A stretch of DNA of 64,000 bases from Candidatus Omnitrophota bacterium. GTDB taxonomy: Bacteria > Omnitrophota > Gorgyraeia > JAFGGP01. Where the stretch lies: positions 51,196-115,195 of the forward strand of contig JAFGGP010000011.1 in the NCBI GenBank assembly GCA_016930485.1, in the 5' to 3' direction. This document shows positions 1 to 64,000 of the stretch, in pieces. Under the pieces are notes generated by a model, which ran no database searches, was not told the DNA's origin, and saw only the letters and a program-made list of their open reading frames with translations. The position numbers and the translations under genes are program-made. How positions within the stretch are numbered: the stretch's first letter is position 1; every line of letters begins with the position of its first letter.

Positions 1-733
1 TACACCGCTTATGGACAGGAAGCCCAAGGAGCTTTCGGGCGGCCAGCGCCAGCGTGTTGCCGTTGGAAGGGCGATTGTCAGAAAGCCGCATGTTTTCTTA
101 TTTGATGAACCGCTTTCCAATCTGGATGCCAAACTGAGGGTCCAGATGAGGACCGAACTTAACAAACTGCATATCCGTCTCCAGTCAACGATGATCTATG
201 TTACCCACGATCAGGTTGAGGCGATGACGATGGGGGACAGAATCGCGGTCATGAAAGACGGCGTTGTTCAGCAGATCGATGACCCGATGACGCTCTACAA
301 TAAGCCGGTGAATCGATTTGTTGCCGGTTTTATCGGGACTCCGCCGATGAACTTCATGGCCGGCACCATCATCAAGAGCGGGGGCAAAATTTATTTCGAC
401 GAAGGCAATTTTAAGGTCCGGGTCGTCGATGATATGATGGATACATTGAGCCCGCACCTCAACCGGGACATTATTTTTGGCCTCCGCTCAGAGGATATCT
501 ACGATAAACTATTTGTTTCAGAGGCACCTCCCGAAAACATCATAAAGGTTACCGTGGAGGTAGTGGAACCGATGGGCTCGGATGTTTTTATTTACCTGAA
601 AACCAAGAAGCACTCGTTTACTGCCCGCGTCGGAGGAAATAACCAGCCGGAGGTCAATCAGGAGATCGATCTTGTCTTTGACATGAGCAAGGCCCACTTT
701 TTTGATCCGGAAACAGAACGAGCCATTGTTTAA
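1..733 (+). CDS. Sugar-type ABC transporter ATP-binding subunit (MalK/UgpC-like), 5'-truncated at the window edge
   Basis: ABC signature [16 protein letters not shown], Walker [12 protein letters not shown] and H-loop YVTHDQ are present. The C-terminal ~120 aa look like a TOBE/MalK regulatory domain. Walker A must lie upstream of the window. Confidence 0.8.
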
Positions 734-772
734 TCTGTTACACATCTCTCAGTCAACGAGAAGGCGTGCTTA

Positions 773-2200
773 ATGGGCGTTAAAACCGCACGATCTCTTA
801 TTGTTATTGCAGCGGTTTCTGTGTATTGCCTGCTTCTTCTCCTCATTTTTGCGACCCCTGCCTCACATATCACAGCCGTCCCCGAGATTCTGACTCCTTC
901 GTTGCTTCTGCTTACTATCGCGCTTGCCGTCGTGTGCGTTTCGGATGGCCCCCTGTTGACAGTCCTCTTCCTTTTTCTTTTTTCCACCATTCCTATTTGT
1001 GCAGCCCTGCGTTTTAAGCATCTTCCGTATCTCTATCACGTTATTTTTCTTTTTACAGCGGCCGGACTCATATACTTTTTTAAGACATTGGTTAACCGCG
1101 AAGGGTCAAAGATAGAGGTTGAAATTCAGCACATCACCGAGGAAAGAAATTTTTTGCTCGAGGAATACAAAAAACGGCAAACACAGCTTGAGAGCCTGAG
1201 AAAAAAGTATAAACGCTATATGAAACTCAAGGATTTTGCCGAGCAGCTCAGCGGTTCGCTGTCTCTAGAGGAGGTTGCGGCCCTTATCGTAACCTGGAGT
1301 TATCACGTGGCGGAAAAAGCGGAAACAGCGCTGCTCTTTTTAGTCGATGAAGAAAAGCAGGAACTCGCCCTTTTTTATTCCAAGGGCAAAACAGGGCATC
1401 CACGGGTCAAGACGAAGAAAGGCGATATTTTTGATCACTGGGTCCTTAAGCAGCGGCAGCCGCTGATTGTACGGGACGCGGGAAAGGACTTTCGATTCAG
1501 CCTGCAGAAGGCCGAAGAGGAGACGCACGTTTCCCGCTCTATTATTTCGGCACCCCTTTTAATTAAACAACGGGTACTGGGGGTGATACGGCTGGATTCC
1601 CCCGTTGCGGATCTTTACACGCCTGACGATTTGAGGCTGCTCGGGATTATGGCCCATATTTCAGCGGTGGCATTGGCCAATGCGTTTTTATATAAGAAAA
1701 CCCTGGAGCTTGCAACCGAAGACGGTCTGACGGGGTTATATCTCAATAGACATTTCAAGGAGCGCCTGTCCGAAGAGATGGCGCGCGCCGTTCGGGAAAA
1801 CACTCCCTGTTCGCTGCTGATGATCGATATCGATGACTTTAAGGTCTACAATGATACGTACGGCCATTCGGCAGGAGATATTGTTCTGAGGGAAATCGCA
1901 GAGATTCTCGCCACTACATACCCGGAGGATGCCATTTGTGCACGGTACGGGGGAGAGGAGTTTACCGTTATTTTACCCGGCTACAACAAAGCCCAGGCAA
2001 GGGATGCGGCTCAGAAGGTCTGCGATCAGGTTGCCGCGCATAAAATACACCTGCGTAGAGAAGAGACCTCGGTGACGGTATCCATCGGGCTCGTTGCCTT
2101 TCCCGACGATGCCATCTCTCCCGAGGAGTTAACGAAGCTGGCCGATAAGGCAATGTACAGCGCCAAACAAAAGGGCAAAAATCAGGTATGGAGTTCATAG
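773..2200 (+). CDS. Membrane-anchored GAF-GGDEF diguanylate cyclase
   Basis: Hydrophobic N-terminal segments, then a coiled-coil-like stretch and a GAF-like region. The GGDEF domain has the DGLTGLYNRHF-type turn and an RYGGEEF active site. Confidence 0.75.
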   Translation: MGVKTARSLIVIAAVSVYCLLLLLIFATPASHITAVPEILTPSLLLLTIALAVVCVSDGPLLTVLFLFLFSTIPICAALRFKHLPYLYHVIFLFTAAGLIYFFKTLVNREGSKIEVEIQHITEERNFLLEEYKKRQTQLESLRKKYKRYMKLKDFAEQLSGSLSLEEVAALIVTWSYHVAEKAETALLFLVDEEKQELALFYSKGKTGHPRVKTKKGDIFDHWVLKQRQPLIVRDAGKDFRFSLQKAEEETHVSRSIISAPLLIKQRVLGVIRLDSPVADLYTPDDLRLLGIMAHISAVALANAFLYKKTLELATEDGLTGLYLNRHFKERLSEEMARAVRENTPCSLLMIDIDDFKVYNDTYGHSAGDIVLREIAEILATTYPEDAICARYGGEEFTVILPGYNKAQARDAAQKVCDQVAAHKIHLRREETSVTVSIGLVAFPDDAISPEELTKLADKAMYSAKQKGKNQVWSS

Positions 2201-3477
2201 GGATTTTTTTGCTGTTGGTGTTTTTTGCGGGTTTTTTCTGGGGTCCGGCTGTTGCGTTATTTTTGGCCATCGGCGAGACGCTGCTGTTCTGTTTATTCTG
2301 CGCAAGGACTGTCCGTGCCCCACTACATCTCCTGGCACCGAGCGGCACTATTATTTTGGCTACCGCCGTTCCTTTGATTTATGCAAAGCTTCGCGAGCAG
2401 TTTTATGAGGAGATCTCGGGGCGACTGGAGGAGATCCGTGCCTCATATGAGGAGTTCACCGAAAAAGACCGGCAGTTACGGGGCGTTATTACCCAGCAGG
2501 AGAAAGAGATCGTCAAACTGGAGCGGATATATGAGATAGCCGAGAAGATGTCCGCGGCGCTTGAATTAAAGGGGAGCTTTGAGATCTTGACGGACATACT
2601 GAGACGCAACTTCTCGTTTGATACCGGCTATCTTGCCCTCCTCGAAGATCAGCATGAATTTGCGGTTAAGCAGATTCTGCAGATAGCCCCTGCCAAAAAG
2701 ACGGTACATCCCTCCATGGCCATTTTAGAGGTCATGAAAAAGAGCTTTGATACCAGAACTATTATTACAGGGGATCCCCGGTTCTCTCTGAGGCTCTCAT
2801 CAGAGCTTCTGTCGGTGAAGGGGACTATTGTATGCATGCCGTTTGGCGTTGAAAAAAAGATCTTCGGTTTGGTTGTGCTTGTCGGGCTTGGTGAGGAGGA
2901 CTTTGGGCGAATAGGGGTTATCGTGAATCAGTTCGGTCTTCATATGCAGCGGATACAACTGTACGAAAGGGTTCAGCAGCTTGCCCTGACCGACGGGCTG
3001 ACCGGGGTGTATGTCAGGAGACATTTTCGGGAGCGGCTTGACGAGGAGATGAAACGCGCGAAGCGACGCAAAACACCGCTTACCCTTCTTATGGTAGATC
3101 TCGATCATTTTAAGTCGTATAATGACCAATTCGGTCATCTGGTAGGCGATGTGCTTCTAAGGGAAGTGGCAGGCATCCTGAACGACAATATCCGGGAAAT
3201 AGATTTAGTGGCCCGTTACGGCGGCGAGGAGTTCTCCATCCTGCTATTGGACACTGCCCTTGAACATGCTATCCTCGTAGCAGAGCGTATCAGGAGCCAG
3301 ACGGCAAAACGGACATTCAGGGCCTACGATGAGACATTGACGTTGACCCTGAGTATCGGATTGGCGCAGTTTCCTTTGCATGCCGATTCGGAGGACGAAC
3401 TTATAGAGGCCGCCGACAGGGCACTCTATCAGGCAAAGGCAACAGGCAGAAATCGTGTTGTGGTGCATTCGGGTTAA
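2188..3477 (+). CDS. Membrane-anchored GAF-GGDEF diguanylate cyclase (paralog of the upstream gene)
   Basis: Same architecture as 773..2200 (TM segments, coiled coil, GAF-like, GGDEF with DGLTGVYVRRHF and RYGGEEF). Overlaps the upstream gene by 13 nt. Confidence 0.75.
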   Translation: MEFIGIFLLLVFFAGFFWGPAVALFLAIGETLLFCLFCARTVRAPLHLLAPSGTIILATAVPLIYAKLREQFYEEISGRLEEIRASYEEFTEKDRQLRGVITQQEKEIVKLERIYEIAEKMSAALELKGSFEILTDILRRNFSFDTGYLALLEDQHEFAVKQILQIAPAKKTVHPSMAILEVMKKSFDTRTIITGDPRFSLRLSSELLSVKGTIVCMPFGVEKKIFGLVVLVGLGEEDFGRIGVIVNQFGLHMQRIQLYERVQQLALTDGLTGVYVRRHFRERLDEEMKRAKRRKTPLTLLMVDLDHFKSYNDQFGHLVGDVLLREVAGILNDNIREIDLVARYGGEEFSILLLDTALEHAILVAERIRSQTAKRTFRAYDETLTLTLSIGLAQFPLHADSEDELIEAADRALYQAKATGRNRVVVHSG

Positions 3478-3500
3478 CCCTGTTTAATGCGAGGAGTCCC

Positions 3501-4448
3501 GTGAAGACATCCATCGGGGTAGATGTAGGTGGCACAGGAATTAAGGCAGTGATACTGAAGAAGGACGGCTCTGTTGTGGCCAAAAGAGAGATTCCGACGC
3601 CCCCGCGCTTTACCCCGCGTGAGTGTGCCTATGTCTTGAAGGAATTAATCAGGGGGCTTGCGGCCCAAAGCCGGGAGGAGAGGTGTATTGTCGAAGGCAT
3701 CGGAATCGGACTCCCCGGTCTGATAGACCGCAAGAGGGGCATCGTGCGCTATCTGGTCAATATAGAGGGGTGGCGAGATGTCCCCTTGGTGAGTATGCTT
3801 GAGAGAGACCTGAAAAAGAATATGCATATTGACAATGATGTTAACGCCATGTGTTTGGGGCAGCTGCTTTTCGGGCAGGGCCGCCGTTACAGGAATTTTT
3901 TGTGTGTTACACTGGGTACAGGTGTCGGCGGGGCACTGGTTTTTCATAAGCGTCTGTATCGCGGTTCAACGGGCAGCGCCGGGGAGATAGGGCACATGAA
4001 GCTCGTTACCGGTGGCCGGCACTGCAATTGCGGGGCAGACGGGTGCCTTGAGGCGTATATCGGCAATGCAAGGATTGCGGCTAGGGCGCGCAGGCTTTTC
4101 AGGTCCCGAAGGGCAACGCCGTCACGATATACTGCAGGTAGCACACCCGCTTTAGAGGACATTACCGCTGCCGCACGAAAGGGAGACCCTCTGGCAAAGG
4201 GAATCTGGGAGGATGTTGCTCTTTATTTGGGAACGACGCTCGCCAACATCATTAATCTCTTGGATTTGGAGGCGGTCATCGTCGGCGGCGGCGTGGCGAA
4301 CGCAGGTGGCGTCCTTTTTAATCCCCTGAGGCGTGTGATACAGGAAAAGACGATGAGGCAAAAAAACAGAAAGGTCGCCATTCTCCGGGCGATGCTCGGG
4401 AAATATGCCGGTGCTATCGGGGCAGGGGCGTTAACGTGGGAAGAGTAA
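3501..4448 (+). CDS. ROK-family sugar kinase (glucokinase-like)
   Basis: GTG start 5 nt after a GAGGAG RBS. N-terminal GVDVGGTGIKAV ATP-binding motif and the ROK zinc motif CNCGADGCLEAY. Confidence 0.75.
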   Translation: MKTSIGVDVGGTGIKAVILKKDGSVVAKREIPTPPRFTPRECAYVLKELIRGLAAQSREERCIVEGIGIGLPGLIDRKRGIVRYLVNIEGWRDVPLVSMLERDLKKNMHIDNDVNAMCLGQLLFGQGRRYRNFLCVTLGTGVGGALVFHKRLYRGSTGSAGEIGHMKLVTGGRHCNCGADGCLEAYIGNARIAARARRLFRSRRATPSRYTAGSTPALEDITAAARKGDPLAKGIWEDVALYLGTTLANIINLLDLEAVIVGGGVANAGGVLFNPLRRVIQEKTMRQKNRKVAILRAMLGKYAGAIGAGALTWEE

Positions 4449-4588
4449 ACCATGTTTGTTAAATCACGGCCTGAACGCCGGGGGTCTTCTTGCTGCCTAG
4501 GAAGCTATAACACTAGACATCGCCAGCATCAAAAATGCTCATGCGCAACACTACAGGAGCAAGGAACCTCACAAGGAACGCTCTGAAG

Positions 4589-4623
4589 GTGCCAACAAGT
4601 TGGCACGTTCGGTTGCTTTTTTT
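4589..4623 (+). terminator. Candidate intrinsic terminator after the ROK kinase gene
   Basis: 7-bp stem GTGCCAA/TTGGCAC with a 4-nt loop, followed about 10 nt later by a T7 run. The gap between stem and T-run lowers confidence. Confidence 0.35.
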
Positions 4624-4711
4624 CGTCCCTATTCAACAGTATATGAACCGGCGCTTTGAAAAGCCGGGCTTTCTGAATCTAACGGGGTAGAATCAAAAGG
4701 AGACAGAGAAG

Positions 4712-4876
4712 ATGATCGACAAAGAGCTTCTTGAGATACTGGCGTGTCCTGCGTGTAAGTCAAAGGTGAGGCTGGAGGCAGAGAAAATTGTGTGTGGAAA
4801 CTGTAAGAGGAGGTACCCCATCAGAGAGGGGATCCCTGTAATGCTTGTAGAGGAGGCAGAACAGGAAACTGTCTGA
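4712..4876 (+). CDS. Trm112/YcaR-like zinc-ribbon protein (54 aa), not in the supplied ORF track
   Basis: Translation MIDKELLEILACPACKSKVRLEAEKIVCGNCKRRYPIREGIPVMLVEEAEQETV carries the CPxC...CxxC...GIPVML pattern of the Trm112/DUF343 family. AAAAGGAG RBS sits 8 nt upstream of the ATG. Confidence 0.6.
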   Translation: MIDKELLEILACPACKSKVRLEAEKIVCGNCKRRYPIREGIPVMLVEEAEQETV

Positions 4877-4888
4877 GTATCCGATAAC

Positions 4889-7045
4889 ATGTTGTGCAGG
4901 AAAGGGTTAGCATTTATGAGAACGCCTCTCGGTATACGTATCTTTCTCGGAGCAATGTTCGTTTTTGCCTGTGCTACAGCAAGTGTGCCTAGCCCCGCTT
5001 TTTGCCAGGACGAGGACGGATCCATTATTGTCGACGGGGACGAGGTCGAATATCTTACCGACCAGGAAAAGATCAGGGCAAAAGGAAATGTGGTTGTTGT
5101 ATACGGGGGCTCACGGCTTGAGTGCGACGAGATCATAGTCGATGCCGCCACCAAGGATGCGCACTGTATCGGAAGGGTGGCGCTCTATCAGGACGGCAAC
5201 ACGATCGAGGGCGAGGACGTTGTTTATAATTTTGATAAGAATACCGGAAAGATTCAAAACGTTGTCTGGGCTGCGCCTCCTCTCTATGGAAGGGCGAGGA
5301 GCTGTCAGATTATTGCGCGCAATCATATGCGGTTTACGGACGGCTATATATCGACCTGCGATCTGCCGAGACCGCATTACAAAATAAAGGCAAAGTCCTT
5401 TACCGTGTACCCGGACAACCGGATTGAGGCAAGTAACGTCAGCGTATATGCCGGCAGGGTGCCACTCGTGTATATACCGCAGTATAGCCGTTCGCTCAAA
5501 AGCGGCACGAGAACCAGTCTCTCTGTTATCCCGGGCCGGAATAAAAAATGGGGGGAATTTCTTCTGGGTTCGTATAAATATGATTTCACTCCGGATGTGT
5601 GGGCGAATCTACGACTTGACTACCGGTACATGCTGGGTCTCGGAGACGGGGTGGATGTGGGGTATGCGACCCAGAAAGTCGGAAAGGGTCTGGCGAAATT
5701 CTACTATACCCATGAACGTGATCGACATGAAGGGGAGGACAGACCAGGAGAACGTGAACGCTTTCGCGGACAGCTGCGACACACATGGAACATTGACCGG
5801 TTTACGCAGGCATTCGTTGAGTTTCACAAGATGAAGGATGCCGATTTTTTAAAAGACTATTTCTACCGTGAGGAGTATGAACGCGATCCGACCCCCAGCT
5901 CTTTTATTTCGGTTATTCGAAATGCCCCGGATTATGCCGCCGGCATACATGCACGTAAGCGCGTCAACCGCTTTTTTTCAGAAACCGAAAAATTACCGGA
6001 GATTAAATTAAACTGGCGGAATCACCGTATTAAAGATACCGGATTCTACTATACCGCAGATTCGGCTTTTTCCAATCTGACCAATAAGACTGCCGAGAGC
6101 GGCCTTGATGACGATGTTGTACGTTTTGATGCCTCATCGAAGATTTCCTATCTCAAGCGGCTGCGGCATTATTGCGCATTCAGGCCTTTTGTCGGCCTCA
6201 GGCACACCGCATATTCAAAGGATGCCTTTGGGGATGAAACGCGGTTACGAAATTATGCTACCGCCGGCATCGATGCAACAACCCGTTTTCATAAGACATA
6301 CGATGTGACCACTCGCATCGGTTTGCTGGAGCTTAACGGTATCCGGCATATCATTACCCCTGTACTCAGGTATGAATACGTTCATGAACCGACCATTCCG
6401 GCCTCCCAGCTTCAGCAGTTTGACAGTCTGGATGCGGTAAAGATGAACGACAGGGTAACGCTGGAGGTGGAGCATACCTTTCAGACAAAGCGGGAAAAAG
6501 ACGGTCAGTCGGCAGTTGTTGATATCGCCCGTTTTCTTACCGCCGCCGATTATCATTTTGGGCCGCGGGAAGGCAGCCGGCTTGCAGATGTATCCGCCGA
6601 TCTTGAAATTTTTCCCGCTGACTGGTGTACACTCGAATCGGACGCTACCTACAATCCGAATACCAGGGATATTGAGGTATGGAATCTTGATTTTACTCTG
6701 AGGCCGACCGACAAGTGGGATGTCGGACTGGGGACCCGGTATCAACAGGATACCGAGACCGAACTAACCACCCAGATTGGATATGTTATCAACCCGAAAT
6801 GGAGCATCCGGGTCTATGAGCGGTTCGATTTTAAAGAGGTGGAGAGCGGGATAAAACGGATTAACCGGCTTAAGGCACAGGAGTATTCCATTACGAGAGA
6901 TCTTCACTGCTGGATAATGCAGCTGACGTATTCCCGTGAGGCAGAGGGGGGAGATACATTCTGGATTGTCTTTAAGCCGAAACTGTTTCCCCGTATTCCA
7001 TACAGGGTAGAGAATACCTATAAGAGCCCGTTTCCCAAGCAGTAA
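4889..7045 (+). CDS. lptD: LPS-assembly outer-membrane protein LptD (OstA family)
   Basis: Signal-peptide-like N-terminus (an alternative start at 4916, MRTPLG..., is likely). OstA/LptA-like beta-jellyroll N-domain (DGDEVEYLTDQEKIRAKGNVVVVYGGSRLECDEIIVD...GRVALYQDGNTIEGEDVVYNF), then a long beta-barrel-like C-terminal region with alternating aromatic residues. Confidence 0.65.
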   Translation: MLCRKGLAFMRTPLGIRIFLGAMFVFACATASVPSPAFCQDEDGSIIVDGDEVEYLTDQEKIRAKGNVVVVYGGSRLECDEIIVDAATKDAHCIGRVALYQDGNTIEGEDVVYNFDKNTGKIQNVVWAAPPLYGRARSCQIIARNHMRFTDGYISTCDLPRPHYKIKAKSFTVYPDNRIEASNVSVYAGRVPLVYIPQYSRSLKSGTRTSLSVIPGRNKKWGEFLLGSYKYDFTPDVWANLRLDYRYMLGLGDGVDVGYATQKVGKGLAKFYYTHERDRHEGEDRPGERERFRGQLRHTWNIDRFTQAFVEFHKMKDADFLKDYFYREEYERDPTPSSFISVIRNAPDYAAGIHARKRVNRFFSETEKLPEIKLNWRNHRIKDTGFYYTADSAFSNLTNKTAESGLDDDVVRFDASSKISYLKRLRHYCAFRPFVGLRHTAYSKDAFGDETRLRNYATAGIDATTRFHKTYDVTTRIGLLELNGIRHIITPVLRYEYVHEPTIPASQLQQFDSLDAVKMNDRVTLEVEHTFQTKREKDGQSAVVDIARFLTAADYHFGPREGSRLADVSADLEIFPADWCTLESDATYNPNTRDIEVWNLDFTLRPTDKWDVGLGTRYQQDTETELTTQIGYVINPKWSIRVYERFDFKEVESGIKRINRLKAQEYSITRDLHCWIMQLTYSREAEGGDTFWIVFKPKLFPRIPYRVENTYKSPFPKQ

Positions 7046-7132
7046 GAAGATTTTGTCTTGGGCCCTGGTTTTACTTGTGGCGGCCCATGCTTTTAGATAT
7101 AATAACATTTCAAAAACAGAGGAGCATTGATT

Positions 7133-8452
7133 ATGGATGTTGCGATTATCGGCACAGGATATGTCGGACTGGTCACTGGTACCTGTTTTGCTGAATTGGG
7201 AAACCGGGTGATCTGCGTTGATAACAATGAGAGCAAGATAGCGATGCTCAAAAAAGGGCAGATGCCGATATACGAACCGGGCCTTAAGGAGATGGTTGTT
7301 CATAACTTGAAGGAATCGCGCCTCTCATTTACGACGGATATAAAGGAAGCGGTCAAAAATTCAAAAATAATTTTTATCGCCGTCGGTACGCCCCCGCTGC
7401 CCAACGGGGAGGCCGATTTATCTTTTGTCGAGGATGTCGCATGTCAGATTGCCCGCCACATGACGTCATACCGGCTTATCGTAGAAAAAAGCACCGTACC
7501 GGTTGAGACAGGAAAGTGGGTCGAACATACCCTGCGGGTTAACCTGAAGCGAAAGATAACTTTTGACGTTGCCTCAAACCCCGAATTTTTACGGGAAGGC
7601 AGTGCCATTAATGACTTTATGCATCCGGATAGAATTGTGCTGGGTGTGGAGACAAAACGTGCACAGGCGCTCTTGGAGCAGCTCTATAAGCCGCTCGGCG
7701 CCTCTATCGTCGTTACCGACATTAAAAGCGCCGAGATTATCAAGCATGCCTCAAATTCCTTTCTTGCGGCCAAGATATCCTTTATTAACGCGATTGCCAC
7801 TGTATGCGAGCTGGTAGGGGCCGATGTCGTTAAGGTAGCAGAGGGCATGGGACTTGATGCACGCATCAGCGCCGCATTCCTGAATGCGGGCATCGGATTC
7901 GGCGGATCCTGTTTTCCCAAGGATATCGACGCCTTTATTCACATCGCCGAAAAGGCTGGGTATGACTTTTCTCTCCTTAAGGTTGTGCGTCAGATCAACG
8001 AGGCCCAGAAGGTACTGGCTGTGGAGAAGGTTAAGCAGGCATTGTGGTTGATTCCGGGAAAGACGATAGGGGTGTGGGGACTTGCCTTCAAGCCCGGCAC
8101 CGACGATATGCGCCTGGCACCCGCCATTGATATTATTAATGCACTTCAGGCAGAAGGGGCCAAGGTCCAGGCTTTTGACCCTCAGGCAATGTCCAAGGCG
8201 CGGAACGTACTCAAGAAGATTGCGTACTGCAAAGGCCCCTACGAGGCGGCCAGAGGGGCAGACTGTCTTATTATTGCCACCGAGTGGAATGAGTTCAAGA
8301 CACTCGACCTTGAGAAGGTGAAGCGCCTTATGAAGCAGCCGATCGTTGTCGACGGCAGAAACATGTATGACCCGGCAATAATGCGGAAACTAGGCTTTAC
8401 GTACATAGGAATCGGCAGGGGCTATTATCATCCATTAAAGAGGAGCACATAA
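7133..8452 (+). CDS. ugd: UDP-glucose 6-dehydrogenase
   Basis: MDVAIIGTGYVGLVTGTCFAELGN Rossmann start, catalytic-Cys region GFGGSCFPKDI, and a UDPG_MGDP_dh C-terminal domain. AGAGGAG RBS lies upstream of the ATG at 7133. Confidence 0.8.
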   Translation: MDVAIIGTGYVGLVTGTCFAELGNRVICVDNNESKIAMLKKGQMPIYEPGLKEMVVHNLKESRLSFTTDIKEAVKNSKIIFIAVGTPPLPNGEADLSFVEDVACQIARHMTSYRLIVEKSTVPVETGKWVEHTLRVNLKRKITFDVASNPEFLREGSAINDFMHPDRIVLGVETKRAQALLEQLYKPLGASIVVTDIKSAEIIKHASNSFLAAKISFINAIATVCELVGADVVKVAEGMGLDARISAAFLNAGIGFGGSCFPKDIDAFIHIAEKAGYDFSLLKVVRQINEAQKVLAVEKVKQALWLIPGKTIGVWGLAFKPGTDDMRLAPAIDIINALQAEGAKVQAFDPQAMSKARNVLKKIAYCKGPYEAARGADCLIIATEWNEFKTLDLEKVKRLMKQPIVVDGRNMYDPAIMRKLGFTYIGIGRGYYHPLKRST

Positions 8453-8455
8453 GCC

Positions 8456-8911
8456 ATGATAGACGGTGTAGCAGTAAAAAAATTGCGGGTCATCCCCGAC
8501 GGAAGAGGACGCCTCATGGAGCTGTTACGCAGCGATGAAGAGATGTTTGAGAAATTCGGCCAGGTCTATATCACTGTGGTCAATCCCGGCGTGGTCAAAG
8601 GGTGGCACTATCATAAAAAGCAGACCGATCATATTGCCTGCATCAGCGGCATGATGAAGCTCGTGCTGTATGACACGCGGGAAAAATCACCTACTTATGG
8701 CCAGGTCAATGAATTCTATTGCGGGATTCACAGTCCTGTTCTGGTAAAGATACCACCTCTGGTGGCCCACGGAATGATGTGCATTGGTTCGGTCGAGACG
8801 ATAGCGATGAACGTGCCTACGGAACTGTATAATTATACAGAACCGGACGAATTTCGCATCGCCCCTCACTCCGGAGAGATTCCCTACGAATGGACGGTTA
8901 AGGACGGATAA
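8456..8911 (+). CDS. Cupin-fold nucleotide-sugar isomerase/epimerase (WxcM/FdtA- or RmlC-like)
   Basis: 151 aa, His-rich cupin core (GWHYHKKQTDHIACISG...LVLYD...NEFYCG). The size and motifs resemble small sugar 3,4-ketoisomerases and 3,5-epimerases. Confidence 0.45.
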   Translation: MIDGVAVKKLRVIPDGRGRLMELLRSDEEMFEKFGQVYITVVNPGVVKGWHYHKKQTDHIACISGMMKLVLYDTREKSPTYGQVNEFYCGIHSPVLVKIPPLVAHGMMCIGSVETIAMNVPTELYNYTEPDEFRIAPHSGEIPYEWTVKDG

Positions 8912-8912
8912 T

Positions 8913-10232
8913 ATGTATTATAAGGAACTGAAAAGGAAGATTCTAGCCAGAAAGGCTACGATTAGCGTTATCGGATTAGGCTATGTCGGTCTTCCGCTGA
9001 GCTGCGAGTTTGCGTCGCGGGGTTTTCGGGTGATTGGTATCGATCTCGACGAAACGCGCATCCGGTCGATAGCCGAAGGCACATCGTACATTCTTGATGT
9101 GCCGAGCCAACAGGTGAAGTCGTTTGTCAGTGCCGGCAGTCTGCGGGCGGAGGGCACCTTTGATGTGTTGAAAGAGGCCGACGCCATTATTATCTGCGTT
9201 CCTACACCGCTGGGAAAAACGCGAGAACCCGATATTTCATATATACTTTCCGCAACCGAACATATCAGTAGATGGTTGCGGAAGGGGCAGTTGATTGTAC
9301 TGGAGAGCACGACGTATCCGGGGACAACGGAGGAAATTATTCTACCGATGCTGAGCCAGAAGGGCTATACGGTAGGCAGGGATTTCTTTCTTGCCTTTAG
9401 TCCTGAGCGCGTCGATCCCGGCAATACCGAATTTCCACCCCATAAGATACCGAAGGTGGTCGGCGGGGTAACTGCCCATTGCTCCCGGGTGGCCTATACC
9501 CTGTATCACTCTATTATTGAGGAGGTTATTGCCGTCTCAACGCCCAGGACGGCCGAACTGGTAAAGCTGCTGGAGAACACCTTCCGCAGTGTCAATATTG
9601 CACTGGTCAATGAGGTGGCCCTTATGTGCAATAAACTGGGAGCCGATGTATGGGAGGTGATAAGGGCGGCCGGTTCTAAGCCCTTTGGCTTTATGCCGTT
9701 TTATCCGGGCCCCGGGCTGGGCGGTCATTGCATCCCCATCGATCCGGTATATTTGACGTGGAAGTCCCGCCTGAACGGATATACGCCGAAGTTTATCGAG
9801 CTTGCCGGCGAGATCAACCAGCAGATGCCTTCATACGTATTCTCGCGCATTCAGGACTCGCTCAACCTGCGGGGGAAGAGCCTGAAACGCTCTAAGATCC
9901 TTGTGATCGGCGTTGCATACAAGAGAAATGTCTCTGATACACGGGAGTCGCCGGCGCTGGAGATCATGAATTTGCTTCTGGCAAAGGGGGCAAAAGTAGA
10001 GTACCACGATCCCTATGTCCCGCACCTTACGGTACATAATGAGAACAAAAAATCGGTATCGCTCACAAGAGAGGAACTGCGAAAATATGACTGTGTTGTT
10101 GTCATAACCGACCATTCTTCAATAGATTACAATTCTATTGTAAAGGGCTCAAAGCTGATCATCGACACACGAAATGCACTGTCAACCTACACCAAAATCA
10201 AGAGGCCTTCTAAAAAGGTGGTTAAATTATGA
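8913..10232 (+). CDS. UDP-N-acetyl-D-hexosamine 6-dehydrogenase (TviB/WbpA/WecC family)
   Basis: ISVIGLGYVGLPLSCEFA Rossmann motif and nucleotide-sugar dehydrogenase central and C-terminal domains (GGHCIPIDP catalytic-Cys region). Confidence 0.75.
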   Translation: MYYKELKRKILARKATISVIGLGYVGLPLSCEFASRGFRVIGIDLDETRIRSIAEGTSYILDVPSQQVKSFVSAGSLRAEGTFDVLKEADAIIICVPTPLGKTREPDISYILSATEHISRWLRKGQLIVLESTTYPGTTEEIILPMLSQKGYTVGRDFFLAFSPERVDPGNTEFPPHKIPKVVGGVTAHCSRVAYTLYHSIIEEVIAVSTPRTAELVKLLENTFRSVNIALVNEVALMCNKLGADVWEVIRAAGSKPFGFMPFYPGPGLGGHCIPIDPVYLTWKSRLNGYTPKFIELAGEINQQMPSYVFSRIQDSLNLRGKSLKRSKILVIGVAYKRNVSDTRESPALEIMNLLLAKGAKVEYHDPYVPHLTVHNENKKSVSLTREELRKYDCVVVITDHSSIDYNSIVKGSKLIIDTRNALSTYTKIKRPSKKVVKL

Positions 10233-11167
10233 GTGTCTATCTTGTTACCGGAGGGGCGGGGTTTATCGGTTCACACATTGCAACCGCGCTCCTCAAAAAG
10301 GGGCATGAGGTGCGGATTATCGATAATCTGGTGACAGGAAAAGAAGACAATATTTCCCACATCGCCGAGGATATCCAATTTTTTAAGGACGATATTAGAG
10401 ATGAAGATGCCCTCAGGCGGGCGTTAAAGGGAGTAGAGTATGTTATTCATCAGGCGGCCCTCAGGTCGGTTCCCAAGTCGATCGATGACCCGCTGAGTTA
10501 TAATGAGGTAAACGTAGCCGGCTCATTAAAATTACTTCTAGAGGCCAGGGCGGCCGGTGTCAGGCGTCTGGTGTTTGCTTCGTCGAGTTCGGTATACGGG
10601 GAGTCTCCGCACCTGCCCCAGACAGAGACGGATCTTCCACTTTTGATCTCGCCGTACGCAGCCACAAAACTGGCCGGGGAGTATTATAACCGGGTATTCA
10701 GCTCGGTCTATGGACTTGAGACTGTCTCACTGAGATACTTTAATGTGTTTGGACCGCGTCAGGATGTGGAATCGCAGTATGCGGTGGTCATTCCGAAGTT
10801 TATTCTGTGCATCCTCGCCGGAGAGAGTCCCCCGGTGCACGGGGATGGGCAGCAGACGCGGGATTTTACCTATGTTGATAATGTGGTAGAGGCCAATCTT
10901 TTGGCCTGTCACGCCACCGGTGCTAGCGGGGAGGTGTTTAACATTGCCTGCGGAAGCAGTAACAGTGTCCTGGATATTGTCACTCTGACAAATGACATAC
11001 TCGGAAAAGATATTCGGCCTGTCTTTACCGAAGCCCGCAAGGGTGATGTGCGACATACGCAAGCAGATATTGCCAAGGCATACAATGTATTGCAATATAA
11101 TCCGACGGTCAATTTCCAGGAAGGTCTTAGACGGACAATAGCCTATTTTGAACAGCGATTCTCTTAA
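10229..11167 (+). CDS. Extended-SDR nucleotide-sugar epimerase (TviC/WbpP-like UDP-HexNAc(A) 4-epimerase)
   Basis: VTGGAGFIGSH glycine motif and a YAATK catalytic tetrad region. Immediately downstream of, and 4-nt overlapping, the TviB-like dehydrogenase, as in tviBC/wbpOP pairs. Confidence 0.65.
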   Translation: MSVYLVTGGAGFIGSHIATALLKKGHEVRIIDNLVTGKEDNISHIAEDIQFFKDDIRDEDALRRALKGVEYVIHQAALRSVPKSIDDPLSYNEVNVAGSLKLLLEARAAGVRRLVFASSSSVYGESPHLPQTETDLPLLISPYAATKLAGEYYNRVFSSVYGLETVSLRYFNVFGPRQDVESQYAVVIPKFILCILAGESPPVHGDGQQTRDFTYVDNVVEANLLACHATGASGEVFNIACGSSNSVLDIVTLTNDILGKDIRPVFTEARKGDVRHTQADIAKAYNVLQYNPTVNFQEGLRRTIAYFEQRFS

Positions 11168-11261
11168 TTTTTGTATCGTTCTGTAGCAAGAAAAGTTAGG
11201 ATGACCAGAAGCCTTTTCAGAACCCGCCTTTTTATAAAATCCGCTTGGTTATAAAGTTTTC

Positions 11262-11290
11262 TTGACACCTTCTGCGAAATATAGTAATAT
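11262..11290 (+). promoter_or_regulatory. Sigma70-like promoter (-35 TTGACA, 17-nt spacer, -10 TAATAT) in the AT-rich 156-bp gap upstream of the wzi-like gene
   Basis: TTGACA at 11262-11267 and TAATAT at 11285-11290, the only near-consensus -35/-10 pair seen in the window. The gap is much more AT-rich than the flanking genes. Confidence 0.4.
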
Positions 11291-11323
11291 TTTTTTGTTT
11301 CTCACCTAACCCTAATTATAATT

Positions 11324-12892
11324 TTGCCTAATCAAAATCAACCGAAGACCTCACTTTTAGTACTGCTAATAGTACTTATAGTAATATGTTTACTTCCTAC
11401 CGGGAGCGTATATGCTATTAGTGCTATTAATGTCCCGGTGGGGCATTGGAGTTATGAGCGTCTGGAACGTCTGCAGGCCCTTGGTGTTATTGATGGTTTG
11501 GGTCTGTCGTCAAGGCCGCTTACCCGCATACAAATTGCGCGACTGATTGCACAGGCAATAGAAGGTATTGAAGAAGGCGGCTTTGAACAGAGTGCGCTGG
11601 ACTACGAGCGAAGCGATCTCGTCGAGGAAACGCTGTACGAGCTTATCGATGAGTATCGTACCGAGCTGATCCGGCTGGGGTTTGAGCGGTTTGAAATCGA
11701 TGATAACGGAACCCTCTGCGGAGAATACAAACTCCTTCAGTCGGTTACGTGCGCAAAGGCATTAAGCGGACTTTCAGCCGAAGAGGAGACAGTGATAGAG
11801 AACGAACGGTCTCGCCGCATTAATGACGGATTGAACTCCAGGATAAGTGCCCTTTCATGGTTCTGGTGGCGCTCTTTTATTGCCGCATCCCTTTCTCCTT
11901 CCCTGAATCTTACCACGGATGAAATCGATCCCGACCTTCTCGAGGGGTCGGTTAATCTCTCTTTTTTGAATATAATTCTTGAGGCAGGCCGGACGAGTAT
12001 GTGGTGGGGGCCGGGACATCACGGCGCCCTCCTTCTTTCGAGTAACGCCCAGGCACTGGACGTTGTCAGACTTAAAAATGACCGCCCGTTCCGGCTGCCG
12101 TCTTTCCTGCGCAGGCTTGGCCTATTCCACTGCGAGGTATTTCTCTCACAACTCGAGGACAAACGCGTGATCCCTCACGCGCTGTTGACCGGCATGCGTA
12201 TTGCCTATCGTCCCTGGTCCTGGGTTATTTTCGGATTCAATCATACCGTTCAGTTCGGCGGCGAAGGAGAGGAAATCCCTCCCATTATCGATCTCTTCGA
12301 TCTCTCAAAAGCAGGAGGCGGGGAGGAAGGGGCAAACCATATCGTGAGCGTTGACGGGAAAATACGCCTTACCAGACTTCTGAGATATTTGCCCATTGCA
12401 AACGGATTGGTAGCCTACGGAGAATTTGGCGCAGAGGACGAATCGAATATGCGCCCCCACTTTATCGGTTTTCTTATGGGGTGCTATATCTCCGACCTTT
12501 TTAAGATTCCGAAATTTGACTACAGAGTCGAATTTGCCCAGAACGACTACCAGTGGTACAACCATTTTAAATACCGGACCGGCTATTGGTACCGGGGGGA
12601 TCTTATCGGACACCACATGGGATCGAATGCCCAGGATTTATTTATGCGCTTCTCAAGGACTTTTTCCAACGACCTTACCGTGGGGATGGATTTTGATATC
12701 GAGCGCAGCGGCAGGACTCTGGCCGTGGTCGAGACCAAGGGGGAATGGGGCCTCAATTTTTCTTTCCCCTATAAAGAAGACAATACAATCACAGTAGGGT
12801 ATCGGATGCAGATATATCGGGACTTTCGTAATCGAGCCGGGGAGGATGAAATTAATCATATACTGTTATGTGAGGTGGTCCACCGTTTTTAA
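11324..12892 (+). CDS. wzi: Wzi-family outer-membrane capsule/EPS surface-assembly protein
   Basis: Apparent TTG start with no clear SD, then a signal peptide (LLVLLIVLIVICLLPTGSVYA). Wzi hallmarks are present: YERLERLQALGVIDGL...SRPLTRIQIARL, WWGPGHHGALL and GEFGAEDES. Confidence 0.65.
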   Translation: MPNQNQPKTSLLVLLIVLIVICLLPTGSVYAISAINVPVGHWSYERLERLQALGVIDGLGLSSRPLTRIQIARLIAQAIEGIEEGGFEQSALDYERSDLVEETLYELIDEYRTELIRLGFERFEIDDNGTLCGEYKLLQSVTCAKALSGLSAEEETVIENERSRRINDGLNSRISALSWFWWRSFIAASLSPSLNLTTDEIDPDLLEGSVNLSFLNIILEAGRTSMWWGPGHHGALLLSSNAQALDVVRLKNDRPFRLPSFLRRLGLFHCEVFLSQLEDKRVIPHALLTGMRIAYRPWSWVIFGFNHTVQFGGEGEEIPPIIDLFDLSKAGGGEEGANHIVSVDGKIRLTRLLRYLPIANGLVAYGEFGAEDESNMRPHFIGFLMGCYISDLFKIPKFDYRVEFAQNDYQWYNHFKYRTGYWYRGDLIGHHMGSNAQDLFMRFSRTFSNDLTVGMDFDIERSGRTLAVVETKGEWGLNFSFPYKEDNTITVGYRMQIYRDFRNRAGEDEINHILLCEVVHRF

Positions 12893-12922
12893 CAGATTGC
12901 ATCGAACCAAAAGGAGGTAGAG

Positions 12923-15787
12923 ATGTATAGACAGCTGCGTGTGGTCATGGCGGTTCTTTTTGGAATAGTTGCTGTGATGCCGGCACTTCCGTCCGGCAGC
13001 GTGTCGGCTCAGGAAGAAGTTCTCTCCGTCGGCACGACAGCTCCCTCGAGTCCGGTTAACTTCAAGCATTATGAAGAACCGGATTTTTTTACGTATCAAC
13101 GGGTCTATAAGAAGGTAAGATGTCCAAACTGCGGTATGGAATCTTACATCAAGAGGGTTCAGTCTGCTTTGGAGCTGGAAGAAGAGAGGCAGCCCAAGGA
13201 GACAAAGAAAGAAGAAGATTTTACGAAAGAAATTCTGGCAGAGGTATTTCCTGCTGAACCGACCGCCGAAGGCGAAGAGGCGCTCAAAACCTCCGAGACT
13301 ACCAAGGGCACCGGTCGTGCCGGTGCCGTATCACCGCTCGAGATGCGTCTGCAGAATAGAGAGCGGAATGCGCTGAAGCGCCAGGTAGAGATCGAGATGG
13401 TAGGGTGCCCTTATTGCCAGTTTCATTTTCATCCCACCTATACGCCGGATCAGATCCGTCAGTTATTCCAGGAAGACGAGAGCGGGCTCTCCCCGCTTGA
13501 AAGGTCATATAGTCAGGCTATTACGTATGAGATCTCGCGGGACCTGAGGCAGTTCGGCTATGATATGTTTGAAGAGGCGCAGGCACAAAAGAGGACTGAA
13601 GCAACCACCCAGACGGATTCCGGGGACGTTGCCGAAGAGAGCGCAACGCTCTTACAATCGTTAAAAAACAAGATATCGATCGCGGATAGGGATATCACCG
13701 GAGGTGGTCTGGACAATTTTTCCCAAACCCAGCCGTTCACCGTTCCGGTAGATGCGGATTATGTCATCGGTCCCGGCGACACATTTATTATTAATGTCTG
13801 GGGAACGACCCAGCAGAGCTTTCCGGTAACGGTTGATATGGAGGGAAAAATAATTCTTCCCAAGGCAGGACCGGTGTATGTGTGGGGACTGCGGTTTAAT
13901 GAGGTCGAAGACCTGATCATCCAGAGGCTCAAGCAGTATTACAGCAATTTTCAGGTTGATGTCTCGATGGGCAAGCTGAAACAAATTCGGGTTTTTGTCC
14001 TTGGCGAGGTCGAACGGCCGGGCACCCACATGCTGAGTTCACAGTCAACCGTTATGCATGCGCTGATGACCGCCGGAGGGCCGTCAAAGCTGGGCTCGTT
14101 AAGGAAGATTCAGTTGTTGCGCTCGGGCGAGGTAAAGCAGGTTATCGATCTGTACGATATTCTCATAAAAGGCGATAAGGCCTATGATTTACGCCTGATG
14201 AGCGACGATACCATTTTCGTCCCTCCTATCGGTGATGTGGTGGCTATCGCGGGCAATGTCAAGAGGCCCGGTATTTACGAGACAAGGAGCGAGATTCCGC
14301 TGAGTGACCTGCTCGGTTTTGCCGGCGGCATTATGCCGACCGGCTCGCTCCATCGGGTTCAGGTCGAACGGATCACCGATAACGAACGCCGGACCGTGCT
14401 CGATATCGACCTGAAAGGCATCTCCGATATACCTCAGTTTACGAAGACCGTATCCTTGCAAAACGGCGATCTGGTAGTTGTGGAACCGATTCATAACCTG
14501 CGCCATAATTTTGTTACCGTTGTCGGCAATGTCCAGGCCCCCGGTGATTATGAGTTAAAAACCGGCATGACCGCCAACGACCTTCTGACCGAGGCACGCG
14601 GTCTTTTGCCTGGCACACACATGGCACACGCCGAGATAGCGCGGGTCAACGAACAGGGTCAACGCCGTATTATTCCGATAGATCTGACGGCGGTGACCCG
14701 CGGTGACATCAATCAGAACCTCATGCTTTCCGAGTGGGATATTATCGTTGTCTATTCCGAGGCCGATATTACCCCGCCGGCATTTGTGGAGATTTTCGGG
14801 GCGGTGCATTTTCCCGGCACCTATGAGCTGAGTCCGGGCATACATGCAAAGGATATCATCTTCAAGGCAGGCGGGATTAAAAATACCGCCTCTTTGGACA
14901 ATGTCGAAATTTTTCACTATATCCCTGGAGAGAATCCCGTTGTTTATTCGATTAGTCTCGATAGTGAGACAGGGCCTGAGTTGGTAGACGGTGACCAGGT
15001 TTTTGTACGGGAGGATTCTGCACGGGTAGGGCGCCAGCTGATTACGCTCAAGGGTGAGGTCCGTTATCCGGGTACCTATGCGGTCCGGAAAGGCGAACGG
15101 TTAAGCTCTATTATCGAACGCGCAGGCGGCTTTACCGATAATGCCTTTTTGGAAGGCGCTGTCTTTACCAGGGAAAGCATCAAGAAGGCGCAGCAGAATG
15201 TCATAAAGCGTTTCGTAAAGATACAGATGCAGTCGATACTCGAAGAAGAATCAGCGGCCAGATCAGAGAGAGCATCGCGTCTCAACAGGACCGGTGTGGG
15301 CGGAGGAATACCCGACGCAGCTACTCCGCGCAAGCAACTTCTCCAGCTCTTGGCGTCGACCGAGGTAGAAGGCAGAATGGTGATAAAGCTTTCCCCTGAT
15401 GTAAATATGGAGGGCACAGAAGATGACATTCTGGTCGAGGGCGGCGATTCTTTGTATATACCTCAGGTGACACCGACGATTCAGGTGATCGGCGCAGTGA
15501 ATAACGCAATGAACGTCCTCTATGAAGAAGGGAAAGGACTCGATTACTATCTCGAGAAGGCCGGCGGCATGACGCGCCATGCCGATATAGAACGTACGTA
15601 TGTCATCCGGGCCAACGGGGAGGCGCAGGGCAGGTTTGCCCGCATAGCCGAGATCCATCGGGGCGATACCATCGTCGTTCCGCACGACGTACGCTATCGC
15701 ATTCCGAGAGATGCGTTTATGATGGATGTCATTGATGTCGTATCGAGAATCGCGATCGGTGTTGCTTTTATTGCAGCCGTTGATTGA
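12923..15787 (+). CDS. Large Wza/KpsD-like polysaccharide export protein (Poly_export domain plus 6 SLBB repeats)
   Basis: AAGGAGG RBS and a signal peptide. Poly_export motif IGPGDTFIINVWG. Six repeats of the SLBB pattern (V..G.V..PG.Y.L......L.D.L..AGG), starting at about aa 355, 450, 535, 620, 710 and 845. Confidence 0.75.
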   Translation: MYRQLRVVMAVLFGIVAVMPALPSGSVSAQEEVLSVGTTAPSSPVNFKHYEEPDFFTYQRVYKKVRCPNCGMESYIKRVQSALELEEERQPKETKKEEDFTKEILAEVFPAEPTAEGEEALKTSETTKGTGRAGAVSPLEMRLQNRERNALKRQVEIEMVGCPYCQFHFHPTYTPDQIRQLFQEDESGLSPLERSYSQAITYEISRDLRQFGYDMFEEAQAQKRTEATTQTDSGDVAEESATLLQSLKNKISIADRDITGGGLDNFSQTQPFTVPVDADYVIGPGDTFIINVWGTTQQSFPVTVDMEGKIILPKAGPVYVWGLRFNEVEDLIIQRLKQYYSNFQVDVSMGKLKQIRVFVLGEVERPGTHMLSSQSTVMHALMTAGGPSKLGSLRKIQLLRSGEVKQVIDLYDILIKGDKAYDLRLMSDDTIFVPPIGDVVAIAGNVKRPGIYETRSEIPLSDLLGFAGGIMPTGSLHRVQVERITDNERRTVLDIDLKGISDIPQFTKTVSLQNGDLVVVEPIHNLRHNFVTVVGNVQAPGDYELKTGMTANDLLTEARGLLPGTHMAHAEIARVNEQGQRRIIPIDLTAVTRGDINQNLMLSEWDIIVVYSEADITPPAFVEIFGAVHFPGTYELSPGIHAKDIIFKAGGIKNTASLDNVEIFHYIPGENPVVYSISLDSETGPELVDGDQVFVREDSARVGRQLITLKGEVRYPGTYAVRKGERLSSIIERAGGFTDNAFLEGAVFTRESIKKAQQNVIKRFVKIQMQSILEEESAARSERASRLNRTGVGGGIPDAATPRKQLLQLLASTEVEGRMVIKLSPDVNMEGTEDDILVEGGDSLYIPQVTPTIQVIGAVNNAMNVLYEEGKGLDYYLEKAGGMTRHADIERTYVIRANGEAQGRFARIAEIHRGDTIVVPHDVRYRIPRDAFMMDVIDVVSRIAIGVAFIAAVD

Positions 15788-15978
15788 TGCGTTCGGCAAT
15801 CGATCCGACGTTTTTACCCCGTTAGACAAGGAGAACGCCGTTTTTCAAAACGAGATGAATAAAGTAGTGAATTAATGGGGGCACAAAAGAGAGCCCTGCC
15901 TTTAGGCCGGGTTCTACTGGGGTTTGCACATCACGATGCGTGAGAGGATTTCATAGTACACCCCCTGAGAGAGGTGTC

Positions 15979-16737
15979 ATGAAACGCTCCGTCAAAAACC
16001 AGGGAGGATTCCTTATGGATACCTACAGTACTGCGTCGATACTCTATTATTTTAACGTGCTTAAAAAGTACTGGCGCTTTATAGCCGTTGTCGTAATAAT
16101 AGCAACGGTCATTTCGGGGTTAAAAGGAATGCGCACCCCGAGATCCTATACAGCGGAGGTTGTGCTTCTTCTGCCGGCGTCAGAAGGGGGAAACTCTACC
16201 TCGTCTTCTATCGGCCGTTTTTTGGGAATCCCAAACCTTTCGGGCGGCGGCTCCTCAACGAGCCTGCTAGGAGCCATCATTAAAAGCCGCAAGATGGCCG
16301 AGGATATTGTTGAACACTTTAATTTGGCGGATAAGACAAAGCCCGGTGCCTGGGAGTCTGCGATACGGGGCACTAAAGGGAAAATCTTTCTTCCCCCGTC
16401 GCTCAATACCGTAACTCTCAGCATAAAAGCGAGCGACAGGGACCCTAAACGTGCGGCTCAAATAGCCAATTTTTGCGCGGAGAATTTAGATAATATAAAC
16501 GAAGAGCTTCAGATTACGACACAGAAGCCTATGGTTAAGATACTCGATGAGGCTACCCCGCCGCTGGCGCCCAATCCCCGGGGAGTCAAAAAACGCGCTT
16601 TGACCTCTGGTTTATTCGCTGGTCTGATGTGTATCCTTGGCGTCTTTTTCCTTGAGTATATAGCGTATCTAAAGAGGAAGAAAGAACCCAACGTTACATC
16701 AGAACTGCTCGAGGAGGAATTGAGCAATATTACATGA
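15979..16737 (+). CDS. Wzz/PCP-like chain-length determinant protein (no kinase domain)
   Basis: Wzz N-terminal motif (ILYYFNVLKKYWRFIAVVVIIATVISGL), a periplasmic region, and a C-terminal TM helix (LTSGLFAGLMCILGVFFLEYIAY). Start placed at the ATG after GAGAGAGG; the track ORF begins at 15940. Confidence 0.6.
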   Translation: MKRSVKNQGGFLMDTYSTASILYYFNVLKKYWRFIAVVVIIATVISGLKGMRTPRSYTAEVVLLLPASEGGNSTSSSIGRFLGIPNLSGGGSSTSLLGAIIKSRKMAEDIVEHFNLADKTKPGAWESAIRGTKGKIFLPPSLNTVTLSIKASDRDPKRAAQIANFCAENLDNINEELQITTQKPMVKILDEATPPLAPNPRGVKKRALTSGLFAGLMCILGVFFLEYIAYLKRKKEPNVTSELLEEELSNIT

Positions 16738-16954
16738 CACTAACCGGTCTAGCCGCTGTTGACCGGAGAGGGAAAAGGGAAGACGGGTGGCCGCCCGCGG
16801 GACCTCGACCATCGGGAATATCTCAGAGATACTATTATATTATGCTCAGGATGGAATTCGGGACTGTTTCGCACATCCCGTTTTTTAAGAGATACGAACA
16901 TTGCAATGTTTCTGATTCGTTATACTTCCAATGAGTGCATACAAGGAGGAAGAG

Positions 16955-17965
16955 ATGATTGATTGGCCGAAAAAGACTATTTTATTGACCGGCGGGACAG
17001 GCTCTTTTGGACGCGCCTTCACGGAGGCCATGCTCGAAAAATATAAACCGAAGACAGTAAGGATATTCAGCCGCGATGAACTCAAACAGTACGAAATGGC
17101 CAGACATTTTCATAATTCCGAGCGCCTCCGGTTTTTTATCGGTGACATCCGGGACAAGAACAGACTGGAGCGGGCTATGGATGGCGCAGATATCGTCATT
17201 CATGCCGCCGCATTAAAGCAAGTGCCCTTATGTGAATACAACCCTTTTGAGGCGGTTAAGACCAATATCTTCGGTGCCCAAAACATAATCGACGCCGCCA
17301 TCGATCATAACATTGAAAAGGTTCTTGCCATTAGCACCGACAAGGCCGTAAGCCCGGTAAATCTGTACGGCGCGACAAAAATGTGTATGGAGAAGTTATT
17401 TATCGCAGGAAATGCGTATGTCGGTGGTGCGAGACAGACCCGCATGAGTTGCGTCAGATATGGCAATGTTGTTGGATCGCGGGGGAGTGTTATACCGCTT
17501 CTCCAGCAGCAGCGCCCATCAGGGAAAATTACCCTCACCGATCAAAAGATGACCCGTTTCTGGATCACGCTGCAACAGGGGGTGGAGCTTGTTATCCGTT
17601 CTGTAGAGAAGATGCACGGCGGGGAAATTTTTGTGCCCAAGATACCCAGCATGAAACTCGTTGATCTGGCCCATGCCATTGCACCGGATTGTGAAATCCG
17701 CTATATCGGGGTGCGCCCCGGAGAAAAAATCCACGAGGCCTTAATTACACAGGATGAGGCCCGCCATACATTGGAGTTCGACGATTTCTTTGTGATACAA
17801 CCTGAATTTCCCCGGTGGGAAACGAATAATTGGGTCGGCGGCAGGCCCCTTGCCTCCGGATTTACCTATACAAGCGACACGAACGAAAAATGGCTCACCC
17901 CGACCGAGCTTCGGGAGATGGCAGAGGCATATGAAGACCATACCGTATGGACAGCAGCGGCTTGA
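16955..17965 (+). CDS. pseB: UDP-GlcNAc 4,6-dehydratase/5-epimerase (inverting), PseB
   Basis: KTILLTGGTGSFG...IGDIRD...IHAAALKQVPLCEYNP matches the PseB/FlaA1 (Polysacc_synt_2) family. Start chosen at the ATG 5 nt after the strong AAGGAGGA RBS. Confidence 0.8.
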   Translation: MIDWPKKTILLTGGTGSFGRAFTEAMLEKYKPKTVRIFSRDELKQYEMARHFHNSERLRFFIGDIRDKNRLERAMDGADIVIHAAALKQVPLCEYNPFEAVKTNIFGAQNIIDAAIDHNIEKVLAISTDKAVSPVNLYGATKMCMEKLFIAGNAYVGGARQTRMSCVRYGNVVGSRGSVIPLLQQQRPSGKITLTDQKMTRFWITLQQGVELVIRSVEKMHGGEIFVPKIPSMKLVDLAHAIAPDCEIRYIGVRPGEKIHEALITQDEARHTLEFDDFFVIQPEFPRWETNNWVGGRPLASGFTYTSDTNEKWLTPTELREMAEAYEDHTVWTAAA

Positions 17966-19130
17966 CAGTGCCGACATTAAGAGCGTGGTAACGGTTCTGA
18001 GGTCGGAATGGCTCACCCAGGGTCCGCGGGTCAAGGACTTTGAAAGAGCCCTGTGCCGGTATACGGGGGCACGCTACGCAGTTGTGGTCTCCAGCGGGAC
18101 AGCCGCATTGCATATAGCGTGTCTGGCCGCGGAGATAAGCAAGGGGGACGAGATCATTACCTCTCCGGTTACGTTTGCCGCTTCGGCAAACTGCGCCGTT
18201 TATTGCGGCGGTCGGCCGACATTTGCCGATGTTAGAGAAAACACAATTAATATCGATCCGGAAAAAATAGCGGCAAACATCACGAAAAAAACCAGGGTGA
18301 TCATTCCCGTTCACTTTGCCGGAAATCCCTGCGACCTCACCGAGATACACGCCATCGCCAGAAAGAACGGGCTTATTGTGATCGAGGATGCCTGTCATGC
18401 CCTGGGCGCCGAGTACAAGGCGGGACGCAGGTGGCTTAAGATAGGTTCCTGCAGGCATTCGGATATGGCGGTGTTCAGTTTTCATCCCGTTAAAACCATT
18501 ACCGCGGGCGAGGGCGGGGCCGTCCTGACCAACGATGCCACTTTGTACGAACGGCTGCTTCTTCTGCGCAATCACGGTATTACCCGTAATAGAAGTCACT
18601 GGGTAAGCGCCTCCGACAATCTCAAGGATATGTGTATAACGAGCAATATCTCTTCCGCCTTCTGGTATTACGAAATGCAACTCCTCGGATACAATTACCG
18701 GATTACCGATATCCAGTGCGCGTTGGGTATTTCACAGATGAAAAAAGTGGATGCGTTCGTAGAGAGTCGCCGGCAAAAGGCCGATGCGTACCAGAAAGAA
18801 CTGGGACACGTCAAAGGGCTTCGTCTTCCCTGTGAGTCGGAAGGCACAAGGTCTTCCTGGCACATTTATCCGGTGCGGGTCTCTGGAAGGGAAAAAAGGC
18901 AGCGGCTGTTTGAGTATCTGCTGAAAAACGGGATAGGGAGCCAGGTGCATTATATCCCCGTCCACCTACAACCATACTACCGCAGGGAGTTCGGCACAAA
19001 GAACGGGGATTGTCCCGTTGCCGAAGAGTATTTTAAACAGTGTCTGAGCATCCCACTCTATCCGGGATTGTCATGGACAGACCAGTCAAAGGTAATACGG
19101 AATATAAAGGGCTTTTTCAAGAATGACTAA
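17931..19130 (+). CDS. pseC: DegT-family aminotransferase, PseC-like (UDP-4-amino-4,6-dideoxy-AltNAc transaminase)
   Basis: MKTIPYGQQRLDSADIKSVVTVLRSEWLTQGPRVKDFE N-terminus typical of PseC, and a PLP-lysine region SFHPVKTITAGEGG. Overlaps the end of pseB by 35 nt. Confidence 0.7.
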   Translation: MKTIPYGQQRLDSADIKSVVTVLRSEWLTQGPRVKDFERALCRYTGARYAVVVSSGTAALHIACLAAEISKGDEIITSPVTFAASANCAVYCGGRPTFADVRENTINIDPEKIAANITKKTRVIIPVHFAGNPCDLTEIHAIARKNGLIVIEDACHALGAEYKAGRRWLKIGSCRHSDMAVFSFHPVKTITAGEGGAVLTNDATLYERLLLLRNHGITRNRSHWVSASDNLKDMCITSNISSAFWYYEMQLLGYNYRITDIQCALGISQMKKVDAFVESRRQKADAYQKELGHVKGLRLPCESEGTRSSWHIYPVRVSGREKRQRLFEYLLKNGIGSQVHYIPVHLQPYYRREFGTKNGDCPVAEEYFKQCLSIPLYPGLSWTDQSKVIRNIKGFFKND

Positions 19131-20016
19131 TCCTTTTGTCAAAAAACTGTGCCTAGGGACGGCTCAACTGGGCATGGATTACGGAATTGCCAATAAGACC
19201 GGAAAAGTTCCACGTGATCAGGCATTAAATATAGTGCAGTATGCACACGAGGCAGGCATAGATACTTTGGATACGGCATATGTGTATGGAGACAGTGAAG
19301 AGATTATCGGTCATTTTTTATCAGGGGCAAAAAGGGCGTTCAAGGTTGTTTCTAAATTGCCGCCCCTGGACGACAAAAGCACCTTAGAAGACATAGAAGA
19401 CGCCGTTAAGACTTCTCGAGACAGATTAAAAATTCAGGTGCTGTATGGGTATTTGATCCATAGGCCTCGCGATTTCTTGCAACATAAAGGGTTATGGAAT
19501 GCATTAGAGACTCTGAGAGAAAAAGGTATTATGAAAAAAATAGGTTTTTCAATCTGTACGACTGAAGAACTTGAAATGATTTTTAAAAACAACATAGCGA
19601 TAGATATTCTTCAACTTCCGTACAGCATCTTTGATCGTCGATTTGAGAAGTATTTTTCAGAATTGAAGGAGCGTAATATTGAAATTCATGCGAGATCCGC
19701 GTTTCTTCAAGGGTTAGTTTTTTTAACGCCCGGTGCCTTGCCTTCCAATCTTTCGAAGGCAAAAGATCCTATTGAGAAGTTACACAAGGCATCCAGAGCC
19801 CTTCATTTACCAATACATGCAGTGTGTATAAATTTTGTTTTGTTGCAGTCTTATATCGATAAAGTAGTAATAGGTGTTGATCACTTGGAGCATTTAAAGA
19901 AAAACGTAGAGGCCCTGAAGGCTATACACAAGGTTAAGAAAGCATATGGTAAATTAATGCCATTAGAAATAGACGACGAACAAATCCTCCTTCCGTATAA
20001 CTGGAATATAAAATGA
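19123..20016 (+). CDS. Aldo/keto reductase family oxidoreductase
   Basis: CLGTAQLGMDYG...GIDTLDTAYVYGDSEEIIG core of the AKR superfamily. Lies in the low-GC segment. Confidence 0.7.
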   Translation: MTNPFVKKLCLGTAQLGMDYGIANKTGKVPRDQALNIVQYAHEAGIDTLDTAYVYGDSEEIIGHFLSGAKRAFKVVSKLPPLDDKSTLEDIEDAVKTSRDRLKIQVLYGYLIHRPRDFLQHKGLWNALETLREKGIMKKIGFSICTTEELEMIFKNNIAIDILQLPYSIFDRRFEKYFSELKERNIEIHARSAFLQGLVFLTPGALPSNLSKAKDPIEKLHKASRALHLPIHAVCINFVLLQSYIDKVVIGVDHLEHLKKNVEALKAIHKVKKAYGKLMPLEIDDEQILLPYNWNIK

Positions 20017-22067
20017 AAACAGTTGCGATTATTCAGGCGAGAATGGGGTCTTCGAGATTGCCGAACAAGGTCCTTATGGAGATCGAAAAAAAGCCCATGC
20101 TGTGGCATATAGTACAACGGGTTTCTTCGGCAAAATTGCTGGACGATGTTGTTATCGCTACCTCGAGGAGCCAGAGAGACAGACCACTTGAAAAGTTTGC
20201 CAGAGAAAATAAGTTCAAGCTGTTTAAGGGGGCAGAGAATAACTGCTTAGATCGATATTACAAGGCTGCCAAGGCATCAAAGGCAGACGCGATTGTACGG
20301 ATAACCGGCGACTGTCCTTTGATCTGCCCCGAAGTCATTGACAAGGTATTATCGGAATATTCGAAAGGCAAGCATGACTATGTGGCAAACACGCTCTTTT
20401 ATACTTACCCAGATGGTTGCGATGTTGAGGTATTTTCATTCAAGGCCCTGGAGAAGGCCTGGAAGGAGTGCAAGGACAGGGTAGGCAAGGAACACGTGAC
20501 CCCTTATCTTAGAAATTCAAGCATGTTTAAGTTAAAAAATGTAGAGAGCGAAACTCCAGTTGATCCAAAGGACTATAAATGGTCGGTAGATAGGCTTGAA
20601 GATCTGAATCTCGTTAGAGAGGTGTATAAACATCTGTATACAAAACAGAGGGACTTTTCAATGAATGCAATTTTCGATCTTGTAAAAAAGCACCCCTATT
20701 TAAAAAAGATCAACTCGGAAACTATCGTGAACGAGGGTTATTATAAAAGCTTTTTGAAGGCCGAGAAAATAAGGCCAAAAAAAATAAGGATTGCACAATC
20801 CCTGGCATTAAAAAAAAGGGCTAGAAGATTAATACCTGGTTGTAGTCAGACATTCAGTAAGGCTCCCTCACAGTTCGTTCAGGGCATCGCTCCGGTATTT
20901 TTGGAAAAGGGCTCAGGCAGCCATGTGTGGGATGTAGATGGGAATGAATATATCGATTATTCAATGGCGCTGGGCCCGATTATTTTAGGATACAATTATC
21001 CGCTGGTTACTAGGGCGGTCAAGGTGATGTTAGAGAAAGGCGTTACTTTTACTCTGCCTCACCGTCTTGAAGGAGAGCTGGCCGAGATGCTCTGCGAGTT
21101 GATACCGTGCGCAGAGATGGTGCGGTACGGAAAAAACGGCTCTGATGTGACCTCTGCCGCGGTGCGGGTCGCGCGGGCATATACGTCTCGCGATAAAATC
21201 GCCTGCTGTGGTTATCACGGCTGGCAGGACTGGTATATTGCCACTACGACGAGAAATAAGGGAATCCCTCAGGCGGTCAAGGATCTGACGCTCACCTTTA
21301 ACTATAACGATATAGAGAGTCTAAAAAAACTGTTTACCGAAAACAAAAATCAGATTGCCTGTGTCATTATGGAGCCGGTCGGGGTTGTTGAGCCGAAGGA
21401 TAATTTTTTGGAGAAGGTAAAAGAGCTCACCCATAAAAACGGCGCACTCTTGATATTTGATGAGGTCGTTACAGGTTTCCGGTTTTCACTGGGTGGAGCT
21501 CAAACGCTTTTCGGCGTTGTTCCTGACCTTGCCTGTTTTGGCAAGGCGATGGGAAACGGTTTTCCGATATCAACTGTTGTAGGCAGAAGAAAAATCCTCA
21601 AATTATTTGAGGAGGTATTTTTCTCTTTTACCTTTGGAGGAGAGATTCTTTCCATCGCTGCCTCAATCGTGACGATTAAAGAGCTTAAGAAAAAGAATGT
21701 TATTCAATATTTATGGAAACAGGGCAGAAAACTTAAAGACGGATACAACGTCTTAGTTAAGGCCCACCAACTTGAACGATATACCGAGTGTACAGGCTTT
21801 TCGCCGAGGACTATCATTATGTTCAGAAATAGAGAGGGGGCGACAGATCTTTTACTCAAGAGCCTTTTTCAGCAGGAGTGCATAAAGCGAGGTATCTTAT
21901 TTACCGGAGGACAGAATATGTGTTTTAGTCACTCCGACAGTGATATCGAACGTACGTTACGGGTATATAATTCTGTATTAGAAATTGTTAAAAGAGCTAT
22001 TAAACAAGATAAAGTAAGAAAGCTTATCAAAGGTGAAATAGTTAAGCCAATATTTAGAAAAGCATAA
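20013..22067 (+). CDS. Bifunctional protein: N-terminal PseF/SpsF-like nonulosonate cytidylyltransferase fused to a class-III (GSA-aminomutase-like) PLP aminotransferase
   Basis: N-terminal domain: MKTVAIIQARMGSSRLPNKVL...ITGDCPL, the cytidylyltransferase (CTP_transf_3) pattern. C-terminal domain: VRYGKNGSDVTSAAVRVARAYT...FDEVVTGFRF...CFGKAMGNGFPIS, the class-III aminotransferase pattern. One continuous 684-aa ORF. Confidence 0.7.
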   Translation: MKTVAIIQARMGSSRLPNKVLMEIEKKPMLWHIVQRVSSAKLLDDVVIATSRSQRDRPLEKFARENKFKLFKGAENNCLDRYYKAAKASKADAIVRITGDCPLICPEVIDKVLSEYSKGKHDYVANTLFYTYPDGCDVEVFSFKALEKAWKECKDRVGKEHVTPYLRNSSMFKLKNVESETPVDPKDYKWSVDRLEDLNLVREVYKHLYTKQRDFSMNAIFDLVKKHPYLKKINSETIVNEGYYKSFLKAEKIRPKKIRIAQSLALKKRARRLIPGCSQTFSKAPSQFVQGIAPVFLEKGSGSHVWDVDGNEYIDYSMALGPIILGYNYPLVTRAVKVMLEKGVTFTLPHRLEGELAEMLCELIPCAEMVRYGKNGSDVTSAAVRVARAYTSRDKIACCGYHGWQDWYIATTTRNKGIPQAVKDLTLTFNYNDIESLKKLFTENKNQIACVIMEPVGVVEPKDNFLEKVKELTHKNGALLIFDEVVTGFRFSLGGAQTLFGVVPDLACFGKAMGNGFPISTVVGRRKILKLFEEVFFSFTFGGEILSIAASIVTIKELKKKNVIQYLWKQGRKLKDGYNVLVKAHQLERYTECTGFSPRTIIMFRNREGATDLLLKSLFQQECIKRGILFTGGQNMCFSHSDSDIERTLRVYNSVLEIVKRAIKQDKVRKLIKGEIVKPIFRKA

Positions 22068-22628
22068 ATGAACTTCTTGTCTGATGTAAAGAACCAGGAA
22101 AGCACCGCGCATATCAAGGGCGAAAGAATATACCTGCGCGAAATCAACGTTTCTGACGTGAATGAACGTTATCTCGGCTGGATGAATGATTCGGAGGTCA
22201 CGCGGCATTTGCTGTGTGATGCTGAAAAATGGACGTTAGGAAAACTTAAAAAGTATGTAAAAAAGATGAAAAAGGATCCCAACTCTATATTTTTTGGGAT
22301 ATTTCTTAATGCGAATGAAACACATATAGGGAATTTAAAAATCGGTTCGATAGACTACAGGAACAACTTTGCGGATATAGGCCTACTTATTGGGGAAAGA
22401 ACAATGTGGGGCCAAGGATATGCTTCCGAGGCGATAAGATTAGCGGTCGATTTTTCCTTTAATACACTAAATCTTCATAAGTTGACTGCTAGTGTGCTTT
22501 CAATCAATATAGGTTCTGTAAGGGTTTTTCAAAAGTGCGGCTTCTCTATCGAGGGCAAAAGAGAAAAACAGTATTTTTATGATGGGGATTATCAGGATAG
22601 TATTTTATTCGGAATTATCAAAAAATGA
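22068..22628 (+). CDS. GNAT N-acetyltransferase (candidate PseH)
   Basis: 186 aa. Acetyl-CoA binding motif QGYASEAIRLAVDFSF and a RimL/PseH-like size. Positioned between the cytidylyltransferase fusion and pseG. Confidence 0.55.
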   Translation: MNFLSDVKNQESTAHIKGERIYLREINVSDVNERYLGWMNDSEVTRHLLCDAEKWTLGKLKKYVKKMKKDPNSIFFGIFLNANETHIGNLKIGSIDYRNNFADIGLLIGERTMWGQGYASEAIRLAVDFSFNTLNLHKLTASVLSINIGSVRVFQKCGFSIEGKREKQYFYDGDYQDSILFGIIKK

Positions 22629-23671
22629 AAATTGCCATACTGACTGAAGGCGGCAAAAATATCGGTTTTGGTCATATCACGCGCTGTGTGGCCCTCCTAG
22701 AGGGGTTGAAAAAGGCCGCCGGCCGGAGAGTCGCGGGCATGTTCGTGATTAATAATGACAGGAGGGCCGTGCGCTTCCTCGAAAGTCAGGGGGTGAGGCT
22801 GACGGCATTCGACTGGATTGAAAAAAGAAAAAAGACGGCCGGCATCCTGAAAGGGGCGGACCTCGTTATCATAGATTCTTATTTTGCCCCCCCGTCATTC
22901 TATTCGTTTCTTTCGCATAAGACAAAAGACACACACCCCTTTGTGGTGGCAATCGATGATTATAAACGCATTGAGTACGACGCTGATCTGGTTATCAATC
23001 CCTCGATATATGGCGATGCCCTCTCGTATGCGCCGGGCAGGGAACACAGAGCCGGTCGCCGCCCTGAATATTTACTGGGAAGGAGTTATATTATCGTACG
23101 CAGGGAGTTCTGGAATGTCCCGAGAAAAAAAATCAATAAAAAGATCCGGAACGTGCTGGTTTCTTTCGGTGGGAAGGACTACGATCCGTTTACCGAGGCT
23201 GTTTTTACATTTTTGGAGACGGAGTTTCCTCATCTTGCCTATGACGTTGTAGCCCCGTCCCGGCCGGCCGGTCTTTCCCGGTCTCGATTCAGGTTTTATT
23301 CCAATGTCTCCGCCGCGAAGATGCGTTCTCTCATGTTGAAGGCGGACCTGTGTATTTCTGCCGGCGGGCAGACCCTGCACGAGCTGGCGCGGTGCGGCGT
23401 TCCGGCCGCGTCGATTTGCTTTGCCGATAATCAGGTGAAGAATCTTAAGGGGTGGGAGAAGATCGGTTTTGCAAAGTATGTTGGCTGGTATGACGACCGA
23501 AATGTTTTTGCCAGATTAGGGAGGGCAGTCTGCGCGCTCTCGCCTTATAAGGAGAGGCTGCTCCGGAGCAGGATAGGAAGACGGATCGCAGCCAAAGGGG
23601 TAGAGAGGATAAGCAGGGTTTTACTGACCAAGACAGCACTCAAACAAAAGGAGACGGCACATGAGTCGTGA
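22625..23671 (+). CDS. pseG: UDP-2,4-diacetamido-2,4,6-trideoxy-beta-L-altropyranose hydrolase, PseG (GT28-like fold)
   Basis: MKIAILTEGGKNIGFGHITRCVALLEGL N-terminus is the PseG hallmark. C-terminal half (ISAGGQTLHELARCGVPAAS) is MurG/GT28-like. Confidence 0.7.
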   Translation: MKIAILTEGGKNIGFGHITRCVALLEGLKKAAGRRVAGMFVINNDRRAVRFLESQGVRLTAFDWIEKRKKTAGILKGADLVIIDSYFAPPSFYSFLSHKTKDTHPFVVAIDDYKRIEYDADLVINPSIYGDALSYAPGREHRAGRRPEYLLGRSYIIVRREFWNVPRKKINKKIRNVLVSFGGKDYDPFTEAVFTFLETEFPHLAYDVVAPSRPAGLSRSRFRFYSNVSAAKMRSLMLKADLCISAGGQTLHELARCGVPAASICFADNQVKNLKGWEKIGFAKYVGWYDDRNVFARLGRAVCALSPYKERLLRSRIGRRIAAKGVERISRVLLTKTALKQKETAHES

Positions 23672-24704
23672 TGGGCATGTTACTTTCAACAAGTGCTTTA
23701 TCATTGCCGAGGCAGGCAGCAATCACAATGGTTCGCTCGACCAGGCAAAACGGCTGGTAGACGTTGCAAAGGATGCGGGTGCCGATGCCGTGAAGTTTCA
23801 GCTCTTTCGCGCCAAGACCCTTTACCCCAATAAACACATAAAAGTCAAGTATTTGAAGGACATGGGGATTCGCGAGGGGTTATTCGAGATTATCAGGAAA
23901 TTCGAAATGCCCTATACCTGGGTGAAGGAACTGTATAGTTACACAAAAAAGAACGATATTATGTTCATGACCACCCCTTTTGATGCCAAGGCGGTGGAGG
24001 TTCTCAATCCTTACGTGGATATATTTAAAATTGCTTCGTACGAATCGTTGTTTTTGGACCTGATCTGTGCGGTCAAACAAACCAAAAAACCTCTTTTTAT
24101 ATCTACGGGCGGATGCACCGAGGAAGAGGTTGATTTGCTGATGAAGGGGGCCCTGTACGATTATCTTGATAAGACGACACTCCTGCACTGTATCGCGAAG
24201 TATCCGGCTCCGCTTGATCAGCTGCAGCTGCAGGTGATACCGCACTTCTCCAGAAAGTATGGTGTAACCGTCGGATATTCCGACCATTCGGAGGACCCGA
24301 TCATTGCGCCGGTGTGCGCGGTTGCGCTGGGCGCAAAGGTAATCGAGAAACACTTTACGCTGAGTAAGCAATTGCCCGGCCCGGACCACGCCTTTGCGGT
24401 CGAACCGGATGAATTACAGGCGATGGTGAAGGCCGTGCGCATGACAGAGAAGACGGTTGCGGGAAGCGGTAAAAGAACCCTGCAGCCCTGCGAGAAAGAA
24501 CTCTATTACTATAAACGCTGCCTTTACAGCAGGAGAGATTTATCGAAAGGACACAGGATCAGAAAGAGCGATGTGACGGTACTGAGAAATGTAGGGCTTA
24601 AGTGCGATTATTTTAATCCTATAGAGATCGACGACCTTATCGGCAGGACATTAAAAGGCGATAAAAGGGCCAATGATATTATAACAAAGGAAGATGTGAC
24701 ATGA
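23661..24704 (+). CDS. pseI: Pseudaminic acid synthase PseI (NeuB family, C-terminal SAF domain)
   Basis: FIIAEAGSNHNGSLDQAKRLVDVAKDAGADAVKFQ NeuB TIM-barrel motif and a C-terminal SAF/antifreeze-like domain. Confidence 0.8.
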   Translation: MSRDGHVTFNKCFIIAEAGSNHNGSLDQAKRLVDVAKDAGADAVKFQLFRAKTLYPNKHIKVKYLKDMGIREGLFEIIRKFEMPYTWVKELYSYTKKNDIMFMTTPFDAKAVEVLNPYVDIFKIASYESLFLDLICAVKQTKKPLFISTGGCTEEEVDLLMKGALYDYLDKTTLLHCIAKYPAPLDQLQLQVIPHFSRKYGVTVGYSDHSEDPIIAPVCAVALGAKVIEKHFTLSKQLPGPDHAFAVEPDELQAMVKAVRMTEKTVAGSGKRTLQPCEKELYYYKRCLYSRRDLSKGHRIRKSDVTVLRNVGLKCDYFNPIEIDDLIGRTLKGDKRANDIITKEDVT

Positions 24705-25564
24705 GCACCGAATGCACAGGAAAACTCATCTTAGAAAGAGCCGACAGAAGGCTTATAGACTGCAAAAAGTGCGGGTATATGCATATATTTCCTATGTACA
24801 CGGAAGAGGAATTGGAACATTTTTATGAGAATGTGTACTCCGAGAGTACGCCGAGTTACATCTGGTATGAAAAATTTCACAATATCCAGCGGTGGAAGCC
24901 GCAGGGTACGGTTCTTGATATCGGATGCTGGGAAGGCGCCCAGCTTGAGATTTTTAAGGAACACGGCTGGAAGTGTACCGGTATAGAACTAAATAAAAAA
25001 GCAGCGGCCACGGCAACTACAAGGGGGCTGGAGGTTCACCAGCTTTCTATTCAAGAATTTTTTAAGAAGTTTCGCGGGGCCAGAAGATGGGACGTTATTA
25101 ATGTTGCCTATATTTTGGAACACATTCCAAAACCGGCTGATTTTCTGAAAAAAATAGGCGCCTTTTTGAAAAAGGGCGGTTTTATCATCGTAGAGGTCCC
25201 TAACGAATTCAGTCCTTTCCAGATAGCCTATCTGAAGGAACACAGCATGTCCCCATATTGGATAAAGTTACCCGACCACGTTAACTACTTTAATAAAAGA
25301 GGCCTCGAGAACCTCATGAAGTCGACAGGCTGGAAAAAGATTCACGGCCACACCTCCTTTCCGATGGAGATGTTTCTCTTGATGGGGGATAACTATCTGA
25401 AGGACAACAAACTCGGAAGGCGCAGCTTTCGCAAAGTTGTCGAGATGGAGAGGATCCTGAGGCTTTACAAGACGGGACTGGTCTCGCGGATGTATTCTGC
25501 GCTCTATCACTGCGGGATAGGCAGAAGCCTTGTCATCTACGCGCAAAAGAAAAAAATGAGATGA
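24701..25564 (+). CDS. Class-I SAM-dependent methyltransferase with an N-terminal C4 zinc-ribbon
   Basis: N-terminal ...CKKCGYMH plus an upstream Cys. SAM-binding motif I (VLDIGCWEGAQL) and motif II (WDVINVAYILEHI). Confidence 0.65.
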   Translation: MSTECTGKLILERADRRLIDCKKCGYMHIFPMYTEEELEHFYENVYSESTPSYIWYEKFHNIQRWKPQGTVLDIGCWEGAQLEIFKEHGWKCTGIELNKKAAATATTRGLEVHQLSIQEFFKKFRGARRWDVINVAYILEHIPKPADFLKKIGAFLKKGGFIIVEVPNEFSPFQIAYLKEHSMSPYWIKLPDHVNYFNKRGLENLMKSTGWKKIHGHTSFPMEMFLLMGDNYLKDNKLGRRSFRKVVEMERILRLYKTGLVSRMYSALYHCGIGRSLVIYAQKKKMR

Positions 25565-26316
25565 GAATAGCCGTATTTGCCGATGTACACGGCAACATGT
25601 ATGCCTTTGAGAAGATTCTGGAGGCCCTGAAAAAAGAGAGGGCCGATCTTCATATCTTCTGCGGCGATATCTGCGGGTACTATTACCAGCAGGACGAGGT
25701 CATTCAGGCGCTTCGCCAGATGCGTAATCTGGTAAGTGTCGTAGGGAATCACGATGAGATATTTCTCAGGATGCTGGAGGATACACGTCTTGAGGAAGAG
25801 TATACAAAGCAGTACGGCAGGTCATGCTCACTCTTTAAAGAAAGCGCCGCGTTAGAAAGTGTAACATTTTTAAAGGAGTTACCGAAAAAGTATATCATTG
25901 AAGAATATGCCGTAGCCGTTTTTCACGGCAGCCCCTGGGATTACTGTAATGAGTATGTGTATCCCGATGGCGCTCTAGACAGGTTTCGTGAGCTGCCTTA
26001 TCGGTTTGTTCTGCTTGGCCACACGCATTATCCGATGGACAGAATTGCCGGCGGTGTAAGGATTATTAACCCCGGCTCATGCGGCCAGCCGAGGGATATG
26101 CATATACCCAGTTACGCGGTCCTGGATATTGACAGCGGAGAAGTTATATCCAGGCGCGTTCCGTATAATACCGAGTATTTGAAAAATGACGTCAGAAGAT
26201 ACAAAGAAGACAATCTCTATTTAGAGGAGATTTTGACAAGAGGGGAAGGGTGTTATGAGCAGGCGAACTGTACTAGTCACCGGAATCGGCGGGGATATCG
26301 GCCAGAGCGTACTTAA
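25561..26316 (+). CDS. Calcineurin-like metallophosphoesterase (YfcE/MJ0936-like)
   Basis: MRIAVFADVHGN, GDICG, GNHDE and GHTHYP metal-ligand motifs. Confidence 0.6.
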   Translation: MRIAVFADVHGNMYAFEKILEALKKERADLHIFCGDICGYYYQQDEVIQALRQMRNLVSVVGNHDEIFLRMLEDTRLEEEYTKQYGRSCSLFKESAALESVTFLKELPKKYIIEEYAVAVFHGSPWDYCNEYVYPDGALDRFRELPYRFVLLGHTHYPMDRIAGGVRIINPGSCGQPRDMHIPSYAVLDIDSGEVISRRVPYNTEYLKNDVRRYKEDNLYLEEILTRGEGCYEQANCTSHRNRRGYRPERT

Positions 26317-27241
26317 GTGTCTCAGAGAGATTCCCTATGATTTCCTCCTGGCAGGCTGTGATATCGATGCCTTTGCGGGAGGTAGGACGCTGGTCGACGC
26401 CTTTTACCATGCCCCGAAGGCCTCCGAAGCGGAAGGATATCTCGCGTTTATCAAGACTATACTGGCAAAGGAAGAGGTAAAGTATATATTTCCCGTGACC
26501 GAGATCGAGATAGATTTTTTCGATAAGCACAGGGCGTATTTTGAAAAGGACGTTACCGTTTTTATAAACACAGGCGATATCAATGAGATTTTTTTCGACA
26601 AGTATGAGACGGCGAAGTTCCTCGGCAAACACAACATTGCCTATCCGGCAACGTATTTGCTCGGGGATTACAATGATGAGTTAAGCCTACCCGTTATTGT
26701 GAAATCACGCAGGGGCTGTGGCGGCAGAGGAATGCTGATAGTGTGCGACCGTGACGAGCTTATGTTTCTAAAGAGCAAGATGAAAGATGGCATCGTACAG
26801 GAATTGGTCGGGGCCGAGGACGATGAGTATACGGTGAGCATCTTTTCCGGGGGAGGAAAAACGTATTCTATCGCCTTTCGGAGGACCCTTGGCTATGACG
26901 GACTCAGCAAGGTTGCCCGGCTGACGACAGATAACAGGATAACAGCGCTCGTTGACAGTATCGTGGAGGCGACGTCGCTCGAAGGGGTCCTGAACGTTCA
27001 GTGCAGAAAAAGGAATGCTGAGTACGTGCCCTTCGAAATCAATCCCCGGCTCTCAAGCACCGTCTACACCCGCCACTATTTTGGTTTTCAGGATGTGAAG
27101 TGGTGGATGGATACTGCCGAAGGAAAAGAAGTTGTCTATGTGCCGAAGTTCAAAGATGGCGTCGCGGTGAGGACTATCAGTGAGGTCTTTTTTGATCTTG
27201 AGTCCGCAGACAGCCCGGACAATATACGCACATTGCGATAA
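26255..27241 (+). CDS. ATP-grasp family ligase
   Basis: Pre-ATP-grasp Rossmann N-domain, then VIVKSRRGCGGRGMLIV and E..Y/N.. ATP-grasp motifs. About 330 aa, like PylC/RimK-type amide ligases. Confidence 0.55.
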   Translation: MSRRTVLVTGIGGDIGQSVLKCLREIPYDFLLAGCDIDAFAGGRTLVDAFYHAPKASEAEGYLAFIKTILAKEEVKYIFPVTEIEIDFFDKHRAYFEKDVTVFINTGDINEIFFDKYETAKFLGKHNIAYPATYLLGDYNDELSLPVIVKSRRGCGGRGMLIVCDRDELMFLKSKMKDGIVQELVGAEDDEYTVSIFSGGGKTYSIAFRRTLGYDGLSKVARLTTDNRITALVDSIVEATSLEGVLNVQCRKRNAEYVPFEINPRLSSTVYTRHYFGFQDVKWWMDTAEGKEVVYVPKFKDGVAVRTISEVFFDLESADSPDNIRTLR

Positions 27242-27250
27242 AAGGAACAA

Positions 27251-27955
27251 ATGAGCCGCCCGGATAAGAAAAGATATATTATTGCCGCCAGCAAATCCTG
27301 GAATATAGAGGCAGCCAGATCCTTTATTGCCGATAGCCCCGACTTACAGATAAAGCTTATAACAGACAAAAAGGCGCTTACCTACGGGGAGATAAAGAAC
27401 TTCAATCCCCGCTACGTCTTTTTCCTGCATTGGTCGTGGCTGATACCTCAGGCGATTCACCGGAACTACGACTGCGTCGTTTTTCATATGACTGATTTAC
27501 CTTTTGGCAGGGGCGGTAGCCCTCTCCAGAATTTGATAGAGAGAGGGATATATAAAACGAAGATTGCGGCCATAAAGGCGGTCCGGGAGCTGGACGCGGG
27601 AGATATCCTGCTTAAGAAGAGCCTGACTCTGGAGGGGTCTGCTGACGAGATATTCAGGCGCGCGACAAAAATTATCTTTACATCCATGATTCCCCGAATC
27701 ATCAAAGACGAGCCGGTTCCTGTTCCTCAGAAGGGGAAGGTGGTTCGTTTTAAAAGGCGTCTTCCCGAGCAGGGCACTATAGCCCGGTTGAGCAGTCTAA
27801 CAAAGGTCTATGATTACATAAGGATGCTGGACGCAGAGGGGTATCCGCCCGCCTTTATGGAGGTGTCCGGATTAAGGTTGGAATTTTTTGATGCACAGAA
27901 GAAAAAGGACTATATTACGGCAAAGGTCAGGCTGAGGATAAAAGATGAAACATAA
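27251..27955 (+). CDS. Formyltransferase-family protein (Fmt/PurN fold)
   Basis: HMTDLPFGRGGSPLQ matches the H-x-S/T-x-LP-x-x-RG-x-x-P-x-Q formyltransferase catalytic loop. Confidence 0.6.
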   Translation: MSRPDKKRYIIAASKSWNIEAARSFIADSPDLQIKLITDKKALTYGEIKNFNPRYVFFLHWSWLIPQAIHRNYDCVVFHMTDLPFGRGGSPLQNLIERGIYKTKIAAIKAVRELDAGDILLKKSLTLEGSADEIFRRATKIIFTSMIPRIIKDEPVPVPQKGKVVRFKRRLPEQGTIARLSSLTKVYDYIRMLDAEGYPPAFMEVSGLRLEFFDAQKKKDYITAKVRLRIKDET

Positions 27956-28625
27956 CATTTTGATTGTAGCCGCTCATCCGGACGATGAGATTCTCGGGTG
28001 CGGGGGTACGGTTGCGCGCTTGATTAAAGAAGGGCATGCAGCGTATACGTTACTGTTGGGCGAGGGGGTAACCTCGCGAGATGAGGAGCGCGACCCGAAA
28101 AAACGGGGAAAAGAGATTAACAGCCTGAGAAACCAGGCCCAGCAGGCTAACGCTGCCCTCGGGGTAAAAGAAGTTTTTATACATAGCTTTCCGGATAACA
28201 GATTTGATACGGTGCCGCTTTTGGATATTGTCAAGGTTATAGAAAAGACAAAAGAGAAAGTAAAACCTGCCCTTGTCTTTACTCATTATGCGAATGACCT
28301 CAATATCGATCACCGCATTACCTGTGCCGCAGTTCTCACCGCTACCAGACCCGTGTTGGATGAGACAGTAAAAGAAATCTACTCGTTTGAGGTACCTTCT
28401 TCTACAGAGTGGAACTATCCCTTGAGTTTTTCCCCGAATGTATATTTTGATATCTCACAGACGATAGATGTGAAGTTGCAGGCAATAAAGCAGTACGTTT
28501 CAGAGATCAAAGAGCCACCCCACCCCAGGTCTCAGGAAGGCGTAGAGCTCAATGCAAGGATGTGGGGGATGAAGGTGGGACTTGGGTATGCCGAGGCCTT
28601 TACATGCGTGAGGCGCCTGGCGTAG
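27945..28625 (+). CDS. PIG-L/LmbE-family N-deacetylase
   Basis: ILIVAAHPDDEILGCGGTVARL zinc-binding signature of LmbE/PIG-L deacetylases. Confidence 0.75.
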   Translation: MKHNILIVAAHPDDEILGCGGTVARLIKEGHAAYTLLLGEGVTSRDEERDPKKRGKEINSLRNQAQQANAALGVKEVFIHSFPDNRFDTVPLLDIVKVIEKTKEKVKPALVFTHYANDLNIDHRITCAAVLTATRPVLDETVKEIYSFEVPSSTEWNYPLSFSPNVYFDISQTIDVKLQAIKQYVSEIKEPPHPRSQEGVELNARMWGMKVGLGYAEAFTCVRRLA

Positions 28626-28657
28626 GCGTGACGGAGCGGTCAAAAAAGAGGTATTAG

Positions 28658-29758
28658 ATGTCTTTAGAGTGCATCGTTTGCAGTTCGACACAGTGCACGT
28701 TATTGATTAAACAAGGCGGGTACGACATTTTTAGGTGCCGCCGCTGCCGCCTGATTTTCGCCCATCCCCTCCCGGATGCCGGCCAGCTGGGCGCGTTTTA
28801 TCAGAATTTTGGCCATAATCGCGAAGAGGCAGACTGTCCTGATGAACAGAGACTCATTGTTGAAGGGGCGATGAGAGAAAAAATTCGTCTTGCCAGGGAA
28901 ATCGCCGTCTCGCCGATAAAGACCTTTCTCGATATAGGTGCGGGCTGCGGCTATTATCTGCACGGGGCGAAAAAGGCGGGGTTGGACGTGACAGGCGTGG
29001 AACTGGACGCTAGTGCCGTTATGTTTGCCCGGGAGCATCTGGGGCTCGAAATAAAAGAGGGAGGTTTTCTGGAGGCAGCTCTCGAGGACAATTATTTTGA
29101 CTTTGTCCACCTTCGTAACTCTATCGAGCATTTTACGGACCCAGGGGAGTGCCTTTTGAAGATAAACCATATCATGAAAAAGGGCGGGGTATTAATACTG
29201 GAGACACCGAATTCCCAAAGCCCCGAGCACCTGGTGCGCCGGTTATTTCTGGATGCCGTAAAAACCCTGAGACGGAATATGCCCGGCCGGGCCGCGTGGT
29301 GGTATTGGAAGACGGCACTTATGCGGCCCTGGGCATATGTTGATCCCCCGCGACATCTCTATGGCTTCAATAAGCACAACATCGATCTTCTTCTGGCGAC
29401 TTATGGATTCAAAAGTTACGACATTATGGCCAAGCCGCTGGGCGACCCTGTTTATCATCCTGTTTCCCCCGGCGCCCAGAGGCAACGCGATGCTGAGATG
29501 CGCGCTGCCGAGGCGCGTCTTTTTTCAAGCTCCAGGCTGCGGTATTGTCTCTATGTCTTTGGATGGAAACCTGTTGCTTTTATCTTACAAAAGATAATCG
29601 CACGGGCCGGAATGGGGAATAATCTGGTTGTGTATGCTGTAAAAGAGAAGACGGTTGCACGCAAGTGTGCGGCGCCGACCGAAGAGCTTATTACGGGACG
29701 CCGCCAGGATATGTCTACATCAGAAACAAAGAGCGCACTCATACAATGTACAGCCTAA
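28658..29758 (+). CDS. Class-I SAM-dependent methyltransferase with an N-terminal C4 zinc-ribbon (paralog of 24701..25564)
   Basis: CIVCSS...CRRCRL zinc-ribbon. SAM motif FLDIGAGCGYYL and motif II FDFVHLRNSIEHF. Same architecture as the gene at 24701. Confidence 0.65.
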   Translation: MSLECIVCSSTQCTLLIKQGGYDIFRCRRCRLIFAHPLPDAGQLGAFYQNFGHNREEADCPDEQRLIVEGAMREKIRLAREIAVSPIKTFLDIGAGCGYYLHGAKKAGLDVTGVELDASAVMFAREHLGLEIKEGGFLEAALEDNYFDFVHLRNSIEHFTDPGECLLKINHIMKKGGVLILETPNSQSPEHLVRRLFLDAVKTLRRNMPGRAAWWYWKTALMRPWAYVDPPRHLYGFNKHNIDLLLATYGFKSYDIMAKPLGDPVYHPVSPGAQRQRDAEMRAAEARLFSSSRLRYCLYVFGWKPVAFILQKIIARAGMGNNLVVYAVKEKTVARKCAAPTEELITGRRQDMSTSETKSALIQCTA

Positions 29759-31155
29759 TTATACCCACATCGGCGCCTCAGAAAAGACATTCTCGGCGAT
29801 ATAGTATGCTGTGGAAGAAAATGCGGTCTTTTTTGCGCTATACGATCAAACCCTATGTGTATATCCCCATTACCTTTACCAAGCGGGTTCTTTTGGGCAA
29901 AGACCCCTATTGGCGGCAGTACTTCTGGAGTCGGTGGGGGTATGTGCCGAGAACGGTGGCGCGGGAACTTCAAAAGGCGCAACCCTTTTTTATAGCAGCG
30001 GATAGTTTCGGAGAGGTCAACGAGCTTTTTTCTTTCTGTAAGAGGCTTAAAGAAAGTTTTCCAGAGACACCGATTCTGGTCTCGACGAATACCGAGAACG
30101 GCTTTTCTCTGGCAAAAAGGATAGAGGCTGTTGATTTTGTTATCGATGCGCCGTGGGATCTTCCCGGTCCGACAAGGAGAGTACTCAGGGCCTGTTCTCC
30201 CAGGGCCTTGATTGTGATAGAACAGATCAGATTTCCGGTGCTTGTGCGTGAGGCAAAGGAGCTGAACATACCGACACTTCTCTGCAGTGGTTTTTTATCG
30301 GAAGACTGGGAAAATGTTCTTTCAGCCTTCAGGGCTGTAACACTAAAGGCCTATACATATTTGGATGCTATTGGCGCTAAAGGCATATCTGAGGTCGATA
30401 CCTTTTTAAGGATAGGAGTTGATTCAAAAAAGATATCGGTAACCGGGGATTTAAAATGCGATCCCGGTCATATCAGGATTTCGTCGGACGAGCGTGATGA
30501 TCTGCTGAAATCGGTAGCCTGTCATGATAGCCGTCCCGTATTTCTGGCAGCAAGCATACACAAAGAGGAGGCCTCCGCGATTATAGAGGGGTACCGGTTG
30601 GCAAAAAGGCGCGTACCGTTGCTTCGGTTATTGTGCGTCCCGCGCTATCCGGGGGAATTGGATTTTTTTGAAAGACTACTAGCAAAAAACGGCCTGGCTT
30701 TTGTGAAAAAATCCCTCATCACGAAAGACACTCTATCCAACGACCACTCGATTATATTAGTGGATACTATGGGTGAGCTGGCAAAATTATACGCCGTTGC
30801 CTCCCTTGCCTTTATCGGCGGCAGTTTTATGAAGATAGAAGGTCCCGGAAGAGGGGGGCACAATATAATGGAACCGGTTATCCAGAGCTGCCCCTTTTTA
30901 TTCGGACCTTATTTGTATCATCGCAGCGACATTCTTCGTCGTCTTGCGTCTGCCTGCCCGCATATAGTGGTGAGGACAGAAGAGGATCTTGCCTCAGGTA
31001 TTCAGAAGTTGCTGGAGGATCAGCATCACCTTACGTTACTCAGGGGCGTTATGAGTGAGATTGTGAACGAGAATGCATCCACGGTAGAAGTAAACATTGA
31101 TTTCGTAAAGAGATATACGGCTGTGTCAGGGGCACCCGTTACAGCTGTAACCTAG
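29746..31155 (+). CDS. WaaA/KdtA-family (GT30) ulosonic-acid transferase homolog
   Basis: Two conserved blocks align with E. coli WaaA: VLVSTNTENGFSLAKR and ILVDTMGELAKLYAVASLAFIGGSFMKIEGPGRGGHNIMEP...FGPYLYHRSDI. The start is ambiguous (29746 or 29806). Confidence 0.7.
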   Translation: MYSLIIPTSAPQKRHSRRYSMLWKKMRSFLRYTIKPYVYIPITFTKRVLLGKDPYWRQYFWSRWGYVPRTVARELQKAQPFFIAADSFGEVNELFSFCKRLKESFPETPILVSTNTENGFSLAKRIEAVDFVIDAPWDLPGPTRRVLRACSPRALIVIEQIRFPVLVREAKELNIPTLLCSGFLSEDWENVLSAFRAVTLKAYTYLDAIGAKGISEVDTFLRIGVDSKKISVTGDLKCDPGHIRISSDERDDLLKSVACHDSRPVFLAASIHKEEASAIIEGYRLAKRRVPLLRLLCVPRYPGELDFFERLLAKNGLAFVKKSLITKDTLSNDHSIILVDTMGELAKLYAVASLAFIGGSFMKIEGPGRGGHNIMEPVIQSCPFLFGPYLYHRSDILRRLASACPHIVVRTEEDLASGIQKLLEDQHHLTLLRGVMSEIVNENASTVEVNIDFVKRYTAVSGAPVTAVT

Positions 31156-31171
31156 ATAAAGGGGAGACGCG

Positions 31172-32761
31172 TTGGCAATCACCGATCTTAAGGAAAACGT
31201 CGAGGAAAAGGACCAGGCCGCGAAGAGAGCTGACGGACAATACAGTACCAGCCAGGTGCAAAGGCGCATAGTAAAAGATACCAGTCTCTTTTCCTTTGCC
31301 AGCATCTTTTCGCTTGTCATGTCTTTTTTCAGGGGAATGGTCATTCCTAATCTGCTTGGGCCGGTATATTACGGGATGCTGAACGGCCTGTCCGTCATAT
31401 CAAACCATACTCAGTATTCTCATATGGGCATTTCCAACGGAATGTCCTTTTGGATTCCCCATTATCGCGGCAAAGGTGATGAGCGCGCGATTGAAGAAGT
31501 GCGGAACGCAACCTTTACCGTTGCGGTGATTACCGGGGCGTTTGCCTCTGCCCTTATTTTTGTCATTTTGGGTATTGTGTGGAAACGCCTGGATATACCG
31601 GTAAGGGCGGGGTTGGGGGTATTCGCCTGTTTGGTTTTTATACAAAACCTGCGTATTTTTATAAACCTTGCCTTGCGGAGCGATCACCGCTTCAAACTGA
31701 TCAGTCTGATTACCATGCTGGAGTCCTTTTTTGCCACCGGTCTGGTCATCTCGCTTGCCTGGTTTTTTAAAATCTACGGTGTCTTTGCGGCAATGCTTCT
31801 CTCAAGCGGCTATTTTTTGCTTTTTTCCTTCGTTAAGGCAAAGTACCTGTTACGGTGGTACATGAAGAAAAAGGTTTTGCTGGATTTGCTATCGGTAGGG
31901 TTTCCTTTATTTATAATAGGATTATGCAATGTATTTTTTCTGGGCATCGACAGAATTCTTATTATCAAGGTGCTGGGTTTAAAGAATCTGGGGTTTTACG
32001 CCCTTGGCCTTACCCTGGCGACCTATCTCAAGACTATTCCGATAGCCTTTTCAAAGATAATAGCCCCGAGGGTGTATGAGGAGTCAAGCAGAGAGGAAGG
32101 AGACACGGTGCAGTACCTGGTAGACCCTGTCATATGTCTTAGCCTGCTTGCCGTTACCATGATCGGCTTTTTATATTTGATAGTGCCATGGTTTTTTTCC
32201 GAGATTTTTCCGGCCTATATTTCAGGCATACGCAGCGGACAGATTCTTTTGATCTCCGCCTATTTCCCTATCGTTGCCCTTATACCCAGTCAGATTATTA
32301 TTGGGCAGAGGAGGATGGCCCAGGTATTGGTGTTTCAGTTACTCGCTATCGGGGTGGCCTTTTTCTTCGGCCTTCTGGCCTTCAAGAGGGGGATGGGCAT
32401 CGAAGGTATGGCAGCCGCCATGCTCTTAGCCCATGCCCTATATGCTGTTCTTGCGTTATATGGCGCGTCACGCCTGACTATAAAAAACCGATGTAACATG
32501 CTCACTTTTTTTGCCTCTTTATCAGGTATTTTCTGCTACGGGATTCTGACGGCATATGGATTAGAGGGTTGTGGCTGGTTTTTCGGCTGCCGTGAAGGGT
32601 GCGCCCTTGTCCTCAAGACCCTTGTTTTTGTCGCAGGTCTTATTCCTGTGTATTATGTCGTGTCGCGTCGGTCATGGATGTTTAAAGAAATTGTTACATT
32701 AAGCGGGCTCGGCCTTTCCCGCATTAAAAATCGTATGAATGGAACAACCCTAGAGGTGTAA
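31172..32761 (+). CDS. Wzx-like polysaccharide flippase (MOP superfamily, Polysacc_synt type)
   Basis: TTG start 5 nt after an AAAGGGGAG RBS. About 12-14 predicted TM helices across 529 aa with no soluble domain. Confidence 0.55.
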   Translation: MAITDLKENVEEKDQAAKRADGQYSTSQVQRRIVKDTSLFSFASIFSLVMSFFRGMVIPNLLGPVYYGMLNGLSVISNHTQYSHMGISNGMSFWIPHYRGKGDERAIEEVRNATFTVAVITGAFASALIFVILGIVWKRLDIPVRAGLGVFACLVFIQNLRIFINLALRSDHRFKLISLITMLESFFATGLVISLAWFFKIYGVFAAMLLSSGYFLLFSFVKAKYLLRWYMKKKVLLDLLSVGFPLFIIGLCNVFFLGIDRILIIKVLGLKNLGFYALGLTLATYLKTIPIAFSKIIAPRVYEESSREEGDTVQYLVDPVICLSLLAVTMIGFLYLIVPWFFSEIFPAYISGIRSGQILLISAYFPIVALIPSQIIIGQRRMAQVLVFQLLAIGVAFFFGLLAFKRGMGIEGMAAAMLLAHALYAVLALYGASRLTIKNRCNMLTFFASLSGIFCYGILTAYGLEGCGWFFGCREGCALVLKTLVFVAGLIPVYYVVSRRSWMFKEIVTLSGLGLSRIKNRMNGTTLEV

Positions 32762-32768
32762 TGGCGCA

Positions 32769-34664
32769 ATGGAACACCCTGCCCCTCATTCTTATAAGAG
32801 CAATAAGTCAGTCATGATGGTTTTTGCCGCGCCGGTCGAAGAGAGACGTTACGAACAGCTGGTTAAGAAGATGACGTCCCGCTTTGAAAGGGTATCCGTT
32901 ATTTTCTTAAACGGTGAACCCCGGCAGATTCTATTCTCGAACGGATGTCCGAGGCATCTTCAAACAAAAGACATTCCTTACGAGACTGCCTTCCGGAAGG
33001 CGAAGTCCTTGTCAAAGGAGATCATCGAAAACATAACCGCGTTCCCGGAGAAGATGTTTTATTTTGGTTCGGTTTCGCTGGAGCCGGCATTTGATAAAAG
33101 CCTTCTCAAACGGCTTATGCAGTATGTGGGGGGATTTCTCAGGCTTGAAGATGCATTAAAAGACGAGCACCCCGACAGTATCTTTATTTACACAGAAGAT
33201 CTTTTCGAACGTGCACTGTTCTCTTCGCTAAAGAACGTTTTTCCGCAGGGTGCCTTTCACTTTGTTTCCGGTTTTTCATTGCGCCGGGCCGCATTTTTTT
33301 CTTTGTACATCAAAGGCTGGATGAGATTGTTTCGAGACCTTGCCTATGAACCGAGACCGCCTTTTAGACATGCAGGCCGTGCTGACGAGGCGAATGCATC
33401 ACCGTCCGCTGTTTTCCTGGACGATCACCCGCTTTTATTGGAAAGAATGGCGCCCCTTTTTAAGCGTTTTGTCGAGCAGAACTGGAAGGTAACCGTGGTC
33501 GGCTTTGGCAAAACGCGTAAAAGCGGCTGGGAACAGGCGGGTCTTGCGAGCCGCGTTTTTGGGAATCACCCGATAGGATTCCGGCTTCTTTTGGAGCGCT
33601 GGCGCTATATACTACGTTTCAGGAAGGTATATAGAAAGAGGGGCTTTACTCCTCACAGTGAGAAATGGAATGAGATGAGGCGGTATATTGCCTGTGAGGA
33701 AACCTATCGTATTATCTATACCTATCAAAAGATCAACCAGGCGTTGAGCGACCTTCAGCCAGAGGCCATTCTTTTTACTAATCGGCAGGTATTCGGTACG
33801 TTAATCGGTCTTGTGGCCAGGGCATCCGGGATTCCCGCGGTATGGATCCAGGAGGCCGGCCACTTCCTCCAGACGGCGATGTCAGTTAACAATGAGCATC
33901 TTATAGCGGATTACTTTCTTGTGTGGGGAGACGTCAGTCGGGAGACGCTGGTAGAGGGCGGTATCGACAGGGATAAGATCTTTATAACAGGGGCCCTTAT
34001 GTTTGAGAACCTCTTAAAAGAAGCGCGGGATATCACTGTCGGCCAGCGGTGTATCTTTGAGGGCGACAAGGAGCGGAAGGAACCCGTATGCCGCGTACTG
34101 CTCATCTCCGTTTTTCCCAGCGACGGGGCTGTGACCAATCCCCAGCCGTCAAGCAGACTGAAAGAGGATATTTTGAAGGCGGTAGGCAATGTTATGAAGG
34201 ATATCCCATCGGCTGTGCTGGTGATCAAGCCGCACCCCTTTGATGAAAACGGGTCGTCTTTTGATGAAAAGATCATCGGAGCTATACTTCCCCGTTCACA
34301 GTATGAGATAGCATCCTCTGCGAGCGATCTTGTGACACTGGTTAAGGAGTCAGACGCCATGTTTCTTATGCACGGGTCGACTGCTGGTCTGTATGCGGTG
34401 CTCTTCGGCAAGCCCATTGTGATGATGTCAGAAAAAAGCAACCTGGCATTTAATTTATTCGTAGAAGAAAAGATGTCCGTTTACGCCGCTACACCCGCGG
34501 ACATCAAAGACGCGCTTCATTCGGCCCTTTTTGACAAGGAGACACAGGACCGTTTGTTTAATAAAAGAAACGAATTCCTGGATCGGTACCTCAGCGTGAA
34601 TAATGAGGGTTTGCCTTCGGAAAATATCAGTACTTTTTTGAAGGAGCGCGTGTTAAGGACATGA
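32769..34664 (+). CDS. KpsS/KpsC/LpsZ-like (Capsule_synth family) putative glycosyltransferase with a long N-terminal extension
   Basis: C-terminal block VLVIKPHPFDE...DAMFLMHGSTAGLYAVLFGKPIVMM resembles the HP...S-T-x-G...G-K-P motif set of KpsS/LpsZ capsule transferases. The N-terminal ~350 aa are unassigned. Weak call. Confidence 0.4.
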   Translation: MEHPAPHSYKSNKSVMMVFAAPVEERRYEQLVKKMTSRFERVSVIFLNGEPRQILFSNGCPRHLQTKDIPYETAFRKAKSLSKEIIENITAFPEKMFYFGSVSLEPAFDKSLLKRLMQYVGGFLRLEDALKDEHPDSIFIYTEDLFERALFSSLKNVFPQGAFHFVSGFSLRRAAFFSLYIKGWMRLFRDLAYEPRPPFRHAGRADEANASPSAVFLDDHPLLLERMAPLFKRFVEQNWKVTVVGFGKTRKSGWEQAGLASRVFGNHPIGFRLLLERWRYILRFRKVYRKRGFTPHSEKWNEMRRYIACEETYRIIYTYQKINQALSDLQPEAILFTNRQVFGTLIGLVARASGIPAVWIQEAGHFLQTAMSVNNEHLIADYFLVWGDVSRETLVEGGIDRDKIFITGALMFENLLKEARDITVGQRCIFEGDKERKEPVCRVLLISVFPSDGAVTNPQPSSRLKEDILKAVGNVMKDIPSAVLVIKPHPFDENGSSFDEKIIGAILPRSQYEIASSASDLVTLVKESDAMFLMHGSTAGLYAVLFGKPIVMMSEKSNLAFNLFVEEKMSVYAATPADIKDALHSALFDKETQDRLFNKRNEFLDRYLSVNNEGLPSENISTFLKERVLRT

Positions 34665-34668
34665 CTTC

Positions 34669-35727
34669 ATGAGACTATACTTATCGACGTTAGCGAAAAA
34701 AATCGGGGTTTCCTGCTCCTATCGATTGAAGAAGGCGCGGCACAACGCCTTTTTGGCAGAGGCAACCCTCCCGCGCGTTGTTCACATCGAAAACACAAAC
34801 GCCTGTAACGCACGCTGTGTCATGTGTCCCCGCGAGAAAATGAAACGGCCTGTAGGATATATGGACCTGGCTCTTTTTAAGCGACTTATCGATGAATGCA
34901 GCCAGTGGGACTCTTTGGAGGAGGTGCATTTGCATGGGTTCGGTGAGCCCCTTATCGATCCCTATCTGACGGAGCGGGTGCGGTATGCCAAGGAAAAGGG
35001 CATACGAGATACCTATGTCGTTACTAATGCCTCTCTCCTGACCTCTGAGGTTTCAGAAAGGTTGATATGTGCCGGTCTGGACAGGATCAAAGTGAGTTTC
35101 TACGGGGCCACCAAGGAGGCCTATGAGGTTATCCATAGAGGGCTGACCTTTGAGGTAGTAAAGGACAATGTGCGGGATCTTTTTGATGTCCGGAGACGTC
35201 TTGATCGCAGCAATCCGAGGATATGCCTTCAATTTTTGCCCCAGAGCGCCAATAGTCATGAAGAAGGGATTTTTAAGGACACCTGGCAGGATATCATAGA
35301 CCTCTCCAGGGGCGATCGTCTTTCACAGGCACAGCTGCACAACTATGCGACGGGAAGGGTGTATAACCCGGTCAACAAGAAGGCCAGACGAACGAGTTGC
35401 GGGCTCCCGTTCGAAACGATGCACATTTTGTGGAACGGCGATGTAGCGCCCTGTTGTTACGATTATAACGGTTGTCTTGTATTGGGAAATGTAGTAGCTG
35501 CGGGCCTCAGGGAGGTCTGGAATAATAAGGCATTCCAGCACCTGAGAAAGGTTCATAGGAACAGGACTTTTTCGCGGGTTCCCTTGTGCGACGGCTGCGA
35601 TCAGCTCAAGGTGCCACGCTCGATAGAAAAAAGGCTGCTCTCTTATTTTGCTCTTACCATACCTCCCGAAAGGGATGTGGCAGTGGCAGGAGGGGCGGAA
35701 AAAAGAGAAGCCGCATTAAAGAGTTAA
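34669..35727 (+). CDS. Radical SAM enzyme with a C-terminal SPASM/twitch-type auxiliary Fe-S domain
   Basis: CNARCVMC (CxxxCxxC) radical-SAM cluster motif and a GFGEPL SAM-binding motif. Cys-rich C-terminus (CGLPFE...CCYDYNGC...CDGCDQ) typical of SPASM domains. Paralog of the C-terminal domain of 58515..60686. Confidence 0.8.
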   Translation: MRLYLSTLAKKIGVSCSYRLKKARHNAFLAEATLPRVVHIENTNACNARCVMCPREKMKRPVGYMDLALFKRLIDECSQWDSLEEVHLHGFGEPLIDPYLTERVRYAKEKGIRDTYVVTNASLLTSEVSERLICAGLDRIKVSFYGATKEAYEVIHRGLTFEVVKDNVRDLFDVRRRLDRSNPRICLQFLPQSANSHEEGIFKDTWQDIIDLSRGDRLSQAQLHNYATGRVYNPVNKKARRTSCGLPFETMHILWNGDVAPCCYDYNGCLVLGNVVAAGLREVWNNKAFQHLRKVHRNRTFSRVPLCDGCDQLKVPRSIEKRLLSYFALTIPPERDVAVAGGAEKREAALKS

Positions 35728-35777
35728 GACACACGGATTTGGTTACGGACAAGGACGTTTCCTGAAAAGGAGCCATA

Positions 35778-36983
35778 GTGCAAGAACGCATTAAACTGTT
35801 ATGTATCTGCAATGACCTGGCTATGGGGGGGATCCAGAAACTCCTGGTCACCACGGCCTCTGTTTTAAACAGGGATTTTTTTGATATTACGGTTTGTTCC
35901 ATAGGGAGCGATGTGACACTGGCTAAGGAGTTGGAAGATCTCGGTGTCAAGATTATTGCGTTAGGCCGAAGGTGTAAAATCTATAATATTCTTATTGCGG
36001 GGGATCTGTTTGACATCATAAGAACAACGAAGCCCCACATCGTGCATACACATTCATTCTACTCCAATTTTCACGGCAGGCTCGCGGCCTTTTTTTTAGG
36101 AGTTCCCTGCATCGTCGCAAGCGAACACGGGACCTATTCCAGCCGCAAGGGGCTGCGGCACAGACTGCTGGATTTGTGTTTGTCCGCCGTTTCCGACCGC
36201 GTTATTGCGGTATCACGTGCGGTGAAGAATTTTCTGGTCCAGGAAGAACATATTCCAGAGAAGAAAATCAGCGTTATCTATAACACCTTGGATTTCACAA
36301 AGATGGTTTCTCGCGATAGGGCCGTTGCACGGAAAGAGTTTCAATGGGAGGCCTCTGCCGTCTTATTGGGGCATGTGGGCACGTATACACCGACCAAGGG
36401 ACAGGATATAGCTATCGAGGTAATGAATCGCATCGTCCGCGATATCCCTCAGGCCTGCCTCATTCTGGTTGGGGCTGATCCAGTAAGGTATCGGAAGGTG
36501 CTTTCGGAGAGGGTGAGAGAACTGGGGCTGACCGGGAAGGTGCAGTTTTTTGACCGGGTAGATGATATGACCCTTTTTCTGAGCGCCCTCGATCTTTTTT
36601 TGTTCCCCTCTGCTACAGAGGGGTTTGGTCTTGCTGTTCTCGAGGCAGCCGCGATGGGAGTCCCGGTTGTCGCCTATGCTACCGAGGGAATACAGGAGAT
36701 ATTCGAAGACACCAGGGGCGTTTATCTGGTTTCGGAGAGAAGTCCCGAAGCGATCTCACACGCGACAAAAACGGTTATTTACAATATCGAACAGGCACGG
36801 GTCGATGCACTTCTGGTCAAGGAACATGTCAGAGAGAAATTTGCTCCAGGGATTTTTGCCGGCCAGCTAGAGAAACTCTACACGGATATTTTAACAGCGA
36901 AGGGCGTTGCGGTATTGCCGAAGGAATCGGTCTCCCGGTCGGAGCCAGCCCTTACCCAAACCTTTACCCGGAAGCCATCATGA
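35778..36983 (+). CDS. GT4-family glycosyltransferase
   Basis: GTG start after an AAAAGGAG RBS. C-terminal E-x7-E region FPSATEGFGLAVLEAAAMGVPVVA. Confidence 0.75.
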   Translation: MQERIKLLCICNDLAMGGIQKLLVTTASVLNRDFFDITVCSIGSDVTLAKELEDLGVKIIALGRRCKIYNILIAGDLFDIIRTTKPHIVHTHSFYSNFHGRLAAFFLGVPCIVASEHGTYSSRKGLRHRLLDLCLSAVSDRVIAVSRAVKNFLVQEEHIPEKKISVIYNTLDFTKMVSRDRAVARKEFQWEASAVLLGHVGTYTPTKGQDIAIEVMNRIVRDIPQACLILVGADPVRYRKVLSERVRELGLTGKVQFFDRVDDMTLFLSALDLFLFPSATEGFGLAVLEAAAMGVPVVAYATEGIQEIFEDTRGVYLVSERSPEAISHATKTVIYNIEQARVDALLVKEHVREKFAPGIFAGQLEKLYTDILTAKGVAVLPKESVSRSEPALTQTFTRKPS

Positions 36984-38071
36984 GACTTGTAACGGTTCTT
37001 GGAGCGCGGCCGCAGTTTATTAAGGCCGCATTACTTTCGCGTCTCCTCAGAGATGAGGGGGTGTCGGAAATCCTGGTCCATACCGGTCAGCATTATGAGG
37101 CGGAACTTTCGGATATCTTTTTCAGGGATCTTCAGATACCGACACCGGATTATGAACTGGGGGTGGGTTCGGGCAGTCACGCAGCACAGACCGCCTCTAT
37201 GATGGAGCGGCTCGAGCATGTTCTATGCAAAGAGAACCCTGATTATGTCCTGGTGTACGGGGATACCAATTCAACACTGGCTGCTGCCCTGGTGGCCGCA
37301 AAACTGAACATTCCCGTGGCGCACGTCGAGGCGGGTCTGCGCAGTTATAACCGCACCATGCCGGAAGAGATCAATCGCGTCATTACCGATCATCTTTCTT
37401 CTTTGCTTTTTTGTCCGACCGCTACCGCGGTTGACAACTTAAAGGCCGAGGGCATCACAGAAGGGATTTTTTGGGTCGGTGACATTATGTACGAATTATT
37501 TCTGCGTACACACGCGCGCTTGGAACTGAGTAGCGCGGTATGTGAAAAGTGGGGCATCCAGGAAAACCGCTATTATTTACTGACCCTGCACCGTCCGGGC
37601 AATGTTGACCACACAGAAACGCTGCGACTTACCCTGGATACCCTTTCCCGGCTTAAAGAAAAGATTATTTTTCCGCTGCACCCGCGGACAGCAAAGACCG
37701 TGAACATGCTCTATCAGGACGGCTTTGCGTTCGGCGACAATTTCATCGTCATGAAACCGGTTGGGTATCTTGAGATGTTGCAGCTGGAACGGTGTGCCAA
37801 GGCGATTATTACCGATTCGGGGGGTGTGCAGAAAGAGGCCTTTTTTCTTAGAAAGCCGTGTTTCACCCTGCGCCCGCAGACCGAGTGGATCGAGACGGTC
37901 AAGACCGGCTGGAATCAGTTGCTGTCGGTTGGGCCGGCTATGCTTGATGCACTTGAGGCCGTCAGGGAAGGCGGGGCATATGATGAGACCCTGTTCGGAG
38001 ACGGGGATACCGCCCGGAAGATATACTCTATCTTTAAAGAGCACGTTGTAACCCAAGAGGTGCCCAGGTGA
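36980..38071 (+). CDS. UDP-N-acetylglucosamine 2-epimerase (non-hydrolysing; WecB/WbpI/MnaA family)
   Basis: MRLVTVLGARPQFIKAA...VHTGQHYE...GDTNSTLA motifs of the Epimerase_2 family. Confidence 0.8.
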   Translation: MRLVTVLGARPQFIKAALLSRLLRDEGVSEILVHTGQHYEAELSDIFFRDLQIPTPDYELGVGSGSHAAQTASMMERLEHVLCKENPDYVLVYGDTNSTLAAALVAAKLNIPVAHVEAGLRSYNRTMPEEINRVITDHLSSLLFCPTATAVDNLKAEGITEGIFWVGDIMYELFLRTHARLELSSAVCEKWGIQENRYYLLTLHRPGNVDHTETLRLTLDTLSRLKEKIIFPLHPRTAKTVNMLYQDGFAFGDNFIVMKPVGYLEMLQLERCAKAIITDSGGVQKEAFFLRKPCFTLRPQTEWIETVKTGWNQLLSVGPAMLDALEAVREGGAYDETLFGDGDTARKIYSIFKEHVVTQEVPR

Positions 38072-39063
38072 ATAAGATTGTCGTGACGGGCTGCTGCGGT
38101 TTTATCGGGTCTCATGTCGTTGACGCCTTACTCAAAAAAGGGTACGAGGTAACCGGGATCGACGATCTCTCTATGGGGAATATGGACAATATGAGGGACG
38201 CCCTCTCTCAGGGTCATTTTACGTTTGAGAGATGCGACGTGTGCGACGCACAAAAAACAAAAGAGCTCTGTCGTTCCGCCGACGGCATTATACATTTAGC
38301 CGCGTATAAAATCCCCCGTTATAGCAGTGCCCTGCGGACCCTCACGGTTAACTCGTTCGGCACCTACAATATACTGGAGGCGGCACGGGAGGGAAAGGCG
38401 AAGGTTGTATTCGCATCTACCTCCGATGTCTACGGGAAAGGCGCTCAGATTCCCTTTGCGGAAGACGGCGACTCTGTCCTTGGCGCGAGCGATATCAACC
38501 GGTGGGCATATGCCACCTCGAAGCGCTTCGACGAACACCTCGGGTTTGCCTATATCCAGGAGTTCGGACTGCCGGTCGTGATACTCCGCTTTTTCGGTTC
38601 CTACGGCCCGAGACATCACCTGTCCTGGTGGGGCGGTCCGCAGAGCGTCTTTATCAGCGCCTTTCTGAAAGACGAACCGGTTACCATTCACGGCGACGGT
38701 CTGCAGACGCGCACCTTCATGTATATTGCCGATACGGTGCGCGGCGTGCTGGCCGCTTTGGAAAACGAGGAGGCAGACGGCGAAATAATCAACATAGGCT
38801 CTGAAACGGAAGTAACCATACTTAATTTAGCAAAAACTATCTACCGGCTTATGGGGAAGAGCGGTGAGCTGCCGCTCGAATTTGTTCCTTATGCAGCTTT
38901 TAAAAATCGCTATGAGGATGTGAGGAGACGGGTTCCTGATGTGTCAAAGGCCGAAAGACTGCTCGGTTTTAAGGCCAGGGTCGGTCTGGAAGAGGGGCTG
39001 ACCAGGACGATAAAGTGGCAAAGGGCGGCGATTACATCGATGGATAATCTTCAAACGACATGA
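38068..39063 (+). CDS. Extended-SDR NAD-dependent nucleotide-sugar epimerase/dehydratase/decarboxylase (ArnA-C-terminal/UXS-like candidate)
   Basis: VTGCCGFIGSH, YATSK catalytic region. 331 aa. Translationally coupled to the downstream formyltransferase. Confidence 0.65.
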   Translation: MNKIVVTGCCGFIGSHVVDALLKKGYEVTGIDDLSMGNMDNMRDALSQGHFTFERCDVCDAQKTKELCRSADGIIHLAAYKIPRYSSALRTLTVNSFGTYNILEAAREGKAKVVFASTSDVYGKGAQIPFAEDGDSVLGASDINRWAYATSKRFDEHLGFAYIQEFGLPVVILRFFGSYGPRHHLSWWGGPQSVFISAFLKDEPVTIHGDGLQTRTFMYIADTVRGVLAALENEEADGEIINIGSETEVTILNLAKTIYRLMGKSGELPLEFVPYAAFKNRYEDVRRRVPDVSKAERLLGFKARVGLEEGLTRTIKWQRAAITSMDNLQTT

Positions 39064-39857
39064 AAAAAATGCGAATCTATATCATGACGATGGACGAGCC
39101 ATTTTTTTTACCACGCTTTTTTCAGAAAATCGTGGAAACATATAAAGATGAGATAATCGAGATCGGCACCGTATCTTTTATTCCTCCCGGCAAATCCGTT
39201 ATCGCCTATGCACTCAATGAGATGAGGATGATGGGTCCGGGCGCATTTTTCAAGCAGATGTGTCTCTACCTATACTATCGTATATTAGACCGGATCTCGT
39301 CCGTCTTGCCTTTAAAAGGGGTATACTCAGTCAGGGCTTTGGGTGAGCGATACAGCATTCGGGTGCGAAGATTCGGAGATATAAATGCCCCCGAGGTCGT
39401 TGATTATCTAGCGTCCAGAGATATCGATCTTATTGTAAATCAGGCCCCGCAGATCTTTAAAAAGGAGTTACTGAACGTTCCCAGATTAGGCTGCATCAAT
39501 AAACACGCCTCTCTATTGCCAAGATATAGGGGGCTCTATCCTGTTTTTAGGGCGCTTCTGAATGATGAGAGGACGATGGGCGTTTCTATTCATTTTATGA
39601 ACGAAAAAATAGATGCCGGCAGCGTTATAGTCCAGGAATCATTTGTGGTAAAGGAAAGCGAAACCGTCTTTGATATGTATAAGAAGGTCTTTGATATAGG
39701 AGCCCGACTGATGATAGAAGCGATCGAACAGTGTCGTCTGGGTGTGCAGCCGTGTCTCTCTGTTTCTCTTTCGCATGAGTCCGGGGGTCATTTTTTTTCG
39801 GCGCCAAACGATGAAGAGATACATGCCTTTAGAAAAAAGGGATGGAAATTTATATAA
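39060..39857 (+). CDS. Formyltransferase-family protein (ArnA-N-terminal/Fmt-like)
   Basis: INKHASLLPRYRGLYP matches the H-x-SLLP-x-x-RG formyltransferase catalytic loop. Sits between an SDR and a DPM1-like GT2. Confidence 0.65.
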   Translation: MKKMRIYIMTMDEPFFLPRFFQKIVETYKDEIIEIGTVSFIPPGKSVIAYALNEMRMMGPGAFFKQMCLYLYYRILDRISSVLPLKGVYSVRALGERYSIRVRRFGDINAPEVVDYLASRDIDLIVNQAPQIFKKELLNVPRLGCINKHASLLPRYRGLYPVFRALLNDERTMGVSIHFMNEKIDAGSVIVQESFVVKESETVFDMYKKVFDIGARLMIEAIEQCRLGVQPCLSVSLSHESGGHFFSAPNDEEIHAFRKKGWKFI

Positions 39858-39868
39858 GGAAAAATAGC

Positions 39869-40672
39869 ATGATTTATTTTATAGTGCCTGCCTATAACGA
39901 AGAAAAAAATATCGAGACCCTGATTGCCAAAACTGCCGAAAAAATGGAGGAGCTCAATGAAGACTACCGCATTTTGGTCGTCAATGACGGTTCCTCAGAT
40001 AATACCGATCGCATTGTGCGGTCATTCACGGGCAAGGCAAACGTCGACATTCTGACGCATCCGACCAATTTAGGCGTGGGCGCGGCGTTCAGGAACGGCT
40101 TCAAAAAAGCCCTGGCAGAAACTACCGATGACGACATTATTGTGACCAAGGAGGCCGACAACACAAGCGATCTTTCCATATTAAAGGATATGACGCTCCA
40201 GATACGCGGCGGTTCGGACGTTGTGCTTGCCTCCTGTTTTACAAAGGGGGGAGGGGTAAAGAATTCTACCCCGTATCGCCATATGCTCTCCGCAGGGGCA
40301 AATGCGTTGATAAAGCTCTTTTTTAATATGAGGGGACTGCATACATTTAGTTCTTTTTACAGGGCGTATCGCCCTTCTATTCTGCGGACGGCTTTAGCAT
40401 GTTATGGTGGCAGACTTATTGAAGAGCCCGGCTACGAATGCATGGTAGACTCCTTGATAAAATTACACCGGCTTACCAGAAATATTTCAGAGGTCCCCAT
40501 GGTCCTGAGGTGCGATATGAGAGAGGGGAAGAGCAAGATGAAAGTGCTCAGGACAATCAGGGGTTATTTGAGGGTGGTATTTAAAAATCTCTTTTTGTTT
40601 CACGTAGGGAGAACGGGAAGCGATCACGACGATTTTCGCCGGGCAGTCAAAGGAGAGGAAAGAACGACGTGA
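39869..40672 (+). CDS. GT2 polyprenyl-phosphate sugar transferase (DPM1/ArnC/GtrB-like)
   Basis: MIYFIVPAYNEEKNIE...YRILVVNDGSSDNT DXD-containing GT-A core. Start chosen after an AAGGA RBS; the track ORF starts at 39842. Confidence 0.7.
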   Translation: MIYFIVPAYNEEKNIETLIAKTAEKMEELNEDYRILVVNDGSSDNTDRIVRSFTGKANVDILTHPTNLGVGAAFRNGFKKALAETTDDDIIVTKEADNTSDLSILKDMTLQIRGGSDVVLASCFTKGGGVKNSTPYRHMLSAGANALIKLFFNMRGLHTFSSFYRAYRPSILRTALACYGGRLIEEPGYECMVDSLIKLHRLTRNISEVPMVLRCDMREGKSKMKVLRTIRGYLRVVFKNLFLFHVGRTGSDHDDFRRAVKGEERTT

Positions 40673-42231
40673 ACAGAATAAAGAATTACTTTATCGACAA
40701 CGCCTGGCTTATCAGCTTGGTTATGGCTACGTTACTGTTCAGGCTGCCGGGTATTTTTCGGCCTGAAACCATAGGGGATGAAGGTAAGGCAGTTGCTATT
40801 ATACAAAAACCATGGGGGCAGTTTATAGATCAGCTCATTTATCTGGATGCCCACCCGCCGCTCTATTTCTGTTTCATAAAATGGTGGGGCACAATGAGTA
40901 GAGATCTATGGTTTTTAAGGATGTTTTCTATTATGTTGTCTGTCCTGACGTGTATAGTGCTTTTTAAACTCACCCGAAGGCTTTTTAATAAGACGGCGGC
41001 GATCATAACCGCTTATTTATTCACCATCTCCCCGCAACTGGTTTTTGTATTTCAGTATCTGCGGCCGTATGCACTGGCCACTTTCTTCTTTTCCGTTTTT
41101 TTATACCTGGCTGTACTGTTTATGCATGCCGGTTCCTTCAGGAAAGCGGCAGTACTTGGAATATGCCTCGGCGCAATCTCTTTTTTGCTTGCCTATACCT
41201 TTTATCTATCTGTTTTTATTCTCTTTGCCTTTGCCCTGGTTGCTGTAAAGATACTCTTCAAAGATAAAAAGAAATTGTGGCTCTTTCTCTCTTCCCAGGC
41301 CCTCGCCCTGTTGCTCTATGTGCATTGGCTTCCCATACTGCAGGCCCAGACGAGAGAATTATACGCAGGGACGGGAGGCAGCAATCCGTTATTACATGCC
41401 GAAAGAATAGGTTTTTATGCCGGCAGATTGCATGTGGGCAATTTTTGTAAGCTATGTGCCGGCCTTTTGCAGTTCGAGGATATCATAGGGCATTCGAGAA
41501 GATTTTCCGAACGGTTGCCGGCATTCTGGTTGTTTTTTATTACGGGGGCCGCTATCCTTTTTTGCGTGTATATACTGGCTGCATCAATGAAGCATATATC
41601 GAAGAATGAAAGATATAAAAATACGGGCCAGCTTCTTTTGGGAACTCTTATGCTGTCGGTCTTTTTTATTTCATTGAAACTGGTGGCCGGAGATTATGGC
41701 ATCGGATTTCCCGTGCATATGAATATGCGGTATCTCTGTCAGCTATCTATCATAGTCCTTATTATAATGGGTGTTCTCCTGGCGGCTCTCTCTAGAGCAA
41801 AAAGAACCCTCATCCTGACCGGCATCTCTCTTTTTTATATCGCCCAGGTTTTGTATATAAATTCATATCCGATGAATATGTACAGGGCAGCATTTGCATT
41901 TCTGAAAGGAAAGAATGTCGATACGATTATTGCCTGCCCTCAAAGCCCGTCATGGATTGCCTATGTGGATAAAGAGCAGGAGATAGAAAAAAGAGTGAAT
42001 ATCATCGAATGTAGAGATGAGGCGACCGAGAAGAATACCCTCAAACGCGTTTCTTTGCTTGATGAGGTTTGTGTGTATTATTTGAATAAGGCGGAAAATA
42101 CCATCAGATTTACCGGCATATACGAAGATCTGCTGACAGAGTTACATACTATGGGATTTGTTGAGCAGGACGCCAAAAACATAAATGACCTGATTGTGTT
42201 GAAGTATCTGGTACGGCGAACACGCTCATAG
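40669..42231 (+). CDS. GT-C fold polytopic membrane glycosyltransferase (ArnT/PMT_2-like)
   Basis: About 12 TM helices. First periplasmic loop carries GDEGK, a DE-type motif as in ArnT/PMT GT-C enzymes. Lies immediately downstream of the ArnC-like GT2. Confidence 0.55.
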   Translation: MNRIKNYFIDNAWLISLVMATLLFRLPGIFRPETIGDEGKAVAIIQKPWGQFIDQLIYLDAHPPLYFCFIKWWGTMSRDLWFLRMFSIMLSVLTCIVLFKLTRRLFNKTAAIITAYLFTISPQLVFVFQYLRPYALATFFFSVFLYLAVLFMHAGSFRKAAVLGICLGAISFLLAYTFYLSVFILFAFALVAVKILFKDKKKLWLFLSSQALALLLYVHWLPILQAQTRELYAGTGGSNPLLHAERIGFYAGRLHVGNFCKLCAGLLQFEDIIGHSRRFSERLPAFWLFFITGAAILFCVYILAASMKHISKNERYKNTGQLLLGTLMLSVFFISLKLVAGDYGIGFPVHMNMRYLCQLSIIVLIIMGVLLAALSRAKRTLILTGISLFYIAQVLYINSYPMNMYRAAFAFLKGKNVDTIIACPQSPSWIAYVDKEQEIEKRVNIIECRDEATEKNTLKRVSLLDEVCVYYLNKAENTIRFTGIYEDLLTELHTMGFVEQDAKNINDLIVLKYLVRRTRS

Positions 42232-42252
42232 AAAGGGACAGAGAAACTCGAT

Positions 42253-43002
42253 ATGCGTATTACCCACCCTGAAAAAAGGCTTTTTCGCTTTTACGGCGAA
42301 GTAGTAGCGGCACAAAATAGAGAAATAATCCGGTTAATAACCGGAAAAAGGATTTTGGAAGTTGGTTCTGGTTATGGTGCCTTGATTCATCAGATTAAAA
42401 CAGAGAAGACGGATGTAGAAAACATTACGGGGATCGAGATTGATCCGGACTCAATTGATATAGCAAAAAAATTATATAACATCGATATTATGCACTCTTC
42501 GGTTTACCAAATGGATTTCGAGGACAATGCGTTTGACACGGTCATATTGAGACATGTTGTCCATCACTTAAATGAAGACGGCAATTTAAAAGGGGCATTG
42601 GAAGAGATAAAAAGGGTGTGCAGTAGAGAACTCATTATCTTCGACCCAAACCCTACATGGCTCTTGCGTTTTTGCAGAAAGATGATAAGGCATGTGGATC
42701 CCGAGGCCTCTCTGGATTACGTGATAGATGCATTACAAAGGAGCGGTTTTGAGGTCGCATCCTATACGTGGAGAGACGTCCTGGCATTTCCCTTGAGCGG
42801 GGGATTTGTAGGTGCGGAGCTTGTGCCCAACCATGCTGGCATTGAAAACGCCATTCTTCGATTCGATACTTTTTTAAATACTGTCTTGTTAAAACTGCGT
42901 CTGCAAAAGTACTTTTGCTGGCGGTATCTGATATATGCCACAAAGTGCGGTTGTCATGCAGCCGGCGCTTTTGCCGGGAAACAGGAGGTAGGCGCATTGT
43001 GA
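42253..43002 (+). CDS. Class-I SAM-dependent methyltransferase (Methyltransf_11-like)
   Basis: ILEVGSGYGAL motif I and FDTVILRHVVHHL motif II. Confidence 0.65.
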   Translation: MRITHPEKRLFRFYGEVVAAQNREIIRLITGKRILEVGSGYGALIHQIKTEKTDVENITGIEIDPDSIDIAKKLYNIDIMHSSVYQMDFEDNAFDTVILRHVVHHLNEDGNLKGALEEIKRVCSRELIIFDPNPTWLLRFCRKMIRHVDPEASLDYVIDALQRSGFEVASYTWRDVLAFPLSGGFVGAELVPNHAGIENAILRFDTFLNTVLLKLRLQKYFCWRYLIYATKCGCHAAGAFAGKQEVGAL

Positions 43003-43934
43003 TTATTACGGTTCAAGTGGACCTTGACGGGTTATGGGTACTCAAAAAGGCCCTCGGCACCGAAGGGGATCCTGCCGAGGACACACTCTATGAGATTGCC
43101 CTGCGCCGGGCCCTGCAGTTTTTCGCGAAGTTCGGGATAACGGCGACTTTTTTCGTGATTGGGAGAGATCTTGAGATCGGTTGGAAGCGTTCACTGCTCA
43201 AGGACGTGCTCATCAAAGGGCATGAGATTGCCTCTCATGGTTTCAGTCATTCATATCTGACACACTGCGCATCCAGGCACAAGACGGAGGAGATATGGCG
43301 TTCGAGCGAAATTATAAAAAGGGAACTGGGGGTTTCCGCGCAGGGCTTTCGGGCGCCCGGTTATGCTGTTGACGAAGAGACGCTGGAGGTAATACACGAG
43401 GCGGGATTTGTTTATGATTCATCGGTTTTGCCCACCCGGTGGCTGTGGGCACTGTCTCTCCTTCAGAGAATGCGTTCCAATGAAAAGAGCGCCGGATATA
43501 CCGGGGGAAACTGGGGGAACGCCCCGAACCGCCCTTACTTTCATATGCTGAAACAGGGCTCTTTGCCGTTACTTGAAATACCCGTTACTGTTTCGCCGAT
43601 TGGGCGACTTCCGATTCATTTCAGCTATCTTGAGAAGTATCTATCTCCGGGCATCTTTGAATTTTTTATAAAAAAGATTGCCACCAGAGAAGATTTTCTT
43701 AATTTTGTCTTTCACCTGATTGATTTCGTTGACCGGACCGAGGACGATCGCGTCAACAGGCTGCTGTGCCTTTCCCGCGATTGGAAGAAGAAATGCGCCC
43801 TTATTGAGAATGTGCTTACGACGATTACCAAGAGAGGGAGGACGGTTGCTACGCGGGATGCGGCAGAGACCATACGCGCATGCAATACACCCTGTCTGAG
43901 AGAGGAGACGCATGACGTTATTACTTCCCGATAA
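42999..43934 (+). CDS. NodB-homology polysaccharide/carbohydrate deacetylase (ArnD-like candidate)
   Basis: TATFFVIGRDLE and GHEIASHGFSHS NodB motifs. Start placed at the GTG 7 nt after an AGGAGGTAGG RBS, overlapping the upstream stop; the track ORF starts at 42915. Confidence 0.7.
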   Translation: MIITVQVDLDGLWVLKKALGTEGDPAEDTLYEIALRRALQFFAKFGITATFFVIGRDLEIGWKRSLLKDVLIKGHEIASHGFSHSYLTHCASRHKTEEIWRSSEIIKRELGVSAQGFRAPGYAVDEETLEVIHEAGFVYDSSVLPTRWLWALSLLQRMRSNEKSAGYTGGNWGNAPNRPYFHMLKQGSLPLLEIPVTVSPIGRLPIHFSYLEKYLSPGIFEFFIKKIATREDFLNFVFHLIDFVDRTEDDRVNRLLCLSRDWKKKCALIENVLTTITKRGRTVATRDAAETIRACNTPCLREETHDVITSR

Positions 43935-44556
43935 AAGAAATATCTGTGTCACCGGCCCCACAGACCCGACGCACCGGCACTACCAGTTTGGTGTCCGCTA
44001 TTTTATGAATAAGAGGCTGGAGATGGCACTTGAACTGCTTGAGGGGGCTGGCGGGGTGCGGGGGAGGTTTCTGGATGCGGGTTGCGGAGGCGGGGTCTTT
44101 TTACCGGAACTGTCGCGCTATTCCGACCGGCTCTATGCGATTGACATACACCGCAATCTCGCCGCCGTCGAACAAATGTGTAAGAACGAGGAAATCAAAG
44201 CGCATTTTTCATGCGCCTCACTTAAGGATATACCTTTTCAGGATGAGACATTTGATACGGTTATCTCGATTAGCGTACTCGAATTTGTTGACGATCTGGA
44301 GCGTGCCGTGGCTGAACTCAAACGTGTCTTAAAAAAGAGCGGCAGGCTAATCGTTGGCTTTCCTGTGTTAAACTACGTGACCAGACTCGGTTATTTCTTG
44401 ATCGGATGTTTTATCGCGGAGAAGGTCCATACCGCGACCCATACGGAGATCCTGGCGGCTTTAAACAGGGAGTTCAAAAGCGGAAGGGTGAATTATTTTC
44501 CGAAATATGCACCTTCTCATGCCGCACTCTATGCCTGCGGTTTGTTTAGCAGATAA
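43912..44556 (+). CDS. Class-I SAM-dependent methyltransferase
   Basis: FLDAGCGGGVF motif I, FDTVISISVLEFV motif II, AGAGGAG RBS. Confidence 0.6.
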   Translation: MTLLLPDKRNICVTGPTDPTHRHYQFGVRYFMNKRLEMALELLEGAGGVRGRFLDAGCGGGVFLPELSRYSDRLYAIDIHRNLAAVEQMCKNEEIKAHFSCASLKDIPFQDETFDTVISISVLEFVDDLERAVAELKRVLKKSGRLIVGFPVLNYVTRLGYFLIGCFIAEKVHTATHTEILAALNREFKSGRVNYFPKYAPSHAALYACGLFSR

Positions 44557-44568
44557 AAGGGGACAGCG

Positions 44569-46026
44569 ATGAACACGCTTGCGCAGTCTTTACAGGGCAC
44601 ACCCTGTGAAACGAAACAATACTGGATTATCCTAACTTTGATAAGCGCCTGTCTAGGGGCGATTCCATTGATGCCTCTTGAGATACTGTGCCCTCTTACG
44701 ATTATTGTGGGCGGCATCCTGCTGGGGGCGTTATTCATAGGCACAACTGCGCGGGAAGAATTCGATAAGGTATTTACCGTATTTTTTGTGACATTTTTGT
44801 TGAAAGTTATACTGGCGACCGGTCTGGCCACACTCAGTTTGGCTGATGACGGCGACGCGTTTTTTCTCAGCCGGGATGATGCGGCCTACAGCATTGATGG
44901 GGAATGGATTGCCCGGATGTGGAATATGGGGTATTTTCTGAGCCGCTCCGAGATACTTACTGTGTATATGCCCTGGAATGGCTCTTTGGGTAATTATGAT
45001 TTCTGGAATGCGAAAATCTATTATTTCTGCGGGTACAGTCCTTTTTCTTTGCTGTATCTTAACTGTCTTGCCGTGAGCCTCGCGGTCATTTTAGTGTACT
45101 TAATCTGCAGGGAAATGGGATTGAAGAAAGCGGGTATTATAGCCGCATGGTTGACCGCGTTTTGCCCCTCGTTAAACCTGTGGGCTACCCAGAATCTGAA
45201 AGACCCTTTTCTGATTTTGGCGACTCTTGCAGGGGTATGGTCGTTAATGCGCCTGCGGAGGGGGTTTCATTTCGTTGCCTGTATTATGCTTGGAGTAGCC
45301 GGTATACTGCTGTTTTATTTCAGACTGCCTCTGCTTGCCTTATTTATGGCGGTTATTCCGCTGTGGTTATTTTTCACATCGGACATATGGTTTTTGCACA
45401 AGCGCAGATGGATAAAGGTGTTTTTACTGTGTGCCCTTATCGCATTTCCCTTCATGAATGTCATAAGGGCGAGGATATCTATACACCATATATTGGGTAT
45501 TCCAGGGGATACCAACATCTTTCACTGGATAGATTTTAACAGATCGGTCAGGGCCTACGGGGCCACTGCCTTTATGCCGGATGTTGATCTATCGAGTCCT
45601 CTGGCCATTCTGAAATTTCTGCCTGTGGGCATGTTTGTGGCTATTTTTTCCCCGTTCCCCTGGCAGTTGGGGAGCTCCCGTCAGATAGTCAGTGCGCCCG
45701 AGATGCTCCTTGTGTATCTTCTGTTTCCCTACGCCATTGCCGGGATCTCGTATATATGGAAAAACAGGTATCGGGAAACAGCGCTGATTGCCGCCGTTAT
45801 GCTTACCACGTTTAGCTTTATCGCCCTTTTCGATGCGAATATCGGTACTATGTTCAGACATAAGTCCATAGTATTTCCGTTTATCATCATTTTTATCGCT
45901 CAGGGCTACTGTTTGAAGAAGGAAGAGGCCCTTGCGGAAAAGAAGGGTGTTTGTGCGCAGCCAGGGAGAGGCGATACATCATACGCGGGGGATATTTCTG
46001 AAACATGTGATACATATGAGCAATAA
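44569..46026 (+). CDS. Polytopic membrane protein, putative GT-C-like glycosyltransferase or Wzy/ligase-type polymerase
   Basis: At least 11 hydrophobic helices with no soluble domain. Asp-rich first loop (ADDGDAFFLSRDD). Family assignment is uncertain. Confidence 0.35.
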   Translation: MNTLAQSLQGTPCETKQYWIILTLISACLGAIPLMPLEILCPLTIIVGGILLGALFIGTTAREEFDKVFTVFFVTFLLKVILATGLATLSLADDGDAFFLSRDDAAYSIDGEWIARMWNMGYFLSRSEILTVYMPWNGSLGNYDFWNAKIYYFCGYSPFSLLYLNCLAVSLAVILVYLICREMGLKKAGIIAAWLTAFCPSLNLWATQNLKDPFLILATLAGVWSLMRLRRGFHFVACIMLGVAGILLFYFRLPLLALFMAVIPLWLFFTSDIWFLHKRRWIKVFLLCALIAFPFMNVIRARISIHHILGIPGDTNIFHWIDFNRSVRAYGATAFMPDVDLSSPLAILKFLPVGMFVAIFSPFPWQLGSSRQIVSAPEMLLVYLLFPYAIAGISYIWKNRYRETALIAAVMLTTFSFIALFDANIGTMFRHKSIVFPFIIIFIAQGYCLKKEEALAEKKGVCAQPGRGDTSYAGDISETCDTYEQ

Positions 46027-46039
46027 GAGAGTGAACGCA

Positions 46040-47296
46040 ATGTATATTTCTTATTACGGCCTCACCGAGCCCTTACTGCATTCACAGGGCCTTCCCTATA
46101 TAAAGGGACTCTCGAAAGCAGGGGTGCATTTTGATATCCTCTCTTTCGAAAAACCGCACCTCGTAACGCCCGATGCGGTGGACGCTATACAGCAAAAGCT
46201 TTCGTTATATAACATCGGCTGGCGCCGTTTTACCTATCATAAGAGGCCGCGTTTTCTCGCGACGCTTTTTGATGTCATACAGGGCTTTTGTTTTTTGCTC
46301 CGCTATATTCCGGAGAAAAAAATCCATATTGTCCATGCCCGGAGTGCCATTCCTGCCATTATGAGCTATCTGCCGGCCCGTCTGTGGAGAAGGAAATTCA
46401 TATTTGACGTAAGAGGACTCATGGCGGAGGAATATGCGGATGCCGGGACACTCAAAAGATCATCGTGGTTGTTTAAAGTTCTTAACAGAGTTGAAAAGAC
46501 ATTAATTGCCCGGGCAGACGGTATTATCGTGCTCACCGAAAAAATAGCGGGGGCGTTTCGTAACGGATATATCGCCGCGGCAAAGAAACCGCGCATCACG
46601 CAGATTATTCCCTGCTGCGCTGATTTGGAAAAATATACCCCGCAGACGCCGGATACGTTTTTGCGGGACACACTCGGCATTTCAGGCTGGCCTGTTTTTA
46701 TCTATGTGGGCTCGCTCGGAAGCTGGTATGCACTCGATGAGATGCTCGATTTTTTTCTTGCCGCTCAACGGCGCTGGAGAGACGCACAGCTTTTAATCAT
46801 TACGCAATCCGATCGTGCAATGGTAAAAAACCGTCTTTCCTCGAAGGGCGTCTCCGAAAAAAAGACGGTAATTATGGCCGTTGACCATGAGGCCATTCAG
46901 CGATATATCGCGCTTGCGCACGTCGGCCTCCTTTTTTATAAACCGGCTTTTTCCCGGTGCGCAACGTCGCCCACCAAGCTTGCGGAGTACCTTGGGTGCG
47001 GTTTGCCGGTGGTAGTCACAGAGGGCGTCGGCGATACGTCTGAATTGGTAGAGCGGGAGAAGATAGGGACTGTCCTAAAGGATGTTACAGTTTCAGGCTA
47101 TCAGCGCGCCGTCGATGAGATCGAACGTCTGTTATCAGGCAATCATAGAGAGACGGTTGCTCGATGCAGAAGTGCCGCCGAGCGTTATTTTGATATCCAG
47201 ACAGGTATTATGCTTTACCGAAAGGTGTACGGGGCCCTCACAGATCTCCAGGAGGACACCGGGGAGGGAGCCGTCAGAGAAAGTGCGTATGTATAA
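46040..47296 (+). CDS. GT4-family glycosyltransferase
   Basis: C-terminal ...TSPTKLAEYLGCGLPVVVTEGVGDTSELVE region is the GT4 E-x7-E motif. Start ambiguous; the track ORF begins at 45932, overlapping the upstream gene. Confidence 0.7.
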   Translation: MYISYYGLTEPLLHSQGLPYIKGLSKAGVHFDILSFEKPHLVTPDAVDAIQQKLSLYNIGWRRFTYHKRPRFLATLFDVIQGFCFLLRYIPEKKIHIVHARSAIPAIMSYLPARLWRRKFIFDVRGLMAEEYADAGTLKRSSWLFKVLNRVEKTLIARADGIIVLTEKIAGAFRNGYIAAAKKPRITQIIPCCADLEKYTPQTPDTFLRDTLGISGWPVFIYVGSLGSWYALDEMLDFFLAAQRRWRDAQLLIITQSDRAMVKNRLSSKGVSEKKTVIMAVDHEAIQRYIALAHVGLLFYKPAFSRCATSPTKLAEYLGCGLPVVVTEGVGDTSELVEREKIGTVLKDVTVSGYQRAVDEIERLLSGNHRETVARCRSAAERYFDIQTGIMLYRKVYGALTDLQEDTGEGAVRESAYV

Positions 47297-47335
47297 AAGA
47301 TACACAACAGAAGTTCGATTGCTCGCGATTAAATA

Positions 47336-48370
47336 ATGAACAGGGAGGGATGCGTGAATACAGTAGCTGTTGTCGGATGCGGGTATTGGGGGCCAAACCT
47401 TATCAGGAATTTTTTCCAAATGCCCAATGTGCACCTCGCCGCATTATGCGATCTTAATAAAGGGCGTCTGAGCAAGCTTGCTGCGCAGTACAGGATCGAG
47501 AAGATCACGACCGATTATCGCGAACTCATTGCCGATTCCGCCATCGATGCGATTGTCGTAGCGACCTCCGTCTCAACACACTACTCAATAGCCAGGGACT
47601 GCCTTCTGGGCGGAAAAGACGTGCTGGTCGAAAAACCCCTTACCTTTGATGCCGCCCAGGCACGGGAGCTGGTGGATATAGCCAAAAAAGACGGGCGCAT
47701 TCTTATGGTCGGCCACACCTTCGAATTTAATCCGGCCGTTATTAAATTAAAAGAGCTGATTGACTCCGGCGAACTCGGAGACATTTATTATGTATATTCA
47801 ACGCGCCTTAACCTCGGGGTCATCAGGGAAGATATTAATGCAATGTGGAATCTGGCGCCTCACGATATCTCGATTCTGTTGTTTCTTCTGGGAAACATGC
47901 CTCTTGCCCTCAGGGCATTTGGCAAGAGCTATCTCCAGAAGGGCATCGAAGACGTTGTATTCGCTACCGTCGATTTTCCCGGTAATATCTGTGCTCATAT
48001 CCATGTGAGCTGGCTTGATCCGAGCAAGACACGAAAGATAACGGTGGTGGGCAGCAGAAAAATGGTTGTCTATGACGACATTAACAACGAGGGGAAGCTC
48101 TGGATATACGACAAAGGGGTTGACAAGCTTGTCTCCGAGGACGGGGGCTACGGTGAGTTCCAGATTAAACTACGGGCAGGCGATCTTCTGGTTCCGAAGA
48201 TCCAACTCGTTGAACCCCTCAGGAGCGAATGTGAACATTTTATTGAGTGCGTCGAAAAACGCCTGAGGCCCCAGACCGACGGCGAGAACGGCTACCGGGT
48301 AGTGAAAATATTGGAGATAGCGGAAAAATCACTCAAGGCAAACGGAAGGGAAATGGAGGTCACACTGTAA
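47336..48370 (+). CDS. Gfo/Idh/MocA-family NAD(P)-dependent oxidoreductase (WbpB-like sugar 3-dehydrogenase candidate)
   Basis: VAVVGCGYWGPN Rossmann motif and a GFO_IDH_MocA C-terminal region. An alternative GTG start at 47354 has a better GGGAGGG RBS. Confidence 0.75.
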   Translation: MNREGCVNTVAVVGCGYWGPNLIRNFFQMPNVHLAALCDLNKGRLSKLAAQYRIEKITTDYRELIADSAIDAIVVATSVSTHYSIARDCLLGGKDVLVEKPLTFDAAQARELVDIAKKDGRILMVGHTFEFNPAVIKLKELIDSGELGDIYYVYSTRLNLGVIREDINAMWNLAPHDISILLFLLGNMPLALRAFGKSYLQKGIEDVVFATVDFPGNICAHIHVSWLDPSKTRKITVVGSRKMVVYDDINNEGKLWIYDKGVDKLVSEDGGYGEFQIKLRAGDLLVPKIQLVEPLRSECEHFIECVEKRLRPQTDGENGYRVVKILEIAEKSLKANGREMEVTL

Positions 48371-49513
48371 ATGAAAAATGCACAATCACCTGCAAAGGCA
48401 AGGATGAGTGTCCCTCTGGCCGATCTCAAACTGCAGTACCGGGCCATGAAGGATGAGATCGACAGGGCTATTTTTGAGGTTATCGAGGATACAGCGTTTA
48501 TCCTTGGCAAGTATGCCCAGGAATTTGAAAGGGAGTTCGCTGCGTATTGCACGACGAAACATGCCATAGGCGTCTGTTCGGGGACCTCGGCCTTGAGGGT
48601 GGCCCTTTTGAGCAGCGGTATCAAGGCGGGGGATGAGGTAATCACCACCCCCTATACCTTTATTGCCACCGTTGAGGCAATCACTGGCATGGGCGCAAAA
48701 CCGGTCTTTGTGGATATTCAGAAGGATACCTATAATATGAATCCTCGCCATATCGAAGAAAAGATCACCGAGAGGACAAAGGCGATTATCCCGGTCCATA
48801 TCTATGGTCAGCCGTGCGATATGGACCCTATTGTGGCGCTCGGCAGAAAATATAGTCTTACGGTAATCGAGGATGCTGCCCAGGCGCACGGGGCTTACTA
48901 TAACTCCCGCCGCGTAGGTTCGCTTGGTGACTGCGCCTGTTTCAGTTTCTATCCCGGAAAAAATCTCGGTGCCTACGGTGATGCGGGGGGCATTACGACC
49001 GACTCGGACAACCTTGCCCAGGAGGCGCGCCTGTGGCGGGATCACGGCAGAAGCAGCAAGTACTTTCACCAGCGAGAAGGGTTTAACTTCCGATTGGACG
49101 GCATCCAGGCGAACATACTGAAGGCGAAACTTGCCTATCTGGAGGAGTGGAACAGGCGCCGCGGCGAAAACGCAGCGCGCTACAACCGTCTGCTTGCCGA
49201 TATAGACGAGGTAACGACACCGTTCGTTGCCCCCCAGGCCACGCATGTCTATCATCTGTATGTCATAAAGGTGTCTGATAGGGACGCGCTTTTTGATCAT
49301 CTGCGGGCGCATGGTGTAGGCGTAGGCGTACACTATCCAGTACCGCTCCATCTCCAGGAGGCGTACACGCACCTCGGCCTGGGCGAGGGCGCGTTTCCGG
49401 TAGCCGAAGAGTGCGCGCAGTCTGTCTTGTCGCTTCCGGTTTTTCCGGAGCTGACACAGGAGCAGATTGAATATGTTGTTCAGTGTATAAAAGACTTTTA
49501 TACAAAGGGGTGA
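48371..49513 (+). CDS. DegT/DnrJ/EryC1/StrS-family PLP aminotransferase (WbpE/ArnB-like)
   Basis: GVCSGTSALRVALL, DEVITTPYTFIAT, and a PLP-lysine region SFYPGKNLGA. Confidence 0.8.
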   Translation: MKNAQSPAKARMSVPLADLKLQYRAMKDEIDRAIFEVIEDTAFILGKYAQEFEREFAAYCTTKHAIGVCSGTSALRVALLSSGIKAGDEVITTPYTFIATVEAITGMGAKPVFVDIQKDTYNMNPRHIEEKITERTKAIIPVHIYGQPCDMDPIVALGRKYSLTVIEDAAQAHGAYYNSRRVGSLGDCACFSFYPGKNLGAYGDAGGITTDSDNLAQEARLWRDHGRSSKYFHQREGFNFRLDGIQANILKAKLAYLEEWNRRRGENAARYNRLLADIDEVTTPFVAPQATHVYHLYVIKVSDRDALFDHLRAHGVGVGVHYPVPLHLQEAYTHLGLGEGAFPVAEECAQSVLSLPVFPELTQEQIEYVVQCIKDFYTKG

Positions 49514-49517
49514 TATC

Positions 49518-50477
49518 GTGATAACCGGGAAAAGACTGTTTATTACCGGCGGGGCCGGTTTTATCGGGACACATATCATTTCCCGTTTAATCGAGCATAA
49601 CGAGATTGTACTCTTTGACAATCTCAGGAGAAACGCCCTTCAGTATTTCGGGCTTGCCGACCACCCTCATCTGAAGAGCGTTACCGGAGACATTCTGGAC
49701 GCAAAGGCGCTTACCGGGGCCATGACAGGATGTGATCTGGTATTTCATCTGGCCGCGGTCGCGGGGGTTTCTTCATATTACAAAACACCCCTCAAGACCA
49801 TGGAGGTCAACGCCCTGGGGACCTACAATGTACTTACGGCCGCCAAAGAAGCCGGCGCCGGTCTCTTTGTTAACTTTTCGACCAGTGAGGTCTACGGCCC
49901 TGAGGCCGAGTGCGTATCCGAAGAGGATCTGACCAAACAGGGGTCGGTTACCGATAGACGGTGGACCTATTCGGTAAGCAAACTTGCCGCTGAACACCTG
50001 TGTTTTGCCTTTAGTGCCGAAGAGGGACTCCCGGTTATCTCATTCAGGCCCTTTAATGTCTACGGACCGGGGCAGGTGGGTGAGGGGGCCGTACAGATAT
50101 TTTGTCGAAACTGTCTACAAAACAAGGAGTTAGAAATTACCGGAGACGGTTCCCAGGTCCGGGCCTGGTGTTACATCGATGATATGGTCGATGCGGTTCT
50201 TCTGGGTGTGGAAAACAAGAAGGCACTCAACAATACCTTTAATATAGGCAACCCACAGGCGGCATGTACGATCAAGGAGTTGGCCTTACAGGTGATCGAA
50301 CTTTCCGCCTCAGGTTCCCGGATTACCCGTGTTCCGCATCCGGGAACGGATGTCTCGGTGCGCATTCCGGATATATCCAAGGCGCAAACACTGCTTGGTT
50401 TCCTTCCCGCTGTTTCACTCAGGGAAGGGATACAAAGGAGTCTCCAATGGTATGTACAAACCCTGAGGGCATTATGA
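49518..50477 (+). CDS. Extended-SDR NAD-dependent nucleotide-sugar epimerase/dehydratase/decarboxylase
   Basis: GTG start. ITGGAGFIGTH, YSVSK catalytic region. 319 aa. Confidence 0.7.
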   Translation: MITGKRLFITGGAGFIGTHIISRLIEHNEIVLFDNLRRNALQYFGLADHPHLKSVTGDILDAKALTGAMTGCDLVFHLAAVAGVSSYYKTPLKTMEVNALGTYNVLTAAKEAGAGLFVNFSTSEVYGPEAECVSEEDLTKQGSVTDRRWTYSVSKLAAEHLCFAFSAEEGLPVISFRPFNVYGPGQVGEGAVQIFCRNCLQNKELEITGDGSQVRAWCYIDDMVDAVLLGVENKKALNNTFNIGNPQAACTIKELALQVIELSASGSRITRVPHPGTDVSVRIPDISKAQTLLGFLPAVSLREGIQRSLQWYVQTLRAL

Positions 50478-51604
50478 AGATCCCTATCGCAAAGACGCAG
50501 TTTAGTGACAGGGTGGACGCCGAGCTGGTCAAGGTTGTCCGCTCAGGCTGGGTGGCGCAGGGGCCTAAGGTAAAAGAACTGGAAGAAAAACTAGCCGGCT
50601 ATACCGGCGCACGCCATGCGGTTGCCGTAAGTACCGGGACGGCCGCATTGCATCTGGCTATTCTGGCATATGGTCTTACCGAAGGCGATGAGGTCATCAT
50701 GCCTTCCTTCAGTTTTATTGCTACGGCCAATGCGGTTGTCTATGCCGGTCTGCGCCCTGTTTTCTGCGATATCGACCCGGTTACCTATAACATCGACCCT
50801 GATGTGATAGAGACATTAATTACCGAACGTACCCGGGCTATTATGCCGGTACATCAGTTTGGCATGCCATGCGACATGACAAAGATCGCACAGATCGCCG
50901 GCAGACACGATATTAAAATTATTGAGGATGCCGCCTGTGCACTCGGCTCGCTCTATAATGGCGTTCCTATCGGCAAGACGACCGGCATCGCCTGCTTCAG
51001 TTTTCATCCCCGCAAAACAATTACTACCGCCGAGGGGGGCATGATTACTACTGACGACATATCCGTCGCCGACCGCCTGTTTCGGCTGAGAAATCACGGC
51101 GACAACAGCTCAGGGCTCTCTACCGGAAAGTCCCCCGGCTTTCCCGATCAGTACGGCATCCTGGGCTTTAATTACCGCATGAGCGACGTGCATGCGGTGC
51201 TCGGGCTTGATCAGATAGACAGACTGGAGGAGTTTACGGTCTCACGGAATAACATCGCCGCCAGGTACAACGAGCGGTTGCGCGATATGGACTGCCTGCA
51301 GCTTCCGGTAATCCCCGAGGACAACGACAGGTGTAATTTTCAGTCGTATCTCCTCAGGCTCAGAAGCGACGCCCCCCTGAGCAGGGATGAGTTGGTAAGC
51401 AGGCTTTTGGTCAGGGGAATCGGCACAAAACAGGGGATACCACCGATACATTTACAGAGTATTTATACGGAAAAGGTGGGCAGGGTGCGTTTGCCGGTGA
51501 CCGAAGAGGTAGCATACGACTCATTTTTTCTCCCGATATTTCCGGCATTGACGGATCGGGAGTTTGATTACATTATCGGCACCCTTCGAAAAGTGCTTGC
51601 CTGA
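50474..51604 (+). CDS. DegT-family PLP aminotransferase (second copy)
   Basis: ATGA start/stop overlap with the upstream SDR. VAVSTGTAALHLAI, DEVIMPSFSFIATAN, SFHPRKTITTAEGG. Confidence 0.8.
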   Translation: MKIPIAKTQFSDRVDAELVKVVRSGWVAQGPKVKELEEKLAGYTGARHAVAVSTGTAALHLAILAYGLTEGDEVIMPSFSFIATANAVVYAGLRPVFCDIDPVTYNIDPDVIETLITERTRAIMPVHQFGMPCDMTKIAQIAGRHDIKIIEDAACALGSLYNGVPIGKTTGIACFSFHPRKTITTAEGGMITTDDISVADRLFRLRNHGDNSSGLSTGKSPGFPDQYGILGFNYRMSDVHAVLGLDQIDRLEEFTVSRNNIAARYNERLRDMDCLQLPVIPEDNDRCNFQSYLLRLRSDAPLSRDELVSRLLVRGIGTKQGIPPIHLQSIYTEKVGRVRLPVTEEVAYDSFFLPIFPALTDREFDYIIGTLRKVLA

Positions 51605-51764
51605 TGATGGACGCGAACAGATCTATCGGAGAGTATGTTGCGGGAATCGCGTGGCGCCGAACGGTGTACTCTTGGCGGTTCGGGCTACCGGAAAGAGGAG
51701 CCGTTTTTGAATATGACGGGCGTCACCGGCGCGCCGATCAGGACGTTACGGACAAAAGAGGGAT

Positions 51765-54029
51765 ATGAAAAACGATAACACCCGTCCAATCAAAGTGCTT
51801 TGCATCGTACCCTATTCAACCGAAGGGGCCAGCAACCGATATCGGATAGAGCAGTATCTTCCTTTTCTTCGGGAGAGAGGCATCGAGTGCACCCTCAGTG
51901 CATTTGTCAGCCGGCGTTTTTTTTCTATCCTCTATAAAGAAGGAAACGCGCCCCGGAAACTCTGGTATTTTTTAAAGGGCGTTATCAGGCGTATATATGA
52001 TGTATTGCGGGTGCATGCATACGATGTGGTTATCATACACCGCGAGGCATGCCCGTTCGGCCCGCCCGTGTTCGAACGGTTACTCTCGTTTTTTAAAAAA
52101 CCGATTATCTATGATTTTGACGATGCCATCTATCTTCCGAACTATGATCCGGCAAACCGCCTGTACAGTTTTTTTAAATACCCGGCAAAGACCAGAAAAA
52201 TCATCAGGCTTAGCAGTCATGTCATAGTGGCGAATCATTTCCTGAAGCGCTTTGCCGAACAGCACAGCCCCCGCGTTACCGTTATACCTACCTGCGTCGA
52301 CACCGAGAGGTATGCCAGGAGGGGCGGGGAGGCGAAAGGCAAAAAACCGGTAATCGGCTGGGTCGGCTCAAAGACGACCGCGCCGTATCTTACATTGCTT
52401 TACCCTGTACTGCAGCGGTTGGCCAGGGAGTGCGATTTTATCTTTCGGGTTGTGGGCGCATCCGCGCCGATCGTGATCCCGGGGGTTACGGTAGAAAATA
52501 TTCCGTGGTCTCTGGAGAGCGAGTGGGCTTATTTTTCGTCTCTCGATATCGGCGTCTATCCGCTTATCAATGATGAGTGGGCCCGGGGGAAGGCGGCGTT
52601 TAAGGCGATCCTCTATATGTGCGCCGGCATCCCGGTTGTTGCCTCGGGCGTGGGCATGAATGCGGAGGTGGTCAAAGACGGCGAAAACGGTTTTCTTGCC
52701 TCAAGCGCAGATGAATGGTACGAAAAGCTCCTCAGACTTGTACAGGATGAATCACTGCGCAGGAGATTTGCCGAGAGGGGGCGGGATACCGTCGAAAGAC
52801 GCTTTTCCCTGGCGGTTAACGCGCCGTTATTCGCGGATATTATCAGGAACGTGCGCATGCCTGAGAAAACAAACGGGAGGGTCCGCGTGCTTCACCTGAT
52901 TACCGACCTCGATATCGGAGGGACGCCTATCGTGTTAAACGCCCTGCTGGAACACCCCGCCTTTTCCTGCTACGACATATATGTAGGCAGCCTCAAGAGC
53001 CGCTCGGTCATGAGCGTTGCCGATCAGATAGAATCGCGGGGGACGCGCGTCATCTTTTTTGATGCCTATCACTTCAATACACCGCTTATTTTCTGGCGGC
53101 TTTACCTGTTTTTAAGGGATTACCGGATCGACATTATACATTCATGGCTCTTTCACGCGAATATACTGGGCAGGATATGCGGGTGCCTTGCCGGCGTCAA
53201 GGCCGTTATCTCGACCGAGCTGGCGATAGATTTGCAAAAGGGGCCGGTGCGGGTATTTTTGGACAAGGTAACCTCCGCGTTGAGCACGGCGATTATAACA
53301 AATGCCCGGGCGGTCAAGAAGGCCTTGGTACAAAGAGAGGGCATTGATCCCGAGAAGATCACAGTCATTCACAATGGTATCGATTTTCGCCAGTTTCATG
53401 ATACCGGTGCCCGCGAGATAGTGCGAAGTTATCTGGGGTTCAAAAAAGACGATATCGTTCTTATTACCGTAGCCCGACTCCATCCGGTTAAAGGACACGT
53501 ATATCTTATCGATGCGGTCAAGAGGCTTCGTCCGCATATCCCGCGTCTTACCCTGCTTTTTGTCGGTGACGGCCTGTATCGCCGGCACATAGAAAGGAAG
53601 GTGCGCAGGGAGCGGTTGTCAGGGGCCGTGATCTTTGCGGGCGTTGCCCACGACGTAACCTCTTTCTTAGACGCCGCTGATATATTCGTGCTACCCTCCT
53701 TGGAGGAGGGATTTCCCGGGTCTATTCTTGAGGCGATGGCTATGGAAAAGCCGGTTATTGCCTCGCGTATCGGCGGGATACCCGAGATGATCGAGGACGG
53801 CAGGGAAGGGCTGCTGGTCGCACCGCGCGATATCACCGGCCTCGAAGACGCCGTAAGAAAGATAATAGAGGATGAGCATTTTGCGCACGAAATCACCGGT
53901 CATGCCCGCAGGAAGGTCGAACGATTTACTATCGAGTCTATGGCACGGAATATAGAAAAACTGTATGAACAAAACACACGAAAACCCAGGGAGGCGCAGC
54001 ATGATGAGCCCGTTGCATATCACCGTTAA
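51765..54029 (+). CDS. Tandem two-domain GT4 glycosyltransferase (754 aa)
   Basis: Two consecutive GT-B/GT4 modules. The first ends at about ...ERGRDTVERRFSL; the second begins with RVRVLHLITDLDIGGTP and has its E-x7-E region at EEGFPGSILEAMAMEKPVIAS. Confidence 0.7.
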   Translation: MKNDNTRPIKVLCIVPYSTEGASNRYRIEQYLPFLRERGIECTLSAFVSRRFFSILYKEGNAPRKLWYFLKGVIRRIYDVLRVHAYDVVIIHREACPFGPPVFERLLSFFKKPIIYDFDDAIYLPNYDPANRLYSFFKYPAKTRKIIRLSSHVIVANHFLKRFAEQHSPRVTVIPTCVDTERYARRGGEAKGKKPVIGWVGSKTTAPYLTLLYPVLQRLARECDFIFRVVGASAPIVIPGVTVENIPWSLESEWAYFSSLDIGVYPLINDEWARGKAAFKAILYMCAGIPVVASGVGMNAEVVKDGENGFLASSADEWYEKLLRLVQDESLRRRFAERGRDTVERRFSLAVNAPLFADIIRNVRMPEKTNGRVRVLHLITDLDIGGTPIVLNALLEHPAFSCYDIYVGSLKSRSVMSVADQIESRGTRVIFFDAYHFNTPLIFWRLYLFLRDYRIDIIHSWLFHANILGRICGCLAGVKAVISTELAIDLQKGPVRVFLDKVTSALSTAIITNARAVKKALVQREGIDPEKITVIHNGIDFRQFHDTGAREIVRSYLGFKKDDIVLITVARLHPVKGHVYLIDAVKRLRPHIPRLTLLFVGDGLYRRHIERKVRRERLSGAVIFAGVAHDVTSFLDAADIFVLPSLEEGFPGSILEAMAMEKPVIASRIGGIPEMIEDGREGLLVAPRDITGLEDAVRKIIEDEHFAHEITGHARRKVERFTIESMARNIEKLYEQNTRKPREAQHDEPVAYHR

Positions 54030-54282
54030 TATCTTAATCGGCATTATAGTCGGTTTTTTCGCGGATCTGTTTTCCCTGCAGCGGGTCCCTCTGGGTGTGA
54101 TTGCCTTCATGCTGGTCGGCGTCGCGGGTAGTTTTGCAGGGGAGTTTATTGTCAGATTGCTGATAGAGCACGGAAAACTGCTTCCCCTGTTCTACAGCAA
54201 ACATTTTATCGTTATAGAAAATGCCCTCTCGGCATGTATTTTTGTGTATCTCTTTAACCTTATAAAATGGGACTATAGATGA
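54001..54282 (+). CDS. Small GlsB/YeaQ/YmgE-like (transglycosylase-associated) membrane protein
   Basis: 93 aa, three Gly-rich helices (ILIGIIVGFFADLF...VIAFMLVGVAGSFAGEFIV) resembling the YeaQ/YmgE family. Overlaps the end of the upstream GT. Confidence 0.4.
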   Translation: MMSPLHITVNILIGIIVGFFADLFSLQRVPLGVIAFMLVGVAGSFAGEFIVRLLIEHGKLLPLFYSKHFIVIENALSACIFVYLFNLIKWDYR

Positions 54283-55052
54283 AGTTGTATTATAGGGGTT
54301 TACGGCGACTTTTTTTTCGAAAGAACGCGATAATGATTATTGCCGTTCTTGTGCTTTTTGGTATCGCGCACATCCCGGTTACCGAAAAATACGGCGTTAA
54401 TTTCACCTATTACCAGAGGACCATGCCGCTTTACGAAAAGGCGGTGCATTTTATCTCCCGGCATCTCTTATATCGGAGATTGGCGCGTGAGATTACCCTG
54501 CAGGCGACTACTCCCGAAGAGGCCCTCGAGGCTATTTTAGAGTGGATGCGCGACAACATCCATAACGGGATTCCGCAGGGATTGCGGGTGTGTGATGATC
54601 ATATAGCCAGTATTATTATCAGGGGCTATGGGGCCGACGATCAGATTGTGGATGTCTTTTGTGTGCTCTCTACCTACAGCGGCATGCGGGCATCGATGTA
54701 TAAACTTCCGAAATCGGCCGATGGCACATCTTTTCGGGTTGCCGCTATTGTTGAGGTAGACGGCCTCTGGAGGCTTGCCGATCCGAATTATCATCTGATC
54801 TTCAGAGACGAACGTGGAGATCTCATGACATTGAATACCCTTATTGGCGATCCCCACAGCATTGAGAGGTCGCCGTCCCTGGAGGCGCTCCCGGGAGCAA
54901 AAGAGCCTTATCTTATGTATTTTCAATATATTAAGCCCGTCGGCGAAATTAAAACAGTCAGGGCCGAACTGCAGATTCCGTTGAGGCGTTTGCTGTTTGA
55001 GATACGAAAGGCGTTCCGGCTGGAGGACAATCCACCCCTCTTTGTCGGGTAG
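54279..55052 (+). CDS. Hypothetical N-terminally membrane-anchored protein with a weak transglutaminase-like fold signature
   Basis: One TM helix (IMIIAVLVLFGIAHI). Downstream, ...VEVDGLWRLADPNYH resembles the His/Asp region of transglutaminase-like domains, but the canonical Cys position is GAD. Function unknown. Confidence 0.3.
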   Translation: MKLYYRGLRRLFFRKNAIMIIAVLVLFGIAHIPVTEKYGVNFTYYQRTMPLYEKAVHFISRHLLYRRLAREITLQATTPEEALEAILEWMRDNIHNGIPQGLRVCDDHIASIIIRGYGADDQIVDVFCVLSTYSGMRASMYKLPKSADGTSFRVAAIVEVDGLWRLADPNYHLIFRDERGDLMTLNTLIGDPHSIERSPSLEALPGAKEPYLMYFQYIKPVGEIKTVRAELQIPLRRLLFEIRKAFRLEDNPPLFVG

Positions 55053-55062
55053 AAAGGAAACC

Positions 55063-56229
55063 ATGCTTACTATCTGTTCCCCGCAACTGAGCATTGCCCA
55101 TGATGCACATCTAGGGGGCGCGGTGACCGACAGGGAGTTTTTATGCCATCTTGCAAAGAGGGGCTATCATATTAAGGTGTTGCTTCCCGAGGGGGAAAGC
55201 TACAAGTCTGCCGACAATGTGGAGATTATTTTCCTGAAACGGAATATGTTGCTCGATCATTCGTATACGGCCAATTTTTTCTTTCTGAAGACACTTGACC
55301 GGGTGCTCTCCGAGGGTCGTGTAGATATCCTTAGGGTTCATTCACCCTATAGCATCGGTATCGGGGCGAGCCTGTTGAAGACGTTTCGCAGGGAGATGCC
55401 TCCGCTGTGGTTTTCGTTTCTTCATCTCGAAAAGCGATGGGACTGGCACATTCTTGATAAGACGTTACCGTTTTTTGCCGATGGTATTACGGCCTTGAGC
55501 GAAGACACTATGGGCGACTTAAGACGGCGTTTTCCTTATTTGGATAAAAAGATCACGCGGGTTACCCCCTTGGGAATAGACACGGATGTGTTTTTCCGCA
55601 TCGAGAACCCCGTGCTTCACGAACTCAACGGGATTGATACCGCAAAACCGATCGTCCTTTTTGTCGGGTCTCTGATAAAGCGGAAAGGCGTTGACCTTCT
55701 TTTGGAAAGCTGGCCCAAGATAAAAACAATCTGCCCCGATGCCCAGCTGGTTATTGTCGGACAGGGGCCTTCGGAATTTATGATAACGGAATATCTCGAC
55801 AGATATCCGGATATGTACCATGTGCGTTTTTTGACACAGGAACGCCTGGTGCACTATTACTCTACCGCCAGCGTCTTTGCCTTTCCCTCTCGAAAGGAGG
55901 GATTTGGTATGGTAGTGGGGGAGGCCATGAGCTGCGGTGTGCCGGTCGTTGCTTTCCGGACCCACGGGGTGCAGAGGCTGGTTGAGGATGGGCGAAGCGG
56001 ATACATGGTAGATCCTGAGGATGTGGATGTGTTTGCCGAGAAGGTCGGCCATCTCATTCGCCATCCGGAAGATGCCATCCAGATGGGCAACCGGGCACGA
56101 CGGCGCATCGCGAAGGAATTTTCCTGGGACGTTACCATTCTCGAGGTGGAACAGTTTATGACACAGCTTCTCGCACGCCGGAGATACAGGTCGTCACAAT
56201 CGCAGAAGGCATATAGCGCCGCACCATGA
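55063..56229 (+). CDS. GT4-family glycosyltransferase
   Basis: AAAGGAAA RBS. FPSRKEGFGMVVGEAMSCGVPVVA E-x7-E motif. Confidence 0.75.
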   Translation: MLTICSPQLSIAHDAHLGGAVTDREFLCHLAKRGYHIKVLLPEGESYKSADNVEIIFLKRNMLLDHSYTANFFFLKTLDRVLSEGRVDILRVHSPYSIGIGASLLKTFRREMPPLWFSFLHLEKRWDWHILDKTLPFFADGITALSEDTMGDLRRRFPYLDKKITRVTPLGIDTDVFFRIENPVLHELNGIDTAKPIVLFVGSLIKRKGVDLLLESWPKIKTICPDAQLVIVGQGPSEFMITEYLDRYPDMYHVRFLTQERLVHYYSTASVFAFPSRKEGFGMVVGEAMSCGVPVVAFRTHGVQRLVEDGRSGYMVDPEDVDVFAEKVGHLIRHPEDAIQMGNRARRRIAKEFSWDVTILEVEQFMTQLLARRRYRSSQSQKAYSAAP

Positions 56230-57179
56230 CAAACGCCTCTGTACCGTTACATATCGGAGTTATTATAGGCACTCGCAACCGAGTGGCCGCGCTGTTGACG
56301 TGCGTCTCTTCGCTCGTGAGTCAGACGAGAAGACCCGATGAGGTAATCATTATTGATGACGGTGCAATGGATGATACCGGTATCAGAAGGCTCTTCGCCC
56401 GGCACTCGATACGGTATCGGTACGTAAAAAAAGAAGATCACTTCGGCCTGGTCTATTCGCGGAATATGGGTGCGCGGCTGCTTACCTCGGATATCGCCCT
56501 TTTTCTGGACGACGATGTTATTCTGGACCGGGGCTATATCGAGGCGATCCTCAGGGTCTATCAGCAGGATACGGATGGCACGGTGGGGGGCGTCGGCGGA
56601 GTCCTGGTAGACAGAAGGGCAAGCTACGCAAAGAGGCTATTCCTGTGGATTTTCGGACTCTACCGTTTTCACAAAGACGGCCTGATTCTACCGAACGGTT
56701 TCGGGGTTCTTATAAGGGATATCGATCAGATAGAACGCGTGGATTGGCTGAGCGGATGCAATATGAGTTTCCGCAGGGCGGTGGTCGAAGAGTTCCGGTT
56801 TGACGAATCCCTGAGAGACAACGGATGGGGGGATGACAAGGATTTCAGTTACCGGGTAGCGCGGAGGTATACCTTGCTGGCAACGCCGCATGCACGCGTC
56901 GTGCACCTTGAGGATAAAGAAGGCAGGGTTACGAAGAGGGAGTTCGGTTTTATCGAGATATACCATCAGTATGTTTTTTTTCGCAATCATATGTCCAAAT
57001 GCCCCGGTACCTGGCTTGCCTTTTGGTGGGCGCTTACGGGACTTCTTTTGAAGAACCTCCTGACGGCACGCCTCAATCAGGCAGGAGGCAACCTGAGCGC
57101 TATGGCGGCTATCGTAAAAGAAACTATCAGGAAAGGAGACGGCACAGATGTATCTTGCAACACTCAGGCGATACTTTAA
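56226..57179 (+). CDS. GT2-family glycosyltransferase
   Basis: IGVIIGTRNRVAALLTCVSSL...VIIIDDGAMDD GT-A DXD region. Confidence 0.7.
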   Translation: MTNASVPLHIGVIIGTRNRVAALLTCVSSLVSQTRRPDEVIIIDDGAMDDTGIRRLFARHSIRYRYVKKEDHFGLVYSRNMGARLLTSDIALFLDDDVILDRGYIEAILRVYQQDTDGTVGGVGGVLVDRRASYAKRLFLWIFGLYRFHKDGLILPNGFGVLIRDIDQIERVDWLSGCNMSFRRAVVEEFRFDESLRDNGWGDDKDFSYRVARRYTLLATPHARVVHLEDKEGRVTKREFGFIEIYHQYVFFRNHMSKCPGTWLAFWWALTGLLLKNLLTARLNQAGGNLSAMAAIVKETIRKGDGTDVSCNTQAIL

Positions 57180-58467
57180 AAAAAGCTGGCTGGGCATTCC
57201 CCTCGGCGTATGGCTTATTGCGGGTATCGCGCTTGCTCTGAAAGTCACATTTTTAATGACATATCAGAACGGCCGGTTTTTGAAGGAGGTGGTACGCGCG
57301 AGCGACGGACACCATTATTATGCCCTGGCAAAGAATATGCTGACGGGCAAGGGATACGTCTTATGGAACCACCCCAGTTCCTATCGCCCACCGCTCTATC
57401 CGCTTATACTGGTCCTGTCATTTTTTACCTTCGACTACAGCATTGTTGCGGTACGCTTTATCCAGACGGTTCTTTCAGCGGTGACCTGTCTTATGATGTA
57501 CATATTAGGAAAAGAGAGTGTCAATGAACGTATCGGCTTTCTTTCGGCACTCTTCACTATGCTCTATTTTCGGTTTACCTTCTGGTCGATTTACATACTT
57601 ACTGAAACCCTGTATATATTTTTATCGGTGCTTACCATTACATTTCTCATATCTGCGCTCAAGGGCACCTCACGTTTTCGTTTTTTTATGACGGGCATTC
57701 TGTGGGGAATTACCTTTTTATGCCGCCCCGAATTCGGAGGTTTTCTGGTCTTTGTGCTCGGATATATGGCGCTCCGGGAGGGAATTCTGACAAAGGCCTT
57801 TATGCAGCGGGCCTCCCTGTTGGTTATCGGTACCTTGATTGCTATTGCACCCTGGGCTATCCGAAACGCCCTCGTACACCACGCCTTTATCCTGGGTACC
57901 ACGACATTCGGGACCCAGCTGTACGGCGGCAATAGCCCTTACACGACAGGGGGTACCGACGGGTGGGCATCGGTTGGTGTGGATTATGATTTCCCACCCG
58001 GCATTAAACCAAACAGAATGCCCGAGGTCGAGTGTCAATCTATTTTAGTCAAAGAGGCGCTGCAGTACATCCGGGAGAATCCCGGCCGCATCGTACGGAT
58101 ATGGCCGCGGAAACTGCTCAATTTTTACCGCATCTATCCTTCAACCGCCTCGTTGCGGCACAAAATTTTTATGGGGTTTCAGGATGGTTTTCTCTATGTG
58201 TTTACCTTGATCGGTACCGTCGTTGCTTTTCGTCGGTATCCGCTCGCGCGGCTCTTTTTCCTGTACGGGGTGTTCTATACCATTCTTATCACGCTGCTTA
58301 TCTCCGAGCTGCGCTATCGTTTTTACATTACGCCGTTTTGGATCGTGCTTGCGGCAGTGGGCTTTGATGCGGTTTCGGGTCTCTTCAGAAAGAAAAAGAA
58401 GGCCCGAGCGAATACCTCTTCGTTTCATGTCATGACGGCGAATGAGGCTGTAGAGATCTCCAGATGA
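57148..58467 (+). CDS. GT-C fold polytopic membrane glycosyltransferase (PMT_2/ArnT-like)
   Basis: About 11 TM helices. First loop SDGHHYYALAKNM resembles the GT39/PMT_2 loop-1 motif. Confidence 0.5.
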   Translation: MYLATLRRYFKKSWLGIPLGVWLIAGIALALKVTFLMTYQNGRFLKEVVRASDGHHYYALAKNMLTGKGYVLWNHPSSYRPPLYPLILVLSFFTFDYSIVAVRFIQTVLSAVTCLMMYILGKESVNERIGFLSALFTMLYFRFTFWSIYILTETLYIFLSVLTITFLISALKGTSRFRFFMTGILWGITFLCRPEFGGFLVFVLGYMALREGILTKAFMQRASLLVIGTLIAIAPWAIRNALVHHAFILGTTTFGTQLYGGNSPYTTGGTDGWASVGVDYDFPPGIKPNRMPEVECQSILVKEALQYIRENPGRIVRIWPRKLLNFYRIYPSTASLRHKIFMGFQDGFLYVFTLIGTVVAFRRYPLARLFFLYGVFYTILITLLISELRYRFYITPFWIVLAAVGFDAVSGLFRKKKKARANTSSFHVMTANEAVEISR

Positions 58468-58514
58468 GTTATATGTGTATGTAACGGTCCTGTAAGCAGG
58501 GCCTGGGAAAAAAT

Positions 58515-60686
58515 ATGCACAATGAAGCGGCCATGATTATCGGCGTTCTTCCCGAGCAGGGAGGCAGTATTACGTCCTACAGTTTTTCAGGTCAGGATGA
58601 GCGGCTGGTTACCTACTATCTCGGTTCGTATGCCCGCTCCTTTGATAAGACATATTTTTTCTCCTACAGGAAGGAATCAAAGGACCTGCCCGCCCGGTGC
58701 GAGCTCGCGGACAATAAGTGGGGGCTGCACCGGTGGCTCTATGGACCTCTCCTTCCGATTCTTTATAAAAGGCACTTTAGACGATGTTCGCTGTTGCGCG
58801 TGATGCAGGCAACGGGAGAGGTGCCGGCCCTTCTTGCCAAGGCATTGTTCAGGGTGCCGGTCGTGGCTACGTACGGGTATCGTTATGACCTGCATGCGCG
58901 TTTAGAGGGACACTGGTTCAGGTCGCTTCTCTTCAGACTGAGAGAGCGCATTGCGCTGCCTCGGTTTGATGCCGTTATCATTACCAATAGCGAGACATAC
59001 AGGCATGTATCGCGCTATCTTCCTCCGGAGAGGATATGGTATATCCCTAACGGGGTCGATACCGCCCTTTTTCGACCCGATCCGGAAGGGGAAAAGCAGA
59101 GTAAGGTAAAAACGGTTATTGCTGTGGGGGGATTAAGACGGCAGAAAAATTATCCCCTTTTACTCGAGGCTATTTCACGGCTGGGGAGAGGGGTAAAGCT
59201 TAAGATTATCGGAGACGGGACATTGCTGGAGGGGCTCAGGACACATGCCCGGCAGCTTAAGGTGGATGTTGAATTTACCGGGAGCATACCTCATGAAAAA
59301 CTGCCCCCCTACCTTAATCAGGCGGATGTCTTTGTAATGAGTTCTTATGCCGAGGGACATCCAAAGGCCCTCCTTGAGGCGATGAGCTGCGGCTTGCCCT
59401 GTGTCGGTGTCGCTATTGAGGGGATCAAAGATGTGATTACCGATGGCGTCAACGGTCTTGTGTGTCAGGCAGAGCCAGGAGATCTGGCGCGGGCGATCGC
59501 CCGTTTACTGGATGACAAAGCGCTTTCGCAGAGGCTGGGCGAGGAGGCCCGCCGGTCGGTACAGGAGTGCTATGAACTTACTGATCTCATCGATCAGGAG
59601 ATTGCACGCCACAGGGATTTAATCGCCTTACAGACGCGCGGCACCACATCTTCCTGGATAGCGGCTTTACGGGGTCGCATTGCACGGATTAACGGGGTCC
59701 GCGATCTTATTCATAAAGTACGGGAAAAAATCCTCAACGGGGTCTGGTCTGTTTTTACGATACGGGGGATGAAGGTGCGCGCCCTCATCAGAAAAAGAAA
59801 GCAGCACGTTTCACAGAAAAGGGCGCTGCGATTTCCCGATACGCTGCACATTGAGCTGACCAACAGGTGCAACCTTAACTGTGCCATGTGTTCGCACGAC
59901 AGGATGAAACGGATCAGAAAAGATATGGATTTTCATCTCTTTAGGTGCCTGATCGACGAATGCAGGAATTACCCGGTAGATGCGATATCGCTTTACTATT
60001 TCGGCGAGGCCCTCCTTTACCCCCACCTTCTAGAGGCTATCCGGTATGCGCATCAGACACTGGACGGTGTTCATACACGCATCCGTACCAATGCACAGCT
60101 TCTTACCGAGCGCAGGACGAGGGAGCTTTTGGCCTCGGGATTGACGGCCCTTGAGTTTTCTCTCGAGGGTTACACCAGGGAGGTCTATGAGACACTCATG
60201 AAGGGGGCATCTTACGAAGAGACCCTCGAGCGCCTCGGCAGGTATTTCCGTCTGAAGAAGGAACTGGGCATCCGCCAGCAGAACGCTATCGTGACCGTGG
60301 CCATGGATGAAACACTACCGGCGATGAAGCAGTTTGTACGCGCCTGGTCACGATTCGCGCCGGTAAGCGTTACCAGGCTCCATTCGGGTTTCGTGACAGG
60401 AGAGTCTTCTCTGCCGGGAAAAACGGCGTATCAACGCACTATACCATGCCCCGAGCCCTTTTATCACGCAATGGTTCTTTCTAACGGCGAAGTAACGTTT
60501 TGCTGCTGCGATGTCGAAGGGGCGCTCTCCATAGGCAATATCACAAGACACAATCTGCATACTATCTGGAACAGTCGGCGCGCAGAGGAGATTCGGCGCT
60601 TACACCGTGAGTGTGCGTTCGACACCCTTCCTATCTGCAGGCAGTGTTCGAACGGCATTCTCCGCCAGGGGGTCATCAGACGATGA
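58515..60686 (+). CDS. Fusion protein: N-terminal GT4 glycosyltransferase plus C-terminal radical SAM/SPASM domain
   Basis: aa 1-~380: GT4 (SSYAEGHPKALLEAMSCGLPCVGVA E-x7-E). aa ~430-723: radical SAM (TNRCNLNCAMC = CxxxCxxC; YFGEALL) followed by a Cys-rich SPASM tail (CPEPF...FCCCDVEG...CRQCSNG). One uninterrupted ORF. Confidence 0.8.
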   Translation: MHNEAAMIIGVLPEQGGSITSYSFSGQDERLVTYYLGSYARSFDKTYFFSYRKESKDLPARCELADNKWGLHRWLYGPLLPILYKRHFRRCSLLRVMQATGEVPALLAKALFRVPVVATYGYRYDLHARLEGHWFRSLLFRLRERIALPRFDAVIITNSETYRHVSRYLPPERIWYIPNGVDTALFRPDPEGEKQSKVKTVIAVGGLRRQKNYPLLLEAISRLGRGVKLKIIGDGTLLEGLRTHARQLKVDVEFTGSIPHEKLPPYLNQADVFVMSSYAEGHPKALLEAMSCGLPCVGVAIEGIKDVITDGVNGLVCQAEPGDLARAIARLLDDKALSQRLGEEARRSVQECYELTDLIDQEIARHRDLIALQTRGTTSSWIAALRGRIARINGVRDLIHKVREKILNGVWSVFTIRGMKVRALIRKRKQHVSQKRALRFPDTLHIELTNRCNLNCAMCSHDRMKRIRKDMDFHLFRCLIDECRNYPVDAISLYYFGEALLYPHLLEAIRYAHQTLDGVHTRIRTNAQLLTERRTRELLASGLTALEFSLEGYTREVYETLMKGASYEETLERLGRYFRLKKELGIRQQNAIVTVAMDETLPAMKQFVRAWSRFAPVSVTRLHSGFVTGESSLPGKTAYQRTIPCPEPFYHAMVLSNGEVTFCCCDVEGALSIGNITRHNLHTIWNSRRAEEIRRLHRECAFDTLPICRQCSNGILRQGVIRR

Positions 60687-62023
60687 ATATAGCGTTTATG
60701 ACTGAGTACTTTTCTCCGTTTGTGATCGGCGGCGCAGAGCTGAGCGCCTACGCGCTTGCCCGGGAGCTGACCGGGCGGGGGCATTCGGTGACCGTCGTTA
60801 CCCCCAACTACGGTGCCCGCGAGTACGAGGAGATCGGCGGAATCAGGATATACCGCATCGCCTTTCCGCAGAAACTGAAACCCGGCGACCAGGCCCGCTC
60901 GTTCTTCATGCACAGCGTATTCATGCAGCTGTACTTCGCGCGGTGTCTTGTCCGGATCTGCCGCCGTCATAAGATAGAAGTTATACACGCGCAACACACC
61001 AATGCCATTATCCCGGCGTTTGTAGCGGCAGCATTTACCCGGTGCCGTTCGGTGGTGACGCTCAGGGATTTTCATTCGATTACCGCCGGCAGCGTGTTGT
61101 GGCTTAACCGGCGTTCCGGCGAAGAGAACATTCAGGCTGCCGGCGGATATTTCCGGAGCGCCTTTCGATTTCAGAAATTTTTCAATCCCGATCAAAACGG
61201 TTTCGCCCGCCTAAAGGCGTGGTGCGATATCATATATCGGTGGCCGGATCTCCGGTTACGCCAGTTTTGTCTGCGCCGTTTCGATACGGTTATCGGGGTG
61301 AGCGAGAACCTCCGGGCGCTCTATTTCGAGAACGGTTTTGCCTGCCTCAAAGGCCGTTTCCGGGTTCTCTATAATATACCACCTGACTGTTCGCGGGTTC
61401 CCTATAACCCGGAGGGAATAAAGAGGAAGTATGTCATCCCGGAGGATGCCCGCGTCGTATTGTGGGCGGGCAGGCGGACGCCTGCCAAGGGGTTCGATGT
61501 TTTTCTTAGGGGTATCCCGCTGGTGCGGGACCGCCTATCGGATGTCTGTTTCGTCGTGGCGGGGAGAGGCCTTGCGTGCGATGAATCATTACAGAGTATA
61601 AGCGCCATCCGAGATCTGGGCGTTCTTCCAAATCAGGAGATTCTGAAACTGATGACAATCTCTGATGTGGTCGTTGTCCCGTCGCAGTGGGACGAGCCCC
61701 TCAGCAGAACCATGATAGAGGCCCTCTCGATGGGCAGACCGGTTATTGGTACCTCTGCCGGGGGGACACCTGAGCTGATCAGTGACGGGGAAAACGGTTT
61801 TTTGATCAGGCCGGGTGATGCCGGGGATCTGGCGGAAAAAATAGCACTCATTATCAGTGACCGCGAACTGCAAAAAAGACTGTCGCTTCGGGCAATCGAG
61901 TCAATAAGACGCATATGCAGTCCGGAGCGCATTACCGATGAGGTCCTCGCTGTATACCGGGGCGATCAGGTAGTGCAAAGGTCTCAGCCTGAGACGGCAT
62001 CTTCTTATATCGGTAGATTATGA
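60683..62023 (+). CDS. GT4-family glycosyltransferase
   Basis: ATGA overlap with the upstream gene. MNIAFMTEYFSPFVIGGAE N-terminus and a SQWDEPLSRTMIEALSMGRPVIGT E-x7-E region. Confidence 0.75.
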   Translation: MNIAFMTEYFSPFVIGGAELSAYALARELTGRGHSVTVVTPNYGAREYEEIGGIRIYRIAFPQKLKPGDQARSFFMHSVFMQLYFARCLVRICRRHKIEVIHAQHTNAIIPAFVAAAFTRCRSVVTLRDFHSITAGSVLWLNRRSGEENIQAAGGYFRSAFRFQKFFNPDQNGFARLKAWCDIIYRWPDLRLRQFCLRRFDTVIGVSENLRALYFENGFACLKGRFRVLYNIPPDCSRVPYNPEGIKRKYVIPEDARVVLWAGRRTPAKGFDVFLRGIPLVRDRLSDVCFVVAGRGLACDESLQSISAIRDLGVLPNQEILKLMTISDVVVVPSQWDEPLSRTMIEALSMGRPVIGTSAGGTPELISDGENGFLIRPGDAGDLAEKIALIISDRELQKRLSLRAIESIRRICSPERITDEVLAVYRGDQVVQRSQPETASSYIGRL

Positions 62024-63774
62024 AACAGGGATATCTTTTAAAAGAGCGGCTTCTGCTTATCGCGATTCTTATGGGCGCGCTTTTTGTGCGGGTCTATAAA
62101 GGGGGAGATCACTTTACCGGAGGAGATGAGGCCGACCGGGTGCTGTATGCCCTGCAGTTATTTCGTGGCAGCCTGTTTAGCATCGACCCTCTGTATAATC
62201 CTGTCGGAAGGCTCGTTATCTACTCCTACAGCTGGATACATATGGTGCTTTTTTCTATCGTTATCGGCCTGGCCTCTTTATTAAGGCTGCCCCTTAACGA
62301 GCTGGTTTTTTCGCTGCCCAATGTTATAGAGGGTGTGGCATCGGTGTATCTGCTTTATCTCCTGGTAAAACGGCTGTCGAATGTCCGCTCAGGGCTCCTT
62401 GCCGCACTGCTTTTAGCCATTAACCCGTTACACGTAGCCTGGTCACGTGATACCAACGAAGGGGCAATATCGCTGTTTCTTTTCATGCTTATTATCTATG
62501 CCTTTAGCCGATACTTTAGTAATCCTTCACCACAAAAAGGATGGTTTGCCTCAACCTGTTTTGGCATGTATCTGGTGCAAGATGTCAGGGCCTATTTTTT
62601 AATACCCCTTATCCCAGCATTGGGTATCTGTGAATATTATGCGACAGAAAAACGGACCGATACTGTGTCAAAAAAACAGATGCTCAAGGATGTCTTTGGA
62701 AAGCTCCTCCGGAAGGAAATTGTGCTAATGCCGCTGCTTTTTATAGGGTTTTATCTGCTTCTCCATGCAGGCTTTGTCCTGGCGGGGCATCCGGAAAAAG
62801 GGTTTTTCGGCCGCATACTCGTTAAAGACATGAACCGCTATCCTGTCTGGGGGTTTCATGGGCTGGCATTTGTGAGGGCCCTGTGGCCGAATAACGGTCC
62901 GGGCCTTGCCCTTTTTGCCCCCCTCGTTCTTCTCTATGGCATGTACCGCTCACCCGCCAATCCGCGGACAGCATTTGTAGTTCTGTGGGCATTGTTTCTT
63001 GCCCTGCCGTTTTTATTTGTTCTGGATCCTTCAACCCCTGGCATGGAGACAGAGATGCTGCAGACCTTTGTCCCGATTATTATTTTAACCGCTGTGTTTC
63101 TTGAGGAGTCCGTTAGAAGGATTACTGCCCCGCGGAGATCCCGCCTTGCCCGCGTTCTTATCCGTGTCGTGCCGATGACCATCGGTGTCTTTATCGTAGT
63201 GACGACATTTCTGGGCATGTATCTTATGGTGTATTCGGTCGAAATAAAGGGTTGGCGCCTGAGGCCTGTTTTGAGCAGTGCCCACCCCAATTACGGCATA
63301 AAGAGCGCCGGTGTCTACCTCAGGGAGAGGGCGGATAGGTATGCGCGCATTTATTCGGAAGAGGAGCTTACGAATATGATGTTTTATGCCAATAGGATAT
63401 CGTCGAACTGGAATTATAAGGACAGGGATTTTTTGCTTGTGCCGAAAATCTCTCTGCGCTACCGGGAACGGCGGTATCCTCCGTCTGAGTACCTGAGAGA
63501 TAATTATTTTCATGTGGCCGAGATTCGCTCGCAGGGCAAAGGCGTTTTGGATATTTTCGCAAAAGAGAAATTGCCGTTCGAAGTACTGGATGTCGAGACC
63601 TGTGACCGGCTCTTTGACCGGAAATACGCCAACCTTCATGAGTTGGTGAGTGCGCCGTTTTGCTCGACCCAGATCGCGCAGAATCGGCTGCATTTTGAAA
63701 AAATGGACGAGGTATATCAAAAATGGATTACGGCGGTCAAGGAGGATGTAAAGGCACAGGAAACTATCCGGTAA
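62020..63774 (+). CDS. GT-C fold polytopic membrane glycosyltransferase (ArnT/PMT_2-like)
   Basis: At least 12 TM helices. First periplasmic loop GGDEADRVLYALQLF is a DE...Y motif as in ArnT/GT39. A C-terminal soluble domain of about 180 aa follows. Confidence 0.55.
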   Translation: MKQGYLLKERLLLIAILMGALFVRVYKGGDHFTGGDEADRVLYALQLFRGSLFSIDPLYNPVGRLVIYSYSWIHMVLFSIVIGLASLLRLPLNELVFSLPNVIEGVASVYLLYLLVKRLSNVRSGLLAALLLAINPLHVAWSRDTNEGAISLFLFMLIIYAFSRYFSNPSPQKGWFASTCFGMYLVQDVRAYFLIPLIPALGICEYYATEKRTDTVSKKQMLKDVFGKLLRKEIVLMPLLFIGFYLLLHAGFVLAGHPEKGFFGRILVKDMNRYPVWGFHGLAFVRALWPNNGPGLALFAPLVLLYGMYRSPANPRTAFVVLWALFLALPFLFVLDPSTPGMETEMLQTFVPIIILTAVFLEESVRRITAPRRSRLARVLIRVVPMTIGVFIVVTTFLGMYLMVYSVEIKGWRLRPVLSSAHPNYGIKSAGVYLRERADRYARIYSEEELTNMMFYANRISSNWNYKDRDFLLVPKISLRYRERRYPPSEYLRDNYFHVAEIRSQGKGVLDIFAKEKLPFEVLDVETCDRLFDRKYANLHELVSAPFCSTQIAQNRLHFEKMDEVYQKWITAVKEDVKAQETIR

Positions 63775-63784
63775 AGGAATATAC

Positions 63785-64000
63785 ATGAATACGCATATCG
63801 CATCTATAAGTAACACAAGGCCTCACAGCGGGACAGGGACCACCAACGAATTAGCGGTTATTATCCCTGTTTATAACGAGGCAGACGGCGTAGAAAAAAA
63901 TATCGGAGACTGGATCAGGGCGTTATCCAGGCTCGGTATCAGATATCGTATTTTTGCCATCAATGACGGATCGACGGATGCAACCGGGGCTATTTTGGAA
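63785..64000 (+). CDS. GT2 polyprenyl-phosphate sugar transferase (DPM1/ArnC-like), 3'-truncated at the window edge
   Basis: LAVIIPVYNEADGVEKNI...YRIFAINDGSTDATGAILE closely parallels the N-terminus of the gene at 39869. Confidence 0.6.
   Translation, partial: MNTHIASISNTRPHSGTGTTNELAVIIPVYNEADGVEKNIGDWIRALSRLGIRYRIFAINDGSTDATGAILE

Follow-up and report, generated by a model that had tools for sequence, protein, structure and literature searches.

The distal part of a surface-glycan locus in a Candidatus Omnitrophica MAG encodes four genuine glycosyltransferases of the GT-C_A fold (PMT_2/ArnT/STT3-like; C1 to C4), which are deeply diverged from one another, together with two GT2 enzymes of the polyprenyl-phosphate glycosyltransferase type. 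The four GT-Cs and two donor synthases look like a lineage-typical version of known extracytoplasmic sugar addition and not like a new kind of system. We consider it probable that this distal part is organized in three modules: an Arn-like module, a cassette of C2, C3, and GT4 enzymes, and a Gtr-like module. Within the 64-kb window, i.e., the whole stretch of DNA that was analyzed, the region from 39 to 64 kb forms the distal section of a supercluster that exceeds 55 kb and whose genes are tightly packed and co-directional on a single strand; all genes for which coordinates are given below lie on the plus strand. The cluster is LPS- or capsule-like and serves surface-glycan assembly. Genes for export (Wzi/Wza/Wzz) and for nonulosonic acids lie upstream in the same window, as do those for a Kdo-transferase homologue and a 12-TM flippase of the Wzx type (31172..32761; Pfam Polysacc_synt_3, 55.3 bits), and the glycan locus also holds about ten GT4/GT2 genes. 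A TM scan of all plus-strand open reading frames showed that the polytopic proteins of the glycan locus are the four GT-Cs and this flippase only, the latter being a candidate carrier of lipid-linked intermediates.

Four polytopic proteins belong to the GT-C_A fold

C1 to C4 are encoded by the open reading frames 40669-42231 (520 aa), 44569-46026 (485 aa), 57148-58467 (439 aa), and 62020-63774 (584 aa), respectively, where a sequence-only reading had already seen four GT-C-like polytopic proteins in one locus. All four scored above the gathering score of the Pfam family PMT_2 (PF13231; 26.1 bits), with 35.8 bits for C1, 28.1 bits for C2, and 46.4 bits each for C3 and C4. A crude hydropathy scan gave 6 to 10 TM segments per protein, and profile-profile links obtained with hhalign join all four. 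The acidic loop-1 motifs ascribed to the genes at 40669, 57148, and 62020 are present (D37-E38 in C1, D53 in C3, and D36-E37 in C4), and C2 likewise has D103. HMM searches for Wzy polymerase, O-antigen ligase, or transporter families gave no such assignment: none of the four matched Wzy_C or a transporter family in Pfam, and they stay PMT_2/ArnT/STT3-like. The WWDxG motif and the large periplasmic domain of oligosaccharyltransferases (OST) are absent from all four, Pfam found no MIR domains, and the Pfam STT3 model scored below threshold for C4 (23.3 bits) and did not match C1, C2, or C3. The four enzymes are too diverged for placement in any characterized subfamily. The membership of these proteins in family and fold is shown directly, as are the adjacency of the genes and the conservation of both in relatives.

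C2, a minimal enzyme consisting of the TM core, had been named as a further GT-C candidate. Its own score is the weakest of the four, and its assignment is settled by the family evidence: 64 of 75 aligned members matched PMT_2 (best E value, 1.3e-16) and one matched Wzy_C. D103 is invariant in the 75 sequences, as are P200, P362, N424, G426, and R430. The C2 family comprises 2095 representatives at E≤1e-3, spread over several phyla, and its profile matched STT3A with 9e-4. In a Foldseek search with the AF2 model of C2 (pLDDT 75.7, pTM 0.79), PglB was the best match (7e-5), together with STT3, AglB, and ArnT, and WaaL gave an E value of 0.07 and a TM-score of 0.2. The AF2 model of C1 (pLDDT 71, pTM 0.71) matched STT3 (4e-7) and ArnT (5e-6) best, followed by AglB, ALG9/12, Pmt4, AftA, and Emb. 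For both models, GT-C enzymes were the only matches at E<1e-2. In the case of the ArnT-like C3, a profile of 11 family members matched ArnT (5ezm) with 1.2e-6, and D53, the catalytic Asp, aligns to the 'PDEGRYAEISREM' (DE) motif of ArnT. With hhalign, the C3 family was linked to the C2 family (99.4%, E 5e-22, 363 columns), to C1 (97.6%), and to C4 (78.9%, E 1.6e-5), where D36 aligned to the C3-family Asp. Judged by their sequences, C2 and C3 are distant full-length paralogues.

Two donor synthases adjoin C1 and C4

The first GT2 of the polyprenyl-phosphate glycosyltransferase type (DPM1/ArnC/GtrB-like; 39842..40672; Pfam Glycos_transf_2, 73.8 bits) likely starts at the ATG at 39869, in agreement with the earlier sequence-only reading, and the second (63785..64000; Glycos_transf_2, 75.5 bits) is cut by the window end. 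Both had been described as DPM1-like, the latter as partial, which agrees with their best solved relatives: P. furiosus DPMS (5mlz, 3.4e-17), ArnC, and GtrB for the first and ArnC (7e-13), GtrB (1.8e-10), and DPMS for the second. The best NCBIfam matches of the first, ArnC and PpgS, were both below cutoff. A Logan contig that shares 11,981 identical nt with the window and runs 758 nt past its end provided the proposed 3' extension: it completes the second GT2 as a soluble protein of 256 aa, and the next gene opens with a GxGxxG FAD/NAD-binding motif. The first GT2 is also soluble and has no C-terminal TM helices; the missing membrane anchors of both donor synthases speak against the three-module model. 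A third, conventional GT2 (56226..57179; Glycos_transf_2, 82.4 bits), which overlaps the start of C3 by 32 nt, was rejected as a donor synthase, its best PDB matches being chondroitin and heparosan synthase. Donor synthases thus adjoin C1 and C4 only. The claim that each GT-C normally uses a distinct donor, implying three to four independent glycosylation events, is unsupported or overstated because there are only two synthases for four GT-Cs and because several mycobacterial GT-Cs share one donor, DPA (PMC10265970; PMC11127046).

C1, named GT39 family protein by NCBI, carries a C-terminal alpha/beta extracytoplasmic domain, and its D37-E38 and an HPPL motif are invariant in a four-member alignment. 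The Arn-like block in which C1 lies begins with a sugar-nucleotide N-formyltransferase (39060..39857; Pfam Formyl_trans_N, 83.7 bits) resembling the ArnA formyltransferase domain, whose NCBIfam matches (fmt, ArnA, and dTDP-4-amino-4,6-dideoxyglucose formyltransferase) were all below cutoff. The gene order is formyltransferase, GT2, and C1 with 4-nt overlaps, the stop of the GT2 gene overlapping the C1 start by 4 nt. Downstream lie two SAM-dependent methyltransferases (42253..43002 and 43912..44556; Pfam Methyltransf_11, 57.5 and 84.7 bits) and a NodB-type polysaccharide deacetylase (42915..43934; Pfam Polysacc_deac_1, 65.5 bits; start codon uncertain), a candidate deformylase/deacetylase that would be ArnD-like in role only. 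Its best NCBIfam match was the XrtA-system polysaccharide deacetylase TIGR03006 (77 bits, below cutoff), and the NCBIfam ArnD model gave no match at E≤1e-6; this affinity to XrtA-type enzymes instead of ArnD counts against the three-module model. In the related locus L011, relatives of the GT2 (235 bits) and of C1 (182 bits) adjoin with the GT2 directly upstream, and the same adjacency occurs more weakly in locus L005. Contrary to the model, the closest C1 relative (38% identity, locus L003) has no adjacent GT2; a Kdo-transferase homologue and an MsbA-like ABC transporter are encoded 4 kb away from it.

C4 has a C-terminal region of about 190 aa and matched the Agl23-type model TIGR03663 with 29.8 bits over residues 12-373. 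It is an orphan with no detectable relatives: a word-indexed search of 5.8 billion proteins gave C4 alone, which again does not favor the three-module model. Upstream are a GT4 fused to a radical SAM/SPASM domain (58515..60686; Pfam Glycos_transf_1 127.5, Radical_SAM 56.9, and SPASM 49.6 bits) and a GT4 with Pfam matches (60683..62023), whose start is backed by the gene call on the Logan contig and whose stop overlaps the C4 start. The second donor synthase follows C4 after a 10-nt gap, and the suggested pairing of the GtrB/Gtr* or ArnC/ArnT kind is supported; the GT2-C1 pair that recurs in L011 is similar. An analogous arrangement, a large polytopic open reading frame beside a relative of this GT2, was found in loci L011, L014, L015, and L017.

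Relatives of C2 and C3 form a cassette with GT4 genes

C2 is followed by an stp3-like GT4 (46016..47296; Pfam GT4/GT1 domains), whose sole NCBIfam match was TIGR04063 (stp3, 74 bits). A double GT4 of 754 aa (51765..54029) consists of two GT4 modules; its C-terminal half is stp2-like (TIGR03088, 230 bits), whereas it is the N-terminal half that accompanies C2 as a second conserved partner. We surveyed 10 kb on each side of C2 relatives in 80 genome loci, 18 of the Omnitrophota/Planctomycetia group and 62 others. Relatives of the first GT4 (at least 150 bits, at most 5 kb from the C2 relative) occurred in 47 of the 80 loci, including 16 of the 18 in the Omnitrophota/Planctomycetia group, and by the same limits the double GT4 had relatives in 50 loci (52 of 54 matches aligning to the N-terminal half) and both partners were present in 40. 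Relatives of the two donor synthases (E≤1e-5, mostly weak) were found in just 13 and 8 of the 80 loci. C3 relatives occurred in 13 to 14 loci, in 7 of them directly upstream of C2. In related loci of Omnitrophota and Planctomycetia, two GT4 genes accompany C2 and C3 in a tandem arrangement that usually includes neither a donor synthase nor a Wzy. The idea of C2 and C3 as free-standing decorators does not fit these findings: they are paralogues in a tandem cassette with two GT4s and mostly have no strong donor-synthase relative nearby. The view that such proteins are unusually dense here is likewise unsupported or overstated. At least three polytopic proteins per ~20 kb, with GT-C-like enzymes and Wzx-type flippases counted together, were present in 12 of the 18 Omnitrophota/Planctomycetia-group loci, and three to five in half of the relatives' loci. 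Two synthase/GT-C pairs in a single locus are experimentally established for the SCC locus of Streptococcus mutans (PMC11754754).

Proposed three-module pathway

In the three-module model, the choice of donors and acceptors, the topology assigned to the individual steps, and the use of the flippase are inferred. In the Arn-like module (formyltransferase, first soluble GT2, C1, and NodB-type deacetylase), undecaprenyl phosphate would be charged in the cytoplasm with an N-formyl or N-acyl amino sugar, which would then be trimmed and flipped and finally transferred by C1 at the periplasmic face. Genes for Ugd, an SDR, and a DegT-type aminotransferase in the window could supply an amino sugar. The second module would have a conserved core of C2, the stp3-like GT4, and the N-terminal half of the double GT4, with no dedicated donor synthase, to which the paralogue C3 would be added in Omnitrophota and Planctomycetia. 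Its GT4s may build a lipid-linked oligosaccharide in the cytoplasm, on which C2 and C3 would act after Wzx-type flipping, possibly as a heterodimer. In the Gtr-like module (C4, the second soluble GT2, and the following FAD/NAD-binding enzyme), a side-chain sugar would be added from a polyprenyl-phosphate sugar. The mechanism has precedents (PMC11127046; PMC11754754; PMC8035078), among them soluble GT-A donor synthases and Wzx-type flippases (PMC8035078). Several null results argue against the model. Pfam and the TM scan detected no GtrA, ArnE/F, SMR, or MATE flippase in the window. The 64-kb window contains no initiating phosphoglycosyltransferase, Wzy, or WaaL, so that the pathway as seen is incomplete and what C2 and C3 are assumed to do in it is a guess. 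Finally, no enzyme of the locus reached an NCBIfam equivalog cutoff, and the sugar can therefore not be named.

Alternative readings

An open lead, which we regard as unlikely, is that C2, alone or with C3, is the missing polymerase or ligase and uses flipped undecaprenyl-diphosphate repeat units as donor, similar to the diphosphate-linked glycans of PglB/STT3. C2 would then polymerize the units or move the glycan en bloc to lipid A-core, functionally replacing Wzy or WaaL. This is consistent with the lack of a Wzy_C or WaaL match across 64 kb in which the flippase and the four GT-Cs are the polytopic proteins, with the place of C2 in a conserved core with repeat-unit GT4s that usually lacks a donor synthase, and with its best fold and profile matches, PglB, STT3, and AglB, ahead of ArnT. 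The 18 unlabelled polytopic neighbors in the 18 Omnitrophota/Planctomycetia-group loci included 8 Wzx-type flippases and only 1 Wzy_C protein; the 51 in the other 62 loci included 16 initiating transferases, about 15 flippases, and 8 Wzy_C proteins. However, a Wzy_C protein stands beside C2 in eight loci, the survey spans only 10 kb on each side, and the source contig measures 122 kb, so that Wzy may lie outside the window. Wzy proteins also often escape Pfam, PglB outranks ArnT in Foldseek by a small margin, with TM-scores of only 0.4 to 0.5, and we know of no GT-C_A enzyme that polymerizes diphosphate-linked repeat units.

Protein glycosylation by at least one GT-C, with sugars or oligosaccharides attached to envelope proteins at Ser, Thr, or Asn in the manner of PMT, TMEM260-like enzymes, or PglB, appears improbable. 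The Pfam family is named after protein O-mannosyltransferases, STT3, PglB, Pmt, and DPY19 are among the fold matches, and a streptococcal PMT_2-type GT-C reportedly glycosylates disordered protein regions; yet the OST hallmarks and MIR domains are missing from all four, no candidate acceptor protein is encoded nearby, and the genes sit within a locus for the export and assembly of polysaccharide (Wza, Wzi, Wzz, Wzx, Kdo transferase, and GT4/GT2s). It is very doubtful that all four are ArnT/EptA-style modifiers of lipid A or inner core that adjust surface charge outside polymer assembly. The ArnT match of the C3 profile, the position of C1 in an Arn-like block, the genes near its L003 relative, and the Kdo-transferase homologue in the window would fit, whereas no NCBIfam equivalog cutoff of ArnT, ArnC, or ArnD is reached, C2 and C3 occur in EPS-type loci alongside initiating transferases and the GT4s for repeat units, and the donor synthases number only two. 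That the proteins are Wzy polymerases, O-antigen ligases, or transporters matching PMT_2 by chance hydrophobic similarity is hardly conceivable. The marginal score of C2 alone and the weak Wzy_C match (E 0.006) of one C2-family member point that way, but the family scores, the conserved loop-1 Asp, the ArnT match of C3, and the fold search, in which transporters had a probability of ≤0.14, effectively refute it already.

Comparison with known systems

Loci with several GT-Cs have been characterized in S. mutans and mycobacteria. Gtr-type systems (GtrA-GtrB-Gtr* of Shigella/Salmonella, CsbB-GtcA-YfhO, SccN/SccM and SccP/SccQ of S. mutans, and Citrobacter GT136) share with the three-module arrangement a cytoplasmic GT-A polyprenyl-phosphate charger beside a polytopic GT-C in a polysaccharide locus. 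Their counterparts here are the first donor synthase with C1 and C4 with the second, two pairs as in the SCC locus (PMC11754754), and GacI/GacJ/GacK provides the precedent for soluble synthases and Wzx-type flippases (PMC8035078). In contrast to these systems, our locus has no GtrA/SMR/MATE flippase gene, its synthases have no TM helices and no identified GacJ-like partner, and there are four GT-Cs to two synthases. The locus resembles the Arn pathway (ArnB-C-A-D-T-E-F, L-Ara4N on lipid A) in that 5 kb encode a formyltransferase, a GT2 of the polyprenyl-phosphate type, a GT-C, and a NodB-fold deacylase, with genes for Ugd, an SDR, and a DegT-type aminotransferase also present in the window; both GT2s have ArnC among their best matches, and ArnT ranks among the best fold or profile matches of C1 and C3. 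Unlike in that pathway, no gene reaches an Arn equivalog cutoff, ArnE/F genes are absent, the deacetylase resembles XrtA-type EPS deacetylases more than ArnD, the two TM helices of ArnC have no counterpart in the first GT2, two methyltransferases are interleaved, and the formyltransferase is a stand-alone protein of 265 aa without the ArnA dehydrogenase domain.

The mycobacterial arabinan machinery (AftA, EmbA-EmbB, EmbC, and AftB/C/D) resembles the locus in that several GT-Cs work on one glycan with a common lipid-phosphate donor, and in that paralogous GT-Cs work as a pair (EmbA-EmbB), as C2 and C3 possibly would. In mycobacteria, aftA, embC, embA, and embB are contiguous. PIM/LM/LAM synthesis, in which the GT4 enzymes PimA/PimB act before the GT-C PimE, similarly proceeds from cytoplasmic GT4 to extracytoplasmic GT-C steps. 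The donor chemistry differs, however: neither a UbiA-type PRPP transferase nor DprE1/E2 was seen. In addition, C2 and C3 have no carbohydrate-binding C-terminal domains, and the organism is Gram-negative with Wza/Wzi export. In the fold search, the TM cores of C1 and C2 matched PglB/AglB/STT3 enzymes best, and the sequence profile of the C2 family did so as well. Loci of C2 relatives also resemble pgl loci in their gene content, with an initiating transferase, GT4s, and a flippase. WWDxG and the large C-terminal periplasmic domain of these enzymes are lacking here, and C2 and C4 scored 17.6 and 21.7 bits with TIGR04154 (cutoff 450). The PEP-CTERM/XrtA EPS loci (stp1-3, TIGR03006, AsnB-type amidotransferase) differ in their membrane enzyme, a Wzy_C-type protein (TIGR03097) there and a PMT_2-type GT-C here, no exosortase was seen, and the scores were far below the cutoffs. 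They nevertheless supplied the best NCBIfam matches of the first GT4 of the cassette (stp3), the C-terminal half of the double GT4 (stp2), and the deacetylase (TIGR03006), and AsnB-like genes likewise flank C2 relatives.

Assignment of the four membrane proteins

Pfam annotation of the entire window shows one very large envelope-glycan supercluster, in which all substantial genes lie on the + strand. Its early part contains LptD (4889) and two UDP-sugar dehydrogenases, followed by Wzi, Wza, and a Wzz-domain protein (11324-16737), a PseB/PseC/NeuB-type nonulosonic-acid block (16931-24704), a Kdo-transferase homologue (29665; 209 bits over its full length, under the NCBIfam cutoff), and a 12-TM Wzx-type flippase (31172). 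From ~35.8 kb onwards, GT4, GT2, sugar-nucleotide-modifying, and GT-C genes follow one another until the window ends, overlapping or separated by at most 47 nt, with a single 160-nt exception. Neither a Wzy_C/WaaL protein nor an initiating phosphoglycosyltransferase (Bac_transf or Glycos_transf_4) was detected within the 64-kb window, and the pathway as seen is incomplete despite Wza, Wzi, Wzz, the Wzx-type flippase, and more than 10 glycosyltransferases.

The four polytopic membrane proteins C1 (40669-42231, 520 aa), C2 (44569-46026, 485 aa), C3 (57148-58467, 439 aa), and C4 (62020-63774, 584 aa), all on the + strand, are encoded by ORFs exactly where the sequence-only reading had placed them. 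With 35.8, 28.1, 46.4, and 46.4 bits, respectively, all four exceeded the gathering score of PMT_2 (Pfam PF13231; 26.1 bits), including C2, which had been put forward only as a further candidate and of whose family 64 of 75 members match PMT_2. C1, C2, and C4 are singleton clusters carrying the NCBI name "glycosyltransferase family 39 protein" from a Candidatus Omnitrophica MAG, on a 122,304-bp contig. A hydropathy scan predicted 6 to 10 TM segments per protein, and the AF2 models of C1 and C2 are all-helical bundles.

Assignment to Wzy, ligase, or transporter families would have spoken against GT-C enzymes, and no Wzy_C, flippase, or transporter match was obtained for C1 to C4 at E ≤ 0.1. Since recent literature uses "GT-C" broadly enough to include Wzy itself (PMC12502699), this comparison is better put as one of the Wzy_C/WaaL clan versus the PMT_2/ArnT/STT3 clan; none of the four proteins has a Wzy_C domain, nor does the C2 model have a WaaL-like fold. 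The ArnT NCBIfam model was absent among their matches at E ≤ 0.1, and C4 gave sub-threshold matches to STT3 and Agl23-type models (Pfam, NCBIfam). A WWDxG-type motif (regex W[WYF]D[YWFN]G), or even a WD dipeptide, is absent from C1 to C4, none of which has the C-terminal periplasmic domain with WWDxG that marks oligosaccharyltransferases.

The loop-1 Asp/Glu motifs reported from the sequence (D37-E38 in C1, D103 in C2, D53 in C3, and D36-E37 in C4) are real, because they are conserved in, or aligned to, the C1, C2, and C3 families; the loop is inferred to lie on the extracytoplasmic side. D37-E38 is invariant in the C1-family alignment. The C3-family motif D-x3-Y-x3-A-x-N aligns with ArnT "PDEGRYAEISREM", which places C3 D53 on the ArnT DE motif, and hhalign of C4 with the C3 family (78.9 %, E 1.6e-5) put C4 D36 in the same column as the C3-family Asp. 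As single sequences, C1 to C4 gave no match to PDB sequences at E ≤ 1, and profiles were therefore needed. A profile of 11 C3-family members matched ArnT (5ezm, 1.2e-6), and the C2 family profile matched STT3A (9e-4) and AglB.

An exhaustive HMMER search yielded 2095 representatives of the C2 family (E ≤ 1e-3). D103, P200, P362, N424, G426, and R430 are invariant in the 75-member C2 alignment, whose members matched PMT_2 (64; best 1.3e-16), PMT (6), STT3 (2), and Wzy_C (1, weakly, E 0.006). In a word-indexed homologue search, C1 had only three relatives and C4 had none; no C4 relative was found in the genome-contig scan and no C3 relative in the metagenome-contig scan.

The AlphaFold models of C1 and C2 resembled solved GT-C structures. 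The C2 model (pLDDT 75.7, pTM 0.79), whose chain stops right after the last TM helix, matched PglB (7e-5), STT3, AglB, ArnT, DPY19, ALG9/12, and Pmt; WaaL (7tpg) reached E 0.07 with a probability of 0.60 and a TM score of 0.20, and transporters and GPCRs appeared at noise level only. The C1 model (pLDDT 71.2) matched STT3 (4e-7) and ArnT (5e-6), then AglB, ALG9/12, Pmt4, AftA, and Emb. Taken together, these profile and model matches place C1 to C4, at family level, as genuine GT-C enzymes in the PMT_2/ArnT/STT3 clan rather than the Wzy_C/WaaL clan, and the notion that the PMT_2 matches arose by chance is effectively refuted. Their predicted activity is sugar transfer from a polyprenyl-(di)phosphate donor on the extracytoplasmic face.

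BLASTP among the four proteins revealed no significant pairwise similarity, which rules out recent tandem duplication as their source; only profile comparisons connect them. The C1 and C3 families matched over the PMT_2 core (97.6 %, E 2.9e-12). The match between the C2 and C3 families (99.4 %, E 5.4e-22) extended over 363 columns and covered the proteins from end to end, with the C-terminal Arg motif, and because of this C2 and C3 are regarded as ancient full-length paralogues.

Predicted donor synthases and candidate flippase

Two GT2 enzymes of the polyprenyl-phosphate type adjoin GT-C genes. The ATG at 39869, from which the upstream one had been counted, is the probable start of the ORF at 39842-40672, which overlaps C1 by 4 nt; the other (63785, the 3′ GT2), truncated by the window edge, follows C4 after a 10-nt gap, and C2 and C3 have no adjoining donor synthase. 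Against solved structures, GT2 39842 matched DPMS of P. furiosus (3.4e-17), ArnC (1e-9), and GtrB (5e-8), and GT2 63785 matched ArnC (7e-13), GtrB (1.8e-10), and DPMS (3.7e-6). ArnC was the top NCBIfam model for both, with PpgS, PgfS, and AglJ also appearing, all far under cutoff. No TM segment, and thus no membrane anchor, was predicted in either protein (276 and 256 aa). The label "DPM1-like" given to them is apt, because the C-terminal TM helices that ArnC and GtrB possess are missing from both. Human DPM1 is a donor synthase of the soluble type. GacI is also of this type (PMC8035078). The two GT2s resemble this soluble type, which needs a membrane partner, and none was identified in the window; the only small membrane ORF, 53965 (105 aa), was considered as a GtrA- or GacJ-type partner and rejected, there being no GtrA match at E ≤ 0.1.

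A further GT2 (56226-57179) overlaps the start of C3 by 32 nt, and its best PDB matches are chondroitin and heparosan synthases. The idea that it pairs with C3 as another donor synthase was rejected, because these matches mark it as a conventional GT2, leaving two donor synthases for the four GT-Cs.

The C4-GT2 pair had been likened to Gtr or Arn pairs. The adjoining donor synthase holds for C4 and also for C1, in which respect the locus resembles the three-component Gtr system; it differs in the small flippase, since no GtrA, SMR, MATE, or ArnEF-type protein was found within the window. The Wzx-like protein 31172 is the sole flippase candidate in the window, and GacK provides a precedent for a flippase of the Wzx type (PMC8035078).

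Extension beyond the 3′ edge, which the sequence-only reading had suggested, was achieved with the 16.8-kb Logan contig L001, which is identical to the window over 11,981 nt without a mismatch and reaches 758 nt past the window end. It completes the 3′ GT2 (256 aa) and continues with a gene (L001 12533-12739) that opens "MNSDNSIILGGGITGLAAG..." and carries the GxGxxG motif of an FAD/NAD-binding fold. For the 69 residues available, neither a Pfam match nor a relative among the fetched loci was found; the product could be UDP-galactopyranose-mutase-like or an oxidoreductase of lipid-linked sugars.

The C2-GT4-GT4 cassette in related genomes

One genome per GTDB species was scanned for C2 loci with a 12-member C2 alignment, the 75-sequence alignment being too diverse. 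The scan yielded 80 loci, every one of them from a MAG or a single-cell genome, in Omnitrophota, Planctomycetia, Acidobacteriota (mostly Pyrinomonadaceae), Gemmatimonadota, Myxococcota, and a few MAGs otherwise labelled. All ORFs of these loci were translated and searched with every window protein. Relatives of GT4 46016 (≥150 bits) lay within 5 kb of C2 on the same strand in 47 of the 80 loci and in 16 of the 18 from the Omnitrophota/Planctomycetia group. Relatives of the double GT4 51765 (≥150 bits) lay within 5 kb of C2 in 50 of the 80, with the N-terminal half aligned in 52 of 54 matches, and both partners were present in 40. These counts are lower bounds, because contig ends cut many loci. 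Relatives of C3 occurred in 13 to 14 of the 80 loci and stood immediately upstream of C2 in seven (L007, L009, L013, L015, L018, L020, and L022), and relatives of the two donor synthases (E ≤ 1e-5) were found in 13 and 8 loci, mostly as weak matches. This distribution defines a conserved cassette, which is C3-C2-GT4-GT4 in Omnitrophota and Planctomycetia and C2 plus both GT4s in three further phyla, and the tandem C3-C2 arrangement is considered ancestral.

The closest overall relative of the window locus, L011, contains in order a GT2 (235 bits to 39842), a C1 relative (182 bits), a 608-aa polytopic ORF, and a relative of GT2 63785, and further on C2, two GT4 genes, and a relative of ORF 54279. 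A weaker C1 relative (P0004) is also preceded by a GT2, of 261 aa. The closest C1 relative (P0002, 38 % identity) is not; upstream of it are a Kdo-transferase homologue, an MsbA-like ABC transporter, and an SGNH protein. The large polytopic ORFs that neighbour relatives of GT2 63785 (L011, L014, L015, L017) are not detectably C4 orthologues, the best phmmer match scoring 6.8 bits (E 8.5e-4 against 8 targets only).

Several features of these loci were noted in passing. The C-terminal half of the double GT4 (51765-54029, +, 754 aa) is most like the PEP-CTERM/XrtA protein "stp2" (230 bits, below cutoff). ORF 54279-55052 (+) encodes a 257-aa protein with only a weak transglutaminase-core match (E 0.006) and a 155-bit relative in the L011 C2 locus (15675-16469), and may belong to the C2 cassette. 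Among the related Omnitrophota loci, L003 encodes a large polytopic DUF6798 protein (18036-19760), and L015 encodes two large polytopic paralogues (2162-3715 and 7245-8819; 318 bits mutually), one of which adjoins a relative of GT2 63785; these may represent additional GT-C lineages.

The locus had also been described as unusually dense in GT-C genes, which was not borne out: at least three polytopic proteins per ~20 kb recurred in 12 of the 18 Omnitrophota/Planctomycetia-group loci. For the 18 polytopic neighbours in these loci that no window protein labelled, Pfam called Wzx-type flippases (8), PMT_2 (4) and PMT (3), two counts that possibly overlap within the same proteins, and TMEM260-like, PTPS_related, MBOAT, and Wzy_C (1 each). 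Multiple GT-C-like genes therefore recur in the lineage and are not specific to the window. The 51 polytopic neighbours in the other 62 loci included Glycos_transf_4 initiating transferases (16), MurJ/Wzx-type flippases (~15), Wzy_C (8), and PMT_2 (4). Multi-GT-C loci are also described in the literature: two Glc-P-Und synthase/GT-C pairs for the SCC of S. mutans (PMC11754754), three synthase/GT-C pairs in L. lactis (PMC8035078), "more elaborate systems containing multiple ... GT-Cs" in Xanthomonas and Bacillus (PMC11127046), and, in mycobacteria, AftA, EmbA-EmbB, and AftB/C/D served by the single donor DPA (PMC10265970).

Possible function of the locus

The locus appears to be of a known kind, a multi-component extracytoplasmic glycosylation system of GT-C enzymes and polyprenyl-phosphate sugar donors, with very divergent members. 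Three modules can be proposed. The first, Arn-like, would comprise a formyltransferase (39060), the soluble GT2 39842, C1, and a NodB-fold deacetylase (42915), with two methyltransferases interleaved; a 4-amino sugar could be supplied by Ugd, SDR, and DegT genes found at other positions in the window. On the model of ArnA-FT/ArnC/ArnD/ArnT, undecaprenyl phosphate would be loaded with an N-formyl amino sugar, which would then be deformylated and flipped before C1 transfers it. Such a module would work like Arn rather than be Arn: no window gene reached an Arn equivalog cutoff (ArnC-type 53.8 versus 529, ArnA-type 78.5 versus 777), the complete arn context was not found, deacetylase 42915 gave no ArnD match and is closest to XrtA-type EPS deacetylases, and the window has no ArnE/F genes. 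The second module would consist of the conserved C2-GT4-GT4 core with C3 and no dedicated donor synthase. The GT4s would probably assemble a lipid-linked oligosaccharide on which C2 and C3 act once it is flipped, perhaps as a heterodimer in analogy to Pmt1-Pmt2 and EmbA-EmbB. The third, Gtr-like, with C4, the soluble GT2 63785, and the FAD/NAD-binding enzyme, is a plausible side-branch addition system.

Other roles have to be weighed against this modular reading. That C2, with or without C3, stands in for the missing polymerase or ligase is fairly unlikely in our view, although the window contains no Wzy_C, WaaL, or other unassigned polytopic protein, Wzy_C occurs in no more than 1 of the 18 and 8 of the 62 related loci, and the best structural matches of C2 use diphosphate-linked glycans. 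The Wzy_C counts cover 10 kb on each side, however, HMMs frequently miss Wzy proteins, the window is half as long as its source contig, and Wzy_C is present in some C2 loci. The broader proposal, that the C2 family, a minimal GT-C_A enzyme, is a previously unrecognised polymerase or en-bloc transferase serving a widespread, Wzx-dependent glycan pathway in place of Wzy or WaaL, is unlikely; an STT3/ArnT-type enzyme would then take over the task of the O-antigen polymerase or ligase. Protein glycosylation by C1 to C4, which the sequence-only reading had entertained, is decidedly improbable given the polysaccharide gene context and the lack of WWDxG in all four, and a pure lipid A or core modification is very improbable, as C2 and C3 accompany EPS-type repeat-unit genes.

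Omnitrophota are uncultured bacteria with very small cells. From this locus, much of their surface glycan is predicted to be assembled or decorated extracytoplasmically with lipid-linked sugars as the source, following a logic that resembles the eukaryotic/archaeal dolichol pathway, with GT4 enzymes inside, a DPM1-like synthase, and GT-C enzymes outside. Added here to the sequence-only reading are the Arn-like block around C1, which may add an amino sugar to the envelope, the C2/C3 paralogy and ancestral tandem, the conserved cassette, whose function is testable in a tractable relative, and the near absence of a recognisable Wzy beside this cassette. If C2, with or without C3, did replace Wzy/WaaL, Wzy-less polysaccharide loci in environmental genomes would have to be read differently. 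The practical value is modest: four very divergent GT-C proteins gain clean annotations, and the Arn-like block and the cassette are defined.

Other features of the supercluster

A single ORF (58515-60686, +, 723 aa) fuses a GT4 (residues ~1-360) to a radical SAM/SPASM domain (~440-712); in the relatives L013 and L017, radical SAM and GT4 are separate neighbouring genes, and a second, stand-alone radical SAM/SPASM gene (34669-35727) adjoins GT4 35778. At 16931-28625 (+), the nonulosonic-acid block is joined by a cytidylyltransferase-aminotransferase fusion (20013-22067), GNAT and ATP-grasp proteins, a second formyltransferase-like protein (27251), and a PIG-L deacetylase, genes that together point to a pseudaminic/legionaminic-type sugar with heavy modification. 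Two GGDEF diguanylate cyclases, of which one contains a GAF domain, are encoded at 773-3477 (+), immediately ahead of LptD and the supercluster, a possible link of c-di-GMP to surface-polysaccharide production.

What the first reader, a model, noticed from the sequence alone, without database searches (positions are those of the whole stretch)
58515..60686. In-frame fusion of a GT4 glycosyltransferase to a radical-SAM/SPASM enzyme
One 723-aa ORF carries a complete GT4 module (E-x7-E motif) and then a complete radical SAM core (TNRCNLNCAMC) plus a Cys-rich SPASM tail. SPASM/twitch radical SAMs are best known as peptide/protein maturases (anSME, PqqE) or as sugar-oxidising enzymes (BtrN). A covalent fusion to a glycosyl-transferring domain inside a polysaccharide locus implies the radical chemistry is coupled to glycosyl transfer. 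That could be anaerobic oxidation or epimerisation of a sugar on a lipid-linked intermediate, or modification of the acceptor. I am not aware of a characterised member with this architecture.
Basis: partly seen in the sequence, partly recalled or inferred. Interest (0 to 1): 0.9.

Follow-up and report, generated by a model that had tools for sequence, protein, structure and literature searches.

The report
Glycosyltransferase fused to BtrN-like radical enzyme
One gene in a large cell-surface sugar-polymer locus of an uncultured anaerobe (Omnitrophica) joins an ordinary sugar-adding enzyme to an oxygen-sensitive radical enzyme whose closest studied relative oxidises a sugar-like ring, which points to an uncharacterised way of editing surface sugars.

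Summary
ORF 58515..60686 (+) encodes 723 aa with a complete GT4 module (E-x7-E at 280-288) and a complete radical-SAM core (CNLNCAMC, 452-459). All Pfam hits are above their curated cut-offs.

The fusion is not an artefact:
- A 47%-identical orthologue (P0002), on 7 contigs from several samples, has the same architecture in a syntenic locus.
- A third syntenic locus (L019) carries the two halves as adjacent genes with an ATGA overlap.

One correction: the Cys-rich tail is not a full SPASM domain. None of 152 family members has CX2CX5CX3C. The conserved cysteines C645/C663/C708/C711 align without gaps to the four auxiliary-cluster ligands of BtrN. BtrN is also by far the best solved relative, by profile (E 2.7e-38) and by fold. 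The tail is therefore a BtrN-like "twitch" module, which favours sugar-directed chemistry over peptide maturation.

The same rSAM family is also fused to GT30, GT2 and cytidylyltransferase modules. It occurs six times on the Brachyspira hyodysenteriae LOS plasmid, and a second time, unfused and next to another GT4, in this window.

The most likely role is anaerobic C-H chemistry on a sugar (epimerisation or oxidation to a keto group), coupled to the GT4 transfer step. The exact reaction is unknown.

Verdict: new variant of a known kind; interest 0.6.

The parts
58515..60686 (+). Full ORF, 723 aa: GT4 + helical connector + radical-SAM core + twitch domain. The likely true start is M7 at 58533.
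58533..59609 (+). GT4 (GT-B, retaining) glycosyltransferase module, aa 7-365.
   Evidence: Pfam PF13439 + PF00534. 50% identical over its full length to the stand-alone GT4 of L019. PDB relatives are BshA, PglA and PglH/WlaC. pLDDT is above 90.
59352..59378 (+). E-x7-E motif (EGHPKALLE, aa 280-288) of the GT4 C-terminal domain.
   Evidence: Identical in P0002 and in the L019 GT4.
59610..59831 (+). Helical connector, aa 366-439. It is the N-terminal extension of the rSAM module. It contains an in-frame ATG (M419, 59769) preceded by GGGGG.
   Evidence: The stand-alone rSAM P0131 carries the same extension. It is the least conserved region (24% identity to P0002). pLDDT is low at 371-410.
59832..60434 (+). 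Radical-SAM core, aa 440-640.
   Evidence: PF04055. G497-E498 and N526 are 99-100% conserved across the family. Matches BtrN/DesII by profile and fold.
59868..59891 (+). CX3CX2C motif CNLNCAMC (C452, C456, C459), the ligands of the SAM-binding [4Fe-4S] cluster.
   Evidence: conserved in 151 of 152 members.
60435..60683 (+). Twitch domain, aa 641-723. C645, C663, C708 and C711 are the predicted four ligands of one auxiliary [4Fe-4S] cluster. C664 is an extra conserved Cys, and D666 is also conserved.
   Evidence: Ungapped alignment to BtrN C169/C187/C232/C235. Conservation is 99-100% for the four ligands, 93% for C664 and 97% for D666. No CX2CX5CX3C motif.
60683..60686 (+). ATGA overlap: the stop codon of the fusion overlaps the start codon of the downstream GT4 (60683..62023).
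51765..63774 (+). Conserved operon block: double GT4 (754 aa), an ORF with no Pfam hit, GT4, GT2, GT-C (PMT_2), the fusion, GT4, GT-C (PMT_2/STT3).
   Evidence: Pfam. The same order occurs around P0002 (L001) and around the split pair (L019). Gene overlaps of 4 nt are.
34669..35727 (+). Second, unfused member of the same twitch rSAM family (352 aa), directly upstream of another GT4.
   Evidence: PF04055 + PF13186. 324 bits against the family HMM, 32% identical to the fusion's C-half, 48% identical to the rSAM half of the GT30-rSAM fusion P0277.
35778..36983 (+). GT4 gene immediately downstream of the second rSAM.

Best explanation
The gene encodes a real bifunctional cytoplasmic enzyme of a surface-glycan assembly line.

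N-terminal half: a catalytically intact retaining GT4 glycosyltransferase that adds a sugar from an NDP-sugar to a growing, probably lipid-linked, glycan.

C-terminal half: a BtrN-like radical-SAM enzyme with one SAM-cleaving [4Fe-4S] cluster and one fully Cys-ligated auxiliary [4Fe-4S] cluster in a twitch domain.

Inferred mechanism:
1. The radical module reductively cleaves SAM.
2. The 5'-deoxyadenosyl radical abstracts a hydrogen atom from a sugar carbon.
3. One of two outcomes follows:
   (a) A hydrogen atom is returned on the opposite face from the extra conserved Cys664, giving epimerisation as in HygY/NeoN, with the auxiliary cluster re-reducing the thiyl radical.
   (b) An electron passes to the auxiliary cluster, giving a keto-sugar as in BtrN.

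The sugar acted on is the one the attached GT4 uses or has just installed. This would explain why the two genes are adjacent and translationally coupled in one lineage and fused in two others.

Shown here: the domain identities, the cluster-ligand pattern, the fused/split orthology and the glycan-locus context.

Inferred: the sugar substrate, the type of reaction, and whether the radical step comes before or after transfer.

The confidence of 0.65 applies to 'a real bifunctional GT4 + sugar-directed twitch radical-SAM enzyme'. Within that, I put epimerisation at about 0.4, dehydrogenation at about 0.3, and other radical sugar chemistry at about 0.3.
For: Domains and motifs:
- All four Pfam domains are above their curated cut-offs.
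- The motifs are present.
- The SAM-binding residues G497-E498 and N526 are conserved.

BtrN-like identity of the C-half:
- Single-sequence search against PDB: top hit BtrN, E 1e-10, covering both the core and the tail.
- Family profile: BtrN E 2.7e-38, 135 bits; the next best is GDGT-MAS at 65 bits, and anSME scores 43 bits.
- Foldseek search with the pLDDT-91 model: BtrN first (E 1.3e-15, TM 0.75-0.81 normalised to BtrN), DesII second.
- The four auxiliary-cluster ligands of BtrN align without gaps to C645/C663/C708/C711, which are 99-100% conserved. D666/G674/W685/R694 align to BtrN D190/G198/W209/R218.
- BtrN's chemistry and its Cys4-ligated auxiliary cluster are described in PMC10337720.

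The fusion is real and under selection:
- P0002 is 49% identical across all modules (GT4 48.5%, rSAM core 51%, twitch 58%). It occurs on 7 contigs from at least 3 samples, in a syntenic locus.

Functional coupling:
- L019 has an orthologous GT4 (50% identity) and an orthologous rSAM (47% identity) as adjacent genes with an ATGA overlap, in the same gene order.

Sugar association of the family:
- It is independently fused to GT30 (P0277), GT2 (P0287), a cytidylyltransferase (P0213) and a sugar C-methyltransferase domain (P0189).
- P0277 lies in a NeuB/CMP-sugar locus.
- Six paralogues sit among GT and rhamnose genes on Brachyspira plasmid pBHWA1 (PMC4267127).
- A second copy lies next to a GT4 in this window.

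The extra Cys as a possible H-atom donor:
- C664 is 93% conserved, whereas BtrN has Phe at that position.
- A twitch sugar epimerase becomes a dehydrogenase on loss of one Cys (HygY; title cited in the reference list of PMC10991966).
- NeoN uses Cys249 as the H-atom donor (PMC10991966).
- EpeE uses Cys223, and its auxiliary cluster is proposed to re-reduce the thiyl radical (PMC13012085).
Against: - There is no biochemical data for any member of this rSAM family.
- Identity to BtrN is only about 20%, and about 75 residues of the core do not align.
- More distant stand-alone members lie in non-glycan contexts: DsrE/rubredoxin/QueH, and phospholipid genes. The family is therefore not uniformly sugar-directed.
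- The closest GT4-only relative, P0004, works beside GT-C and GT2 genes with no rSAM at all. The GT4 step does not intrinsically need the radical step.
- AlphaFold gives no confident inter-domain geometry (pTM 0.60; connector pLDDT 45-65).
- I could not test whether C664 corresponds in position to the H-donor Cys of HygY or NeoN, because their sequences and structures were not available.
- Three of the six Brachyspira paralogues lack this Cys.
- The window's own copy comes from a single contig.
Confidence: 0.65

Rival explanations
1. The C-terminal half is a SPASM-type peptide or protein maturase (like anSME, PqqE or MftC). It would modify a protein, for example a sulfatase or a glycoprotein acceptor, rather than a sugar. 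The GT4 would then glycosylate that modified peptide or protein.
For: - Pfam SPASM hit.
- The best NCBIfam hits are named metalloenzyme or peptide maturases, such as TIGR04317, TIGR04311 and mycofactocin MftC.
- SuiB, anSME and SkfB appear in the fold-search list.
- An arylsulfotransferase lies next to P0002, and a sulfatase-family gene lies next to P0277.
- A capsule cluster in C. jejuni HS:19 is annotated with an anSME-like rSAM beside a GT and a sulfotransferase (PMC8743553).
Against: - All NCBIfam hits are far below their cut-offs (88 bits against 380, and similar) and cover only the generic core.
- 0 of 152 members have the CX2CX5CX3C motif needed for the second auxiliary cluster.
- BtrN outscores anSME 135 bits to 43.
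- The window contains no sulfatase, sulfotransferase or small precursor-peptide gene, and the genes are packed with 4-nt overlaps.
- The fusion partners elsewhere are all sugar or nucleotide-sugar enzymes.
Confidence: 0.1
2. The radical module modifies a lipid rather than a sugar, for example the polyprenyl carrier or a glycolipid made by the GT4. This would resemble lipid-modifying radical-SAM enzymes such as GDGT-MAS/Tes.
For: - GDGT-MAS is the second-best PDB hit by sequence profile (65 bits) and NF045702 (Tes) appears among the weak NCBIfam hits for relatives.
- One stand-alone member (P0285) sits beside CDP-alcohol phosphatidyltransferase, Lnt and PgpA.
- GT4 enzymes include glycolipid synthases such as PimA.
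Against: - The GDGT-MAS match covers only the generic core (positions 30-161), at half BtrN's score.
- In the fold search it ranks 42nd or lower, with TM 0.45.
- The twitch tail matches BtrN residue for residue.
- The locus is dominated by nucleotide-sugar and GT genes, not lipid genes.
Confidence: 0.08
3. The fusion is an artefact of sequencing, assembly or gene calling. The real genome would have two separate genes, as in L019. Alternatively, the fusion is real but the rSAM part is made separately from the internal ATG at M419.
For: - The window's exact protein is known from one contig only.
- A split arrangement exists in L019.
- An in-frame ATG preceded by GGGGG lies at aa 419, leaving an N-terminus about as long as that of stand-alone P0121.
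Against: - P0002 has the same uninterrupted architecture on 7 contigs from several samples.
- Frame 0 is open throughout, while frames 1 and 2 carry stops.
- There is no homopolymer in aa 371-395.
- Residues 396-418 are conserved in frame with P0002 and P0131, which share the WSxFTxxG motif.
- GC and GC3 are uniform across the ORF.
- Internal initiation would add a second product. It would not remove the fused one.
Confidence: 0.05
4. The radical-SAM half is not a catalyst of glycan chemistry. Instead it would be a redox- or oxygen-sensing Fe-S module that switches the GT4 on only under anoxic conditions.
For: - Two oxygen-labile clusters are tethered to a GT by a flexible helix.
- The host is an uncultured Omnitrophica MAG.
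- The GT4 orthologue P0004 can work without the rSAM.
Against: - All catalytic SAM-binding signatures are conserved at 99-100% across 152 members (CX3CX2C, the G-E motif, N526).
- The module exists as a separate enzyme-sized protein in L019, and as a stand-alone gene in this same window.
- The multiple paralogues in Brachyspira look like diversified catalysts.
Confidence: 0.04

Closest known systems
BtrN (2-deoxy-scyllo-inosamine dehydrogenase, butirosin pathway; PDB 4M7S/4M7T)
   Same: - It is a compact radical-SAM core followed by a twitch domain with one Cys4-ligated auxiliary [4Fe-4S] cluster.
- All four ligands (C169/C187/C232/C235) and D190/G198/W209/R218 align without gaps to C645/C663/C708/C711 and D666/G674/W685/R694.
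- It is the best sequence, profile and fold match.
- It acts on a carbohydrate-like secondary alcohol (PMC10337720).
   Different: - Identity is only about 20%, and about 75 extra residues in the core do not align.
- An extra conserved Cys (C664) sits where BtrN has Phe188.
- There is a 70-residue N-terminal helical extension.
- It is fused to a GT4 and sits in a cell-surface glycan locus, not an aminoglycoside gene cluster.
- It is not an orthologue of BtrN.
HygY and NeoN (twitch radical-SAM sugar epimerases of hygromycin B and neomycin biosynthesis)
   Same: - They are twitch-type radical-SAM enzymes acting on sugar C-H bonds.
- They rely on an additional Cys as H-atom donor, and loss of that Cys turns HygY into a dehydrogenase (title in the reference list of PMC10991966; NeoN Cys249 in PMC10991966).
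- The family here also has one extra conserved Cys beyond the cluster ligands.
   Different: - HygY and NeoN are stand-alone enzymes of antibiotic pathways acting on small pseudo-oligosaccharides.
anSME / PqqE / MftC-type SPASM maturases
   Same: They share the Pfam clan and the first half-motif CX9-15GX4C. All have a radical-SAM core with a C-terminal Fe-S domain.
   Different: SPASM domains have 7-8 Cys and two auxiliary clusters (PMC9477430). Here CX2CX5CX3C is absent in 152 of 152 members. There is also no peptide or protein substrate gene in the locus.
Other multi-module enzymes built on the same parts: GT30-rSAM (P0277), GT2-rSAM (P0287), cytidylyltransferase-rSAM (P0213; resembles the uncharacterised TIGR04321 'spiro-SPASM' family), and GT2-GT4 fusions (P0003, P0006-P0013)
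   Same: The same twitch rSAM family is placed C-terminal to a sugar-handling module. The same GT4 subfamily readily fuses to other glycan enzymes.
   Different: The partner differs (GT4 here). None of these proteins is characterised. The query scores 47.8 bits against TIGR04321, whose cut-off is 250, so it is not a member.
Radical-SAM array of Brachyspira hyodysenteriae plasmid pBHWA1 (NC_012226.1)
   Same: - Six full-length members of the same family (146-225 bits against the family HMM) have the same twitch Cys pattern.
- They are interleaved with GT, rfbC, rfbF and epimerase genes.
- The gene block is linked to colonisation and virulence in pigs (PMC4267127).
   Different: They are unfused, about 26% identical, and only 3 of 6 keep the extra Cys. 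They have not been characterised biochemically.

Membership tests
GT4 glycosyltransferases (GT-B fold; Pfam Glyco_transf_4 + Glycos_transf_1) | Both Rossmann-like halves are detected above the curated thresholds. | tested here: met
   PF13439 43.5 bits (cut-off 28.5); PF00534 127.5 bits (cut-off 26.4). The AF2 N-half has pLDDT above 90.
GT4 glycosyltransferases (GT-B fold; Pfam Glyco_transf_4 + Glycos_transf_1) | E-x7-E motif in the C-terminal domain. | tested here: met
   EGHPKALLE at 280-288. Invariant in P0002 and in the L019 GT4.
GT4 glycosyltransferases (GT-B fold; Pfam Glyco_transf_4 + Glycos_transf_1) | Glycosyl transfer with retention from an NDP-sugar donor. | not testable with these tools
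   Needs an enzyme assay.
Radical SAM superfamily | CX3CX2C cluster motif, and the Radical_SAM domain above threshold. | tested here: met
   C452/C456/C459. PF04055 56.9 bits (cut-off 29.5). Conserved in 151 of 152 relatives.
Radical SAM superfamily | SAM-binding signatures (GGE-like motif, ribose-binding Asn) and a partial TIM-barrel fold. | tested here: met
   G497 is 100% conserved, E498 99% and N526 100%. The model has pLDDT 91, and its top fold matches are all radical-SAM enzymes.
Radical SAM superfamily | Reductive cleavage of SAM to the 5'-deoxyadenosyl radical. | not testable with these tools
   Needs anaerobic reconstitution and a 5'-dA assay.
SPASM domain (two auxiliary [4Fe-4S] clusters) | Pfam PF13186 hit above threshold. 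| tested here: met
   49.6 bits (cut-off 21.5). The Pfam model also captures twitch domains.
SPASM domain (two auxiliary [4Fe-4S] clusters) | Seven or eight conserved Cys, including CX2CX5CX3C (definition from PMC9477430). | tested here: not met
   The motif is absent in the query and in 0 of 152 family members. Only 4 Cys, plus 1 extra, are conserved.
Twitch domain (one auxiliary [4Fe-4S] cluster) | Three or four conserved Cys in a truncated SPASM-like domain. | tested here: met
   C645, C663, C708 and C711 are 99-100% conserved. They align without gaps to BtrN C169/C187/C232/C235.
Twitch domain (one auxiliary [4Fe-4S] cluster) | Actual binding of exactly one auxiliary cluster. | not testable with these tools
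   Needs Fe/S quantification and spectroscopy.
BtrN (DOIA dehydrogenase) orthologue | Closest homology to BtrN over both the core and the twitch domain. | tested here: met
   Profile E 2.7e-38, 135 bits, two stretches. Foldseek rank 1.
BtrN (DOIA dehydrogenase) orthologue | Aminoglycoside (2-deoxystreptamine) gene-cluster context, and no H-donor Cys. | tested here: not met
   The locus is a surface-glycan locus. The extra conserved C664 replaces BtrN F188. Identity is about 20%.
anSME (anaerobic sulfatase-maturating enzyme) | Full SPASM domain plus a cognate sulfatase gene. | tested here: not met
   No second-cluster motif. anSME scores 43 bits against 135 for BtrN. There is no sulfatase in the window.
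NCBIfam named rSAM families (TIGR04317, TIGR04311, TIGR04321, NF033640) | Score at or above the curated cut-off. | tested here: not met
   Scores against cut-offs: 88/380, 70/400, 47.8/250, 43.4/170. The relatives also fail.
TIGR04157 (glycosyltransferase associated with rSAM peptide systems in Bacteroidota) | Score at or above the curated cut-off. | tested here: not met
   60.1 bits against a cut-off of 400.

The most novel reading that the evidence does not exclude
This protein and its relatives form an unrecognised class of radical 'glycan-editing' enzymes of primary cell-envelope biosynthesis. The relatives are the split pair in L019, the second copy in this window, the GT30, GT2 and cytidylyltransferase fusions, and the six paralogues on the Brachyspira LOS plasmid.

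On this reading, BtrN/HygY-like twitch radical-SAM modules are docked onto glycosyltransferases. They epimerise or oxidise a sugar on the donor or on the nascent lipid-linked chain, without NAD or oxygen. This would create rare sugar stereoisomers or keto-sugars in the surface polysaccharides of anaerobes.
Probability: 0.4. Interest if true: 0.8.

Novelty: new variant of a known kind. Interest (0 to 1): 0.6.

Why it matters
So far, radical-SAM sugar chemistry (BtrN, HygY, NeoN, DesII, AprD4, BlsE) is known almost only from antibiotic pathways.

A BtrN-like family that is repeatedly attached to glycosyltransferases in surface-glycan loci would carry this chemistry into cell-envelope biosynthesis of anaerobes. 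The attachments seen here are fusions to GT4, GT2 and GT30 modules, translational coupling, and tandem paralogue arrays.

This could explain how anaerobes make unusual sugar epimers or keto/amino sugars without NAD-dependent enzymes. It also gives a natural fused construct for finding the substrate, because the GT4 half names the step that the radical half is coupled to. The Brachyspira plasmid block, which is linked to colonisation of pigs, provides a cultured and phenotype-linked system carrying the same family.

Tried and rejected
1. Full-length homologue search. It was swamped by GT4-only hits, and only P0001 and P0002 carried both modules.

2. Scans of reference genomes and metagenome contigs using the alignment of the two fusions. 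They gave only weak partial matches and no further fusion.

3. Contexts of distant stand-alone members (P0280, P0281, P0283, P0285, P0124, P0132). They were heterogeneous or on short contigs. They do not support a uniform glycan role and were not used as positive evidence.

4. The closest GT4-only relative, P0004, has no rSAM neighbour.

5. The first full-length alignment (A3) misplaced distant GT4 sequences onto the rSAM half and was discarded. A5 was used instead.

6. The AFDB architecture search was not possible because the library was unavailable.

7. Literature searches for GT-rSAM fusions or glycan-locus twitch enzymes found nothing characterised. The first search was polluted by 'twitching motility'. 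The HygY paper and the Grell twitch/SPASM review are not held.

8. The sulfatase-maturase idea was rejected for this window, which has no sulfatase or sulfotransferase.

9. The hidden-frameshift idea was rejected.


Full report
**Observation**

- Pfam finds Glyco_transf_4 (aa 71-184), Glycos_transf_1 (193-347, 127.5 bits), Radical_SAM (446-579, 56.9 bits) and SPASM (645-711, 49.6 bits). All are above their curated cut-offs.
- The quoted motifs are present: EGHPKALLE (280-288), CNLNCAMC (452-459) and C-x12-G-x4-C (645-663).
- Both orthologues begin at the residue matching M7, so the real start is probably 58533.
- The stop codon overlaps the ATG of the next GT4 gene (ATGA at 60683-60686), and the neighbouring genes overlap by 4 nt, so this is a tight operon.

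**Is the fusion real?**

The identical protein is in NCBI from a 'Candidatus Omnitrophica bacterium' MAG. It is annotated only as 'glycosyltransferase' and is known from one contig (P0001). Independent support comes from two other loci.

- P0002 is 712 aa, 47-49% identical over 99% of the length, and has the same four Pfam domains. It occurs on seven contigs from at least three JGI samples.
  - Identity is even across modules: GT4 48.5%, rSAM core 51%, twitch 58%. Only the connector is low, at 24%.
  - Its locus is syntenic with the window: double GT4, hypothetical, GT4, GT2, GT-C (PMT_2), then the fusion.
- In the window, frame 0 is the only open frame across the junction. The 75-nt stretch between the end of GT4 homology and the start of conserved rSAM sequence has no homopolymer, and GC3 is uniform.

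I regard an artefact as unlikely.

**A split version exists**

Locus L019 has the same gene order but carries the two halves as separate genes.

- The GT4 is 366 aa and 50% identical to residues 7-370 of the fusion.
- The rSAM, P0131, is 343 aa and 47% identical to the C-half.
- The GT4 stop overlaps the rSAM start (ATGA).
- P0131 carries the two N-terminal helices that look like a 'linker' in the fusion. The connector (aa 366-439) is therefore the native N-terminal extension of the rSAM module.

Adjacent, translationally coupled genes in one lineage and a fusion in two others is the classic sign that two proteins work on consecutive steps or as a complex.

**What the C-terminal half is**

The first part is right. 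The second needs correcting.

- By definition, SPASM domains have 7-8 conserved Cys and two auxiliary clusters, whereas twitch domains have 3-4 Cys and one cluster (PMC9477430).
- The exhaustive search found 363 representatives at E ≤ 1e-30, mostly 290-350 aa stand-alone proteins.
- In an alignment of 152 of these, the conserved Cys are the three SAM-cluster ligands, C645, C663, C708 and C711 (99-100%), and C664 (93%).
- C665 and C700 are private to this protein, and none of the 152 has CX2CX5CX3C.
- By sequence, the best solved relative is BtrN. The alignment of the tail is ungapped. It places C645/C663/C708/C711 on BtrN C169/C187/C232/C235, and D666/G674/W685/R694 on D190/G198/W209/R218.
- With the family profile, BtrN scores 135 bits (E 2.7e-38). 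This compares with 65 for GDGT-MAS, 62 for BlsE, 61 for MoaA, 54 for DesII and 43 for anSME.
- An AlphaFold model of the C-half (pLDDT 91, pTM 0.88) has BtrN as its top Foldseek match (E 1.3e-15, TM 0.75-0.81 normalised to BtrN), followed by DesII.
- No NCBIfam model reaches its cut-off for the query or its relatives, so the family is unnamed.

**Does the family deal with sugars?**

Evidence for:

- Besides GT4, the family is fused C-terminal to a Kdo-transferase-type GT30 (P0277, 779 aa), a GT2 (P0287) and a cytidylyltransferase (P0213). It is also fused N-terminal to a sugar C-methyltransferase domain (P0189).
- P0277 lies among NeuB, CMP-sugar synthetase and UDP-GlcNAc 2-epimerase genes.
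- The 36-kb plasmid of Brachyspira hyodysenteriae carries six full-length paralogues (146-225 bits) among GT, rfbC, rfbF and epimerase genes. Presence of that block correlates with colonisation in pigs (PMC4267127).
- The window itself holds a second, unfused member at 34669..35727. It scores 324 bits against the family HMM and is 48% identical to the rSAM half of P0277. It lies directly upstream of another GT4 and 3.5 kb from a GT30 gene that is homologous to the N-half of P0277.

Evidence against a uniform role:

- Several more distant stand-alone members sit next to DsrE/rubredoxin/QueH genes or phospholipid genes.
- The nearest GT4-only relative has no rSAM partner.

**Mechanism**

Shown:

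- The GT4 is intact.
- The radical-SAM core is intact, with the G-E and Asn signatures conserved.
- There is one predicted Cys4 auxiliary cluster.
- The two modules are genetically coupled.

Inferred:

- The radical module abstracts H from a sugar carbon of the GT4's donor or product.
- Two outcomes are plausible.
  - BtrN-type two-electron oxidation to a keto-sugar.
  - HygY/NeoN-type epimerisation, in which a Cys thiol returns H to the other face and the auxiliary cluster re-reduces the thiyl radical. This mechanism is described for EpeE in PMC13012085 and for NeoN Cys249 in PMC10991966. The HygY title, in that paper's reference list, states that loss of one Cys unmasks dehydrogenase activity.
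- The family has one conserved Cys beyond the cluster ligands (C664, where BtrN has Phe). I therefore lean slightly towards epimerisation. I could not test positional equivalence, and three of the six Brachyspira paralogues lack this Cys.

The full-length AlphaFold model has two confident modules, but the connector is low-confidence (pLDDT 45-65) and pTM is 0.60. No fixed interface or channel is supported, so the fusion may act simply by proximity.

**Rivals**

- Peptide or protein maturase. This is disfavoured by the missing second-cluster motif, the dominance of BtrN over anSME, and the absence of any sulfatase, sulfotransferase or precursor gene in the window. Sulfur-related genes do recur next to relatives elsewhere, and that is unexplained.
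- Lipid modification. Support is weak.
- Artefact or internal start. See 'Is the fusion real?' above. The in-frame ATG at M419 preceded by GGGGG could add a separate rSAM product, but this is untested.
- Redox sensor. This is unlikely given the conserved catalytic signatures.

**Novelty and score**

The parts are known kinds: GT4 and a BtrN-like twitch radical SAM. The sequence is already public. However, I found no description of this architecture, or of any glycan-locus member of this rSAM family.

The fusion itself is rare. Two fused lineages were found among billions of proteins. It is one instance of a recurrent pattern in which this family is attached to sugar-handling modules.

I class it as a new variant of a known kind, with interest 0.6. 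It is a good, testable lead to radical sugar chemistry in cell-envelope glycans, but it is not categorically new and its chemistry is unresolved.

Noticed in passing
window 34669-36983: A second, unfused member of the same BtrN-like twitch rSAM family (352 aa) lies directly upstream of a GT4. It is 48% identical to the rSAM half of a GT30-rSAM fusion found elsewhere (P0277). The window also has a GT30 gene (29665-31155) homologous to the N-half of that fusion.
   Followed up: yes
L019 6147-8275 (Logan SRR22387952 contig): This is a split version of the fusion: an orthologous GT4 (366 aa) and an orthologous rSAM (343 aa) are adjacent genes with an ATGA overlap in a syntenic glycan locus.
   Followed up: yes
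L020 (Brachyspira hyodysenteriae WA1 plasmid NC_012226.1) 10855-20028: Six paralogous members of this rSAM family, five of them in tandem, sit among GT, rfbC, rfbF and epimerase genes. The block is reported to correlate with virulence and colonisation (PMC4267127). Only three of the six keep the extra 'CC' cysteine. Lawsonia intracellularis plasmids also carry one member.
   Followed up: partly
window 51765-54029: A 754-aa ORF carries two complete GT4 modules in tandem (a GT4-GT4 fusion). It is conserved as a 761-aa gene at the same position in the P0002 locus (L001 2535-4820).
   Followed up: partly
window 38068-43934: An Arn-like (lipid A aminoarabinose-type) gene set is present: NAD epimerase/dehydratase, formyltransferase, GT2, a GT-C of the PMT_2/ArnT type, a methyltransferase and a polysaccharide deacetylase. 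Further GT-C genes lie at 44569, 57148 and 62020, an unusually high number for one locus.
   Followed up: no
window 16931-25564: A nonulosonic-acid (pseudaminic/legionaminic-type) pathway is present: a PseB-like dehydratase, a DegT aminotransferase, a GNAT, NeuB, and a 684-aa fusion of cytidylyltransferase with a class-III aminotransferase (20013-22067). One 348-aa ORF (22625-23671) has no Pfam hit.
   Followed up: no
window 4889-16737: Export and assembly genes lie upstream of the glycan genes: an LptD-like protein, two UDP-sugar dehydrogenases, Wzi, a 954-aa Wza-like exporter with four SLBB repeats, and a Wzz-like protein. Two GGDEF diguanylate cyclases sit at 773-3477.
   Followed up: no
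L001 12136-13755; L006 2042-4396: Sulfur-related genes flank GT-linked relatives of this rSAM. An arylsulfotransferase lies just after the P0002 fusion. ATP-sulfurylase and a sulfatase-family gene lie just before the GT30-rSAM P0277. B12-binding radical-SAM genes also occur in both loci. The window has no such gene.
   Followed up: partly
window 59764-59771: An in-frame ATG (M419) immediately preceded by GGGGG lies inside the connector. It could allow separate translation of the rSAM module.
   Followed up: no
window 54279-55052: A 257-aa ORF between the double GT4 and the next GT4 has no Pfam hit. A hypothetical gene (354 aa) occupies the same position in the P0002 locus.
   Followed up: no
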